Shown here in pieces: positions 1-64,000 of a DNA stretch of 64,000 nucleotides. Made by a program: the position numbers and the translations under genes. Under the pieces are notes generated by a model. That model was not told the DNA's origin. It worked only from the letters and a program-made list of their open reading frames with translations, and did no database searches. Source of the DNA: Chiloscyllium plagiosum (Eukaryota); assembly GCF_004010195.1 (NCBI RefSeq), contig NC_057713.1, positions 136,128,911 to 136,192,910 on the forward strand. The letters run 5' to 3'. How positions within the stretch are numbered: the first letter of the stretch is position 1; each line of letters opens with the position of its first letter.

Positions 1-300
1 GAACCAGAGGAGACAGCTTAAAAATACGGGGTAGACCATTTAGGACAGAGATGGGGAGAAACTTCTTCACCCAGAGAGTGATGGCTGTGTGGATGCTCTG
101 CCCCAGAGGGCAGTGGAGGCCCAGTCTCTGGATTCATTTAAGAAAGAGTTGGATAGAGCTCTCAAGGATAGTGGAATCAAGGGTTATGGAGATAAGGCAG
201 GAACAGGATACTGATTAAGGATGATCAGCCATGATCATATTGAATTTTGGTGCAGGCTCGAAGGGCAGAATGGCCTACTCCTGCACCTATCTTCTATTGA
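1..300 (+). mobile_element. CR1/HER1-type LINE 3' end
   Basis: RTRGxSLKIRGRPFRTEM..FFTQRV ORF2 C-terminus followed by the typical 3'UTR ending cctactcctgcacctat. Confidence 0.85.
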
Positions 301-944
301 CTTGCAGCTAACTCAGCTCCTGTCTCTTCCTTCACCGTAAAGCAGGTCTCAGGGCTGCTGTAAGGCCTGGGCCCAGTTGATCTCATTTATTCTCCCCTCC
401 CCCCTTTATGTTCTCTTCAAACCCCTCACTGAGCGAAACCACAAAGTCGGCAACAAGCAGCAAGCACAAAGGACACACACTAAAACATTGCATAGTGTCT
501 CCATGGCAAATGTCAATGAAAGTGAGCTGAAACAGCAAGGGCTGATGAGCTGAACCTCAGGTGTAGGGGGCTTGATGCTCAGGGAATTATTTTTTACTGT
601 TTACTGGGAGATCGATCTTATATGAAGGCTATGTTGGCTGCTATTTTCACATTCAGATCTTTGTCAAGAGCAATTTCTATCAGTATCTTTTTTCAATTAT
701 GTTGAAACAGGCCTCCAAACCTACTATCCTGCCATTTGATCACAATTGTTGCTGGTCTCCTTTTGTTCTCTATTTTCTTCCACAAAGATTCAGCATTCTT
801 CACAGGAAGTTTCTCGATTAACATCACTGGTTAATAATTATTGTGGTTTTCTGCCAGGTCAATGCAATGAGATTGGCCTTATTAGCAACCTCGTAAGTAG
901 AGCTTGACCCAATTGTTCACCGTGCAAGAATAATGCTAAAATTA

Positions 945-1157
945 AAGTCACCATAATCTTACAGACCATTGGGCTGCACTCATTAGAGAAAGAGATGACT
1001 TGTGGTGGTTTAACCTGAGGGTCACCATGCATCAGGTAGAGGAGAGTTTGAGAGGTAGAATCCTGTATGGTAACCTCAGTTGGTGCATCAATTGAACACA
1101 TGCTGTTGGTGTCATTCTGCATTACAAACCAGCCATCCAGTCAACTGAGCTAAACCA
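945..1157 (-). mobile_element. tRNA-derived SINE (same family as 46012-46363)
   Basis: Shares ggtggtttaacctgaggg.caccat..tcagg and a tRNA-like head (agctcagttg...ggttcaatt on the minus strand) with the copy at 46012-46363. Confidence 0.65.
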
Positions 1158-3361
1158 GCAAAGTTTTTTGTAGTAGCATCAAGCAGGAGGCCTGGATACA
1201 AGTCCCGCCTGCGCCAGAGGTGAGCAATAACGTCTCTAAACAGGTTGATTGGAAAATATATCACAACTAGGGTGATTTGATGATCAAGTTAAAAAAAACA
1301 TTCAATTGTATGTATGTGCACTGCTGGATATAAAATTAAAAAAGCAACTAGAGTGGTGTTTGCTGCGAACAGGCTGCTGCCATAAAACCAAAAAGATACT
1401 CTGCTTATCACACAAGTAGTCACGTCGTCTCTGAATTTCAGTGCCAAGTGACATTAGATACACATAGGTCATACGTCCCAAAGACAGGCAACAGACCATG
1501 TTAACAGCAGGTTCTCTCAGCTGCTCACAACAGGAAAGATACTGACTGCTCCCAATCAGCCACACTTGGGCATGGTCACAACAGTCTCCAACATTTGATT
1601 TGATTCAGTGATTAGACAACATTTGCTAAGTAATACTCAAAAATTTCACTGGTAACTATTCCAACCAAAGGATTGTCAGTCAGGCTAATGGTGTAGTATG
1701 TCAGTCTGCACTGGAAGCTATAGATATTAATAACATTTAAACCAAGCTTGACAATCAACTTCTAATCATTAACTGGATCATGGCAACAGCTCTACCAATG
1801 AAAATCCACCTGTCAACCAAGCAATCAGAATTCTTCTCAGTTTAAAAAAAGCGATTTCCCTTTACATGAACTTTTTTGTGAATTGTGATCGACTGCAAGA
1901 CTTTTGACACCTTATTCTTCAGCAATATTCCAGTCCAGTAATATCAAACTATTTAAAATACATAAAAGTAAATAAAATGAAACTTCACTCCCAGTATTGC
2001 AGTCAACATCAGAAAACCCTAAGTACTTTGAAATTATTCATCACTTGCCCTCAGTTGATGCAGTTAAAGCTTCCTAAAAATCTAAAGGACAAGAGAATGT
2101 GACTGACTTTAAATGTAAAAAGATCCTAAATTGAGAGAGCTGTATCAAAGAGCTAACTCATTAATTCAAATCAGAACCAATACCTGAGTGTTATTATTTA
2201 AAAGACAAAATCCTAATAATGATGAAAAAGAGATCACCTCAAACCATTCAAACTGAAATGTCACTCATTCATCAGGTGACAGTTCCACCTGAGTGCTAAA
2301 ATGAAATGTCTGTGTGTGGCTTATGAAATTCCAACGGCAGGCAACTTACATATTAGGAGAAAACATGTTTGAATGCTAACATTCTTTTAAAATCTGCAGT
2401 AAAGATGTGGTTAGGTTTGGCCAAACATATTAATCATGTCAGCCCCAACCATGAAATAAACTTGCACCTTTAATTTTGACAGCAGCTTTCAAAACACAAT
2501 TTAGCAAGGTCTTAATAATTTAGGTAGGGGTCCTAAACAATCTCTAAGTGGGAAATCAGTATCTTTTAATAATTGGGAATTTTCGACAACATTTTGAGGA
2601 AGTATCATTGTGCAAATTACTGCAAAAATGGTAGTAGAAAAGTTAGTTAAGAAAACAAAAAAACAAAAGCCCAGATCAAACTTCTAAAAACTCACCAAAG
2701 TACACATTGATCAAAAAGCATTTAAAAAGTGCTCAGAATTGAAAACTAGTGCAGATATAAAAGGCCAAAGTTCAGAAATATACCACTGGAAACAAGCACT
2801 GTTACTAGTCTCTGGTGACCTATTAAAATTAAGTTTCACTGGACCGTGTCAAATCAAAAAGAAACTCAATGATGTGAATTAGAAGGCCAGTACTGCAGAC
2901 AAGAGGGAAAACATCAGGAACTGTGTCATGTTAAAGCAATACAAAGACGAGGAGGATAGCCAGGAGGAAAGTGTATTTACAATGGCGAAAGCAGGGAGTG
3001 AAATAAAGATCACAATAATTCAAAATTGATGAGAAATTGAAAATTCAAAAGACAATCATCCAGTAGATTGGCTAATATGGATGGAAATTGGATGAAAAAT
3101 TGGATGGAATATTATGCTCTCTCCCAGAAAGCTATGGAAGTGACTTACAAAAACTACCACAGGCTCATGTCAATTCGTGAAAATAGGTCAGGGAAAACAT
3201 CTTCGGTTATACGTAATGCTAATGCAGGGGATGCCTCACTAATTAACCAACACCCTGAGGGATTCAACCCTAAGAGGTTCATCAAAGTGAGAAGCGATCA
3301 GGTTTATGATGGACAATAACATTACAGAACAGAGCTACAGTATCCTTAGCTTGCCCATTGT

Positions 3362-3929
3362 TCAAAGTTTGGATAAAGATTTGTAGCTCGGGTGCTCGTT
3401 GTTGTGGTTCTGTTCGCCGAGCTGGAAATTTTTGTTGCAAACGTTTCGTCCCCTGTCTAGGTGACATCCTCAGTGCTTGGGAGCCTCCTGTGAAGCGCTT
3501 CTGTGGTGTTTCCTCCGGCATTTATAGTGGCCTGCCCCTGCCGCTTCCGGTTGTCAGTTTCAGCTGTCCGCTGTAGTGGCCGGTATATTGGGTCCAGGTC
3601 GATGTGTTTGTTGATGGAATTTGTGGATGAGTGCCATGCTTCTAGGAATTCCCTGGCTGTTCTTTGTTTGGCTTGCCCTATAATGGTAGTGTTGTCCCAG
3701 TTGAATTCAGGTTGCTTGTCGTCTGCGTGTGTGGCTACTAAGGATAGCTGGTCGTGGCGTTTCGTGGCTAGTTGATGTTCATGGATACGGATCGTTAGCT
3801 GTCTTCCTGTTTGTCCTATATAGTGTTTTGTGTAGTCTTTGCATGGTATTTTGTACACTACATTAGTTTTGCTTATGCTGGGTATCGGGTCCTTCGTTCT
3901 GGTGAGTTGTTGTCTGAGAGTGGCTGTTG
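3362..3929 (-). mobile_element. 5'-truncated Penelope-like element (GIY-YIG endonuclease C-terminus and 3' end)
   Basis: ORF (VV)YKIPCKDYTKHYIGQTGRQLTIRIHEH...AREFLEAWHS..SINKH. Flanked by an 11-bp TSD TTGCCCATTGT (3351-3361, 3930-3940); removing the insert restores the Gypsy RT frame. Confidence 0.92.
3437..3476 (-). ncRNA. Minimal type-I hammerhead ribozyme motif at the PLE 3' end
   Basis: GCA-CUGAGGA-U-GUCACCU(AGAC)AGGGGAC-GAAAC-GUU-UGC: stem I GCA/UGC, intact core boxes, stem II with one mismatch, palindromic AAACGUUU at stem III. Confidence 0.8.
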
Positions 3930-4300
3930 TTGCCCATTGTGATGGTGCTGAAACCAGGTAGATAACAAAAGACTTTTTTGTAGATCATTACAAAGTCAAC
4001 ATGGCAACAAAGGGAGATTTAAACCCAACTTCATAAATGGAGGACTGTATTGAAAAGTGGACAAGCAGAGTTCATTGCAAAAGTTGACTTGTTCATAGGA
4101 TATTAGCAGGTTCCATTGACTAATACAGTTCAAGAAATATCAGCTTAATAGTGGATGATCTTTATTAACAAAGTCATGTCATTCGGAATGAAAACTACAC
4201 CAGCAACATTTCAACGAATAACTAAACGGATCATTGGAGTTTCACGCAACTGCATTGTGGGGATGACTTGGCTCCACTCAGCCAAACTTGGAGGAACTTG

Positions 4301-4638
4301 TGGGCGGCACGGTGGCATAGTGGGCGGCACGGTGGCACAGTGGTTAGCACTGCTGTCTCACAGCGCCAGAGACCCGGGTTCAATTCCCGACTCAGGCGAC
4401 TGACTGTGTGGAGTTTGCACATTCTCCCCGTGTCTGCGTGGGTTTCCTCCGGGTGCTCCGGTTTCCTCCCACAGTCACAAAGATGTGCGGGTCAGGTGAA
4501 TTGGCCATGCTAAAGTGCCCGTAGTGTTAGGTTAAAGGTAAATGTAGGGGTATGGGTGGGTTGCGCTTCGGCGGGTCGGTGTGGGCTTATTGGGCCGACG
4601 GGCCTGTTTCCACACTGTCAATAATCTAATCTAATCTA
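4301..4638 (+). mobile_element. HE1-type V-SINE with tandem-duplicated 20-nt 5' end
   Basis: GGGCGGCACGGTGGCACAGTGGTTAGCAC A box, GGTTCAATTCC B box, V-domain GGTTTCCTCCGGGTGCTCCGGTTTCCTCCCAC, (AATCT)n tail. Confidence 0.92.
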
Positions 4639-5908
4639 GAACATTTATAATACTTCAGCCAACTGTCTGACTGGCTACAAAGACTCAAATTGGTCACACA
4701 TTTAGATAAAGGTAGTGTCAAACTCAAAGTGACTCATCTGGGTCATATTGTGGGGTAAGACCAAGAAGAAACAAAGGTAAGCAGTATCTTGGAGTTTCTT
4801 ATGTCTGAGGCCAAATCAAAATGTTTTGTCGGAGTGAATTTCATCCCAAGGTTGTTCCAAATTATAATCACTCCTTTGACAAGGATGGCAAAAACTCTGA
4901 ATCAATAAAACAAAGTCTGGGTGCCTCTGACAGTCTGCAAGCTGCAGCGACTTCCACACTGGCTTTAGTAGCAGCAGCAGCAAATAATGATATCCCACTT
5001 AAACTAACACTGTTGTCAGTGATTATGTAACTGTAGCGTTGACTTGACATCAGTGTAGCTTTGTCAAAGAAGGATAAGAATAATGTTGTTACTATCAAAA
5101 TGAAATATCAAATAGGTACAGTAATGAGGAAAACTGTAAAAGAATAAAGTGCCTCTTGATAATAGTTCTCAATTTAGTTTCTACAGAGAGTTGAGAATTA
5201 AGTTCGTGAGAAGTTATTATTTTGAAATATGGCTTCTATAGACCACAGAACTTAAAGTTTGATTTACATTCCTACATAGTACAAGCTAAAAAGGGGGGAA
5301 AAGTTTCATTTTGGAGTTCTATGCATGATGGAGTGACCTCAAGACGTGTTTACATGGATAAAAATTAGGCCTTTAAAAATCCTGAGGGGTGAATAATTCA
5401 GTTTATTAGAAAAAAAAGGGGAAAGAAATGTTGCAATTGCCTAATAAAACAGTACTGTATTTAACAAGGAGGTGCAGATAGTTTTAGTTTAGAAAGATAG
5501 AACCATTCAGATGGCGAGTGAGGATGCAGGTTCTTTCCAAGAAAAGCAGGTCACATGGGGAGAAAAAAAAACTCTTGTCACAGCAACAGTCCAGTTTAGT
5601 CGCATCCAGCCCAAAGCTGGAGAAAAACAGTTTAATGTCAGCAAGAGAAAGCCCCAGAAGCAGAAGGCTGTGAAGAGTTTAAGGAATTCATGTTTAAAAA
5701 ATAAAAGGAGCTGTGTTAGTAGTTTATGGATTTCATGAAGATATTAAAGCTAGCACCAAGTGAATGCAGAAAGAGATTGCTGGAAAGAAACAAAGGATAG
5801 CTGTGCCAACTGAAAAAGGAAGTTTGAAGTAGAGTCACAGTGACACTTCACTGAGGTCCTCAGGGTTTAGAAGGTCGTTGTTGAAAGCAAAAGAATAGAA
5901 TATTCTTT

Positions 5909-6218
5909 GGGGCGGCACGGTGGCACAGTGGTTAGCACTGCTGCCTCACAGCGCCAGAGACCCGGGTTCAATTCCCGACTCGGGCGACTGACTGTGTGGA
6001 GTTTGCACATTCTCCCCATGTCTGCGTGGGTTTCCTCCGGGTGCTCCGGTTTCCCCCCACAGTCCAAAGATGTGCAGGTCAGGTGAATTGGCCATGCTAC
6101 ATTGCCCGTAGTGTTAGGTAAAAGGGGTAAATGTAGGGGAATGGGTGGGTTGCGCTTCGGCGGGTCGGTGTGGACTTGTTGGGCCGAAGGGCCTGTTTCC
6201 ACACTGTAAGTAATCTAA
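5909..6218 (+). mobile_element. HE1-type V-SINE
   Basis: Near-identical to the other HE1 copies: A/B boxes, V-domain, taatct tail. Confidence 0.92.
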
Positions 6219-7089
6219 TATTTTTGATATTTGCAATAAAGCCCTATCAACCAGTTTTTGTTGAGTGCAAAAACAGATTGCCTTTTCTTCTTGTGCACAA
6301 TCTTTAGTATTCTTTCGTTAAAAATGTACTGGCAGTGCTGGCTTTAAACTGTAGTCTTGCAGCCACTCCAAGGTTGGTCAGAGATTCCTTCAAGATTCTG
6401 TGATTATGACTGGTATCACGGACATACTGAAGCATTGATACCTGGTTTCAGAAGTCTCTGCTGTGCACAAATCTCAGAGGTCCACGTACTAAAAAAGGTT
6501 TAGACCAAGTATTGATTGGCAGCTTCAGTGACTGCCTGCCATGGTAACAAAACTTCAAAATAAAACTTCTGGTCTATCAAGGCAGGTTTCATTCAGGGAT
6601 CTCACATGCCAGCACTCCCAGCAAACTTGGTTTTAACCAGCACTTTATGAACAGGCAAAAATTATACTGCCAAATTTACTGTACTAGTCTAATTACATTT
6701 TTTAATTTATTTACCTCAATGTAAACAGATTTGTTGTTCAATCCAATAGCCACACAAAACATCAACAGTCGATTCAATTTTGAGTCAATTTCTTCTCAAA
6801 TACAGCGATCTACCGTGATGATCGAGTCGGCAGCTGAGGGGGCAAGTGAGGATGCTCTCTGCCAGTAAGCTTTAAGCAAAGTTGCAGTATTTTTTTAAGT
6901 GACGTGTGCTGTAAATAAAGGACAACAATGTGTATACCCCCTGTATTAAATTTCTATTACCTACTGTGTTCTTACATTGATTATTTAGACCTCTTGATTA
7001 TCTGGAATATTTGATCAATTAGCATGCTCCTGGTCCCATAAGTGCCAGTTAATACAAAGTTTGCTGCATAACATTAGTTTTTTTTAAAA

Positions 7090-7690
7090 ACCTGATACTG
7101 AGAGATATATGGACCAAGACACTCAAATACTTCTGTACAGCAATGTTCTACAATCTCTCTCCATTCAAATAAATACTTGTTAAAATTCTTCGAGAAGCAG
7201 GAATGTTCACTCAAAGTGAACAAGTTCACAATTTTCCATAAGGTGGCCTATTTGCCAAATTTGTGCCCATTAACAACCTATCCACATCCCATTGCAGACT
7301 CATGTCCTCTTTGCAACTTATTCTCCTACATATCATTATCATTGGCAAATTTCGTTATAATATATTCAGCTCCTTCATCCAAGGCATTGATTTCAGTTGT
7401 ATCTAGTCGAGGCTTCAAGAGTAATCCTCATGGCATCTTGTCATGCAAAAAAAAAATCAACCATTTATACCTCCTGTCCACTTCCAGTGAGCTAATCAAT
7501 ACTCTGCCTATGATCGCACATTACTCCCTACATGGCTGTCTCTTATTTTGTGAAGTAGTCTTTAGTGTGGTGGCTAGTCAAATGCCTTCTACAAATCTAA
7601 TCAAACCTACAGCCCCCCTTCAACCAAGCTGCTTGTGACATTGTTGACTAATAAATTAGTCAAAACTCTATTTTACTTCATAAAGCTATA
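7090..7690 (-). mobile_element. Old degenerate CR1 LINE RT fragment
   Basis: Decayed reverse-complement RT motifs (tcaaatgcctt..aaatc = DFxKAFD; ttcactc..aagtg = HFG). Confidence 0.6.
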
Positions 7691-7712
7691 TTGACTCAAA
7701 GCTATATTGACA

Positions 7713-8165
7713 TTCCTTCCTATTGGAGGAATGTTGTGAAATTTGAAAGGGTTCAGAAAGGATTTACAAGGATGTTGGCAGGGTTGAAGGGTTTGAGCTA
7801 CAGGGAGAGGCTGAATAGGTTGGGGCTATTTTCCCTGGAGAATAGGAAGCTGAGGGGTGCCATTATAGAGGTTTATAAAATCATGAGGGGAAAGGGATTG
7901 AGCACATAGAAAAGGTCTTTTCCAGGGTAAGGGGCAACTTTTTAATGCAGAGGGTGGTGCGTGTATGGATTGAGCTGTCAAAGGAAGTGGTGGAGGCTAG
8001 TACACTTACAACATTTAAAAGGCATCTTGATAGGTATACAGGAAGGGTTCAGAGGGATATGGGCTGGCAATTGGGACTTGATTAGTTCAGGATATCTGGT
8101 TAGCATGGACAAATTGGATCAAAAAGGTTCTGTTTCTGTGCTGTACATCTCTATAACTTTATGAC
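7713..8165 (+). mobile_element. CR1 LINE 3' fragment
   Basis: ERVQKGFTRMLAGLKGLSYRERLNRLGLFSLE plus the CR1 3'UTR. Confidence 0.9.
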
Positions 8166-8471
8166 AAACGTTAAGCGAAATGATTTAATGCTTCTTGGTT
8201 TTTTGTTTCCCTCCTTTCTTCAATAGAGGACTTACATTCACTATTTTTGAATCTGATGCGTCATTTCAGGAAATGTTAGAAAATTCAAACTATTAAAAAC
8301 TATTTCAGCAGCCTGGATCCCCAGAACTTTAGCAGAGTTACTGGATTAATAGTCTCACAATAATTCCATTAGGCTATCACCTCCCCTTCAGTGTAACATA
8401 ATATTTAACTTCCTTAGTTAAGCGTGGATGGCGAGTCAGTCCCCTTGAATCTTTAAGTACCATAGTCAGGG

Positions 8472-10330
8472 AAACATAGAAACATAGAAGATAGGAGCAG
8501 GAGGAGCCCTTTGAGCCTGCTCTGCCACTCTTCATGGCCATGGCTGATCAGCCAACTCTTTGGCCCAATCCTGCTTTCTCCCCATAATCTTTGATCCCAT
8601 TCATGCGATATAGAACATGGAACGTTACAGCACAGTACACACTTTGGCCCTCAATGTTGCGCTAGCCTGTGAAATTAATCTGATGCCCATCTAATCTACA
8701 CTGTTCCATTACTATCCATATGTCCATTTAAATGCCCTTAACGTCAGTGAGTCTACTACTGTTAGAAGCAGGCCATTCCATGCCCCTATCACACGGAGTA
8801 AAGAGACTACCCCCGATATCTGTCCTAAGTCTTTCACCCCTCAATTTAAAGCTATATCCCCTTGTGTTAGCCTTCACCATTTGAGGTAAAAGGCTTTCGC
8901 TGTCCACGCTATCTAATCCGATTATCTTATACGTCTCAACTAAGTCACCTCTCAACCGTCAAGGTTCCCTCAGCCTTTCCTCGTAAGACCTTCCCTCCAT
9001 ACCCGGCACCATTCTAGTAAATCTCCTCTGAACCCTTTCCAAAGGTTCCACATCCTTCCTATAATGCGGTGACCAAAACTGCATGTAATACTCCAGGTGC
9101 GGCCACACCAGTGTCTTGTACAGCTGAAGCATGACCTCGTGGCTCCGAAACTCAACCCCCCTATCAATTAATGCCAAGATGCTATATACCTTCTTAACAA
9201 CCCTATCAACCTGGGTGGCAACTTTCAGGGATTTATGCACCTGGACACAGATCTCTGTTCATCTACACTGCCAAGAATTTCACCATGACCCTAGTACTCT
9301 GCATTCCTGTTATTTCTTCCAAAGTGAACTACCGCACACTTTTCCACATTAAACTCCATTTGCCACCTCTCAGCCCAGCTCTGCATTTTATCTATGTCCC
9401 TCTGTAACCCACAACATCCTTCAGCACTATCCACAACTCTGCATCCCTTACTGTCACCCGCAAATTTACTAACCCATCCTTCTACTCCCACATCCAGGTA
9501 ATTTATAAAAATGACCAACAGCAATGGCCCCAAAACAGATCCTTGTGGTTTCACCACTGGTAACTGAGCTCCAGGATGAACATTTCCCATCAACCACCAC
9601 CCTCTGTCTTCTTTCAGCTAGCCAATTTCTGCTCCAAATCGCTAAATCACCTTCAATCCTAAAACTCCGTATTTTGTGCAATAGCCTACAGTGCGGAACC
9701 TTATCAAATGCCTTGCTGAAGTTCACATACACCACGTCAACCACCTTACCTTCATCCACCTGTTTTGTCACCTTCTCAAAGAACTCAATAAGATTAGTGA
9801 GGCGCAACCTACCCTTCACATTAGGTGTTGACTATCCCTAATCAAATGTTTCCTTTCCAGATGATTATAAAAGCTCTCTTATCATCTTTTCCAACACCTA
9901 TGGGCGGCACAGTGGTTAGCACTGCTGCCTCACAGCGCCAGAGACCCGGGTTCAATTCCCGCCTCAGGCGACTGACTGTGTGGAGCTTGCACGTTCTCCC
10001 CGTGTCTGCGTGGGTTTCCTCCGGGTGCTCCGGTTTCCTCCCACAGTCCAAAGATGTGGTCAGGTGAATTGGCCATGCTAAACTGCCCGTAGTGTTAGGT
10101 AAGGGGTAAATGTAGGGGTATGCGTGGGTTGCACTTCGGCGGGTCGGTGTGGACTTGTTGGGCCAAAGGACCTGTTTCCACACTGTCATGTAATCTAATC
10201 TAATCTAACCTCACCCACAATCGAAGTAAGGCTCACTGGCTTATAACAACCTGCATTGTCCCGAACTGTCCTCTTAACCAAGGGAGCATTTGCTATCCTC
10301 CAGTCTTCTGGCCCTACTCCAGTCGACAGA
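8472..10330 (-). mobile_element. CR1 LINE (RT to 3' end) plus adjacent short CR1 tail; interrupted by HE1 at 9901-10208
   Basis: ORF fragments [71 protein letters not shown]. Confidence 0.92.
9901..10208 (+). mobile_element. HE1-type V-SINE nested in CR1
   Basis: HE1 consensus with (AATCT)n tail; the CR1 sequence resumes after 10208. Confidence 0.92.
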
Positions 10331-10334
10331 AGTA

Positions 10335-10550
10335 TATAGCTGCCTCCTGAATACATTCAATATTTTGGCATCAACTCCAACCTGTGGTAATGAATTCCAC
10401 AGGCTCCCCACTCTTTGGGTGAAGAAATGTCTCATCTCTGTCCTAAATGGTTTACCAAAAATCCTCAGACTGTGACCCCTGGTTCTGCACACCATCTGGA
10501 ACATCCTTCCTGCATGTACCCTATCTAGTCCTGTTAGAATTTTGTAAGTC
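10335..10550 (-). mobile_element. CR1 LINE 3' fragment
   Basis: RTRGHSLRIFGKPFRTEMRHFFTQRVGSLWNSLPQ. Confidence 0.85.
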
Positions 10551-10584
10551 TTTCAAATCCCAGCCATCTTGAGATGTGCACAAT

Positions 10585-10893
10585 ACAGTGGCACAGTGGT
10601 TAGCACTGCTGCCTCACAGCGCCAGAGACCCAGGTTCAATTCCCTCCTCAGGCGACTGACTGTGTGGAGTTTGCACATTCTCCCTGTGTCTGCATGGGTT
10701 TCCTCCGGGTGCTCCGGTTTCCTCCCACAGTCCAAAGATGTGCAGGTTAGGTGAATTGGCCATGTTAAATTGCCCGTAGTGTTAGGTGCACGGGTAAATG
10801 TAGGGGAATGAGTCTGGGTGGGTTGCGCTTTGACGGGTCGGTGTGGACTTGTTGGGCCGAAGGGCCTGTTTCCACACTAAGTAATCTGACCTA
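10585..10893 (+). mobile_element. HE1-type V-SINE
   Basis: HE1 consensus, slightly 5'-truncated. Confidence 0.9.
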
Positions 10894-12059
10894 AATACTG
10901 GCATTTACAGCCACTGCCCTATTTGGCACATACTTATCAAATGCTGAAAGCGCAGAAATTAACACATATTCAAGTTTTAAACATCTTTTGTCTTTATTCA
11001 AGTAGCTAACTCTGCAGAAGCAAAATAAGTAACAAAGAATATGAAAAATGCTGTAAATAGACAATACAAATCAGATATCAATAGTTTTGCATACCCACAC
11101 AATAAATCTGATACTTTCAACTTAGAGAATTGTAGGAAGTTATAGCACAGGTGTTAAACCCCTGCCGTCTCAATGATACAAATTAGCAAGTCTGACTTCA
11201 CTGCAGCTTTACAAAGCTTTCCTTTCAGGTTCTTATCCAATGCCTTTCTGAAGGTTATGACCGAATCTTCTTGCACGACCACTTTATGCAATGCATTCTG
11301 GATCCCAACAACTCAATATTAAAAAAAGATGTTCCTCCTGTTGCTCACTGTTATTTTGCCAATTACTGAAAATATGTCTCTGGTTCTCGACTTCTGCAAA
11401 TGGGAACCGTTTCACACCGTCCAGAACACTTAAAACTGTTCTGAGTTTTCTCCAAGGAAACCAATAGAGATTCTTTGTTCGTTTTTCCCAAAGTCACTCA
11501 TTCCTGGAACTATTCTTATCAATCTTTTCTGTATCCTGTACACATACACCTGCATATATTTCCTAAAGTGTGATGTGCAGATCTCGATGGAATACTCCGA
11601 AAGAAAGCAAACCAATATCTTACAAAAGCTTCTTTGCTTCAGACTCTTGCGTCTCCTGCAAATGTTAATCAGGGCTTGATCTCAATCCAAGATTCCATCA
11701 GCAACACCACCAATGTTCATCAGGACATGCCTCTTGTCACTGTCAGCAATGCTAAGAAGATGTAGCAATCTTTATACAAATAATGCAAATCTTTCCCAAT
11801 TCCTATCTCCATGCAAGGGGAGGGATTTACCTGTACAAATCAACAAAGTGACTAAAAGATCTGATGCAATACCACTGAAACCAAGAAGTTCTCTGTAATA
11901 ACATTTAAAATTTAGTGTATTAAGACCAATGCACAAATAAAAGACATCAAAAATATGAAGGTTCAGGGTCTTTTTTGCAGACAGAATGCAAGCGTTCTGC
12001 AAAGTGGTCTACCAGATTACACTTCATTTCCCCAATGTAGATTAGACCAGACTACATTG

Positions 12060-12158
12060 GGATTTGGAAGCTCCTTGGATGCTGCCTGAACTGCTGTGCT
12101 CTTCCAGCACCACTAATCCAGAATCTGGTTTCCAGCATCTGCAGTCATTGTTTTTACC
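12060..12158 (+). mobile_element. 99-bp PLE-tail mini-element (family A, lacking the ribozyme part)
   Basis: gatgctgcctgaactgctg..ttccagca..tccagcatctgcagtc, flanked by a perfect 14-bp TSD ACCAGACTACATTG (12046-12059, 12159-12172). Confidence 0.8.
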
Positions 12159-12172
12159 ACCAGACTACATTG

Positions 12173-12780
12173 AGCAATGAGTGCAGAAGATTAGATTGTC
12201 TGAAGTTGTGCGAACTTCAGTTGCCTGCCAATTCAACACCACCCTGTTCCCTGGTCAACATATCTCAGACTTGCTGCAGTACTGCAGCGAAGTTCAGTGC
12301 AATCAGGAATAATAGCACCTCATTTTCCACTTGGCGACACTGCAGCATTCCAGGCTCAATACTGAGTTCAATAACTTTAAGGTTTGAACTCTCCCATGTC
12401 CTTACACCTACTCCCACACAAATGGCCTTGGTATCAGAGTCTGCTATTACACACAACCCACTGTTAACCACTAACAGTATGCAGTAATAGTGATTCACCC
12501 TTCTAGCCAGATCGTTATCCACTCTGTCTGCCCAACTGTTGTTCTCTCTCTTTGGGCTGTATCCCCACCTATCATTTACTCTTTACCCCCTCCTCCATCC
12601 ACCACCACATCATGTGTACTAATAGCAACATATTCCTAGCCACCATCAGTTCTGAAGGGTCACTTGACCTTAAAACATTAATTCTGATTTGCTTCACAGA
12701 CGCTGCCAGACCTGCTGAGTTTTTCCAGCATTTTCTATTCTCATTTCAATTTCCAGCATCTGCAATTCTTTTGGCTTTTA
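12173..12780 (+). mobile_element. Degenerate Penelope-like element 3' part (GIY-YIG C-terminus, 3'UTR, decayed hammerhead)
   Basis: Frameshifted VACQFNTPPCSLVNIS...HLIFHLATLQHSRLNTEFNNFK resembles a PLE endonuclease C-terminus. The tail cagttCTGAAG-GGTCACTTGACC-ttAAAACATTAA..gctgccagacctgctg matches the family A tail. Confidence 0.7.
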
Positions 12781-13589
12781 AGATCTAATCTAATATTAAC
12801 ATTATGTATTTCTCAAAAAAAACCTACAGTTTTTCATTCAAAAGGTCTAAAGTGATGCCACAGTTGGCATTAGCAAGTATAGAAAGGAACTTGGGAAATC
12901 TCAGACTTTGACAATACAAAAAGATGTACGTAACAGCTTTAAGTGAGAGCTATCCGAATAATCCCACTGCCCTGCTCTTTCCCTTTCAACATTGTCAAAT
13001 TTAGTTCCTGGAAATTAACAAGAGGCTCACAGCTATTATACAGTAAGTGGAGAAAAGATAGCTACTAATTACCACTACTCATTTTAAATAAAGAAAATTA
13101 TCCAGCTTCAAAATTTTACAGAAAAGATTTCTGGAATAATTTAAACTCTCAAATCATGTATCATGCTTACATTTACAGATATTTAAGAAAGCACAAATGA
13201 AAAGAGAGGTTTTGAACGCAATGCAGAGTCACATCAAGTGCTGCATATAACAAATTTATTAATAAAATTGTACAGAAGAACCAGCAATCAAAACGTTCTT
13301 ATTGTATTAAAGAAACTAATTATGATGGCATTCGTTAGTGTTATTATGCCAAGATTCAAAACAAAGAAAATGCCATCTTTTTGCTCTCGAACTTGGAATT
13401 TACCGCTGAAAGATTTTGATTGGAGTTAATTTGATTTGCATGACAGGAGTTCAGCAGTTCCAAGGAAAAGAACTATCATTCAAAAACAGAATAACTCATT
13501 AATTCAATCTCAGTCGGTATATTTGGGATCTCATTGAAAATAGCAGCTGTTGCCATCAAGTAGCAACACTGATCACCTGCAAGTAGTCA

Positions 13590-13866
13590 GAAACTTTTTC
13601 CCCGGGTGCAACAGAGTGTTACAAGGGGACATAAATTTAAGGTGAAGGGTGGAAGGTATAAGGGAGATGTCAGGGATGGGTTCTTTACCCAGAGTGTGGT
13701 GGGGCATGGAATGCGCTGTCTGTGGGAGTGGTAGAGTCAAAATCTTTGGTGACCTTTAAGCGGCAATTGGATAGGTACATGGATGGGTGCTTAAGCTAGG
13801 ACAAATGTTCGGCACACCATCGTGGGCCGAAGGGCCTGTTCTGTGCTGTATTGTTCTATGTTCTAC
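13590..13866 (+). mobile_element. CR1 LINE 3' end
   Basis: TRGHKFKVKGGRYKGDVR..FFTQ plus gggccgaagggcctgt and (ttctatg)n tail. Confidence 0.85.
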
Positions 13867-14198
13867 AGTACAATGATCACAGCTTTCGATTTCCTTGGCT
13901 CTGGACTGCGTACTAAAAGAGGAAGTTTCTGCTTTAAACCACGGATACAGTGCAGAGATCGGACTTTTCCAAAGTGGCAATCCCATGCCACTCCACCTTT
14001 TCTTTTTTTTTAAAACAAAGGAAGGAGTTCCATATTTGAGGAGAATCCAATCAAGGCTCCTTTAGAAATGTAAAGCCATACTTCAACACAGATTTCTGTC
14101 AAAGTGCAGATCTGTTGGGGTAAGGCAGCATTCAGTTCCGACAATTAAATATCCAGTTATTTTGCCAGCTGCCGTCAACAATAAGTACCTAAGGTAAA

Positions 14199-14513
14199 GA
14201 TTAGATTAGATTACTTTACAGTGTGGAAACAGGCCCTTCGGCCCAACAAGTCCACACCGACCCGCCGAAGCGTAACCCACCCATACCCCTACATTTACCC
14301 CTTACCTAACACTACGGGCAATTTAGCATGGCCAATTCACCTGACCTGCACATCTTTGGACTGTGGGAGGAAACCGGAGCACCCGGAGGAAACCCACGCA
14401 GACACGGTGAGAACGTGCAAACTCCACACAGTCAGTCGCCTGAGGCGGGAATTGAACCTGGGTCTCTGGCGCTGCGAGGCAGCAGTGCTAACCACTGTGC
14501 CACCGTGCCGCCC
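14199..14513 (-). mobile_element. HE1-type V-SINE
   Basis: Full reverse-complement HE1 with (agatt)n tail. Confidence 0.92.
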
Positions 14514-15334
14514 CCAAAGGTGATGGAGTGATGGAGTAAAGGTGATGTTAGGGTGCCAGCTGGGTAGTAGCTAAGGTGTGCCAAAGAGTATTAAGGCAGA
14601 TGCTGCCTGACCGGCAGTGCCTTTGCAGCACCACACTCTTCGACAGCAGAAAATTCAAGCCAATCCTGCAGCACATTGAGAGTTGGACCCAATATTGCAT
14701 TTTTCCTGCAACAAATACAAAAGCGACAGCACGAAAGCTTGTGTGGGGACAGTGAACCAGAGAACCGCCCAGCCTACAAAGAGAAAGCACCAAAAACAAT
14801 GCCTCTCTCTCTCCCCTCCATGGAGACACCATAAATTATTCAGTAACAGATAGCTATCTCCCACTCACAGTTGCAAATCCCACGTTGAAGGAGTATAAAT
14901 TGCCTTAACAGACAGTGAAATGACGAATGCTCAACCAGTAAACAAAAGGTGGCATTGGTATGCAAACAACCTTGTGTCAACATCAAAGAATCAAAAGGAA
15001 GAGAAAGACAACTACTCAGCGGAATATGTGGTCCAAAACTGGTGCTTTCGGACTGTGCCCTCGCTTTTTTTTGCGGTGTGTGTGTGTGTGTGTATTTGTC
15101 TGTTTGTGAAAGGGGCAATTTAAGAATTTAAGTTAGAGTTATGGGTTAGCAATTCTTGCTTCTTTACTGCCATCGGTTAAAAGCAATCTGTTTGCAATAA
15201 CTAACTACTTTCTTGTAAAGTAGAACCACCTGGTAAGTGGTTTCTTTTAACCAGAACTGGTCAGTTAGATAAATTAGGAACTGTGGATTACTGGAGTAAT
15301 ACACTCACATTTGGATTATATGGATTAGACTTGG

Positions 15335-15732
15335 ATTATATTTGTTGGAACTTAGAAGAATGAGGGGGGATCTGACAGAAACATAAAATTATGAAGCAAG
15401 TAGATAAGATAGAAGTAGAGAGAATGTTTCCACTGGTTGGTGAAACTAGAACAAGAGCACATAGCCTCAAGATTAGGGGAAACAGATTTAGGACTGAATT
15501 GAGGAGGAACTTGCTCATCCAGAGAGTTGTAAATCTGTAGAATTCCCTGCCCAGCGAAGTAGTTGAGGCTACCTCATTTTAAAGCTAAGATAGCTAATTT
15601 TTTGAACAGTAAAGGAATTAAGGATTATGGTGAGCGAGCAGGTGAGTGGAATGAAGGCACAAAAACGTCAGTCATGATCTTATTGAAGGCGGAGCAGGCT
15701 CGAAGGGCCAGATGCCCTACTCCTACTCCTAG
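15335..15732 (+). mobile_element. CR1 LINE 3' end; the tail resumes after the LTR at ~16195
   Basis: RRMRGDLTET.KIMK..ETRTRAHSLKIRG; cctactcctag|ttcttatg is split by the LTR. Confidence 0.85.
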
Positions 15733-16194
15733 TGTCATCCCGTTCCCGCTTAAGTTGAAGCAAAACACTCAAACATAGTATAGTTGTACCTTCTTCATCT
15801 TTATTCCTGGCTCTGGAGGGACAGCCCATATGCACAGAGACAAGAGTTTTACAAGGAGCAGCATCCAGATAAGGCAACATACATATTGATTGGGTGACCG
15901 TTACAATCAGTGAGCAACAGTAAAGATTAAGTCATCTGCTGTTACAAAATGAATGTTCTTAATATTGTTAACTGGACTCAATGGATACTTTTCCCCTTGT
16001 TACATACGGAATGCTACCTCATCTGGTTAAATGGCTCTACATAATATGACTGCTTTTCCAACTTGTTAACACATTACTCTTGCCTGTAGTACCCATTGTT
16101 AACTAAGTTCTTATCGGAGTCATGCTCAGCTGAACCTCGGTTCACAAAACTCAAAACATAACTCTTTCCCTACCTGCTTAAACCTTATACCTCA
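15733..16194 (-). mobile_element. Solo LTR, copy 1
   Basis: TG...CA termini, 4-bp TSD CTAG/TTAG (1 mismatch), AATAAA on the minus strand; homologous to 29683-30215 and 48526-49282. Confidence 0.75.
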
Positions 16195-16236
16195 TTAGTT
16201 CTTATGTCCTTATTGATATCCATATAACATAAATTT

Positions 16237-16547
16237 GGGCGGCACGGTGGCTAGCACTGCTGCCTCACAGCGCCAGAGAACCGGGTTCAATTCCCGCCCC
16301 GGCGACACACACTGTGTGGAGTTTGCACGTTCTCCCCGTGTCTGCGTGGGTTTCCTCCGGGTGCTCCGGTTTCCTCCCACAGTCACAAAGATGTGCAGGT
16401 CAGGTGAATTGGCCATGCTAAATTGCCCGTAGTGTTAGGTAAGGGGTAAATGCAGGGGTATGGGTGGGTTGCGCTTCGGCGGGGCAGTGTGGACTTGTTG
16501 GGCCGAAGGGCCTGTTTCCACACTGTAAGTAATCTAATCTAATCTAA
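16237..16547 (+). mobile_element. HE1-type V-SINE
   Basis: HE1 consensus with a small A-box deletion and (AATCT)n tail. Confidence 0.92.
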
Positions 16548-16709
16548 CACTGAATGGCAACAGAAATAAGCAGCTCTGAAACATCAGAAAAGTTACATTT
16601 TGATGACTAATGTGAATTTCACCATCTATTTAAAAAACTGATAATTGTAAGATCATTACAGAAGCACACTTCAGTGGATTTCCCATTTATTAGGTACATT
16701 GATGTAATT

Positions 16710-18020
16710 CAAATAATGTATGTATTTGGAAAGACAAGGATTGATCAGGGATAGTCAACATATATTTATGCACGGGAAATCATGTCTCATGAACCTGACT
16801 GAAATCTTTGAAGAAATAACAGAGGATTGACGAGGACAGAGCGATGGACATGATCTATGTGGACTTGAGTAAGGCGTTCCACAAGGTTCCCCATAGGAGA
16901 CTGTTTAGCAAGGTTAGATCTCATGGGATACAGGGAGAGCTACCCATTTGGATACAGAACTGGCTCGAAGATAGAAGGTGGAAGCCAGAGGGTGGTGGTG
17001 CAATGTTGCTTTTCAAACTGGAGGCCTGTGACCAGTAGTGCACCATGAGGATTGGTGCTGAGTCCACTACTTTTTGTCACTTACATAAATTATTTGCATG
17101 TGAAATTAGAAGGTACAGTTAGTAAGTTTGCAGATGACACCAAAATTGGACGTGTACCAGACAGCAAAGGAGGTTATCTCTGATTATGAGATTTTCATCA
17201 GACGGGCCCATGGGCTGAGGAATGGCAGATGGAGTTTAATGTAGATAAATGTGAGGTGCTGCATTTTGGAAAAGCAACTCAGAGCAGGAATAATACACTT
17301 AATGGTAAGGTCCTGGAGAAGGTGAGAGCGCAGGTTCATAGCTCCTTGAAAGTAGAGTTGGAAAGTGCTCAAGTATGCTTTTTTTTCTTGGTCAGAGTAT
17401 TAAGTACAGGAGTTGGGAGGTCATGTTGTGGCTGCACAGGACATTGGTTAGGCCACTTTTGGGATATTGCATGCAGTTCTAGTCTCCTTCCTATCGGAAG
17501 GATGTTGTGAAACCTGAAAGGGTTCAGGAAAGATTTACAAGAATATTGCCAGGGTTGGAGGATTTGAGCTATAGGGAAAGGTTGAATAGGGAGAGATTGA
17601 ATAGGTTGGGGTTGTTTTCCCTGGAGTGTCGGAGGCTGAGGGGTGATCTCATAGAGGTCTGTAAAATCATGAGGGGCATGGATAGGGTAAATAGACAGAC
17701 AAAGTCTTTTCCCTGGAGTGGGAGAGTCCAGAACTAAAGGACACAGGTTTAGGGTGAAAGGGGAAAGATACAAAAGAGACCCAAGGGTCAGCTTTTTCAC
17801 AGAGTGGTGCATGTGGGAAATGGGCTGCCAGAGGAATTGGTGGGGGCTGGTACAATTTTAACATTAAAAAGGCATTTGGATGGGTATATGAATATGAAAG
17901 GTTTGGAGGGATATGGGCTGGGTGCTGGAAGGTGAGACTATATTGGGTTAGGATAACTGGTTGGCATGGGCGGGTTGGACCGAAGGGTCGGTTTCTGTGC
18001 TATACATCTCTATGACCCTA
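16710..18020 (+). mobile_element. CR1 LINE RT and 3' end
   Basis: DMIYVDLSKAFHKVPHRRL, SKFADDTK, MEFNVDKCEVLHFG, ERVQERFTRILPG. Confidence 0.92.
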
Positions 18021-18024
18021 TGAC

Positions 18025-18690
18025 TGGAGGGTCAGTCTTATAAAGCAAGGTTGAGGAAGCTAGTGCTTTTCTCATTGGGCCAAAGGATGAGAGGTGACTT
18101 GACAGAGGTGTACAAGATGATGAGAGGCATAGATAGAGTGGATAGCTAAAGACATTTTCCCAGGGTGGACATAATTTAAAAGTAATTGGAGAAGGGTTCA
18201 GGGCGATGTCAGAGGTAGGTTCTTTACTGAGTGGTGGGTACGTGGAATGCACTGCCAGCAGTGTTAGTAAAGTCAGATACATTAGAGACATTTAAGTGAC
18301 TTGGATAGGCACATGGAAGATAGTACATTGAAAGGTATAGAACATAGAAGAATACAGCGCAGTACAGGCCCTTCGGCACTCGATGTTGCACCGATCCAAG
18401 CCCACCTAACCTACACTAGCCCACTATCCTCCATATGCCTATCCAATGCCCGCTTAAATGCCCATAATGAGGGAGGGTCCACCACTGCTACTGGCAGGGC
18501 ATTCCATGAACTCATGACTCGCTGAGTAAAGAACCTAACCCTAACATCTGTCCTATACCTACCCCCCCTTAATTTAAAGCTATGCCCCCTTGAATGTAGG
18601 TTAGTCTGATCTTAGAGTAGGATAAAAGGTCAGCACAACAGAGGGCTGAAGAGCCTGTACTGTGCTGTACTACTCCATATTGTATGTTCA
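18025..18690 (+). mobile_element. CR1 3' end interrupted by an antisense CR1 3' fragment (~18336-18591)
   Basis: RGDL.EVYKMMRGIDRV. The inner segment begins with (atagaac)n and is reverse-complement CR1 3'UTR. Confidence 0.8.
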
Positions 18691-19145
18691 AAAATCTACA
18701 AATAATAAGTAATGAAACTGATGATCATGAATGAAATTGAGAATTCAAAAAAAATCTATGCAAGATTTGAAAATAGCTTCACAATGCTAAATAACATTGA
18801 CACACAAATTAAATAGACCTAAAGGTCAGAGGGAATCACGTACAAAAGTAAAGTATGCAAATGTATTATCTTACATCCAGCTAAATATCAAAAAAGAATT
18901 ATGTATCTTCAACCGCTTGGGGAAGTTAAATATTTCCACGTTTTACACTCGACTATTTAGACAGGTAGAGAAAGCTTCTTTGAAGAACATTAACAAAACA
19001 ATGGAGGAGAATATTGTAAACGTTTGCAAATTAACGAAAATGAGGTGATATTTTGTGCAACATCAATTTAAGGGAATCACATGACCAGCTAAAGAAGCTG
19101 TAGCTGAAATGAATAATTTTATACTTGGATTCAACAGAGAGCAGA

Positions 19146-19159
19146 GTGCCATCTAGTGT
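19146..19159 (-). promoter_or_regulatory. Candidate CTCF site
   Basis: ACACTAGATGGCAC versus consensus CCACYAGRKGGCRS, one mismatch. Confidence 0.35.
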
Positions 19160-19739
19160 AGGAATCTTGGCTGAACTGGAGTATTCAAGGGAACCGGATT
19201 AATTTTGGAGGGAAAACATTGGCTTAGAACAGAAATGCAGTCTTTCAAATACGCATTAAACCAAGGCTCATGCTGCTTGTTCCAATAGTTTAAATAGAAC
19301 AAAGTTAAGGATATCACTATTTGAACAGAAAGTGAGTTTTCCTGTGGGTCCTATTAAAAATTATTAAATGGTCATTCATTGGAGCGCTGTTACCAGGTCC
19401 ACAAGCGAGTAAAACATTTCATGTATTTCTCTACCATAGTTACTGCATCTCATAATAACCTGAATGAAATAGGCTTTGAATGCAAGATTTACTAACAGAT
19501 CCAAAAAGGTTCCTGCATCATTCACTTCAAACCAGTATTATAGGAGTACTGGGAAAGAATAGGATCAGGTTTCCTGTCAATTTCTCCCGTCACCTGCTGA
19601 AACTATTTACATTCAAACAAAAGAACATGTACTTTTTTTTTCCATTCGTGGGATGTGGGCATCTCTGGCCAGGCCAGTATTAATTGCCTCGCTCTAATTG
19701 CCCATTGGCCACCCCAATGCTGTGGGTCTGGAGTCACAT

Positions 19740-20357
19740 GTTTGATTTTATTTGTTTATTGTTATAATGTATCTTGTTACAAACAGTGCTGTACAGTGTT
19801 ACCACTTTCTGGTGCCATCTTACACAGAAAAATAAAAATGCATCTAACTTTACAGTCCTTGTTAAGAGCTCCGCATTGGCCTGATAGCCCAACACGAGTC
19901 TCCTTTATCTCACTGTTGGAAACAAAGTCACCACTCTTCAGCGACATCTCACCTTCTCTGATGCCCTCGCTACTACGAGACCTCTGTGGACCTCGCCAAA
20001 GCAGATGCAATCAATGCTGCCGCCACCACAAACTCGGCCCAAACTTGACTCCACTGCTGCCCTGAGTCTGCTTCGGGCCCACCTTGCCAGTGCAGCCACT
20101 GCTGATACCATGTCATGTACTGGACCCAAACTTGGCTCCGCCGCAGTTGCCAAGAGTTGGTACTAGGACTGCTTCAACGGTGCAGAAACTGCTAGGAACC
20201 CAAACTCGCTTCTGATGACTTTGCTCAAGACCATGCCACCAGGTCCACGCGCCATGGCCAAGCTCTTCACCAAGAGATAAGTAAAATGAGAAGGGTAAAA
20301 AAAAAAACAAAAACAGGTGAGTCCCACACTCAGAAGCCCTTCTCCACAACCATCTTA
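19740..20357 (-). mobile_element. Unclassified interspersed retro-type element; a ~145-bp part recurs inverted at 21564-21706
   Basis: On the minus strand it ends in AATAAA plus an aaatcaaa-type tail. 19776-19922 is the reverse complement of 21564-21706. Confidence 0.55.
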
Positions 20358-22671
20358 TCAGAAGGAGGAGGAAATGGAAATCATACTAGAAGAGCTAGAG
20401 AAACTAGATGCTTTTCAAATAAAAGTCAAAATGGAAAAGCTAGGAGTTTAACATTTCAGAACATAAAGCCAACCTTGCTAAAGAACTTGCCAATAAATCT
20501 GCCTCACATTCTGGAATGCTAAACTCTTACCTCTTCATCCTGGTCGATCTCTGGTTGTGATCAATCAGGATGGCAGTTTAGTTGAGCCAATACTTCCAAA
20601 ATTAGCTGAGAAAATAACCAGCTCAGGCTTCCATTCCACATCTTTACCCAGTCATCCTAGGTGGACAGTATGGATATGGATTCTGGGCAAAAACAGGAGT
20701 GAGCTATTCCACTCCCAAAGTTCAGGAGGTTGCTGTCATTCACTGTCTACACTTACACATTTCAAAACCAGAAGGCAATGAGTATCTCCCCATCATTGCA
20801 ACTACTTTCATGTGACATTTTTCGAAGAAAGGAGTAAATTAGGAGAAAAAAAGTACTTTTGCATACCTGAAGACAGAGCTCATGTTAAGAATGGATAAAG
20901 ATAGCACTGCAGTAACAATGTCAGCAAAATAAAAGGCTTTATTGAATAAATAGTTTAGAAAAGATAATGTCAAATTACTCAAAAATCAAAGAGTGGTTAC
21001 AGCACAGCAGTTTACCATTTGGTTCAGTGTGTCTGCATTGCCACTCTGCAAGAACTTAAGCTGGCCCCACTCATTTCCCAAAGAGAAACCTCTCTTTTCA
21101 GATGCTTTCTCAATTCTCTTTGAAAGCTATAATCGAATCTGCCTCCCCCACACTTCAGGTAGTGTATTCCATATCGTTATCATTCACTGAACAAAAATGT
21201 TTCTTCACATCATTGATTTGTTTTGTTTATCATCCATCTTAAATCAGTGGCCACTGGTTCTCAAACCTTGTGCCAATTGGAATAGTTCATGATCTACATG
21301 AGACTTTTCAACTAATTTCACAACATTCTCATACACCTACAAGAACATCTTCCCCATTCCCCCCAGGTTTCACTGTTCATCGGCCCCTTCACCATCGTAC
21401 AGTTCAATTTTTTGTCCTTTCTCATTTTTCAAACTAAAATATAACTTCATTCTTCCTTAAATTTCAACTTCCATGTGTAAGCCTTTTCAACATCAGCATG
21501 CCAAAATTAAATTATACCAGTAGTTGCAAAATCTACAGGAATACCTTCCAATTCACCAATTTCTTTCCAACAGTGAGATAAAGGAGACTCGTGCTGGGCC
21601 ATCAGGCCAATGCGGAGTTCTTAACAAGGACTGTAAAGTTAGATGCTTTTTTTTGTGTGTAAGATGGCACCAGAAAGTGGTAACACTGTACAGCACTGTA
21701 TGTAACTGCATCAGGATGTTTTGTTATACATCAAAGTAAGTGTACTGAAATTGATAGATTTTTAAGAGACCTTTTTAATAGATGAGACCAGACCACCTTT
21801 GCAGTTCAACCAAAACAGAGAAAGCTATACACGCAATAAATGCCAAGGACAAGAGAAGATCAGTTGGTATGCTGAAGCAAGCATTCAACCCAATTTTGAA
21901 TATCCTTAAACCTGCATGTCGATCTTCCTTGGTGGATGATAATGTGAGATTTCACCATAATTGGAAGCGCTTGCTATTTTAACTATTAGATTCAAATCTA
22001 AAATGTAAACACTTTTGTTCTCTTTTCACTGATATGGAGTATTTCCAACATTTGATTTCTAACAAGTTTTAAAGTGATATTTAGAATTTCACTTAAACCT
22101 GTTAAGTCTTTACTCAAAATTCTCTCCTTAACTACTGTCTCCCTGGATGGGAGAGGTCAAACCTCTCATTTTTCCTCAAAAATCAAATTATTAAGCTTGC
22201 AATCATTCCTGTTAAACTTTCTCGGCACCATCTAATATGTGTTACATGTGCTTGGGGCTGCTTCAGTTGATATCTCACAACCACCATTTTCCCTTCAGAA
22301 TTTTTTAAGCTGCATTAAATCACTGATGAGTTGACTATTAAATCAGAAGACCCTTTGATTCACCTGAAGTCAACTCATTTTGTGCTTGGCATAAAAGTAT
22401 ACTTTAAAAATCTATTGTATCTTGCATTTTAGATCGACAACATGCTCATCACTGCTTAAGAATTCAAACTTTATGCTAGGTCACTAGAACCTAAGCAGGC
22501 ACTTCAGTGCAACACCGAAGGAATGCCCATCAGGAGAACTATCCTGTCAATGAGATATTTGAAGCTGACTTGATCTACCTGTCCAAGTTGCTTTGAAAGA
22601 TCCTGTGACATTATTCAAAGATTTGTAGTGTTTTTATTCATTGTCCCGAGCAATTCCTTCAATTAATGCAA

Positions 22672-24875
22672 ACTTTGAGACCAGTGACCACAGTTATGCA
22701 GAGGGACAAAACTGGCCCACAAGTTCAAGTTCTAAACTGGGGTAAGGCAAATTTTGATGAAACTAGACAGGAGCTTGCAGGGGTTGATTGGTGTAGTTTG
22801 TTTGCAGGCAAAGGGTCCTACGGCAAGTAGGAGGCTTTTAAAAGTGAGATAACTAGAGTTCAAGGTCTATATCCTGTGAGGGTGAAGGGAAAGGTTGGTA
22901 GGAACAGGGAACCTTGGATAACAAGAGATATTGAGGCTTTGACCAGAAAAATGAAGGAAGCATGGCTCAAGTACAGGCAGCTGGGATCAAGGGAAGCCCT
23001 GGAGGTATACAGGACTTTCCTGAAGATGGAACTCAGGAGGGTGAAAAGGGGGCAGAGATAGTCTTGGCTGAGAATATTAAGATGAATCCAGAGATCTTTA
23101 AGAATATTAATGGAAAAAGAATAGCGAGAGAGAGAGAATAGGACCCCTTAAGAACGATAGTGGACATGTACGTGTGAAATCACAGAAGACGGGCAAGGTC
23201 CTCAATGAATATTACTCCTCTGTGCTTACTATGGAGAAAGAAAAGACTACTTTGGAACTTGGGGAAGTTAGCGGCGATATCTTGGGGACAGTCCATATCA
23301 CAGTAGAGGTATTGAATGTATTAGAATATATGAAGATGGATAAATCTCCTGTTCCTAACCAGATATATCCAACACCATTGCAAAAGGCTAGAGAAGAAAT
23401 GCAGAGGTCCTGGTTGATATTTCTGCATCACCATCAGCCACAGGTGAGGTCCTGGAAGACTGGAGGGTAGCGAATGTTGTGCTCTTACTTAAGCAGGGCT
23501 GCAAAGGAAAACCTGGGAACTATAGACCAGTAAACCTAACATCTGTGGTGGATAAGTTACTTGAGAAGATTCTGAGAGACAAGGTATACATGCAATTGGA
23601 AAGACAGGGTTTATAGACAATAGAAATAGGTGCAGGAGTAGGCCATTCGGCCCTTTGAGCGAGCACTACCATTCATTACGATCATGGTTGATCATCCATA
23701 ATCGTATCCTACTTCTGCCTTATCCTCATAACCCTCAATTCCACAATCTCTAAGAGCTCTATCCATCTCTTTCTTGAAAGTATCCAGAGACTTGGCCTCC
23801 ACTGCCTTCTGCGGGAGAGTTTGATTTAGAATAGTCAGTATGGCTTTGTGCATTGGAAATCATGCCTCTCAAATTTGTTGGAGTTCTTTGATGAAGTGAC
23901 CAGGAAGGTTGATGAGGTCAGGGCAGTGGATGTAGTCTATATGGATTTCAGGAAGATTCAACATGGTAGGCTGGTCTAAAAGGTTAGATCACATGGAATC
24001 CAAGGGGAGCTGCAAATTGAATACACAATTGTGCTGGCAAATGGGACTAGATTAGTTTAGGATATCTGATTGGCAGGAAGGGGTGGAGCAAAGGGTCTGT
24101 TTCCATGCTGTACATCTCTATGACTTTAAGCTTGAGGTCTTGCATTTTGGAAAGTCAAAGCAAGGTAGGATTTCGTATGAATGGTAGGGCCTTAGGGACT
24201 GTAGTGGAACAGAGGGGCCTTGGAGTTCAGGTACACTGTTCTCTGAAAGTGGAGTTACAGGTAGACAAGGTAGTCATGGTATTGAGTATAGAAGTCAGGA
24301 TGTTAACAGTTATACAGGATGTTGGTGACGCCGCATTTGGAGTATTGTGTTCAGTTTTGGTCACCTTGCTATAGGAAGGATGTTATTAAACTGGAAAGCG
24401 TGCAGAAGATATGTACAAGGACATTTCCAGGACTCAATGGTCTGAGTTATAGGGAGAAGTTGGACAAGCAAGGACTTTTTTCTTTAGAGCGTAGGAGACT
24501 GAGGGGGGATCTTATAGACATGTATAAGACCCTGAGAGGTCTGGGTAGAGTGAATGAACTCAGTCTTTTCCAAGGGTTGGGGTATCGAGGACTACAGGGC
24601 ATCAGTTTAAGGTTAAAAGGGGAAATAATAAAAGATAAACTTTTTTTTAAAACACAAAGAGGGTGGTATGCATATGGAATGAACTGCCACTGGAAGTGGT
24701 TGAGGCAGGTACATTAACAACATTTCAAAGGCTTTTGGACAAATACATGGATAGGAAAGGTTTAGAAGGATATGGGCCAAGTGCAAGGAAATGGGGTTAG
24801 CCTGGAAGTACATTTTGGTCGGCATGGACCAGTTTGGGTCAAAGAACTCGTCTCCAGGCTGTAGGACTCTATATT
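22672..24875 (+). mobile_element. CR1 LINE ORF2 fragment with nested CR1 tails (~23612-23818 antisense, ~24035-24125 sense)
   Basis: [59 protein letters not shown]. Confidence 0.9.
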
Positions 24876-25389
24876 AACATCCTGGAATGTCATGCTGCAC
24901 AGAATACGGTGCTATGCTTGTCTATGCAGAAACTGTGATTGACACGGAGACAGGATAACAAACTAAATAAATCCAGCAGCTGGCTTTTAAGAATATCGTT
25001 TTGAACAAATTGGGCTTACTACAATCGCATTTGACTTAAAGCGCAACCTAATTTGTTTAAGACACATTGTTTCTAAGACAAACTATATTTTGCTTGAACA
25101 AATCTCAACACTCACCTCATTATAACATACCAATCACTTACAGCCACACGCTTCAGACCAGTTTTTAAACTGAAAGTATGGTGGGAAAGTTTAACTGAGC
25201 AACAAACCACAATGGCAAAGCTTGGAGCTTTTAAGAAATCAGAATGGTATTGCTGGATAATTACATATGCACAAGGCCAGATTTGGCCATAATGGACTGG
25301 GCAGAAAGACAATTGATGATCAATGGACTGAAGAGCCTGTTTCCATACTGCAGGGAATCTAATCTGAACATTGACACACAGTTAAGGAG

Positions 25390-28020
25390 ATACTAAATTC
25401 CCTCCAACTAAAATATATTCCAGAGAGGAAGACAGATTGTAAGAGGGAGAAAAAAATCTATGGTGAAGCAAAGATGTTAAAGAAATAAAAAGACAAAAAA
25501 ATTAAGGCATTCCATATTGCAAAGCTAAGTGCAGGCTGAAGGATTGGGAAACTTTTAAAGGTTGAAAGGTTACTAAAAAAACTAATAAAAAGCACAAAGA
25601 TTAATTAGAAAGATGACTAGCATAAAAATATAAAAATGGATAGCAAAAGCATTTACAAAAGGGAAGAGTAGTTGATATGAACGTTGGTCATTTGGAGGAT
25701 GAGACGGTCGAATTAATAATGGGGAACACAAATGGCAGGTGACACTAAATCAATACTTTGCCTCAATTTTCATGGAGGAGGACTCAAACCATCCAAATAG
25801 TAACAGATCATGCAGAGATTATAGAAAAGGAGAAACTTAAAGCAATTACCATTCTTAGGAAAAACGTGCTGAGCGAACTGTTGGCAAGTTCACAGGGCTT
25901 TATGACCTACATCCTAGAGTTTTAAAGGAAGTGGCAGCAAAGATAGGGTCGCATCGGTTATAATTCTCCAAAATTCCTAAATTATGGAAAGGATCCAGTG
26001 AATTGGAAAATGCTAATGGAATTCCCTTATTCAATAAAGGCAGGAGACTAAGTAGGAAACTAAGGACGCATTAGTTTAACTGGTATTATTGGAAAATTGA
26101 GAGAATCCATTAAGGAAGTAGCAACAAATATTAGGCAAGTCAAAGTGCAATCCAGAGTCAGTTTGGTTTAAGAGTAAATCATGTTCGACTAATTTATTAT
26201 AGAACAAAGTTTTCAAAGATAGCCAAGTTGATAATGAGGGTCCTGCAGCTGGAGAAAATGAGGACTGCAGATGCTGGAGATTAGAGCTTAAAAATGTATT
26301 GCTGGAAAAGCGCAGGTCAGGCAGCAAAGGAGAATCGACGTTTCGGCATTTCCTGAGAAGGGCTTATGCCCGAAACGTCGATTCTCCTTCTCCTTTGATA
26401 CTGCCTGACCTGCTGCGCTTTTCCAGCAACACATTTTTAAGTCCTGCAGATGGAGTAGAGATGGAATTCCAAAAGGCATTTGATAAGGTGTCACACAAAA
26501 GATTAATACATCATTCAAGATGGCTTGGGGTTAAGGGTAATAATACATTAGCATGAATAGAGGATTAGCTAACTAATAGAAACTAGTGTTTTCTGGTTGA
26601 TATTCTGTAAATAGTGGACCCAACAGGGTTTGAACATAAAACATAGAACACTACAGCGCAGTACAGGCCTTTTGGCCCTCAATGGTTTCACAGGGTGGTG
26701 CAACAATCTGAAATTCATCTAACCTACACTATTGCATTCTCGTCCATATGCCTATCCAATAACCATTTAAATGCCCTTCAAGTTGGCGAGCCGACAACTG
26801 TTACAGGCAGTGCATTCCACGCCCCTACTACTCAGAGTAAAGAAACTACCTCTGACATCTGTCCTATATCTATTACCCCTCAATTTAAAGCTATGTCTCC
26901 TCTAGCTAGCCATCGCCATCAGAGGAAAAAGGCTCTCGCTGTCCACCCCATCTAATCCTCTGGATTATCTTATATGTCTCAATTAAGTCACCTCTCAACC
27001 TTCTTCTCTCTAACGAAAACAATCTCAAGTCCCTCAACCTTTCCTTGTAAGACTTTCCCTTCTTACCGGACAACCACCTTGTAAATCTCTTCTGTACCCT
27101 TTTGAAAGCTTCCCCATCCTTCCTATAATGCAGTGAGTAGAACCATATACAATACTCCAAGCGTGGCCGCACCAGAGTTTTGTATAGTTACATGACGACC
27201 TCATGGTTCCAAAACTCGATCCCTCCAGTAATAAAAGCTAACACACCGTATGACTTCTTAACAGCCCTATCAACCTGGGTGGCAACTTTGAGGGATCTAT
27301 ATACATGGACACTGAGATCTCTCTGCTCATCTACACTACCACAAATCTTACCAATCGCCCTGCAATCTTCATTACTGTTACTTGGTCCTTGGATTCCAAC
27401 TATTTACTATTTTTCAACAATCTAGATTAAAGACTTGGTTGCAGTAGAAACATGTACTACAGGCAAATTTGCAGATGATACTAAAATAAGTGGGAAAGTA
27501 AGCTGCAATGAAAACTAAGAAATTTATGAACAGATATGGATAACAGACAGGCAAAAATTTGGTAGATGGAGTTTAACATGATTATCTATTTCAGTTGGAC
27601 TGACTAATAAGGAGGTTGAGTAGACTGGACCTGGTAAATAAAAGAATTGAGACAGTCTTATTGAAACATGTAATATTCTTAGTGGACTTGATAAGGTAGA
27701 TGTGGAAAGGTAGTTTTCCCCTTATGGATGTTTTGGACTAGATGTCATCATCGCAGAATAAGGGGTCACCCATTTAAGACAGAGACAGCGAGGAATTTTG
27801 TCTCTCAAAGAATCAAGAATCTGTGGGATACTTTACTGAAGAGATAAAGACAGGGTCATTTTAATATATTCAAGGCTGAGGCAGATATTTAATCAGAAAG
27901 GGAATCGAGGGTTATGCAGAAAAGACAGGAAAGTGGAGTTGAGGATTGTCAGATTAGCCATGATCGCATTGAGCGGCAGAGCAGACTTGATGGGACGAAC
28001 GGCCTACATTGGCTCCTCTT
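25390..28020 (+). mobile_element. Older CR1 LINE, interrupted by a hammerhead mini-element (26254-26440) and an antisense CR1 (26632-27383)
   Basis: LHPRVLKEVA, EFQKAFDKVSHKRL, KFADDTK, 3'UTR. The antisense insert encodes MRPRLEYCIWFYSLHYRKD..RRRLRGDLIETYKII. Confidence 0.85.
26254..26440. mobile_element. Family A palindromic hammerhead mini-element
   Basis: Inverted arms around CTGA-GAAGGGCTTATGCCCGAAACGTCGATTC (core one nt short). 14-bp TSD GTCCTGCAG(C/A)TGGA at 26240 and 26441. Confidence 0.85.
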
Positions 28021-28249
28021 TGATTGATGAGCATAGTTTCATTAGGTACAATCAAGAAGTTTGCTAAATCCTGGGAAAGACTTAAAAACATGGAAAGAAG
28101 AAATGGAGCTTGATTAATTTACTACCACAACAACTATGCCAGATCTAAATTAGATTTGCAAATCAATTATCTGAAAAGTTTTCTTTTCAAAACAAAACTA
28201 TTTATTTGTATGGGACAAATGCATTAAGAAAACATTCAAAGCTCCATAG

Positions 28250-30950
28250 TTGTTAACTCCATACTCCATCATGCTGAACATCAACTGGAAATATCAGGAG
28301 TATCGCATGGACACGGCAAGCATTAGAGGTGGGGTGCCTTCAATGTCCATCACCAAATGTGGCTGGGAACATCATTACTGCTCAGTGGGCTAAGTTTTAA
28401 ACGTCATAACTCTGGACTGAGCTGAGAACAGGCAGAGACGGAAAGGGGGAAGAACTTACTTGACCTTGCCCTTACCTTGACCAGGTGTTGTAAATGCCTC
28501 TGACCGTATTGGTAGGCATGAGGATCGCTCAGCCCTGGTGAAAATAAAGCCCCGTCTTCACATCAAGAGTACGCTCCATTGTATTGTGAGATATTACCGC
28601 TATGTTAAATGGGATAAACTTCCAACAGATCTAGCAATTTAAAACTCAACATCCACAAGGCACTGTGGGCTGTAAGCAACAACAGAATGGTATTCAATCA
28701 CAATATGAAAGCCCACTGCCAAAGTCCATCATTACCATCAAGCCAAGAGATCAATCCTGGTTTGAAGACAACTGCAAGAGGGTGTGCCAGGAGCAGCATC
28801 AGCATGAGGAAAAGATCATCCTGGTAAAACTACAGCTAATGACTATTTGCACATAAAATAGCAGAAGTTGCATATAAAACAAAGGATGCAGCACAGGCTA
28901 GTCAGAGCCAGGTGACCCAGCAATTAACAGATCAAATTTAAGCTTTGCAGTCTTGCCACACCCAGCAGGAAATGGATGTGAATGAGTAGATAACTAACTG
29001 GAGGGAACAGCTCCACAAATATCCCCATTCTCAACAGTGGGGCCACCAGTACATCTGTGCAAAAGACAAGTCTGTGGTATTAGCATCCATCTCCAGTCAG
29101 AAATGCAGGGCAGATGATCCATGCTAGCTCCTTGTTGAATTCCTCAACACCACAGATTCCAGCCTCCAGGCAATTTGATTCACTCCACATGATATGAAGA
29201 AATAATTGGAGCCACTGAATACTGAAACATTGCAAGTGCGGGCAATATTCAGGTACGAGTACTGAAGAGGTGCACCAGGGTTTGCTGCACTCCTACCCAA
29301 ACTGCTAGAGCACCACCTCAACAGTCACCTATTCAGCAGTGTGAAAATCTGCCCAAATTATATCAGAAAGCAGGATAAATCCAACCTAACCAATTACTGC
29401 ACCAGACTACTCTTGATCGTCAAAGGCAAAAAGCAGTCAGAGCTATCAAGCATACATTTCAAAATAAACTGCTCACTGATACTCTTGCCAGGGCCACTCA
29501 GCTCCTGATCTCATTGCAACCTTGGTCCCAACATAGACAACAAAAGGTGAATTTCACAGACAAGTTAGAGACTGCCTTTGACATTAAGGCAGCATTTGGC
29601 AAACAATGGCACCAAGAAACACTGGAGTCAATGGGAAACTGGGAAAGAGGCTCCTAACCAGCCCAAAGGAAGTTAGTTGTGGTGTCGTCCCACTCCCCCT
29701 TCAGTCAAAGCAAAACACTCAGAGACAAAGCATAGTTTTACCTCCTTCATCTTTATTCCACGCCCTGGAGGGAGAGAGAATGATTGCCCAGGTGCAAAGG
29801 GACATGAGTTCACGGTCTTCTCTCGAACAACGGTTTCTCAATGAACTATGTAGTCATTTTACAGGAAGGAGCATCCAGAAAAGGCAAGATACATATTAAT
29901 TGGGTGACAATCAATGAGTATCAATAGCAGAGACCAAGCCCTTTACTGTTACACAATGAATGTTCTTAACCTTGTAAACTGGATTCATACAATGGATAAT
30001 TTTCCCCTTGTTAGCTGACCTTGCATACTGAATGCTTCCAATATTGTTAAATGGCTCTACATAATGACTGATTTTCCACCTTGTGAACCCATTACCCTTA
30101 CCTGCAGCACCCCATTGTTAATTGTAAGTTCTTATCTGAGTCATGCTCAACTGAACCTCTCGTTCCACAAAACTCAACTCTTTCCCTCCCTGCTTATGCC
30201 TTATAGACTCTCTCAGTGGTTGTTGCAAGTTCATAATTTCAGTCCCAACATATCACTTCATCAAAAAGGTCAGAAATTGAGATGTTGACAGATGATTGCA
30301 TATTGTTCAGCATTATTTGCAACTCAAACTGAAGCTGGCTGTGTCCATCTATAACAAACATTGGAAAACATCCAAACTTGGCCTGATAAGTAGCAAGTAA
30401 CATTCACACCACATCAAGTGCCAAAGAATCATCTTCAGCAAGAGAAAATCTAACCGTTTCACATTGACAGTCAATCACATTACCATCATGGAATCCCCAA
30501 TGTTAATATCAGGGGGATGGGTTCATTTACCAGAAACTAAACAAGCTACATTAAGTATTACTACAAAAGCATGTCAATATAGGAGTTCTGTGACTAATAC
30601 ATCACTGCCTAACCAAAGTTCATCACTATGTACAAGCCGTATGACAGGAGTGAGATAGAATACCTTCTACCCGTCTCAACAAGCACTGTTTTAACTCCAC
30701 TCGAGAAATTCAACACCACACAAAAAAGAAATCAGTCCATTTGATTGGTACCCAACTCATTACTTTCAATGTTCACTCTCACCTCCACTGCACAGTGAAT
30801 ACCACCTAAAAGATGTATTGCATCAACTGACCCAGGCTCCTTCAACACCTTCTGAACCCTTTAATACCCAGAACGAAAAGGTTACATGGGAGCAACATCA
30901 CCTGCAAGTTCCCCTTCAAACCATAGACAACACTAATTTGAAAGTAAATC
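28250..30950 (+). mobile_element. Ancient CR1-clade LINE (endonuclease-RT remnants) interrupted by a solo LTR
   Basis: GAFNVHH, ITIKPRDQSWFEDNC, DKSNLTNY, DIKAAF, DDCILFS. Confidence 0.75.
29683..30215 (-). mobile_element. Solo LTR, copy 2
   Basis: TG...CA termini with a perfect 4-bp TSD GTGG (29679-29682, 30216-30219); AATAAA on the minus strand. Confidence 0.85.
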
Positions 30951-30959
30951 ACTTTTTCT

Positions 30960-31690
30960 GCTTCAAAAGAAGTGCATGCCTAACAGATCTTTGAGGTAAC
31001 AAGCAAGTTAGACAAAGAAGATCCAGTGGATGTTATCTATTTGGATTTCCAGAAGGTCTTTGAAAAGGAGCTACATAGGAAGCTGCTAAATAGGATAACA
31101 CAGCATGATATTAGGGGCAAGGCACTGGCATGGATAAAGGATTAGCTAACTGGCAGACAGCAGAGTGAGAGCAAAGGAATCATTTTCAGGATGGCAACTG
31201 GTGACTAGTGGAGGTCCTCAGCAGTCAGTGCTGGGATCAAAACTATTCACGTTATATATTAATGATCTGGATAAAGGAACTGACAGCATTATTGCTACAT
31301 TTGCAAATAACACAAAGATAGATAAAACAGGTAGTGTTGAGAAAAAGGGGAGGCTTCAGAAAGGCGAGTGGGAAAAGTAGTGGTAGATGGAATACATGTG
31401 AGAAAGTGATAGGTTATGCACTTTGGTAGGAAGAATAGAAGCACAGACTTATTTTTAAAATGGGAAAGCTTCAGAGATCTGCAACGACATAGGAGCCCTG
31501 GTTCAAGATTCTTGTAAGGTTTACATGCAGGTTCAGTTGGCAGTTAAGGAGGCAAATGCAATGTTAGCATTCATTTCAAGAGGGCTAAAATATGAGAACT
31601 GACGCTGTAAAAGGCTCTGGTTAGATTATATGAGGAATATTGTGAGCAGTTTTGGACACAGATTTATCAGAAAGGGTATGCTATCACGAA
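30960..31690 (+). mobile_element. CR1 LINE RT fragment
   Basis: VDVIYLDFQKVF, SGWQLVTSGGPQQSVLG, YINDLDKG. Confidence 0.85.
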
Positions 31691-31694
31691 AAAA

Positions 31695-32010
31695 ACTAAA
31701 AGAAATGTAGATCCTGGGAAGTTGAAATAAAAACAAATTGCTGGAGAAACTCAGGAAATCTGGCAGCATCTGTGGAGAGAAATCAGAGTTAACATTTCAG
31801 GTCCAGTGATCTTAGTAGCTAAGAAAAGGTTGGTATTAATGCAGGGGGAAGAGGGGGGGGGGGGAGGGGGGGGGGGGGGAAAGCACTAAATGACATGTGG
31901 AGATGGGCTCAAAGAGACAGAAAAACAGTTGGACAAAAGGAATGGATGAATGGTCAGTCTGGGAGAATGAATAGCTGCTAAGGGGAACTATTAACAGCTG
32001 ACAAAGGGCT
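31695..32010 (-). mobile_element. PLE 3'UTR fragment (homologous to 12440-12780) with an expanded G-tract
   Basis: tgctggagaaactcagg..tggcagcatctgtggagagaaatcagagttaacatttcaggtc. G12-A-G14 at 31853-31879. Confidence 0.65.
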
Positions 32011-32109
32011 ACTCATGCAATTTCAAAAACTTTCACTGGTGTCCACAAGTCATAACTCAAAATTTAAGACAAATGAAGCTGCAGGATTACACATAAAGCC
32101 AGTTAGAAA

Positions 32110-32790
32110 TTCTGCAGTTAAGCATTGAGGTATAGAGTCATCTTGAGTTCTAAGTTCATAGCTCCCTGAAAGTGGCAATGCAAGCGAATAAAGATGGGAA
32201 AGGCAGCAATACAGCATGTTTGCCTTCAGTCAGGGCATTGAGTATAAATGCTGTTAAGTCACGTTGCAGCTGTTTAGTTAGACTGCATTTTGAAGGAGTT
32301 TGCGCAGTTCTGGTTGCCACACGATGGGAAGGCTTTGGAGAGGGTGCAAAAGAGGTTTAACTGGATGTGGCCTGGAATGGAGTGCATCAACTAGAAGGAG
32401 AGATCAAACAAACTTGGACTGCTTGCTCTAGAGCGCCAGCAGCTGAGGGACAACCCAATTAAATTTTATAAAATTGAGAAACATGAAAGGGTGGGTAGTT
32501 CGAACCTTTTTCCCAGGCTGCAAATATCAAATACTGGGGGGCATAGGTTTAAGATGTGAGGTAAAAAGTTTAAAGGAGATGCACAAAAAGGAGGATAAGT
32601 AGGTGCATGGAATAAGGTGTCAGGGTAGTTGGTGGAAGCAAACACAATAGTGAAGTCAAAGACACATTTAGGTAGACACATGAAATGGAGGATAGGGACC
32701 ACGTGTAGTTTAGAATGGCATCATGGTCAGTACAGATATGGCAGGCGAAAGGGCCTCTTTCTGTGTTGAACTGTTCAATGTTCTATGCAA
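32110..32790 (+). mobile_element. CR1 LINE 3' fragment
   Basis: Degenerate ALERVQKRF.., GHRFK and CR1 tail. Confidence 0.8.
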
Positions 32791-33424
32791 GAGTATAGAG
32801 AAGTAATTCAATGCCAGCTGGTTGGTGAAACAGTTGGTGAAACACACTTGAGGCATTGTCTACCAGAGTCAGTTGAGCCTCAAATTTTAAACAACTGTTG
32901 TGCAGAGACATGTTACACAAGTTTACTTCCTGTTTGATCTCAAAAAAATCATAAAACAGAACATTGGAACTAGCATTTTGGTTGTGAGGAAATATTCATT
33001 GCAACACGTATTTGTGTAATGTGTATCAGGCAGTACTGATATTTTCAAAAATGTGTGAATTCTTGGATTAAGATCAGTGATGCAATTATTTAACAATTTC
33101 TCTTCAAAAAGAAAGTTGAGGAAATTAATCACATTCAAAAGCTTGGAAAATACTTCAAAGAACCTAAAATGTTTTTTCTTCTCAACATGATCAAGAAACA
33201 ACTCCTATCTGACTTTTAAAAATACATTGTTGCATCCCAAAGTTCATTTAAATGGAAGAAAATGAACATATTTTCAGCCATTCAAAACTGCGTCAACACC
33301 ATCCAGCAATTCTTTAGTGATTTTGCCAGAGGCACCAATATTGCACAAATGACACATTTAAGTTCTGCTTAGCAATAGGTAGCAGATTAATGCAGAGTTA
33401 CAGTAGTTTCCAATAAGAAGCTGT

Positions 33425-33660
33425 GACAGCCTATTATCACTGGACTATAAATCCAGAGACCCAGGTGATGTTCTGGATACCAGAGTTCAAATCCCGCCAC
33501 AGATGGTGGAATTTAAATTTAATAAAAATTTAGAATGAAGTGTCGAATGGTGACCATGAATTCATTATTGACTGTTGGGAAAACTCATCTGGTTCACTCA
33601 TGCCCTTTCAGGAAGGGAACTGTCTCCCTTACCTGGTTTGGCCTACATAGGACTCCAGAC
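33425..33660 (+). mobile_element. tRNA-derived SINE fragment (same family as 50990-51325)
   Basis: ctggact..aatccagagaccca..ggttcaaatccc..aataaaaa..gaccatga..ctggttcac is shared with 50990-51325. Confidence 0.7.
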
Positions 33661-36300
33661 TCTCATTTATCCACATTATACTTAATCTGCCATGCACTGG
33701 CCTGCACTCTCACTGCCTAAATCACAATGAAATCCTCTTTCACTTAACCTCAAACTTTGTGTCATCAGCAAACTTGGGAAATATTGCATTTAGCTCCATC
33801 ATCTAAAATCATGAATGTATATTGTGACTAGCTGGGGTCCAACCACTGATTCTTGCAATCTGTAATCACTGGACACCATTCAGAAAAAGATCCACTTATT
33901 CCTATTCGGTTTCCTGTCTACCACCCAGTTCTCTATCCATGTCAGTATGCTACAGCCAATCCTATGTACTTCAATTTTACATACTTATCTGTTAAGCGTG
34001 ACCTTATCAAGAGCCTTCTGAAATTCCAATCAAACCACAACCACTGGTTCCCCCATATCAACCTACTAGTCACATCCTTAAAAAGTTAAAATTTATCAAG
34101 CATGGCTTCCCTTTCTTAAATCCTAGTTGACACTGTCCAATCCTGCCTGTTTTCCAAATGCACTGCTTTGAAATCTTTTATAATGGACTCTAGCATTTCC
34201 CCCCACCACTAATGGCAGGGCAACTGGTCTATAATGCCCTACTTTCTCCCCACCTTATAAATGAATGGAGGTAGAGTTACATTATCTGCCCTCTAAATCC
34301 ATAGGAATTGTTCCAGTGTCTAGTGTCTTGAAAAATCATCCACTATTTCTAGGTGACTCACAATCAATACTCACAAGCAATTCAACAATCCATTTAATTG
34401 ATTTGCCTTCTTTGCTCCACACTGTAACAATCCCCATTTATGACTGTAAAGGATGTACATTTGCCTTCAGCAAATCTTTTTCTCTTCACGTACCTACAGA
34501 ACCTTTTACAATCAGTTTGAAAGTTCCCTGCAAGTTCCCTTCTGTATTCTACTTAGTCCCTTTTCATCAATCTTTGTACTTCCTTCCTGAAATCTAGACT
34601 GCTCCCAATCCTTAGGTCTACAGCTATTTTTTGGGTCAATTTGTATGACTCTTCCTTGGATCCAATGCTATCCCAAATTTCCCTTGTAAGCGATGGTCAG
34701 GTCACCTTTCCAGTCGTATTTTTGCAGCAAACAAGGATGAACAATTATTGTAGTTCTCCCTTGTGTTCTTTAAGCATATGACACTGCCTCTCCGCCACCG
34801 TCCCTTTAAGTCACGATTCCCAATTTATCACAGCCAGTTCATGCCTCTTACCACGGCGTCTCCTCCATGCACTTAAACTCTATGCCTCAGCTTACAAAGG
34901 CAAATAACCCACATGCTTTCTTAACCATAAACCTTCTTAATCTAAGGCTATCCTCCTCATTATTTACCACCCCAGCAATTTTTGTATCATTTGTGATCTT
35001 CCTGATCAATCTTCCTACATTCAAGTCCAAATTGTTCATATATACCACAGAGAGCAAAGAGGTCAATGACCCCTGTGGGACTCCACTGGACATCGGCTTC
35101 CAGTCAATAACACCCCTCGACCATCATCCTCTGCTTCCTGCCATTCAGCTGAATCTGGATCCAAACTTCCTTGGATCCCATGGGCTTTTACCTTCACTAT
35201 CAGTCTCTCATGCAGGATCTTATCGAAAGCCTTACTGAAATCCAAAGTAGATTATGTTGAATGCATTGCCCTCACCTATACATCTGATTACCTCTGAAAA
35301 ATTCTGTTAAGTTGGTCAAATGTTACTTTCCCTTAATAAAACCATGCTGACTGTTTTTGACTAATCCCTACCTCTCCAAGGACTAATTCTGTCTCTCCAA
35401 ACTGCCTCCAACAGTTTACTACCACAGAACTTAGACTGACTGGCCTGTAGTTTCTTGGTTTATCCCTTACTTCCATTCTGGTATACATTGGCTGTCCTCA
35501 GCCTTCTGGCATCTCTCCTGTGGCCAGATCAGAATTGAAAATTATTGCCAACACTCTTGCTATTTCTTCCCTTGCCTTATTCAACAACCTGGAATACATT
35601 TAATCTGAATTTTTAAAAACCACCAAAAGTACTGCAGATGCTGGAAAACAGAAACAAAAACAGAAATTGTTGGAAAAGCTCAGCAGGTCTAGCAGAATCT
35701 GTGGCGAGAAATCAGAGTTAATGTTTTAGGTCCAGTGATTCTGCTTCAGAACAGTTCTGTAAGGTTAGCTCTGCTTTTATTAACCCTTCAATATACTTTA
35801 AAATAAACTAGGATTTTCCTTAATGTTTTCCTGCAAGTATTCTTTCATGCTCCCTTTTTGCTTTTTTTTTAAAAAAGTTTCTCCTTGCACATTTTGTGGG
35901 GCCTTTGCTGTCTTGAGCCTTCAATGTTTGCCAAATCTTCCTTGTTCTCTTCATCCAATTTGGTATATCACATGATATCCAGGTTCATTGGATTTGTTGA
36001 TCCCACTTTTTTCCTTTACTGAAACACGTTGGCCTTATACTCTCCCCATTTCCTTCTTGAATGCATCTCACAGATTTACTTGCAAGTATCTGCTCCCAAT
36101 TCACTGTGGCCAAATTATATCTGATTTTATTGGCCTTCCCCTAATTGAGAACATTCATTTCAAACCCACTCTTGCCTTTTCCCTAACAATTGTAAATCTA
36201 TGGAGTTACGATCAGTGCCTGCAAAATGCTCACCCACCAATACTTAAACCACTTCCTCGGCTTCATTACCGAAAGTTAAATCCAGGTCTGCCCTCTCATC
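33660..36300 (-). mobile_element. Stacked degenerate CR1 LINE fragments
   Basis: DFSKAFDKILHERL, SGVPQGS, NDTKIAGVV and a second KFADDTK-like motif. Confidence 0.75.
35625..35765 (-). mobile_element. PLE-tail mini-element with decayed hammerhead and the start of an inverted arm
   Basis: ctgcagatgctgga..ggaaaagctcagcaggtc..gagttaatgttttaggtccagtgattctgcttcagaac|agttctgtaag. Confidence 0.65.
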
Positions 36301-37319
36301 AGATTTTTAAAATCTATTTCCCACCGTGGCTTGGAGGGAAACGTGCAGGTGATGGCAACTCCATGCAAGTGTTAACCTTGTCCTTCTAGATGGCAGATGT
36401 TATGGGTTTGGAGAGTACCGTCAAAGAAGTCTTGCTAAGTGCTGCAATGCTTTTTAAAAGGTAATACTGATGCCAATGGATATTGATGCTGGAAGCAGCG
36501 ATGCAGGTGGTGGTGACTTCAAACTAAATAATATTCACTGAACCAGTTATGAAGTAACAATGCTAAAGATTATAAAAATGGAAGGATCAAAATCTCTAAT
36601 ACACTGACTGCAGATTGTTTGCTGAAGGGAGAGAAAGTTTGAAGAAATTTGGCAGAGTGCTGAAGCACAACTTGGTTGGATTCAGCAAGTAGAAGGCTGA
36701 GGAAATGAAGTGCAACTAGGAGGATGGACATGTACACAGCAGGGTGCAAACAGTCAGTCTCATGGTGAGGTGACAAAATCTAAATGTCTGAAGACTCAAC
36801 TCAGTGATGAGCAGGAGAGAAAACTGGAAGTTTGCAGCAGAATGGAGTCAAAAGGAAATCAGCGATTACAAAGGAAGCTTCAAATTTAAGTATGTAAAAC
36901 CTTAAGGGACACCAAAGATCAGAGTGATACTGAAGACAACTATAACCACAGAACAGCAGTATAGGTCAACACTGTGTGAAACATAATTGTGCTCTCATCT
37001 GTCCTACTGGAAAATTTAAGTCAGAACAGAAAACGTATAAAAATAATTGACATTGGGACTTGCACACCAAAATGTTATATTCATCTCAATCATACATTAC
37101 TTTATAGATTTTCTTCAAGCTTAGCTAAAATATTAATGTCAAGCTGCATGTGGTTTAAAGAAAATCTCAAGCCAAGAGCTGGAAATTCCATTACTTAATT
37201 CACAATAATTGCCATGTTAAAACTCGATGGATATGACTTCCAACACAAACAGTAATTAACATGCAGGAATCAAAGCCATTTTGGATATTCAAACTCGATC
37301 GTAATGTAGATACACTTAC

Positions 37320-38966
37320 CTGGTGTTGGGCAGGCACTTGTTGCAATGTGGCCTTAGGTGAAGAATGCTGTGACTGGACCCAGGGCTGATGTTGATGAGA
37401 TGTCGGAGAAGTCTGATGATGAACTGCTGAGTGCTGTTTCACAGATGGACAAGTTGGCAACTGAGGTTGAAAAGGCTGATTTGGGTGCTGTTGGCCAGAC
37501 ATTAGACGTTCCTGCATCATCTGATCGGCATGATTTCCACTGGGACCAAGTGCACCAACTGGTCTTGGAAGGCTGCCAATATCCCTTGGTACAGAAGGGC
37601 TCATGTATTGTGTCTGCATGCTTCTGGGACCAATGCTCCTCTGTCCAAGACCCATGGTACCTGGGGACTGGTGTGACTGTTGAGGCAGGGGCATGTTTGA
37701 ATAGCTTCCAACCTCCAACTGCATTCCAGCACTGCCAGGCCTAACCTGTGGTGGAGGGGTGCCTGCTGGGTTACTCATAGCTTTCATCGGTGACATTGGT
37801 GGTGGAGAAGCATAAGTTCCCTGAGACTGTGTGGGGTGCATAGTTTGTGCATTAATTTGGTTAAGTGGGCCACCTGGATGTATAGTCTGCTGGTGCATTA
37901 GTCCTTGGCTTGTGCCACCTGGGAATCCCACAGTATTTGGATAGCGGGGTATTGACTGGTTCACAGATGGGTTACTATTAAGGCCTAGGTTTTGATTGAT
38001 CCCTGTATTACTGTTAACTAATCCCTGATTAATGCTACTATAAGGATATTGTGAATACTGCCCTGAGCTACTCACAGATTGTGATGGTACCGCCTGGCTA
38101 CGTGAATTAAAATTTAAGTTTTGTTGTCTGCTACTGGCTTGTTGAGAAGGGTTTGGGGAAAATCTAGGACTGTGAGCAATGGAATCTCCATGGAGAGAAT
38201 TGGGGGGAGGGGGGTGGGGATGGTACTGCTGGGTTGGAGTGTGACGTAAAGAAGGGCCAATGTTGGGGGTTTGCTGAGGCATGTGAGCTAAGTGGCCTGG
38301 TCCTGAAGTTCCCATGAAAGGATTTCCTTGACTGAGGGCCTCTTGACCCTGAGTGAATTGGTTCACCCTCTGCTGCTGAGGCTGGTTGTGCTGCTGCAAT
38401 GAATAATCACTACGTGTTAGGTAATTCCCCATCTGTTGCATATGTTGAGCGTGCCCTTGCCCTGGGGGTGGGGGCTGTGGTTGTTGCTGTTGCTGGAAGG
38501 CAGGTCGGGTCTGATCTGGCACCTGAACAGCACGTGGGCCCCACATGGAGCCACTGTCTACAAACTGCTGTCCACACCTTTCATTCTGCATAGTAGGGTA
38601 CACACCCATCTGAGCACCACTGTGAGGGACTGGTGGAACCGTGGGGTTGTGGTATTGAGAGTGGGGTGATGCCATACCATTCCCGGGTGTATTGCCAATC
38701 ATTCGGTTAGGCTGATCTACCAGATGTATTTTTTGCTGTTCAAATGGACCAAAATGATCATAATGAGCCAGCTTAGTTTGAGTCTGAGTTGGTGGGGGAT
38801 GATGGAGAGGAGACTGCATGGAGCCAAATCCTTGATCCATGGGTAATTGCTGCCCAAGAGCATTCACTGGATTTTCTGAAAAACCACATTCTCCAAGACC
38901 TTCAAGCCCTTCACTGAAAATGTTCCCATCATCACCAAACAAACTCAGCATACCAGGATCTGCCAT
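37320..38966 (-). CDS. CHD7: Chromodomain helicase DNA-binding protein 7, coding part of first coding exon (exon 2), 549 codons, Pro/Gln/His-rich N-terminus
   Basis: The translation [28 protein letters not shown]...[13 protein letters not shown]...[30 protein letters not shown]...QVPAQHQ is collinear with the vertebrate CHD7 N-terminus as I recall it. ATG at 38966 (context GAAGATGG). Phase-0 donor CAG|GTAAGT at 37320/37319; 1647 nt. Confidence 0.97.
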
Positions 38967-39157
38967 CTTCCTTGTGCTCACAGCTCCCCTAATGGCACGA
39001 GAAGTGAAGTATTCTGTGCTTCACCTCACCTCGCCGCTTCCCTTCGAGGTGTAAGTCCTCGAAGCCTTAAATCCTATGACTAATCTCCTGTATGTCACTC
39101 CACATTTCCTTAATTCGTTTGGACAATTTAGTGTCAGACAAAGTCTTGATAGAGATC
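38967..39157 (-). other. CHD7: CHD7 exon 2, 5'UTR portion (191 nt) with splice acceptor
   Basis: Minus strand reads TTTTATTTTCATTTTCTCCCTAG|GATCTC: a polypyrimidine tract plus AG, so the exon starts at 39157. Whole exon is 1838 nt. Confidence 0.85.
39067..39105 (-). promoter_or_regulatory. Upstream ORF in CHD7 5'UTR (MWSDIQEISHRI*)
   Basis: The only ATG I find in the exon-2 UTR: GAA ATG TGG AGT GAC ATA CAG GAG ATT AGT CAT AGG ATT TAA. It stops 100 nt before the main ATG. Confidence 0.6.
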
Positions 39158-42100
39158 CTAGGGAGAAAATGAAAATAAAATGAAATTGGGAACAAATGGA
39201 ATGAGTAACATACACAAAGAGAATCAATAAAGTCACATTAAGATATTCCTTCCTTCTATTGTAAACTCCTGGGAAAACTGAAACAAGAGATGCTAAGCTT
39301 TCTAGGGAATTTAAAATGTCAAGCCTGCAAAATTAAAGTAAAACCTCCTGATTATTTTTCACTAGAACATCGTGCACAATACACTAGTTATAATTCATGC
39401 AAGCACTAACCTGAACCATTAATTCATTCTTCATTTGACTCATCAGTTCTACATTCTTAGTTGCAAAAGAACAAAATGACAAACTGTAGTCACAGCAGCT
39501 GCCAGCACACCAGGCAGACAGCTGGACGAATACAGCACAGCACACCATCTGCTCTAGTGAGGCTGAGTGTGTATACCAACCTCTTCCATCGCGTTCCTAA
39601 CATCCTCATCCCCAAGAGCAGCATATAAGCAGGCAGAATTGTATACATTATGAAATTCAACTAGTGCACAGTATTATCTATAGAAAATAGTTCACAGACA
39701 TTCAAAGAACTAGAATGCCTTAAATAGGATCAGTGGCTGATAAATGCATAACCCACAACAGAAAATTAACTTGTATGTTAATCATATAAAAGCACAGATT
39801 CAAGTATATCCTGAAATCAAATTTGAGTATTATCCAAACTGAATTGCTAACACTGCAGTTAGACTCCATTGATAATTCAAATAAGCCTTTGAGAAACGTA
39901 TATTTGATATAACTTTAAAGTTATTGCTCAAGTGTACGGATACAGCCCACCTGGCCACATGCCTGAAACGGACAAGTAGCCAACACAATGGATTTAGAGT
40001 CCAGGCCACATTTTCAAAGTGATCTGCCAAAGGAAGCACAGCTACAGGGTTCATCACTCACCCCAAGGCAAACAGATTACTAGTGATGTAACAACCTCCA
40101 TTTGTGACTAACTGCATATTGCAGCTGGAGTGTCTAGCTGAATACTCTTTCACTATTCAGACAAGGCTAAACAACAGATGACCATTTATTAGTGCATCCA
40201 AACCTCCATAAAGTTAAACTATCATAACCATCGTTACAGAAATTACAAGGCGAGAAGATCAAAAAACATTGCAGTCTAATTATGCCTTTTTTCCCAGAGC
40301 CACATTTGAAATTTCATCAGGACCAAGTTGGTACTTGTAGTTTGATCTCAATCAACCAGAAATGGACATCATCGCTTGAGCAATACTGCTAAATGTTTTC
40401 TCTGCACCCAACCCACTCAGTTATGTTTTCTTTTTGAAAAAGGATAGAAAAACCAGGATATTCATCAGCCATAAGTACTTTACCACTAGTTTGAACAAAG
40501 AACATCACCATCTCTCAATTTGACAGTGTACATTGCTCAACACTATTCCTGAGCATCCTGGTCAGCGATGACATTCACAAGTACAATTACACAGCATGAA
40601 GCAAAGCAGCTTCAGAACCATCTGCTCCTACTGACCGATTTTTTTTATTGAAGTGCAATGATCCTTAATCACTTGCACTGGGGGAAGGAGGTTTTCACAT
40701 AAAAAGCAAATTTAGAAGCTACCCACAATTCTGCAAGTCCTTCTGCCCAGAAGGAATGGACAAGAAATAAAGCAAACAGATTAATCTATCTTTTTAATAT
40801 TAAAGCAATAACCTAATCATAATGTATCATTTTGTATAATAGAATACAAAGAGAGTGGGTAAAGGGTGAAAGAGAAGGTGATTTCACTACCAATATCCTA
40901 GTGACAGCAGTACATCAAGTGATCTCCCAGCAATTACATCTGCACAAAAAGCAAATACTAAATAAATAGAACACGAAGGGGTCGGACTCAATGGCTACAA
41001 AAAAAAATTTAGCCACAAATTAATTAGTATTATCGTACTTTTTCCTTTATAGTTCCATGCAGTCATTAATTAACAAATCTGGTCATTGCTTCTATTATTC
41101 TGTACTAAAATGATTTCCAGAAGCTTCAGCCAGCCCATGTGATAGGTTATTTATTAAACTGTTGACTGTCCCCATAATGTTCCCAGATCAAACAAGCTCC
41201 CCTTACACTTACTACAACATTCCTTTTCTTTTCCTCACCAACCAATGACTGCTGACAAAAATAATTTATCTGTTCCTCTTTCATAGCAGAGCAGTGTGTG
41301 TGATTGGATGCAACTTATCCATCATGAACAAGCTGCAGCACAAAGACAGGCTGAGTGTCACAGGATATAAATGGACAAAGGTCACAACAGTAAGCTAGAA
41401 TGTTTTGCATGGGACTCTGGCTGTTATATACACATGGCAACCTCTTCTGATAAAACTCTACTACATTAATTAAGAACATTATATAGAATCTACCTACAAA
41501 ATAAATTGAATAGAAGGACATTGTTTAGGCTAGCAATTATATTTTTACACAAAAGATACTGGCCTAAAATTTGAAGATTTGACACAAACCTAACACTCAC
41601 TGTAAAAGAATAAAGTTTTTTAAAAAATTGAAATCTTTGTTTATTCACAATACACAACACTAAAGTGTGACAACTAAAATAATAGTCATGGAGGAGAAAG
41701 CATCACTACAAACTAGCATTAATTAATGCTTTCCATTTTAGTCTGCAAGTATTTTACTAATTTTAAGTTCATGTCCAAAAAACATTTCAATTGACATAAC
41801 ATAAGAATACTAAACCAGGTACAAAAGCACAATTGTGCTATGTTCACAACTGACAGACATAACTAAAACAACCAGCATTTATACAAGACCATTTCTGACT
41901 GTATTACAAGCTTCCAACTGGATGTAGTGTTGGAATTCAATTTCCAATCAAAGTGTTGCAAATATTGCATTCTGTTTAAGAGGAAGAATAGCCCAAACTC
42001 TGCCCTCAAGATTTCTACACAGAGTAGCACAGATTCAGGTCAAACACAGGGCAACATTAAATTATAATTCTGATGCACTCAACATCCATTCTGTAGAAAG

Positions 42101-43659
42101 TTGGCAGGAGATGCACATCAGACACATCACCCTGATAAACTTTTAAGAATGCAAACATTTGACAGGCCAATTTGGGAATCAACAAGTGAGAGCTTTTAAA
42201 CCCAAAAGGTGAATTATACTAAGTTGCAATTTCACCTAAACTCCAAAATAGGTTGAAGCAAAATCTAGAACACATATTTCTACTTGGCTGAGCTGTCCTG
42301 TTGCCAAATTCTCTACAAAAACTGTGAAAGTGTTGATGTGTGCGTCAACATGAAAAACCAAAACAAATTAATATGTAAATAGATACATGAGCAAAACATA
42401 GAATTCTAGCTTCAAGTTATTTTCTGTCACTGCATGTTAAGTCCTTGCCCTTTACTTTCATACTAATAGAACATCATTTTGTCAATTAGATATGGTATGC
42501 AGCCAGTCAGAGAAAAGTAACATCAGATGTCTTTGTGAACTCATACTCATGTCACTACATTGCACTCCTTGCCTTGCCCAATTCAGGAAACGCAAGTTGA
42601 ACAAGGTCCAGTTTATTGATTACCCAGAATCTGTCTTGCGATCGACTAACTTTCTAAAAATATGCTTCAATATCTTTGCCACAAAGGCTACACCATATTA
42701 ATCCTCACTATAGCAAGTAACTTACTAGAGAGGAATAAAACAAAATACATTCCTCGTTGATTCCCCAGTAGAGTCTGAACATCCCAGGTGATGGTTAATA
42801 AAATTACTCTCAATCCTCTCCGTTAAATTCCACATCAAAGGGAAACACGTTTCACCACATGTCAATGCATTTTTAAACATGGGTGCCAGATGTGCCATTT
42901 TCCATTCATGAGGAATCCCCAGGTCTCTAAATTACTGAAAACTTTTACTAGGAAATCCACTTCCCTTTGTAAACAGAGACTTATATCTGGTTCTAGGTTT
43001 TTAATCCTGAATCTTTGAAAATATCTGATACAATTTCACTCAAGATGTGCAATCCATTAATTTTACTTCCATCTCCTGTACAAGACCAAAATTTAACATT
43101 TTAAAACTTACATCAAATGAGTATTCAATTGATCTCTCAAACCCTCATCATCAATGATTGTGTACCAGTCACCCAGCAAATGGCTTTATTGGTCTCAAAT
43201 TGACAATAACTAAAAGTAGTACAATTATTTTCACACTACCTTGGCCATGTTCATTACCTGTTCTAGATTCATTGTGTCTTTTCTAATATTTGTAAACATG
43301 AATTACTGTCTTTTTATCTGCCCAGAATTCTCAAAATACTACTTTTGAGCCAAAACTAGTTAAAGTAATTTTTGGTTTACTTCAAAGACATCCAGATAAT
43401 ATTTACAAAATATGTCACTGTTCAGATACTAATAGAACCATGTGAATAATTCATTAGTTACAAGCCTACCACTTTTTCAAATTAAAAAGGTAAAGATTGC
43501 ACTAAAGTTAAAAAAAAAAATCAATAAATCACACTGCTCTTGTAAATATGCACTCAAAAAGTATACTCTTGCAACTTGAAATTTCCAAATATAATTAAAA
43601 TCCTGAGAAGCACTTTAGTTAAATGAGATGGCAAATCTGCATTCAAATCTAATAGATAT

Positions 43660-44440
43660 TACATACATTGATCAAATGAACTAACAAAAACTATCGTGGC
43701 TTAGCTTAGTATAGGGATGTTCATAGGGAAGGTCATCCACACTACATCCCAAAAAAGTGAACTTTATAAATGGTAGGAAGCTAGAAACTGGACGAAAAGA
43801 ATCACTAGAAATTGATGGGCTGATATACAAAATAATTTAAAAAGGCTAATGCTATTTGCTAACCTTCATCCCAAAAGGGACTGTAAGTTACTATAGAGAG
43901 TTAGGTAAAGCTCCAATTTGACAGCATGCTGGGTAATGTACCTCAAAGGAGGATAGAATGAACTTGGAATTGATACAGTGCAACTTCACCAGAATGATAA
44001 CGGTGCTAAAATGGGTTAAAGACAGGAACCCTGGGTATAGAAGATTAAAATGTGAGCTAATTAAGGTGTACAAAAGGATTAGGACATTTGATAAAGATAG
44101 CAAGAAAATATTTATCTATAAAATATTGAAAATATTTCACTGTAATATATTAGTGGGAGAGTTCAACAAAAGGGGCATCACCTCAAAATGAAATCTCTGC
44201 TGCTCAGAAGTGAGGTCAGGAAAAACATTTGCATAAAGGATGGTGAACATTTAAATTCATCCTTCCCCTCCAAAGATACTGAGAAAGCCAAGTCCAACTT
44301 TCTTTTAAATTGATAATACTACCATAATAAAATCTTGATATGGCTGCAAGGCAACTAAATGGGTGTTAAAAGATAAACCATAATCTAATTGAATGACAGA
44401 ACAGGTTCCTAAGGCTGAATGGTCAACTGGTACTCTTTTG
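43660..44440 (+). mobile_element. Old CR1 LINE 3' fragment
   Basis: LELIQCNFTRMI, RRLKCELIKVYK, RGITSK and CR1 3'UTR remnants. Confidence 0.7.
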
Positions 44441-44652
44441 ATGTCGTAAAAGTATATTAAAAAGGTGACAAACTGGCAAGTTATACAATCTTAGCAGGTC
44501 TCATCACACAGGTTTGCTTAAGTATTCATTATAATTTGTTCACCAACAGGACCAGACTACGTTAGCTGATATATGCAGACTTATGCAATTAACTCGCTGA
44601 AACTCATTACCAACTTTGTTGAGAATGCCAGCCAAAAATCCTAAAGCCAGTG

Positions 44653-44778
44653 TCCTGAAGAAGGGCTAATGCCTGAAACGTCGATTCTCCTGTTCCCTAG
44701 ATGCTGCCTGACCTGCTGTGCTTTTCCAGCAACACATTTCCATCTCTGATCTCCAACATCTGCAGACCTCACTTTCTC
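44653..44778 (+). mobile_element. Family A mini-element, monomeric, starting at an intact hammerhead core
   Basis: TC-CTGAAGA-A-GGGC(TAAT)GCCT-GAAAC-GTC-GA followed by the family A tail ending cactttctc. Confidence 0.85.
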
Positions 44779-46112
44779 AACAAGGTGAGTACTAATGTAG
44801 TCAAGTTTTAAACTTAACATTCAAATTATTAATGGGGACCTTATCACATCAGGAAATTTTAAAGAGGTAGACTCCAAACTGCTTTTTCAAAAATAAAGAC
44901 CTGCAACAATTATAACCAATAATGGGAGTTTGATGACCACATAACTGGAGGCTCACAGTTTGGCAGTCTCTCAGCTGTAACACAGGTTTCATGGCTAGAG
45001 ATGCAGATGACTACAAGAATCTACAATTTACAACAATAAATTGGTCAGTTTTGGCAACACCAACTGATCTTACTAGTAGAAAGACGGAGTTGAAACAAAA
45101 AATGCCCCGGCCTTCAAGTACAGCACAATGTTCAGGAGAACGGAAACACAAATAATCCAGGCCGCTTTTATACTCAGGATTTCAAAATCTATATTTTAAA
45201 AATTAACCTGCTTCCACTAAAAGCATGGTCTTTATTCAAAGTGCAAACGTAGAAACCTAGACACTTTTTTTTCCTCCAATTGCTGCTCCTGCTTCCTTGC
45301 CCACCACAACAAACGCCAATTATCAACCATTCACTTCGGATTGTATTGCTTCTTGAATAATGCATAATGTGTATGACTATGTGTATGACTTGCAGTTTAA
45401 CTTTGTTCAGGTTCTCTCAGGACTTAAGTAGATTCAGGAACAGCTTTGTGTAACAAAACAGTGTTCCTCCATAGACTTTTAGATCGTGCAACTACAATAA
45501 CTTGCATTTAATGCAGCATCCTTAACGGAGAAAAATGTCCCAAGGCACTTCATACTGATTATATGAAGAAGGTATGTAGAAGGATGACCAAACAGCTTGG
45601 TCAAAGATGTGGATTTTAAAGGCTGATTAGGAATTGGAGATAATGAGAGCTGTCATGAAGGAATTCCACAGCATAACATCTTAAATGGACAAAAGGTAGA
45701 TATCACTGATTGGGTAGGTGCCCAAGAGTTCACAATCAACTTAACTGAAAACATGAAGGTTGCTTCTTTAGGGGTGGAAAAGGTTAGTGATTGGTACTAG
45801 AAAAGAGGTAGGGAATGCCAAAATTGCAAAGAAATTCAGCTTTAAATGGGAATTTTTACATTTGGGATCAAGCTGAACACTTTGGGTCATAAATCGCATG
45901 AAGCATTAAGAAGTTGAAGGTTTCAAAACAAAAATTAAAATAAAATTCTCCCTATGAGATACGTCTTACACAGACTCAAGTTCCTTTTCTTTTCCTCTTG
46001 CTGAGGGGAATGGTCAAGGCACCATAGTCCTACTGGACCATGGGGCTGCTCTTCCATTAGAGAGAGATAACTGGTGGTGGTTTAACCTGAGGGCCACCAT
46101 ACCTCAGGTGAG

Positions 46113-46242
46113 ATGCCGGTGTTGGATTGGGGTGTACAAAGTTAAAAATCACAACCCTAGGTTATAGTCCAACAGGTTTAATTGGAAGAACACTAGCTTT
46201 CGGAGCGACACTCCTTCATCAGGTGATAGTGGAGGGCTCGAT
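46113..46242 (-). mobile_element. Family B hammerhead mini-element (130 bp)
   Basis: Perfect 11-bp TSD CCTCAGGTGAG (46102-46112, 46243-46253); homologous to 55612-55758. Confidence 0.85.
46191..46225 (-). ncRNA. Minimal type-I hammerhead ribozyme motif (family B), on the CHD7 sense strand
   Basis: CAC-CUGAUGA-A-GGAG(UGUCG)CUCC-GAAAG-CUA-GUG: stem I CAC/GUG, all core boxes intact, palindromic AGCU at stem III. Confidence 0.82.
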
Positions 46243-46539
46243 CCTCAGGTGAGGAGAGACATTGAGAGGGGAGAGCACTTCATGGTAACCTCAGGTGGCA
46301 TGGGAATTGAACCCACGCCATGGCATCACTCTACTGAAAACCTGCCATCCGGCCAACTGAGCTGGGTTGCAGTTGAGGCAAGATACATTTAAAACATCAC
46401 CTCGAACATATCACAAAATTGTTACAGCACAGGAGATAGCCAATAGGTCCATCTTGATCTGCACCAGCTCACAAAACAAGTAAATAATTAGTTGCCACAT
46501 TTCCATCTTCTCCTCCAAACCCTGTGCATTCCTTTTTCA

Positions 46540-48525
46540 GATAGAACACAGAACATTACAGTGCAGTGCAGTACAGGCACTTCGGCCCTCGATGTTGCAT
46601 CGACCTGTGGAATCAATCTGAAGCCCATCTCCCCTGCATTATTCCGTTTTCATCCATATGTTTATCCAATGAAAATTTAGATGCCCTTAAAGGTGGCGAG
46701 TTTACTACTGTCGCAGGCAGTGCATTTCCATGCCCCTACTACTGAGTAAAGAAACTACTTCTGACATCTGTCCTAATATCTATACATCTATCACCCCTCA
46801 ATTTAAAGCTATGCCCCCTCGTGCTAGCCATCACCATATGAGGCAAAAGGCTCCCACTGTCCACTTTATCTAACCCTCTGATTATCTTATATATCTCAAT
46901 TAAGTCACCTCTCAACCTTCTATGAAAACAGCCTTAAGTCCTTCAGCCTTTCCTCACAAGACCTTCCCTCCACACCAGGCAACACCTTAGTAAATCTCCT
47001 CTGAACCCTTTCCAAAGCTTCCACATTCTTTGCATAATGCTATGACCAGAACTGTACACAATACTCCAAGTGCGGCCGCACCAGAGTTTTGTACAGCTGC
47101 AGCATGACCTCATGGCTCCAAAACTTAATCCCTCTACCAATAAAAAGCGAACACACCGTATGCCTTCGTAACAACCCTATCAACCTGGGTGGCAACTTTC
47201 AGCAATCTATGTACATGGACACAGATCCATCAGCTCATCCACACTACCAAGAATCATACCATTAGCCCAGCACACTATTCCTGTTGCTCCTTCCAAAGTG
47301 AATCACCTCATACTTTTCCACATTAATCTCCATTTGCCACCTCTTAGCCCAGTTCTGCAGCTTATCTATGTCCTCTGCAACCCACAATATCCTTCGGCAC
47401 TATCCACAACTTTACCAACCTTAGTGTCATCTGCAAATTTACTAACTCATCCTTCTATGCCCTCATCTAGGTCACTTATAAAAATGACAAATAGCAGTGG
47501 CCCCAAAACAGATCCTTGCAGTACACCACTAGTAACGAAGCTCCAAGATGAATATTTCCCATCAACCACTGCCCTTTGTCTTCTTTCAGCTAGCCAATTT
47601 CTAATCCAAATCACCCTCAATCCCATGCCTCATATTTTGTTCAATAGCCTACCATGGGGAACTTTATCAAATGGCTTATTGAAAGCCATACACACCACAA
47701 TCACTTAACCCTCATCCATCTGTTTGGTCACCATCTCAAAGAACTCAATAAGGTTTGTGAGGCACGACCTACCCCGCACAAAACCTTGTGGACTATCCCT
47801 AATCAACTTACTCCTCTCCAGATGATAATACATCCTCTCTCTCTTACTTTACCCACAATTGAAGTAAGGCTCACTGGTCTATAATTACCAGGGTTGTCTC
47901 TACAGTAAGGCTCACTGGTCTATAATTACCAGGGTTGTCTCTACTCCCTTCTTGAACAAGGGAAACACCATTTTCTATCTTCCAGTCTTCTGGCACTATT
48001 CCGGTATACAATGACGACAAAGATCAAAGCCAAAGGCTCTGCAATCTCATCTCTGGCTTCTCAAAGAATCCTAGAATAAATCCCATCTGGCCCAGGGGAC
48101 TTACCTACTTTTACATTTCAGAATTGCTAACTCTTCCTTGTGAACCTTAATCCTGTCTAATCTAGTAGCCTCTATTTCATTGTCTTTTTCTAGTATGAAA
48201 CTGACAAAAAATATTAATTTACCGCTTCCCCTACCTCCTTTGACTCCATGCACAACTTCCCACTACAATCCTTGATTGACGAGAGAAAGATTAGGGTCAT
48301 TCTTTTATTCCTGACATGAATAGAAAGCTTTAGGGTTTTCCTTGATCCTACCTGCCAACTTATTTCCCCTCCTGGTTCTTCTTAGCTCTCTCTTTAGGTC
48401 TTTCCCGGCTAACTTGTAACTCTGAAGCACACTAACAGTCTTCACATCTCATCCTAACGTAAGCTTCTTCCTCCACTTGACAAAAAATTCAATTTCTTTA
48501 GTGACCCATGGCTCCCTCACTCGAC
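46540..48525 (-). mobile_element. CR1 LINE ORF2 3' half
   Basis: Reverse-complement RT ([17 protein letters not shown]) and 3'UTR; same subfamily as 8610-10330. Confidence 0.92.
47863..47944. repeat. Perfect 41-bp tandem duplication inside CR1
   Basis: AGTAAGGCTCACTGGTCTATAATTACCAGGGTTGTCTCTAC x2. Confidence 0.9.
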
Positions 48526-49282
48526 TGTTATCCCATTCCGCCCTCATTCAAAGTAAAACACTCAGAGAGACAGTATGGTTTTACATCCTTCTTCTTTATC
48601 CCGGGCCCCGGAGGGAGAGAGAACAATCGCCCATGTGCACAGACACGAGTTCACGGTCTTCTCAGGAAGAGTTTCTCAATGACCTATACAAGCATTTTAC
48701 AAGGAGGAGCACCCAGATAAGGCAGCATATTGATTGGGTGATCGTTACAATCAGTGCGCAACAGTAAAGATTAAGCCATCTGCTGTTACACAATGAATGT
48801 TCTTCATCTTGTTAACTGAACTCATACAATGGATAGTTTTCACCTTGTTAATTGGATGTTACATACTGAATGCTATCTCATCTTGTTAAAGGCTCTAAAT
48901 AATGAATGCTTTTGCACCGTGTTAACCCATTACCCTTGCCTGCAGCACCCCATTAGTTAACTAAGTTCTTATCTGATCTTGAGTAGAGTGTGTTGCTGGA
49001 AAAGCACAGCAGGTCAGACAGCATCTGAGGAGGAAAATGAACATTTTGAGCCAGAGCCCTTCCTGATTAAGGGCTCCAGCCCGAAGCATTGATTTTCCTG
49101 CTCCTCGGATGCTGCCTGACCTGCTGTGCTTTTCCAGCAAAGCACACTCAACTCTGATCTCCAGCATCTGCAGACCTCACTGTCTCCTTATCTGATCCGA
49201 GTCATGCTCAGCTGAACATCTTGTTTCACAAAATTCAAACTTAACACTTTCCCTGCCTGCTTATATCTTATGCACTTTCTCA
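48526..49282 (-). mobile_element. Solo LTR, copy 3, interrupted by a family A element
   Basis: Homologous to copies 1 and 2, TG...CA termini; no TSD evident. Confidence 0.75.
48979..49186. mobile_element. Family A palindromic mini-element with decayed hammerheads
   Basis: Inverted arms around cCTGATTAAGGGCTCCAGCCCGAAGCATTGA. Perfect 11-bp TSD CTTATCTGATC (48968-48978, 49187-49197). Confidence 0.85.
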
Positions 49283-49620
49283 TTCCCTCCTTTTATCATT
49301 GTATGATAACCACAGAGATGGCACTACCAGCTTTCATAAGTCAGTATTTAAGCAAGTTATTGACACAGCATACAATGATTATAACAAAATTTATTAGTCT
49401 GTTACAGTAATTAGAGTTTGAAGAATTCTCCCACGTGGAAAAAGATTCACCAGTAAAGTTCTTAATCCACAGTCCATAGTAACCCCTCTACGTTGAGTGG
49501 AAATGAGCCTGTTCTCCAAACTCTCCTTCAGTAAGTCCAACCTAAAAACAAAATCCAGTCTGACCTTGCATCACTCCTCAGAGAAATCTGACTTCTTGGA
49601 TAAGGGCAGTTAAAATCTTC

Positions 49621-49941
49621 ACAAAACTGACAAGACTTAAGTCCTTGCAGAGATGCTTCAGATGGAGGATACCAGTGCATCGGAGTGTTCAGTGCAGTAG
49701 CAGCAGCAGCAGGCTAGGTGAACGCAGCATTATTTTCTGCATCTGCTCCCGCTCGGCTGTTAAATGTAACAAAGCCAACTGGCTGTTGTGATGTTAGCTT
49801 GATCAGTGAACCTTCATATCCCTTAAATGATCGAAAGAGAAGGTAAAGCTCACATGGTTTAATGTGCATAGGAAGGCCACTGACAAAAAGTGTACCGACC
49901 TCCTCTTTGCTGTTGTCAACGTCTTCACTTTTCATGCTCCT
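49621..49941 (-). pseudogene. RBPMS2: Processed pseudogene (retrocopy) of RBPMS2/Hermes with internal deletion and premature stop
   Basis: Intronless [60 protein letters not shown] (RBPMS-family RRM) joined in frame to AFT*PAAAATALNTPMHWYPPSEASLQGLKSCQFC, which resembles the RBPMS2 C-terminus (..AFTYP..WYP..QQGWKSRQFC). RBPMS2 is favoured over RBPMS by VTF-SRAGA and the MKS start. Confidence 0.88.
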
Positions 49942-50989
49942 GACTGGGGAGCTGATTGAATCCATTGGATCAGGTTGTGGAGGGGTGGGTAGTTGTCCGA
50001 AGGCGTGCTTTACCTATGAATGGAGAAACTCTAGAGACTATGTCAGCTGCTAAACTCATGATTTGGAGCATCTATCAAGTCTCCTTTCAGCCTACTTTCT
50101 CCAAAAATGTTCCAACTACTCTAATCCATTTTTATACCTTAAATTCCTCAAATGGTGAGAAAACTTTTCAAATGTCTTCATACCTCAAAGTGCAACACCC
50201 AAAGCTGGACATAATACTCAGTTGAAGCGAAACCAGTGTTGTTTACAACTTCAACATAATCTCCTAACTCTTGCATTCTATACTCCCATTAATAAAGGTT
50301 AGGATATTGTATATTTTATTAACCACTCTCTCAATTTGCTCTGCCAGCGTAACAGACTTATGCACATCTACACCAAGGTCTCGTTGCACTAGAGATTTGG
50401 GTGCTTTATATAGTCTCTCCATGATTTTTGCAGCAAAACGAACTCGGACGTTTCATCACCCACAAACTCAAACATTACCCATAAATCAAGGTTTCTAACA
50501 CTGATTCCTGGGTTATTTCACTACACATCATCCTCCAGCCCAAAAAACATTCAACTACCATTGCTCGGTTTCAGCTCACTCAGCTACTTCCATGTTGCTA
50601 CTATCCCTTTCTATTCCATAAGCTACCACTTTCTCCACAAATCGGTTGTATGGCACTTTTGGAAGCCTATGCACACAACATCAACAAGCATTACCCTGCA
50701 TAAACTTCTATCCATTCAAAAGCCTCCAGCACAGTAATTAATCATGATTTCCCCTAAGACATGCCATGCTGGCTTCATTTCATTGACCCACATTTGCTCA
50801 AGTGACTTATATTTTCTCCAAATGATTGCTATAGATGTCTACTTCATTTAACTTAACTTCAGGTACTGCTTTGATTCTATTTACAAAAACAGAAGAGTTC
50901 AGAATTTAAAGAACAGTGCTGCCTGCACACAAGAGCAGATAGCAGGAGGACAACATCACTGCTAGAATACAGAATCAAGCTGGAGAAAT

Positions 50990-51325
50990 GATGGCCTGGT
51001 GGTTTCATCGCTGGACTGTTAATCCAGAGACCCAAGTAATGTTCTGCACACCAATGTTCAAATTTTGCCAGGTCCCCAGCAGATACTGGAATTTGTCTTC
51101 AATAAAAATCTGGAATTAAGAGTCGAATGATGACCATGTGGCCATTGTCAATTACTGGGGGAAAAAATCTGGTTCACAAGTATCCTTTAGGGGACTTCCT
51201 TGGTCTGGTCGACATGTGACTCTAGATCTTATAGCAACGTGATTGACCCCTAACAGCCCTCCTGGGCAATTAGGGACGGGCAATAAATGTTGGCTAGCCA
51301 ATGACACCCACATTCCATGAATAAT
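50990..51325 (+). mobile_element. tRNA-derived SINE with L2-like tail
   Basis: tggcctggtgg..ctggact head; tail gggcaataaatgttggc..gacacccacattccatgaat. Partial copies at ~19625-19740, ~33425 and ~59535-59840. Confidence 0.7.
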
Positions 51326-52827
51326 ATGCAAGAAAGTTACAAGGCACAATAAAAAGCTTAAATTATTTGGTGCGAGCAGAGAAACTTGTAACATGACAGG
51401 TGTATAAACTTAAATCTTAGTGCTTTTTTAAAAAAAGATACAAAACTCTTTCGTGAAGTTACTGATATCGTATTAAGTCAGAAATTATTCCTTCCCTCAA
51501 TGGCAGACCCAAATGAAATGATAGCCAAATCAAGAACTCAGCAATTACCTGCTCTGGCATCAAAACAGATTAAGAATAGTTCAAATACATCAACTGTAAA
51601 ATCATTTCCTTTTCAAGAAGTTGGGACTCAAGAATCATGTGACCATTTGAAAACAACTCAATAGGTTATGCATAATTTGCCCATAGTTGAGTTCAACCTT
51701 TAAGATTTTAGTTTGCATGATGGAAATTTGGAGAAATAACATGGCTACTGCACCAAAACTCTTAATCATTCTTTTGTTTGTATCACATCAAAAACATTAA
51801 TACAAGGAGGCAATATGGTATGGTCCAAAAGGATAAACTGACTTATGCCGTTATACAATATCAATTTGGAAAGAAATTTAGAGTATAAACAAAGAAACTA
51901 GGTTACATTTGTAACATAACCAACACAAACTGGCAACACTCCAAAACATGTGCTCCGATCCACACAAAGTGGCACAGAGTATATGGAAACATTCACCTAT
52001 TTAGGGGCATGACCTTTTCAGACTGATGGCTTTGCACAATAAAATTTAAAGTACCTGTCATAATAGCGGCTCCAAGTATTATACAATCAACACCACTTGA
52101 ATTTGAATATTTGCAAATGTTTTTCAAGTGGAAGCACTAGGAGTACCAATTTGCATGCTGGAATCAGTCACAAAAGTTGTCTAATTTTATGCTAACAATG
52201 TTATAGAAGTTTTTCCATACTAAATTCATAACAGCATTGTTTTTCCGACTTTAACTTTGATGGTGACAAATCTGCAATAAAATATGGCCTACTTTGAAAG
52301 CAAAAATGCACACAAGCAGGTTGAACAGCTTTACCAATGTAAAGGACAAATCTCAGAAGTGTCTGAAAGAATCTACTGCAAACACATGGAAATAGATAGG
52401 TTTTAATGTCCCAAAAACAAAAAGATGAAATGTTTTAAGGATGTTTAGACTGAATGAGGTCCCAAACAATTTTCCTTTTAAATTCCAACACCAACACAGC
52501 AATGTTAAGACTTCACTGTATAGGGAAATCCAGAGTTCAGTCAGAAACATTCAGCTATTTTAAATCTCAACCAAAACACGAAGTTAAGGTAGTCAGAAAA
52601 TGGCACTCAATTTTCATGAAGGAAGGTGGGGTCAATAAAGACTAATCTGAAAGGGAAAGCAGTATGACTCCATTTGTGCATAACTAGTGGACTGCACAGG
52701 TAGCATTAGAAGCCAAGAACAGGTCATCTAAACTCTTGAAATAATTGGTGCACAACCGAGAAAATTACATGCAAGAAAAAATAGGTTTTTAAAAACTTAC
52801 CTCAATAGAAAGTGAGAATAATTGTTT

Positions 52828-53188
52828 TCATAGAATCGCTACAGCATGGAAGCAAGCCATTCATTCCATTGAGTCCACACCAATCCTTGGAGAAGCTTCC
52901 CACCCAGGCACATCCCTCTACCCTATCCCTGTAATCCTGCATTTCCCATGACTAATCCACCTAGCCTGAACATCCCTGGACATCTTGGGCAATTTAGCAT
53001 GGCCAATCCACCTAACCTGCAAATCTTTGGATTGTGGGAGAAAACAGGAGCAGCTGGAGGAAACTCTCGCAGATACAGGGAGAATGCGCAAATTTCACAC
53101 AAACAAATAGTTGCCCAAGTGTGTGATTGCAACTGGGTCCCTAGCGCTGAGATACAGCTTTGCTAACCAATGAGCCACCATTCCACCC
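52828..53188 (-). mobile_element. Older HE1/V-SINE
   Basis: gggcaatttagcatggccaatccacctaacctgca..tttggattgtgggag is the diverged reverse-complement V-SINE body. Confidence 0.85.
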
Positions 53189-53445
53189 TACTTACTACTT
53201 CTACATTTCTCCTATCAAGGCTTCTGCTGCTTCGATCAATTGTCACATGCTGAACAAATACATAGCAATATAGTACTTCTTAAAAACTATCCTTGGTAAA
53301 AATTGTTTGAGTAATTTAAAGGCATAAATAATACTGGAGGCTCTTGTGGCACAGTGATAGAATCCAGAAATCTGGAATTGAAGGGTTCAAATCCAACTTG
53401 TTCTGGAGGTATGTCAGAACAACTGAACAAATTGATTTAAAAATA

Positions 53446-54824
53446 TATAATTTAAAACCACAACTATTACAGATGATCATATATTGGAATTTTTACATAG
53501 AGTAAATGCTGAAATTATGGTGATAACCTACAACCCTAGCAGTAAGCTGAAAAGGAGCAAGTGTTTCATCATCCCCACACTGAACATCAAGTACCTGAAA
53601 CATATGACTCCAAAAATTCAATGTGATCAGGTGTTACAATTGTGTTTTAAAGAAAGGAAGCCAACTTTTCTCAAAACATCAATTATTTTTGCCACTTCTT
53701 TCAATTCCATCAGATGAGGTAAGTAGAATCTCATTTGAACCTTCATTGCTCAGACCTTTGAGTATATGAGTTGGAATATCATGCTGAGGTTGAACAGGAT
53801 ATTGGTGAAGCCTTGTGTAGAGTACGGTATCCAATTCTGGTCACCCTGTTATATGAAGATTATTAAACTGGAGACAGTTCAGAAAAGATTTACCAGGATG
53901 TTGCAGAATGGAGGGTTTGAGTTATAAAAATAGGCCAAATAGGCTGGGAATTCTTTCACTGGCATGGAGGAGGTTGAGGGGTGGCTCTTATTAAAGGTTT
54001 TTAAAATCATGAAGGGCAGAGATAAGGTGAATGGCAAAGGTCTTTTCCCGAAGGTAGGGGAGTTCAAAACTAAAAGGGGCATCTTTTTAAGGTAAGCAGA
54101 GAACGATTTAAAAAGGAAACAAGGGGCAACTTTTTACGCAAAGTACTTAGTATGTGAAATGAACTGCCAGAGGAAGTGGTGGATGCAGGTACAGTTACAA
54201 CGTGTAAAAGACATTTGGATAAGTCCATGATAGGAAAAGTTTGGAGGAAAAGGACCAAATGCAGGCAGGTGAGACCAATTTAGTTTGGGAACATGGTTGG
54301 CATGGACTAGTGGGGCCAAAGGGTCTGTTTCCATGCTGTGGGACTCTCGACTTTGAGCGATCTTCCTTTTTAAATTGACTGCCCCAGCAAACACAGCTTA
54401 CCTTCCAGGGTTGTAAGACCTTTTATAGCCTTATTGATTCTCAAACTTGTATGCAGAGAGCTTGGATACAGGAGTGTACCTGAATATCTATGATAGATTC
54501 CTGTTCATGCCACAGCCTGGGTATGGAAAGTTCAAATGAGATTCTACTTTCCTCATCTGATGGAATTGAAGCAAGTGGCAAAAATGATAGAAATCTTGAG
54601 AAAAATTGGCTTCCTTTCTTTAAAACACAATTGTTAGACCTGAGCACATTGATATTTTGGTGCCATATGTTTCAGGTACTTGATGTTCAGTGTGGCAATG
54701 ATCAAACACTCGCTCCTTTTCAGCCTACTAGGGTTGTAGACTAAATGCTGAAATTATGGTGATAACCTAAGCAAAAACTCCAATATATGATTGTCTGTAA
54801 ATACTGTTGTGGTTTTAAATTATA
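53446..54824. repeat. ~310-bp inverted duplication (arms ~53446-53756 and ~54515-54824) enclosing a CR1 3' fragment (~53757-54350)
   Basis: For example acaattgtgttttaaagaaaggaagccaa versus ttggcttcctttctttaaaacacaattgt, and caattccatcagatgagg versus cctcatctgatggaattg. Confidence 0.9.
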
Positions 54825-55221
54825 ACTGGTCAAATCTAGTTGGACGAAGTGACAATCTTGCATGGCAAAGTGCAGTTCTTCGCACAACATGCATACGCTT
54901 TAAAATGTTTGGGCTTTATGCCAATCAAGATTATTGATTTTCAGCCTCTGACAAGAATGAGGGAAAATATCAAGCAATCTGACCTTGGGAGGCTTAATAC
55001 AATCTCCCTGCTTCCCCAATTCCAATCCAATACCACATGTAAGTGCCTGCAATCAGTGACTAACTCCTAATTTATAGTAGTCCTAGCAGTGTCACATCAT
55101 GTAAATGTACTCATTTCACAAAGACAAAATTAAAATACACAATGATTTCATAAAGCAAACACTTTCATAAAATGGAAGTTCACTATGGTTTCAAAATATG
55201 CAGGTATAGAACAACTACACT

Positions 55222-55437
55222 GGGGAGAAAGTGAGGTCTGCAGATGCTGGAGATCAGAGCTGAAAATGTGTTGCTGGAAAAGCGCAGCAGGTCAGGCAGC
55301 ATCCAGGGAACAGGAGAATCGACGTTTCGGGCATAAGCCCTTCTTCAGGAATCCTGAAGTAGGGCTTATGCCCGAAACGTCGATTCTCCTGTTCCCTGGA
55401 TGCTGCCTGACCTGCTGCGCTTTTCCAGCAACACATT
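55222..55437. mobile_element. Family A palindromic double-hammerhead mini-element (least decayed copy)
   Basis: 87-bp arms 55264-55350 and 55352-55438 with one mismatch. Perfect 15-bp TSD TAGAACAACTACACT (55207-55221, 55438-55452). Confidence 0.92.
55316..55353 (-). ncRNA. Minimal type-I hammerhead ribozyme motif (family A); the mirror copy on + at 55349-55386 has A9->U
   Basis: UC-CUGAAGA-A-GGGC(UUAU)GCCC-GAAAC-GUC-GA. The + copy has a perfect stem I GAAUC/GAUUC but reads CUGAAGU. Confidence 0.82.
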
Positions 55438-55523
55438 TAGAACAACTACACTAACCATCAACCAACTTAAGGTAAATTGGTCAAGCTCATTTACTCCTGG
55501 TTGAAATGACATACATGGTTTTT

Positions 55524-55758
55524 AAAAAATCATACAACACCAGGTTATAGTCCAACAGGTTTAATTGGGAGCACACTAGCTTTTGGAGCGCCGTTTCTTC
55601 ATCAGGTGGTTATCCTGATGAAGGAGCGATGCTCCGAAAGCTAGTGTGCTCCCAATAAAATCTGTTGGACTATAACCTGGTGTTGTGAGATTTTTAAACT
55701 GGTGTTGTATGATTTTTAACTTTGTCCTCCCAGTCCAATACCGGCACCTCCACATCAT
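55524..55758. mobile_element. Family B palindromic hammerhead mini-element
   Basis: Arms ~55524-55606 and ~55614-55696. The + core CTGATGA-A-GGAGC(GAT)GCTCC-GAAAG-CTA at 55615-55643 is intact; the minus core is mutated. Confidence 0.88.
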
Positions 55759-56209
55759 GGCTATATTTACATACACAGCTGCGCTGTCAACAAAGAATGT
55801 TGAAACCTTGTGCTTTATTTGAATCACCATAAATTTGGGGACCCTATTTTCCTCTTGCTTTCTCCATTTCAACACTTCACCCAATTACAGACTAATTGGT
55901 CAGTCTATCCTCCTGCAGCATAACTGTTATGGTCAGTTTGAAATTTAGTATTTTTGCATTTGTCCAGGTGAATGCAAGATGAGAAGTGTCAGCAAAATGT
56001 ATCTTTTTCTGCAACAAATTAAGAAAAAAGCTAACTCAAGCACAGGTTCTGAAATAAAGAGATTTACAATCTGGCATGCAACAAATTCAGCTACCTAAAA
56101 TACAAAATTTGCGATTAAGTGATTATGCATTTGATTTGAAAACCTATTCTGTAAAAATCATATGAATGGATCACAATCTCAAAAAGAAATATTTGCAGGA
56201 ATAAAGTAA

Positions 56210-56850
56210 ATTAAGTGGAGTCAAAAGGTAGACAGGGCAGTGAAGGAGGCTTTTGATACACTGGCCTTCATCAGCTAGGGCACTGAATACAGAAGTTGGG
56301 AAGTTATGTGCAGTTGTACAGGACATTGATGAGGCTATACTTAGATCGCGTTCAGTTTTGGTCCCCTTGCTATAGAAATTATGGTATTAAACTGGAAAAG
56401 AGTGCAGAAAAAAGGAAAAGGATGCTGTCAAGGGTCTGAGTTATAGGGAAAGGTTGGGCAAGCCAAGACTTTTCCTTTAGAGCATTGGAAACGGAGGGGG
56501 AACTTAAAGACATGTACAAGATCATGAGAGGCATGGATAGGGTGAATACACAGACTTTTTTCCGAAGGTTTGGTATTCGAGGACTAGAGGGCATCAGTTT
56601 AAAGTTAGAGGGGAAAGAATAAATGGCAACTTATGGGGCAACCTTTTAAGAGGGTGGTATGCATGAGCTGCCAGTGGAAGTGATTGAGGCGGGTACATTA
56701 ACAACATTTAAAAGGCATTTGGACAAATATATGGATAGGAAAGGTTTAGAAGGATATGGGCCAAATGCAGGCAAATGGTGTTAGTTTGGATAGATATATT
56801 GGTTGGCATGGGTCAGTTTGGCCGAAGGGCCTGTCTGTGCTGTAGGACTG
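56210..56850 (+). mobile_element. CR1 LINE 3' fragment
   Basis: Same subfamily as 24245-24870: VQFWSPCYR.., DMYKIMRGMDRVN, 3'UTR. Confidence 0.88.
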
Positions 56851-58979
56851 ATTAATTGCTCCACAAGTGAACACATTCAGACATGAAGGGCCAAATGGTC
56901 TCCTCCTATGCTGTAACCAATTATGTATACCAATTCTTAAAAATCCATTGTGAACTAACAATTTTTGCCTAATTGTTTTGTAGTGCATTCAAAAAAGGGC
57001 TGTAATATCATTAACGATCATGGATGAACACACTTTAATTTAATTATTGATAAAATATAAAATAAATGTAATAGTCTTTAGCAGTACAACGTTTGCCTAA
57101 TATAACCTTTAAATTGCACATTCCAAATATGCCAGCCCCTTGATCCTAATGAGGATCCTGCTCAAGAACAGACCTGAAGGCAAAAATTACAGCTGACCAC
57201 AAGAACTTGCATTTCTTAGCACTTCTCAATTCAAAGAAATTTCAAGGGTTGCAAATGGGAAGATAACTGGTAACAATGTAAAAAGAATGAACAAAGGTAA
57301 AGTAGCAAATCTAAAGAAACCATCAGAAAATATATCTTCCCAAACAAGAAGGGAGCTGACAAAGCATAAAAAGCTAAGCAGAGAATCAGACAAGAGAATA
57401 GTGACAGAAAAAGTTAAAGAAAGTAAGAACTTGATTAAAAAAAACTGAACACCTGAAGTGCAGTCTTGTTTTGAAATGCAAGGAAGCTCAACATTAATGC
57501 ATAATGTGCTAATAAAGCTGGAGGAGATCACCTAGACAAGCTTGGTGAGACCGTGGAAGCACAGGAAATTAGAAACAAAAGTTTATAACATGAGCGTGCG
57601 TTGAAAGGTATTGTAGTGAAGCTTGGTAGGACAGGGGTGAGAAACACAGGTTATTTGTGCAGGCACACCCTGCATTTTTCTGGTTCAAAGCAAACTATTG
57701 CAAAGGAAGCAAATCTGTTGTCATTATCTGACTCCAGATGCAACTCCAGAGTGACTCTTAAAGGCCTTCTGAAATGTCTTTGCAGTTGCCAAGGACATAA
57801 CCAGCAAAAACCATACAGTAGGCAGATTCTGAAAAAAAAAGGATATACTGTGCCTGATCAACCTTGCAATGTTCTCATTAACATTGGGAAAATGTGCCAA
57901 AAGTAACAGCCTGACAAAACCATACTGTCAGAAACATACCATGAAGCCAATGTCCCCAAATGACTCTTTCACCATGCCTGGCTATGTCCTATTCCATCAA
58001 AGAGAGACACCTCAGAGGTGATATCACAAGAACTAATGGCCCTGGGAACCCACAACATTGACTCTGGACCACAGATATTGCAAACATAGAGAAGGAAATG
58101 CCATGTAAATGATCACCTATCACCCTCCTGCAGCTTATAAATCAGTATTCCTCTGCGTGAAGCACCACTGAGAAAAAGCACAGGAGTAGCAAGATGACAG
58201 AATTTCAAAACTGGACATTTGAGAAATCAAAAGAATAACTCTATCCGACCAAAGTATGTCACCACAGAGCTGGCATATCTCACTTTATTACCATCAAACC
58301 AAGAGATCAACCCTGGCTCAATGAACAGTGCAGCACATGCCAGTAACACTAGACATGCTTAAAAATGAGGCATCAACTGGAGCTACAGAACAGTCTATAA
58401 CATGCTAAAAATTGAAACAGCAGACTATAAACAGAACTAAGCAATCCCACAGGCAGCAGATTATACTGAAAGCCCTGCAGTGCTGCCACAACCAGTTATG
58501 AATGGAGGAGAATTTAAAAGTTAATCGAAGGTGGCAGAGAGGAGATAGGGAATCAAGTGAAAGGTGTGTAAAGGAAAAAGAGAAAGAAATAAAACTTCCA
58601 GGCTTATCAGCAAACAGGAAGGGGGACAAATACACAAAAAGGGAATAAATCATTTATATGCTTTTTCCCCCAGAGGACACCCAAAACACATTTAAGCTGG
58701 CAGATTACTTTTGAAATGTGCTTTTAGGCACACTCACCTGTGGATTTTGGAAGGAAGTGTTGGCAAGCAGTAACGAGAAAGGTACAAAGTAATCAATGTG
58801 ATTCGTATGCGTTGGGTGAGGCACAAAAGCCCTTTGTACATGACCTTTTACACTGATTTGATTTGATTTGACAAGACAGTACCCACTTTTATCAGTATCT
58901 GAATGATTGCATTTTCGATTTTGTTAAAAACACAATGCCAGTGGGAAGTAAACACTCTTGTTACACTCTCGTCCTTGGC

Positions 58980-59320
58980 AGTTTGGGCTCACTGGTAGAA
59001 TTTTCACCTCGAGTCAAAAGGTCACGGGTTCATACCCCATCTCAGATTTGAGCACATCATCTCAAAGAGCTCTCCAGTGCAATAGTGAGAATGTTTCCTC
59101 TGACAGTCTTAGCCAATCATATGGATGAAACCAGAGGTCCCATCTGCCCCTCAACTGGATATAAATGGATTGGATGTAAATGACCACACAGAACAGGAGA
59201 GTTCTCCTCATATCTATGCACAAACTGGCTGCTGCTTTTCAGTAAATTTCAATAGTTGTATTTCAAAAGTATTTTGAGATGTCCTCCAGTTGTATAAGGC
59301 AATACAATTGTATAAGTCTC
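58980..59320 (+). mobile_element. Degenerate DeuSINE (SacSINE1/AmnSINE1-like); similar remnants at ~19165-19450 and ~22490-22670
   Basis: tRNA-like head ggctcactggtag..gggttcatacccc, Deu-domain-like ccagaggtcccatctgcccctcaactgga..caggagagttctcc, and an L2-like tail. Recognised from memory of the consensus. Confidence 0.55.
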
Positions 59321-61094
59321 CAATTCAAGATTCTAGGCACTTCAAAAAAAGTCTATATATTGGATGTGTTTACCACAAATCATGACTGACAACCTTTAAG
59401 AGAGACAAAACTAGCATAACAGCAATGCTAACAGATTTAATTATGACACAATTGCAATGAACAAAAGCAGCCAGAATTATGCAAAGGTTCCAATAACTCA
59501 AAGGAGAAGATAGAATAAAATAAATAAATATGAACCATTCATGGGAGTTGGGTGCCACTGGAAGGGTCAGTATTTGTTTCCTATCCTCAACTGCCCTTTA
59601 ATGGAGCAGGTCTCTACACCCTTTCAGAGTGCAGAGAAGAGTGAAGTGCATTTCTATGGGTCTAGAGTCACATACTAGCTAGACTGGTTCAGGTTGGCAG
59701 ATTTCCTTCACAAAAAGGTCATTTCACTGATGTGGTTCACTCTTAATTGGCCTTACAAACAGCCCAGAGAGCCACTCTGTACAAGAACAACTGGTGATGG
59801 GCAACAAATGCCAACCTTGCCAGTGACACCCACATCCCAGGTAAAAATACAATAGCAGAAACATTAACCATTTAGCCCATTTCTGACCCACTTTGATGCA
59901 AGTGATGCATTAAAAGGGAAAGCTAATTATGCTTGAGAAAATTTGATGCTATACTTTAAAAGTACAAGATTAAAAAAGATTTCTAGTCAGAAGTATAGGG
60001 CCACAAATCATCATCTCGAAGGAATGAATTTGAATTTTATATTAACAGGAAAATCTCAATAATTCAGTGTATAATAAAAGTGTCAAACTATGCCAACTAG
60101 GAAGCCCAGCTTCATTCCCTTTCTCTACAGTTAGATGTCAAGTTGGTCCTCAGATCTTATATTTCAGTATTCCAACAATTGCTGAGGGATATAGGAAAAG
60201 CAAGAAAATGCAACTAGGGATTCTGCTAATTGCTGTACAGTGACCCCTCCTGGAAGCAAAGTGAGCGACAGATCAGGTTACCAGGCTTTCACTATCAAAC
60301 ACAAGCAGTCATTGCATGCGCTTACACATGAATAACAGACCAGAGCTTCAATGAAGGCAAATTCACTACTGAAATAGAACTCAGCATGTAGACATCTTTC
60401 GATATTTTGTTTCTATGAGATTTGGATGGCACTGTTTAGTATGTTTTTGAAACTAAGTAAATTATGTAATTTTAGAGCATTTAAATTTCCCTGCCCTGAA
60501 GGGCATTAACCACCTAGTTGAGATTTTGTGACAATTCACCAGCTTTCATAGTGTCAGGCCACAAATTTATTAAATCTATTAAATTCAGTTCTACAACTTG
60601 CTATAGTGCGGTCTGAACTCAACCTGTACAATGCTCAAGATTCTCGGACTGAACCCAGACAAGCTTTGTTTGTGGACACTGAGGCATGAACGCACATGAA
60701 CATTCAGTTCTTAACAGCACAGGTGTGAGAGGGGAAAAAAGGATATCAGCAGCCAGGGTTAGCAAGTCTGATCACTACCTTTAAGTACTGTGCTCACAAG
60801 GTTCTGCAAACTGCAAAAACAGGAACAGGCCTAGTTATAGTGCTGCGATGAGCCATCATTATTGTTTAACCATGACACTGAATGACAGATAAATTGACAA
60901 ATTCCATGGAACCACAACTGACAGAGGTTGAAAAACAGAGATTGGAGTAATTGTGTCACAGGAAGGCAACTAAAATTCGCACTCCAGCTCAAATCACCAC
61001 CTTTATCAAAAATATACCAGAAGGAAGAGTAATGGTAATTGAAAGGAAATAGTGACCCCAAATTGGCTATTACTAGTTCATATATAGGAAGAAA

Positions 61095-61282
61095 GCAACA
61101 ATACATTTGGATACAATTACAACAACTAAAAGGCATCTGCGTGGGTATATGAATAGGAAGGGTTGAGGGGGATTTGGGCCAAATGCTGGCAAATGGGACT
61201 AGACTAATTTAGACTATCTGGTCAGCATGGACAAGTTGGACTGATGGTTCGGTTTCCGTGATGTACATCTCTATGACCCTAT
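61095..61282 (+). mobile_element. CR1 LINE 3'UTR
   Basis: aaaaggcatctg..gggccaaatgctggcaaatgggactag..tacatctctatgac. Confidence 0.8.
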
Positions 61283-62467
61283 GCCTTGAATCCTCCCCCT
61301 ACCCAGCCCTTCATAGGAGCATTCCAAGACAAAGCTTGGAGATAAAAGGCAAATATTAGGACAGAAGGCCAAATGTTTGGTTTTAAGGGATATTTTAAGA
61401 GGACAGAGGGATTTAAGGGAGGCAATTCCAGAATTCAGGATGCAGAGGGAGCCAGAATTAGATTAATGCAAATCACTGGTGAGGCTAAAGGAGACTAGAT
61501 AGACAGACATAGTGAGACAGCACACAAGAGATGCCCACAGAGAAACTGGACAAAAGGGTGAGCATTGGAAAACTGGGGTGTTGCTTGATTGGGAACAAAG
61601 TACTTACAGCTCTGGACTCCATAATTATTAGTATTAATTATCTATAGGACAAAGTGTGTAGCATCTACAAGATATATTGTAGCAATTTATTAAGGCTCCT
61701 TTGACAGCATCTTGCAAACCTGCTGCTTCTACCAATTACAAGGACAGCAGGTACATAGGATCACCACCTATAAAGTTCCAATCCCAGCCATATTGTCATT
61801 GTTGCGGCACCAAATCACAGAATTCCTGTCTTAATTGCACTGGGTGTCTAGCTGCATTCACCTCCATCCCCATAGACCACAGCTCTTCAAAGGTGGAGGC
61901 TCACCATTAACTTTTCAAGGTGAAATTGGCAGGCTGGACTAACACCTTTTAGTGCCACACTATTGCCAGTATGCATTGCTGGTAGAGGGGGTGAATGTTG
62001 CTTTATATTGTAAATTAGTAGGAATATAGGAATTAGTACTATCAATAATCCCAGGATCTAGGACTCCAATTCACTGGCTCACAATAACCAACAGCCTCAA
62101 TTTTAAAGTGTTCATCAGCACCCTGTGAACAAACAATATCTGTTTGTACACTTAAAGATAAAGCTTAATTTTGACTCATAGTACTATCAGCTGCATTCCC
62201 ATTCAAACAAAGACAAAGCAAATGAAGTACACATGTAACATCAAGATGATCAAACAAAATAACTTCCACTGTGACAATAAAGTTGTTTGAATTATATTTC
62301 ATAATAAAATACAGAATTCATTTGCAATATTAAATAGATCATGAACAGGAATGCTTAAGCATCAAGAAATTCTGAATATCAAATTGTACAATTACCCATA
62401 AAATATCTTGACTTTTATAATTTAAGTTCAGAATTCCAGTCTCCTAAAAGGCTCAAAGCCTATCATG

Positions 62468-62619
62468 GAGGAGAAAATGAGGACTGCAGATGCTGGAGGT
62501 CAGAGTCTAAGAGTATGACGTGGGAAAAGCACAGCGGGTCAGGCAATATCCGAGGAGCAGGAAGAGGATGAGGTGGCAGCTGCCCGACTTGCTGTGCTTT
62601 TCCAGCACCACACACTCGA
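62468..62619. mobile_element. Family A palindromic mini-element with the central hammerhead region deleted
   Basis: gagaaaatgaggactgcagatgctgga..ggaaaagcacagc.ggtcaggca / tgcccgacttgctgtgcttttcc. 16-bp TSD CTCAAAG(CC/TT)TATCATG at 62452 and 62620. Confidence 0.8.
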
Positions 62620-64000
62620 CTCAAAGTTTATCATGACAGCACAAAAAAAAACTGGCTAATCTTTCGATTCCAGGTCATTGGCCGAGATCCCTGATGAAAG
62701 CTCACAACACCAACAGGATCTAGGTTAGTATTGTATATCCAAGTGCTGAGCTAACTGCCCCTCGTCTGGGCTCCAATGTAAAAAGCATTTGACTGAGACA
62801 TACAAACTATAGAGATTCCGCATCATACTCCAAGCATGAATACAACAACTTTTAGGAGTGGGAAATAGTGAATAAGGAACGGTCATTAGAAACTTTTCAA
62901 AGGGAAAGGCAGAGCAGAAAGAACATTGCATGGATTGTCGAACTTTTCACTGCAGAAAATGCAAGCAAGTCTTGTGAAAAATCTCCATTATAAAATGTAA
63001 CTATTTATACTGCCACCTTCAGGGTAGTAAATCCAATGAGCACACAGATACAGAAAAAGATGAAATTTCACTAAAAGAATTGCTCCACTCCAGAAAAATG
63101 AGGGGGTGGGGGAAAGAGTGTGATGATTAGCACAGGTTAGCCAGAAAGCCCTGACTTGTGGTAACAAGGCTTCCATTTTTCCCAACTATGTATCGTAGAG
63201 CAAGCCAACTTGAATGTTTCTTATGTGCAGACACACAAGCGCCCAGGCTCAGATGTTCAGTGGGAGTTCAGCTAGTACTTCAACCAGGTCAAATCTAAGC
63301 TATAGTTAGGAAACAAAAGTCAAAAATTCTTATTCAGGAATATTAACTTTGTTGGAAACATAGTTTTGGACACTACCTAGCAACAGGATTGAGCTTGGCT
63401 ACATTGCTATTTCTCTCCCCTCCCTCAGTCAAATAGCCTGCCACTGTCAAGGTTCATATAGGAAAATATTAGAAGACAAACACCACCTATGGAGGTATAT
63501 CTCTGCAAACAAGTCCTAGTAAAGGACTAAATTAAGTATTAGGAAAGTAGTAATAAATTTCCGGTTTTAGATTTTTTAAAATAGTACCTCACTTTCCCCC
63601 AAATACTCATCTAATATCCCAATATACCATATATTTTACCAGATATACAAAATATAAATGACTAAGCAAGTGCATTACACTGTTCTTACACATGTACAAT
63701 TACAATTTGATATAAAGCATACACTATATTCTACTTTAATTTTAACAGAATCATAAATCTAACTCCAGTATAGCCAAAGAGTTACTTTTGAATTATTCCT
63801 AAAGACAACTTACACTTTTCTAACAACTTGAATGAAATAAAATGTCCCATAGTAAAACAAAAAAGAATTAAAGGTATTATCCAAAGGCAAGTACAAAAAT
63901 AATGCTTAAAATGTTTTGTCCATGTTTTTTGGGGAATGGCAGAATGAGATCAAGAGAAATGTCTGAACGGACGTAAAATTAGAACAAGACAATTTCTATG

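Follow-up and report, generated by a model that had tools for sequence, protein, structure and literature searches.

Short hammerhead-bearing fold-back repeats in Chiloscyllium plagiosum: terminal modules of two Penelope-like element families and probable copies of a capped mRNA leader

A 64,000-nucleotide stretch of the C. plagiosum genome (the window; NC_057713.1, positions 136,128,911 to 136,192,910) contains short repeats of two families, A and B, in which a hammerhead-like motif is followed by a tail and many copies are folded back on themselves. The question raised by this locus is whether such repeats are small retroelements in their own right or products of a larger element, and from which RNA they are copied. 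Repeats were present at every place named in the original prediction, which had viewed them as non-autonomous, retrozyme-like families. They are given below with their target site duplications (TSDs); position 0 is the C of CUGA, and offsets along an arm are counted from there.

12060 to 12158, plus strand: A single arm (older subfamily), beginning past the hammerhead and lacking a core; TSD 12046-12059 / 12159-12172, 14 bp
26255 to 26440: A fold-back; tailed minus arm from +13, tail-less plus arm from -3, its CUGAnGA box short by one base; TSD 26240-26254 / 26441-26455, 15 bp with 1 mismatch
31738 to 31771, minus strand: fragment of an older A-related tail
35632 to 35700, minus strand: fragment of an older A-related tail
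44653 to 44778, plus strand: A single tailed arm from -2; minimal hammerhead core intact at 44655
46113 to 46242, minus strand: B single arm, from about -23 to the tail; core intact at 46222; TSD 46102-46112 / 46243-46253, 11 bp
48979 to 49186: A fold-back; tailed plus arm from -3, other arm from +5; core mutated; TSD 48968-48978 / 49187-49197, 11 bp
55222 to 55437: A fold-back; tailed minus arm from A(-4), core intact at 55348; tail-less plus arm from -2; TSD 55207-55221 / 55438-55452, 15 bp
55522 to 55748: B fold-back; tail-less minus arm from -5; tailed plus arm from -1, with a short internal duplication and the core intact at 55615
62468 to 62619: A fold-back; both arms begin downstream of the hammerhead (+33 and about +45); TSD 62452-62467 / 62620-62635, 16 bp with 2 mismatches

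The original description of these copies was only partly accurate. Five of the eight named A and B copies are fold-backs (26255, 48979, 55222, 62468 and 55522), whereas three are single arms (12060, 44653 and 46113). Only four arms have the intact hammerhead core that had been ascribed to the families (44655 plus, 55348 minus, 55615 plus and 46222 minus), but the copies at 12060 and 62468 have no core. TSDs of 11-16 bp accompany six of the eight (14, 15, 11, 15, 16 and 11 bp, two with mismatches); a TSD was also looked for at 44653, 55524, 31695 and 35625, and none was found. Among 300 random pairs of places, not one had a TSD score as high as 11; the 62468 TSD, with its two mismatches, scores 10. 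The B arm at 46113 extends upstream of the start site inferred below.

Hammerhead motifs and the elements that carry them

Both families are abundant. A 994-kb sample held 137 A and 51 B arms, roughly 140 and 50 per Mb, and most young insertions consist of the module by itself (85-240 bp). A 954-kb random sample free of N contained 61 minimal hammerhead-like motifs, against 0-2 in five doublet shuffles, which is far more than chance would give. The predicted minimal type-I hammerheads are borne out for both families. Judged from sequence, the motifs have the core boxes, stem II, an extra base at 9/10.1 and a palindromic 15.2-16.2; of 283 motifs found across all DNA examined, 235 had a palindromic ANNU tetramer (ACGT in 144, AGCT in 90). 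Stem I reads as short, with 3 bp in B and 2 bp, a mismatch and 1 further pair in A. Stem II of A is nearly invariant, each pair being formed in 55-60 of 60 cases with 1-2 double changes per pair, and the covariation sample for B comprises 11 arms. An Rfam search returned only miRNA-precursor hairpin matches below the gathering score, no hammerhead family being among them, and the structure of a single arm was not unusual (z -0.43). Hammerhead dimers of Penelope-like elements (PLEs) are reportedly the subject of a paper by Lunse et al. (2017). The motifs resemble metazoan PLE min-HHRs (PMC4209133) in the CUGAnGA core, the extra base before stem II, G10.1-C11.1 and the palindromic 15.2-16.2, as well as in occurring mostly as single copies with some opposite-strand pairs 100-700 bp apart; the main text of that paper, in its accessible part, names no shark.

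The proposed derivation from PLEs was correct, in that the modules are the ends of elements encoding RT and GIY-YIG. The module adjoins the ORF on both sides: the distance from the stop to the module is about 155 nt in A and 620 nt in B, and the module also runs into the ORF start. The A module stood at its fixed place behind GIY-YIG in 25 of 30 loci. The A tail continued into an ATG and the ORF start in seven copies (L130, L239, L284, L291, L297, L305 and L310). RT and GIY-YIG were found on one element for A (L316) and for B (L061 and L151). RVT_1 matches were obtained for L316 (A, E 4e-9) and L148 (B-type, E 2.4e-10), a YIDD motif was also seen, and protein P0001 matched PF01541 (GIY-YIG) with 23.4 bits at a cut-off of 22.6. 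The B GIY-YIG piece had no Pfam match; it contains a YLIRC..YIGET motif and aligns with A, and its homologues have PF01541. A near full-length B copy (L163) begins with an inverted arm, followed by a pLTR whose tail ends at an ATG, the ORF and a 3' pLTR. The same module on both sides of the ORF, the pLTR arrangement of EN+ PLEs, was thus seen in this copy and, for A, in L130, L297 and others. A 30-40-bp tail on one end and an adjacent inverted copy, also typical of EN+ PLEs, are borne out by the 3' ends and the arm pairs described below. No intact full-length ORF was recovered, and the long copies often contain assembly gaps. Three "long open frames" (1,123-1,467 aa) were rejected as assembly gaps. 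The earlier statement that the repeats have no ORF applies only to the short copies; both modules belong to ORF-bearing elements.

A CX2-5CxxC linker is present between RT and EN in both ORFs. On the basis of this linker, both elements are presumably Neptune-type. The linker is the definition of Neptune/Nematis (PMC8557442), and the ORFs are in this respect unlike the anole Poseidon element PAc. We conclude that A and B each represent the terminal module (pLTR plus tail) of a distinct RT + GIY-YIG PLE, and not separate non-autonomous families, and that the elements themselves are ordinary PLEs. The fold-back, the tail, the 10-16-bp TSDs and the minimal hammerhead are all already published PLE features. 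However, a canonical EN+ PLE insertion is described as a pLTR, an adjacent inverted 5'-truncated copy and a 30-40-bp tail (PMC8557442, PMC3846280), whereas among the young copies here module-alone insertions dominate, whose 5' limit is sharp and marked by an extra G.

The palindromic shape is all that would speak for MITEs of a DNA transposon. The TSDs are 10-16 bp long, the ends are asymmetric and the repeats are continuous with RT + GIY-YIG ORFs, so that the probability of this reading is negligible; the earlier view that they are not MITEs stands, the arms being asymmetric and no fixed short TSD being present. The retrozyme-like classification, on the other hand, is not supported: the modules are element ends, centres vary and no tandem arrays occurred in the copies examined. 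The repeats are like non-LTR retrozymes (PMC7229834; bioRxiv 10.64898/2026.07.22.740005) in being small, non-coding and PLE-related, with a type-I hammerhead and a long TSD, and one chondrichthyan genome is said to contain retrozymes in the accessible text of the preprint. However, retrozymes are described there as head-to-tail arrays with at least two ribozymes and circular RNA, whereas the copies examined here were either monomers or pairs joined head to head, each pair with a centre of its own. Partial tandems of two units that include ORF-start sequence were seen occasionally.

Position of the 5' ends and the extra G

Young arms were chosen irrespective of their 5' end. Their 5' ends accumulate just upstream of the hammerhead: the interval from -12 to +6 contains the starts of 112 of 208 A and 44 of 102 B arms, and 21 A and 11 B arms reach further upstream than -12. 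At the predicted cut site (+28) only 5 of the 208 A arms begin, and this site was therefore rejected as the origin of the 5' ends. A number of B arms start at +31 to +34, which may reflect a 2-nt length variant relative to the reference. Cervera and De la Pena (2014, PMC4209133) considered solo motifs to be probably truncated PLEs and proposed cleavage and circular templates; unlike in that proposal, most copies here include the ribozyme uncut and start on its 5' side.

The arms that begin at A(-8) in B and at A(-4) in A are often preceded by an extra G. In genome-wide searches for exact patterns, counted by eye in the first 100 matches listed and with a control position for B only, the G was present in 89 of 100 matches listed (of 1,986) for B, versus 18 of 100 matches listed (of 1,515) one base further in, and in 62 of 100 matches listed (of 5,641) for A. 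Leaving out 27 rows in which the junction base could derive from the inverted arm, 46 of the 73 listed A matches had it. At the loci examined individually, the counts were 9/9 for B versus 7/25 at control positions, and 14/21 for A versus 6/68. A splice acceptor was rejected as the source of the G because the genomic bases preceding the A are not AG. An AT-rich box precedes this A: TATAAA in B, 30 or 32 nt away in 40 of 44 long copies, and TTTTAT in A, 32 nt away in all 65 long copies. The extra G is non-templated, and the 5' pile-up most likely marks an RNA 5' end. In L1 an extra G is a cap signature (PMC11702581), and L1 also resembles the present case in carrying it at the complete 5' end, in second priming from the other target end and in its discrete TSD.

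It is therefore probable that the short copies of these PLE terminal modules are dead-end cDNAs of an approximately 125-nt 5' mRNA leader, made by run-off at its capped end. Pol II would start at A(-4) in A or A(-8) in B, 30-32 nt past the AT-rich/TATA box, and the hammerhead would thus open the mRNA. Since the Penelope promoter of D. virilis is TATA-less and internal (PMC2377424), the TATA reading here is one by position only. The 3' ends of arms are bimodal, at about +85-92 and +120-124, and the two classes may correspond to two internal sites at which cDNA is primed. RT that primes in the 5' leader would meet the RNA end within 130 nt and may copy the cap as one extra base, which would read as G on the sense strand; priming in the 3' copy of the module would give longer, variably truncated arms. 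Many arms begin 1-14 nt inside the inferred start, for which we assume trimming at joining. With the anole element PAc in vitro, two internal RT starts define the tail, both strands are nicked and extended and uncleaved RNA is the main substrate (Frangieh et al. 2024, PMC11167929). The PAc hammerhead likewise adjoins the ORF start and its cleavage is dispensable; the ATG, however, lies inside the ribozyme in PAc, but here follows it at a distance of about 120 nt in B and 160 nt in A. The main text of that paper describes no genomic PAc run-off products with an extra G.

A pile-up of this kind could also arise on a longer RNA, if a hammerhead that is folded or bound by protein made RT stall at its 5' edge and add a non-templated base, with no transcription start involved. 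The pile-up does coincide with the 5' strand of stem I, and RTs commonly make non-templated additions. However, the G excess is limited to one purine per family (for B, the 89 versus 18 per 100 matches listed are one base apart), this purine lies 30-32 nt past an AT-rich box in both unrelated families, and RT has already traversed the whole ribozyme at that point. We regard stalling as quite improbable.

Run-off could also have occurred mostly on short Pol II transcripts of promoter-keeping solo pLTRs, mobilised in trans in a SINE-like manner. About 10% of young arms keep the box (21/208 A, 11/102 B), short copies are far more numerous than ORF-bearing ones, trans-mobilisation of pLTRs has been published (PMC3846280) and a pLTR origin has been proposed for non-LTR retrozymes (bioRxiv 10.64898/2026.07.22.740005). 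However, tails often extend to the ORF side (a pattern lengthened by 8 bases matched exactly 1,045 times; ORF start in 8 copies examined), which implies that many templates ran into the element body, and the minimal RNA of the anole PLE requires sequence well beyond the RT start sites (PMC11167929). Solo pLTRs are thus an unlikely main source, and we retain the mRNA leader as the template.

Raw poly(A) single-cell reads, of which one run had coverage, showed no RNA 5' end and no position at which molecules start in large numbers; a step in depth and the 143 loose ends at -4 in this run have mixed flanks, as expected of passively transcribed genomic copies. A third PLE in the window, of Poseidon type, had no pile-up in the range -31 to -17, and 96 of 100 matches listed keep the upstream sequence of the element, so that either the effect is not general or the start of this family lies elsewhere.

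Fold-back architecture

Most young tailed loci are fold-backs, as had been predicted (25/30 in B and 19/30 in A, by eye), but this is not so in the random sample, where a pairing gap of up to 60 bp gave 43 pairs versus 102 unpaired arms. Exactly one arm was tailed in 39 of the 43 pairs, and 21 of 27 A fold-backs had a TSD of 10-16 bp (15 bp in 12 of these). Multi-kb copies are also fold-backs. The fold-back centre, which had been thought fixed, is instead clustered, with 38 distinct centre strings in 40 fold-backs (25 in 27 for A, 13 in 13 for B). One centre string occurred three times in the 27, and one A junction in 16 of 100 matches listed; the latter is spread over different loop-II subfamilies with different outer ends, and 1-2-nt microhomology explains its recurrence. 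In 26 of 27 A fold-backs both arms had the same loop-II variant (shuffled mean 10.6, maximum 17), whereas the concordance in B (10/13, shuffled mean 9.3) is uninformative.

In 17 of the 39 one-tailed fold-backs, each arm has sequence that is missing from the other, and a single hairpin-primed cDNA therefore cannot be their source. Hairpin priming or a template switch at the ribozyme, as originally suggested, agrees neither with this nor with the 5' pile-up, which lies 4-8 nt ahead of the CUGA and carries an extra G. Self-propagating palindromic ribozyme retroelements whose mirror arm arises in such a way would account for the predominance of short copies and for the few recurrent centres, and related reactions are on record: snap-back synthesis exists in R2 (PMC11371274) and self-priming has been proposed for PLE palindromes (PMC3846280). 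However, besides the non-nested arms, nearly every fold-back has its own centre, copies do not have common ends and an internal junction, kb-long fold-backs exist and A arms hardly ever begin at the cut site. Self-propagation is already largely refuted and is, in our judgement, very improbable.

By analogy with the anole PLE in vitro, the PLE protein would nick both target strands about 12-15 nt apart, generating the TSD. One run-off cDNA would then give a single arm, and two cDNAs head to head, joined by 0-3-nt microhomology or filler, would give a fold-back in which only one of the arms is tailed. The ribozyme would be carried along uncut and would not set the fold point. L1 differs in that it primes at poly(A) and its twin-primed 5' inversions involve neighbouring RNA segments (PMC11702581), whereas here both arms copy one segment, hence the palindromic product.

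Implications for Penelope-like elements

The origin of the inverted and tandem terminal repeats of PLEs and the role of their hammerhead are stated to be open in PMC2377424, PMC3846280, PMC8557442 and PMC11167929. A sharp 5' limit with an extra G on module-alone PLE insertions was not found described in the accessible text of the literature searched. The evidence tips slightly towards a broader view, in which the commonest insertion of two Neptune-type PLE families is the capped 5' leader copied in full rather than a truncated 3' end, one RNP priming twice within the leader, once per nicked strand, and running off at the cap.

For annotation, these repeats belong with the ends of two PLE families and not with SINEs, MITEs or retrozymes. 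Thousands of young junctions provide a base-exact mark of the template 5' end and argue for an uncut, likely capped RNA as the copied template, and what CAGE and the existing in vitro PLE assay should show is clearly predicted by this. If true, the leader-copy origin would explain the source of the short inverted pLTR and of solo hammerheads in PLEs, and the promoter could be mapped from DNA alone. The ribozyme would then lie about 32-37 nt behind the cap, and its cutting would uncap the mRNA instead of making the template.

Origin and abundance of the short hammerhead repeats

Families A and B, two sets of short hammerhead-bearing repeats, are present at all the places named in the original prediction. 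Of the eight named copies, five have the predicted fold-back shape (two arms head to head) and the other three consist of one arm; target-site duplications (TSDs) of 11–16 bp flank six of the eight, and across all eight the ribozyme core is intact in only four arms. Two more A-related tail fragments were seen at window 12682–12764 and 14598–14645. A random sample of 994 kb (the window plus blocks chosen independently of the repeats; 39.7 kb N) contained 137 family A and 51 family B arms, each arm being a single copy of the module, a terminal hammerhead plus a ~100-nt tail. If the sample is representative, the genome holds about half a million A and two hundred thousand B arms; one exact 50-base family A tail had 8,819 genome matches for that string alone. 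The predicted minimal-hammerhead motif was found 61 times in the sample versus 0–2 times in five shuffles, and thus is not due to chance.

The copies had been proposed to form a new non-autonomous system. This is unsupported, as they are of Penelope-like element (PLE) origin and belong to this known class. Close genomic copies of the modules often have upstream sequence in common, which in family A reaches a GIY-YIG ORF; of 30 loci retrieved with this GIY-YIG protein, 25 have the family A module starting at the same place, ~155 nt past the stop. At one locus (L316), RT, GIY-YIG and a family A module all lie on one strand. The family B module lies ~620 nt past the stop of an RT + GIY-YIG ORF with 205 homologues among proteins of 672–2,000 aa (RVT_1 in most of those listed). 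The A and B ORFs show 28% identity and share a CX2-5CxxC linker, a mark of Neptune and Nematis according to PMC8557442; judged by this linker, both would be Neptune/Nematis-type. One locus from a random block (L163) has the order inverted arm, pLTR (the module of a PLE), ATG at the tail end, ORF and 3' pLTR, and in seven loci the family A tail continues to an ATG and ORF start. Since the module occurs both behind and before the ORF, the hammerhead and 100 nt serve as the element 3' end and as the mRNA leader. This layout, with the module at both ends, has been published (PMC3846280 and PMC2377424), as have the inverted copy, tail, long TSD and minimal hammerhead of PLEs (PMC8557442, PMC3846280 and PMC4209133). 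As predicted, the copies are not MITEs, failing the MITE test. The copies examined do not qualify as retrozymes either, since they form no arrays. Searches of the open-access literature showed no description of families A and B.

Family A insertions were also seen within family B copies (L023, L259) and within a B ORF (L157). The first 600 bases of the upstream part of another locus (L015, − strand) include an open frame that resembles an olfactomedin-domain exon, ~450 bp away from a family A element with an internal deletion. The window contains other repeats, including a third PLE:

3350–3900, − strand: third PLE, 3' end
3718–3879, − strand: its GIY-YIG remnant
3473, − strand: its predicted minimal hammerhead, with TATAAA 54 nt ahead
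4329–4638, 5906–6221, 9901–10206: young tRNA-like SINE, ~300 bp, copies 90–97% identical
10585–10894, 14198–14517, 16236–16546: further copies of this SINE
7665–9256, 17436–18503, 24307–24837, 26704–27320: fragments of an abundant repeat
46614–47229, 53541–54729, 56497–56914: more fragments of it
53541–53753 / 54517–54729: inverted arms of it

The SINE appears to resemble HE1 of sharks, the abundant repeat looks similar to CR1/L2-type LINE 3' ends and, from its GIY-YIG, the third PLE is probably Poseidon-type.

The 5' limit of the arms and the extra G

Numbering from the C of the CUGA box as 0, 112 of 208 young A arms and 44 of 102 young B arms begin at −12 to +6; 21 and 11, respectively, reach upstream of −12, and five of the 208 A arms begin at the predicted cut site, +28. 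Single arms directly flanked by TSDs stop at the same limit, which excludes an alignment artefact. The base before arms that begin at one particular adenine, A(−4) in family A and A(−8) in family B, is mostly G, where the element itself has C. In the locus set, G preceded 9/9 B arms at A(−8) versus 7/25 at three control positions, and 14/21 A arms at A(−4) versus 6/68 at four. Genome-wide, we searched exact patterns with foreign upstream sequence and counted by eye the first 100 matches listed, G being expected in ~25% from base composition. For B at A(−8), 89 of the 100 listed (of 1,986) had G, and 18 of the 100 listed (of 1,515) at a control one base further in. For A at A(−4), the count was 62 of the 100 listed (of 5,641), or 46/73 without 27 listed rows whose junction base could derive from the inverted arm. 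In many rows the partner arm does not template the G, and some elements (L033, L221) carry it on both arms.

TATAAA lies 30 or 32 nt upstream of A(−8) in 40/44 long B copies, and TTTTAT 32 nt upstream of A(−4) in 65/65 long A copies, where the site reads TCATTCC, an initiator consensus. In L1 insertions an extra G at the complete 5' end is described as a cap signature (PMC11702581). We firmly conclude that the template RNA physically begins at this adenine, which is likely to be a capped Pol II start. RNA reads did not show a start directly: in the one raw run with coverage, −4 was marked by a step in depth and by loose ends whose flanks were mixed, and no pile of beginning molecules was found. 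A 20-base piece of the third PLE had 19,243 exact genome matches, often as opposite-strand pairs, and no 5' pile-up was detected over −31 to −17, 96 of the 100 matches listed keeping their own upstream sequence. Thus, either the behaviour is not general or this element starts outside that interval.

Construction of the fold-backs

Head-to-head pairs (gap ≤60 bp) numbered 27 in A and 16 in B in the random sample, and 83 A and 19 B arms had no partner; a TSD was identified for 21 of the 27 A pairs, 15 bp long in twelve. Among young copies selected by tail only, 25/30 B and 19/30 A loci were fold-backs by eye. A single fixed fold-back point, as originally proposed, does not hold: the centres, where the arms join, are distinct in 25/27 A and 13/13 B cases. 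The fold-back shape also occurs in four long copies (L061, L111, L114, L125), whose centres lie at least hundreds of bases upstream. Both arms carry the same loop-II variant in 26/27 A fold-backs (shuffled mean 10.6), these variants being uninformative for family B pairing. Fold-back junctions arise anew at each insertion.

Hairpin priming, one of the suggested routes, is contradicted by 17 of the 39 pairs having exactly one tailed arm (extending to about +115 to +124). In these 17 (7/26 A, 10/13 B) the 5' end of the tail-less arm lies 4 nt or more beyond that of its partner, which is impossible for a single self-folded cDNA and can be given by two priming events. The 3' ends fall into two classes, about +84–92 and +124 in A and +80–91 and +114–123 in B, in agreement with the two internal RT start sites of an anole PLE, for which nicking of both strands was shown (PMC11167929).

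Leader run-off as a candidate mechanism

We consider it probable that the copies arise by leader run-off from capped RNA, with two primings and head-to-head joining. Pol II would initiate 4–8 nt before the hammerhead, and the PLE protein would cut both target strands, with nicks 12–15 nt apart. cDNA would be primed at two internal sites. When primed in the leader, RT would reach and run off the putative cap within 130 nt; when primed in the 3' copy, it would give truncated arms of greater length. The fold-back would result from the head-to-head joining of two cDNAs. The templates may instead be transcripts of solo pLTRs; however, tails running on into ORF-side sequence favour full-length mRNAs.

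In head-to-tail pairs (L291, L305, L239, L130), a leader with ~100–140 nt of ORF-side sequence is followed by a second leader, both leaders beginning near −4 in the first two. Such pairs may reflect a jump of RT to another template once it has run off, which could be one way in which partial tandems form.

Searches of the open-access literature showed no report of PLEs with a G derived from the cap or with run-off from the leader. As a signature of run-off, the extra G adds modestly to what is known of the mechanism, and it can be tested.
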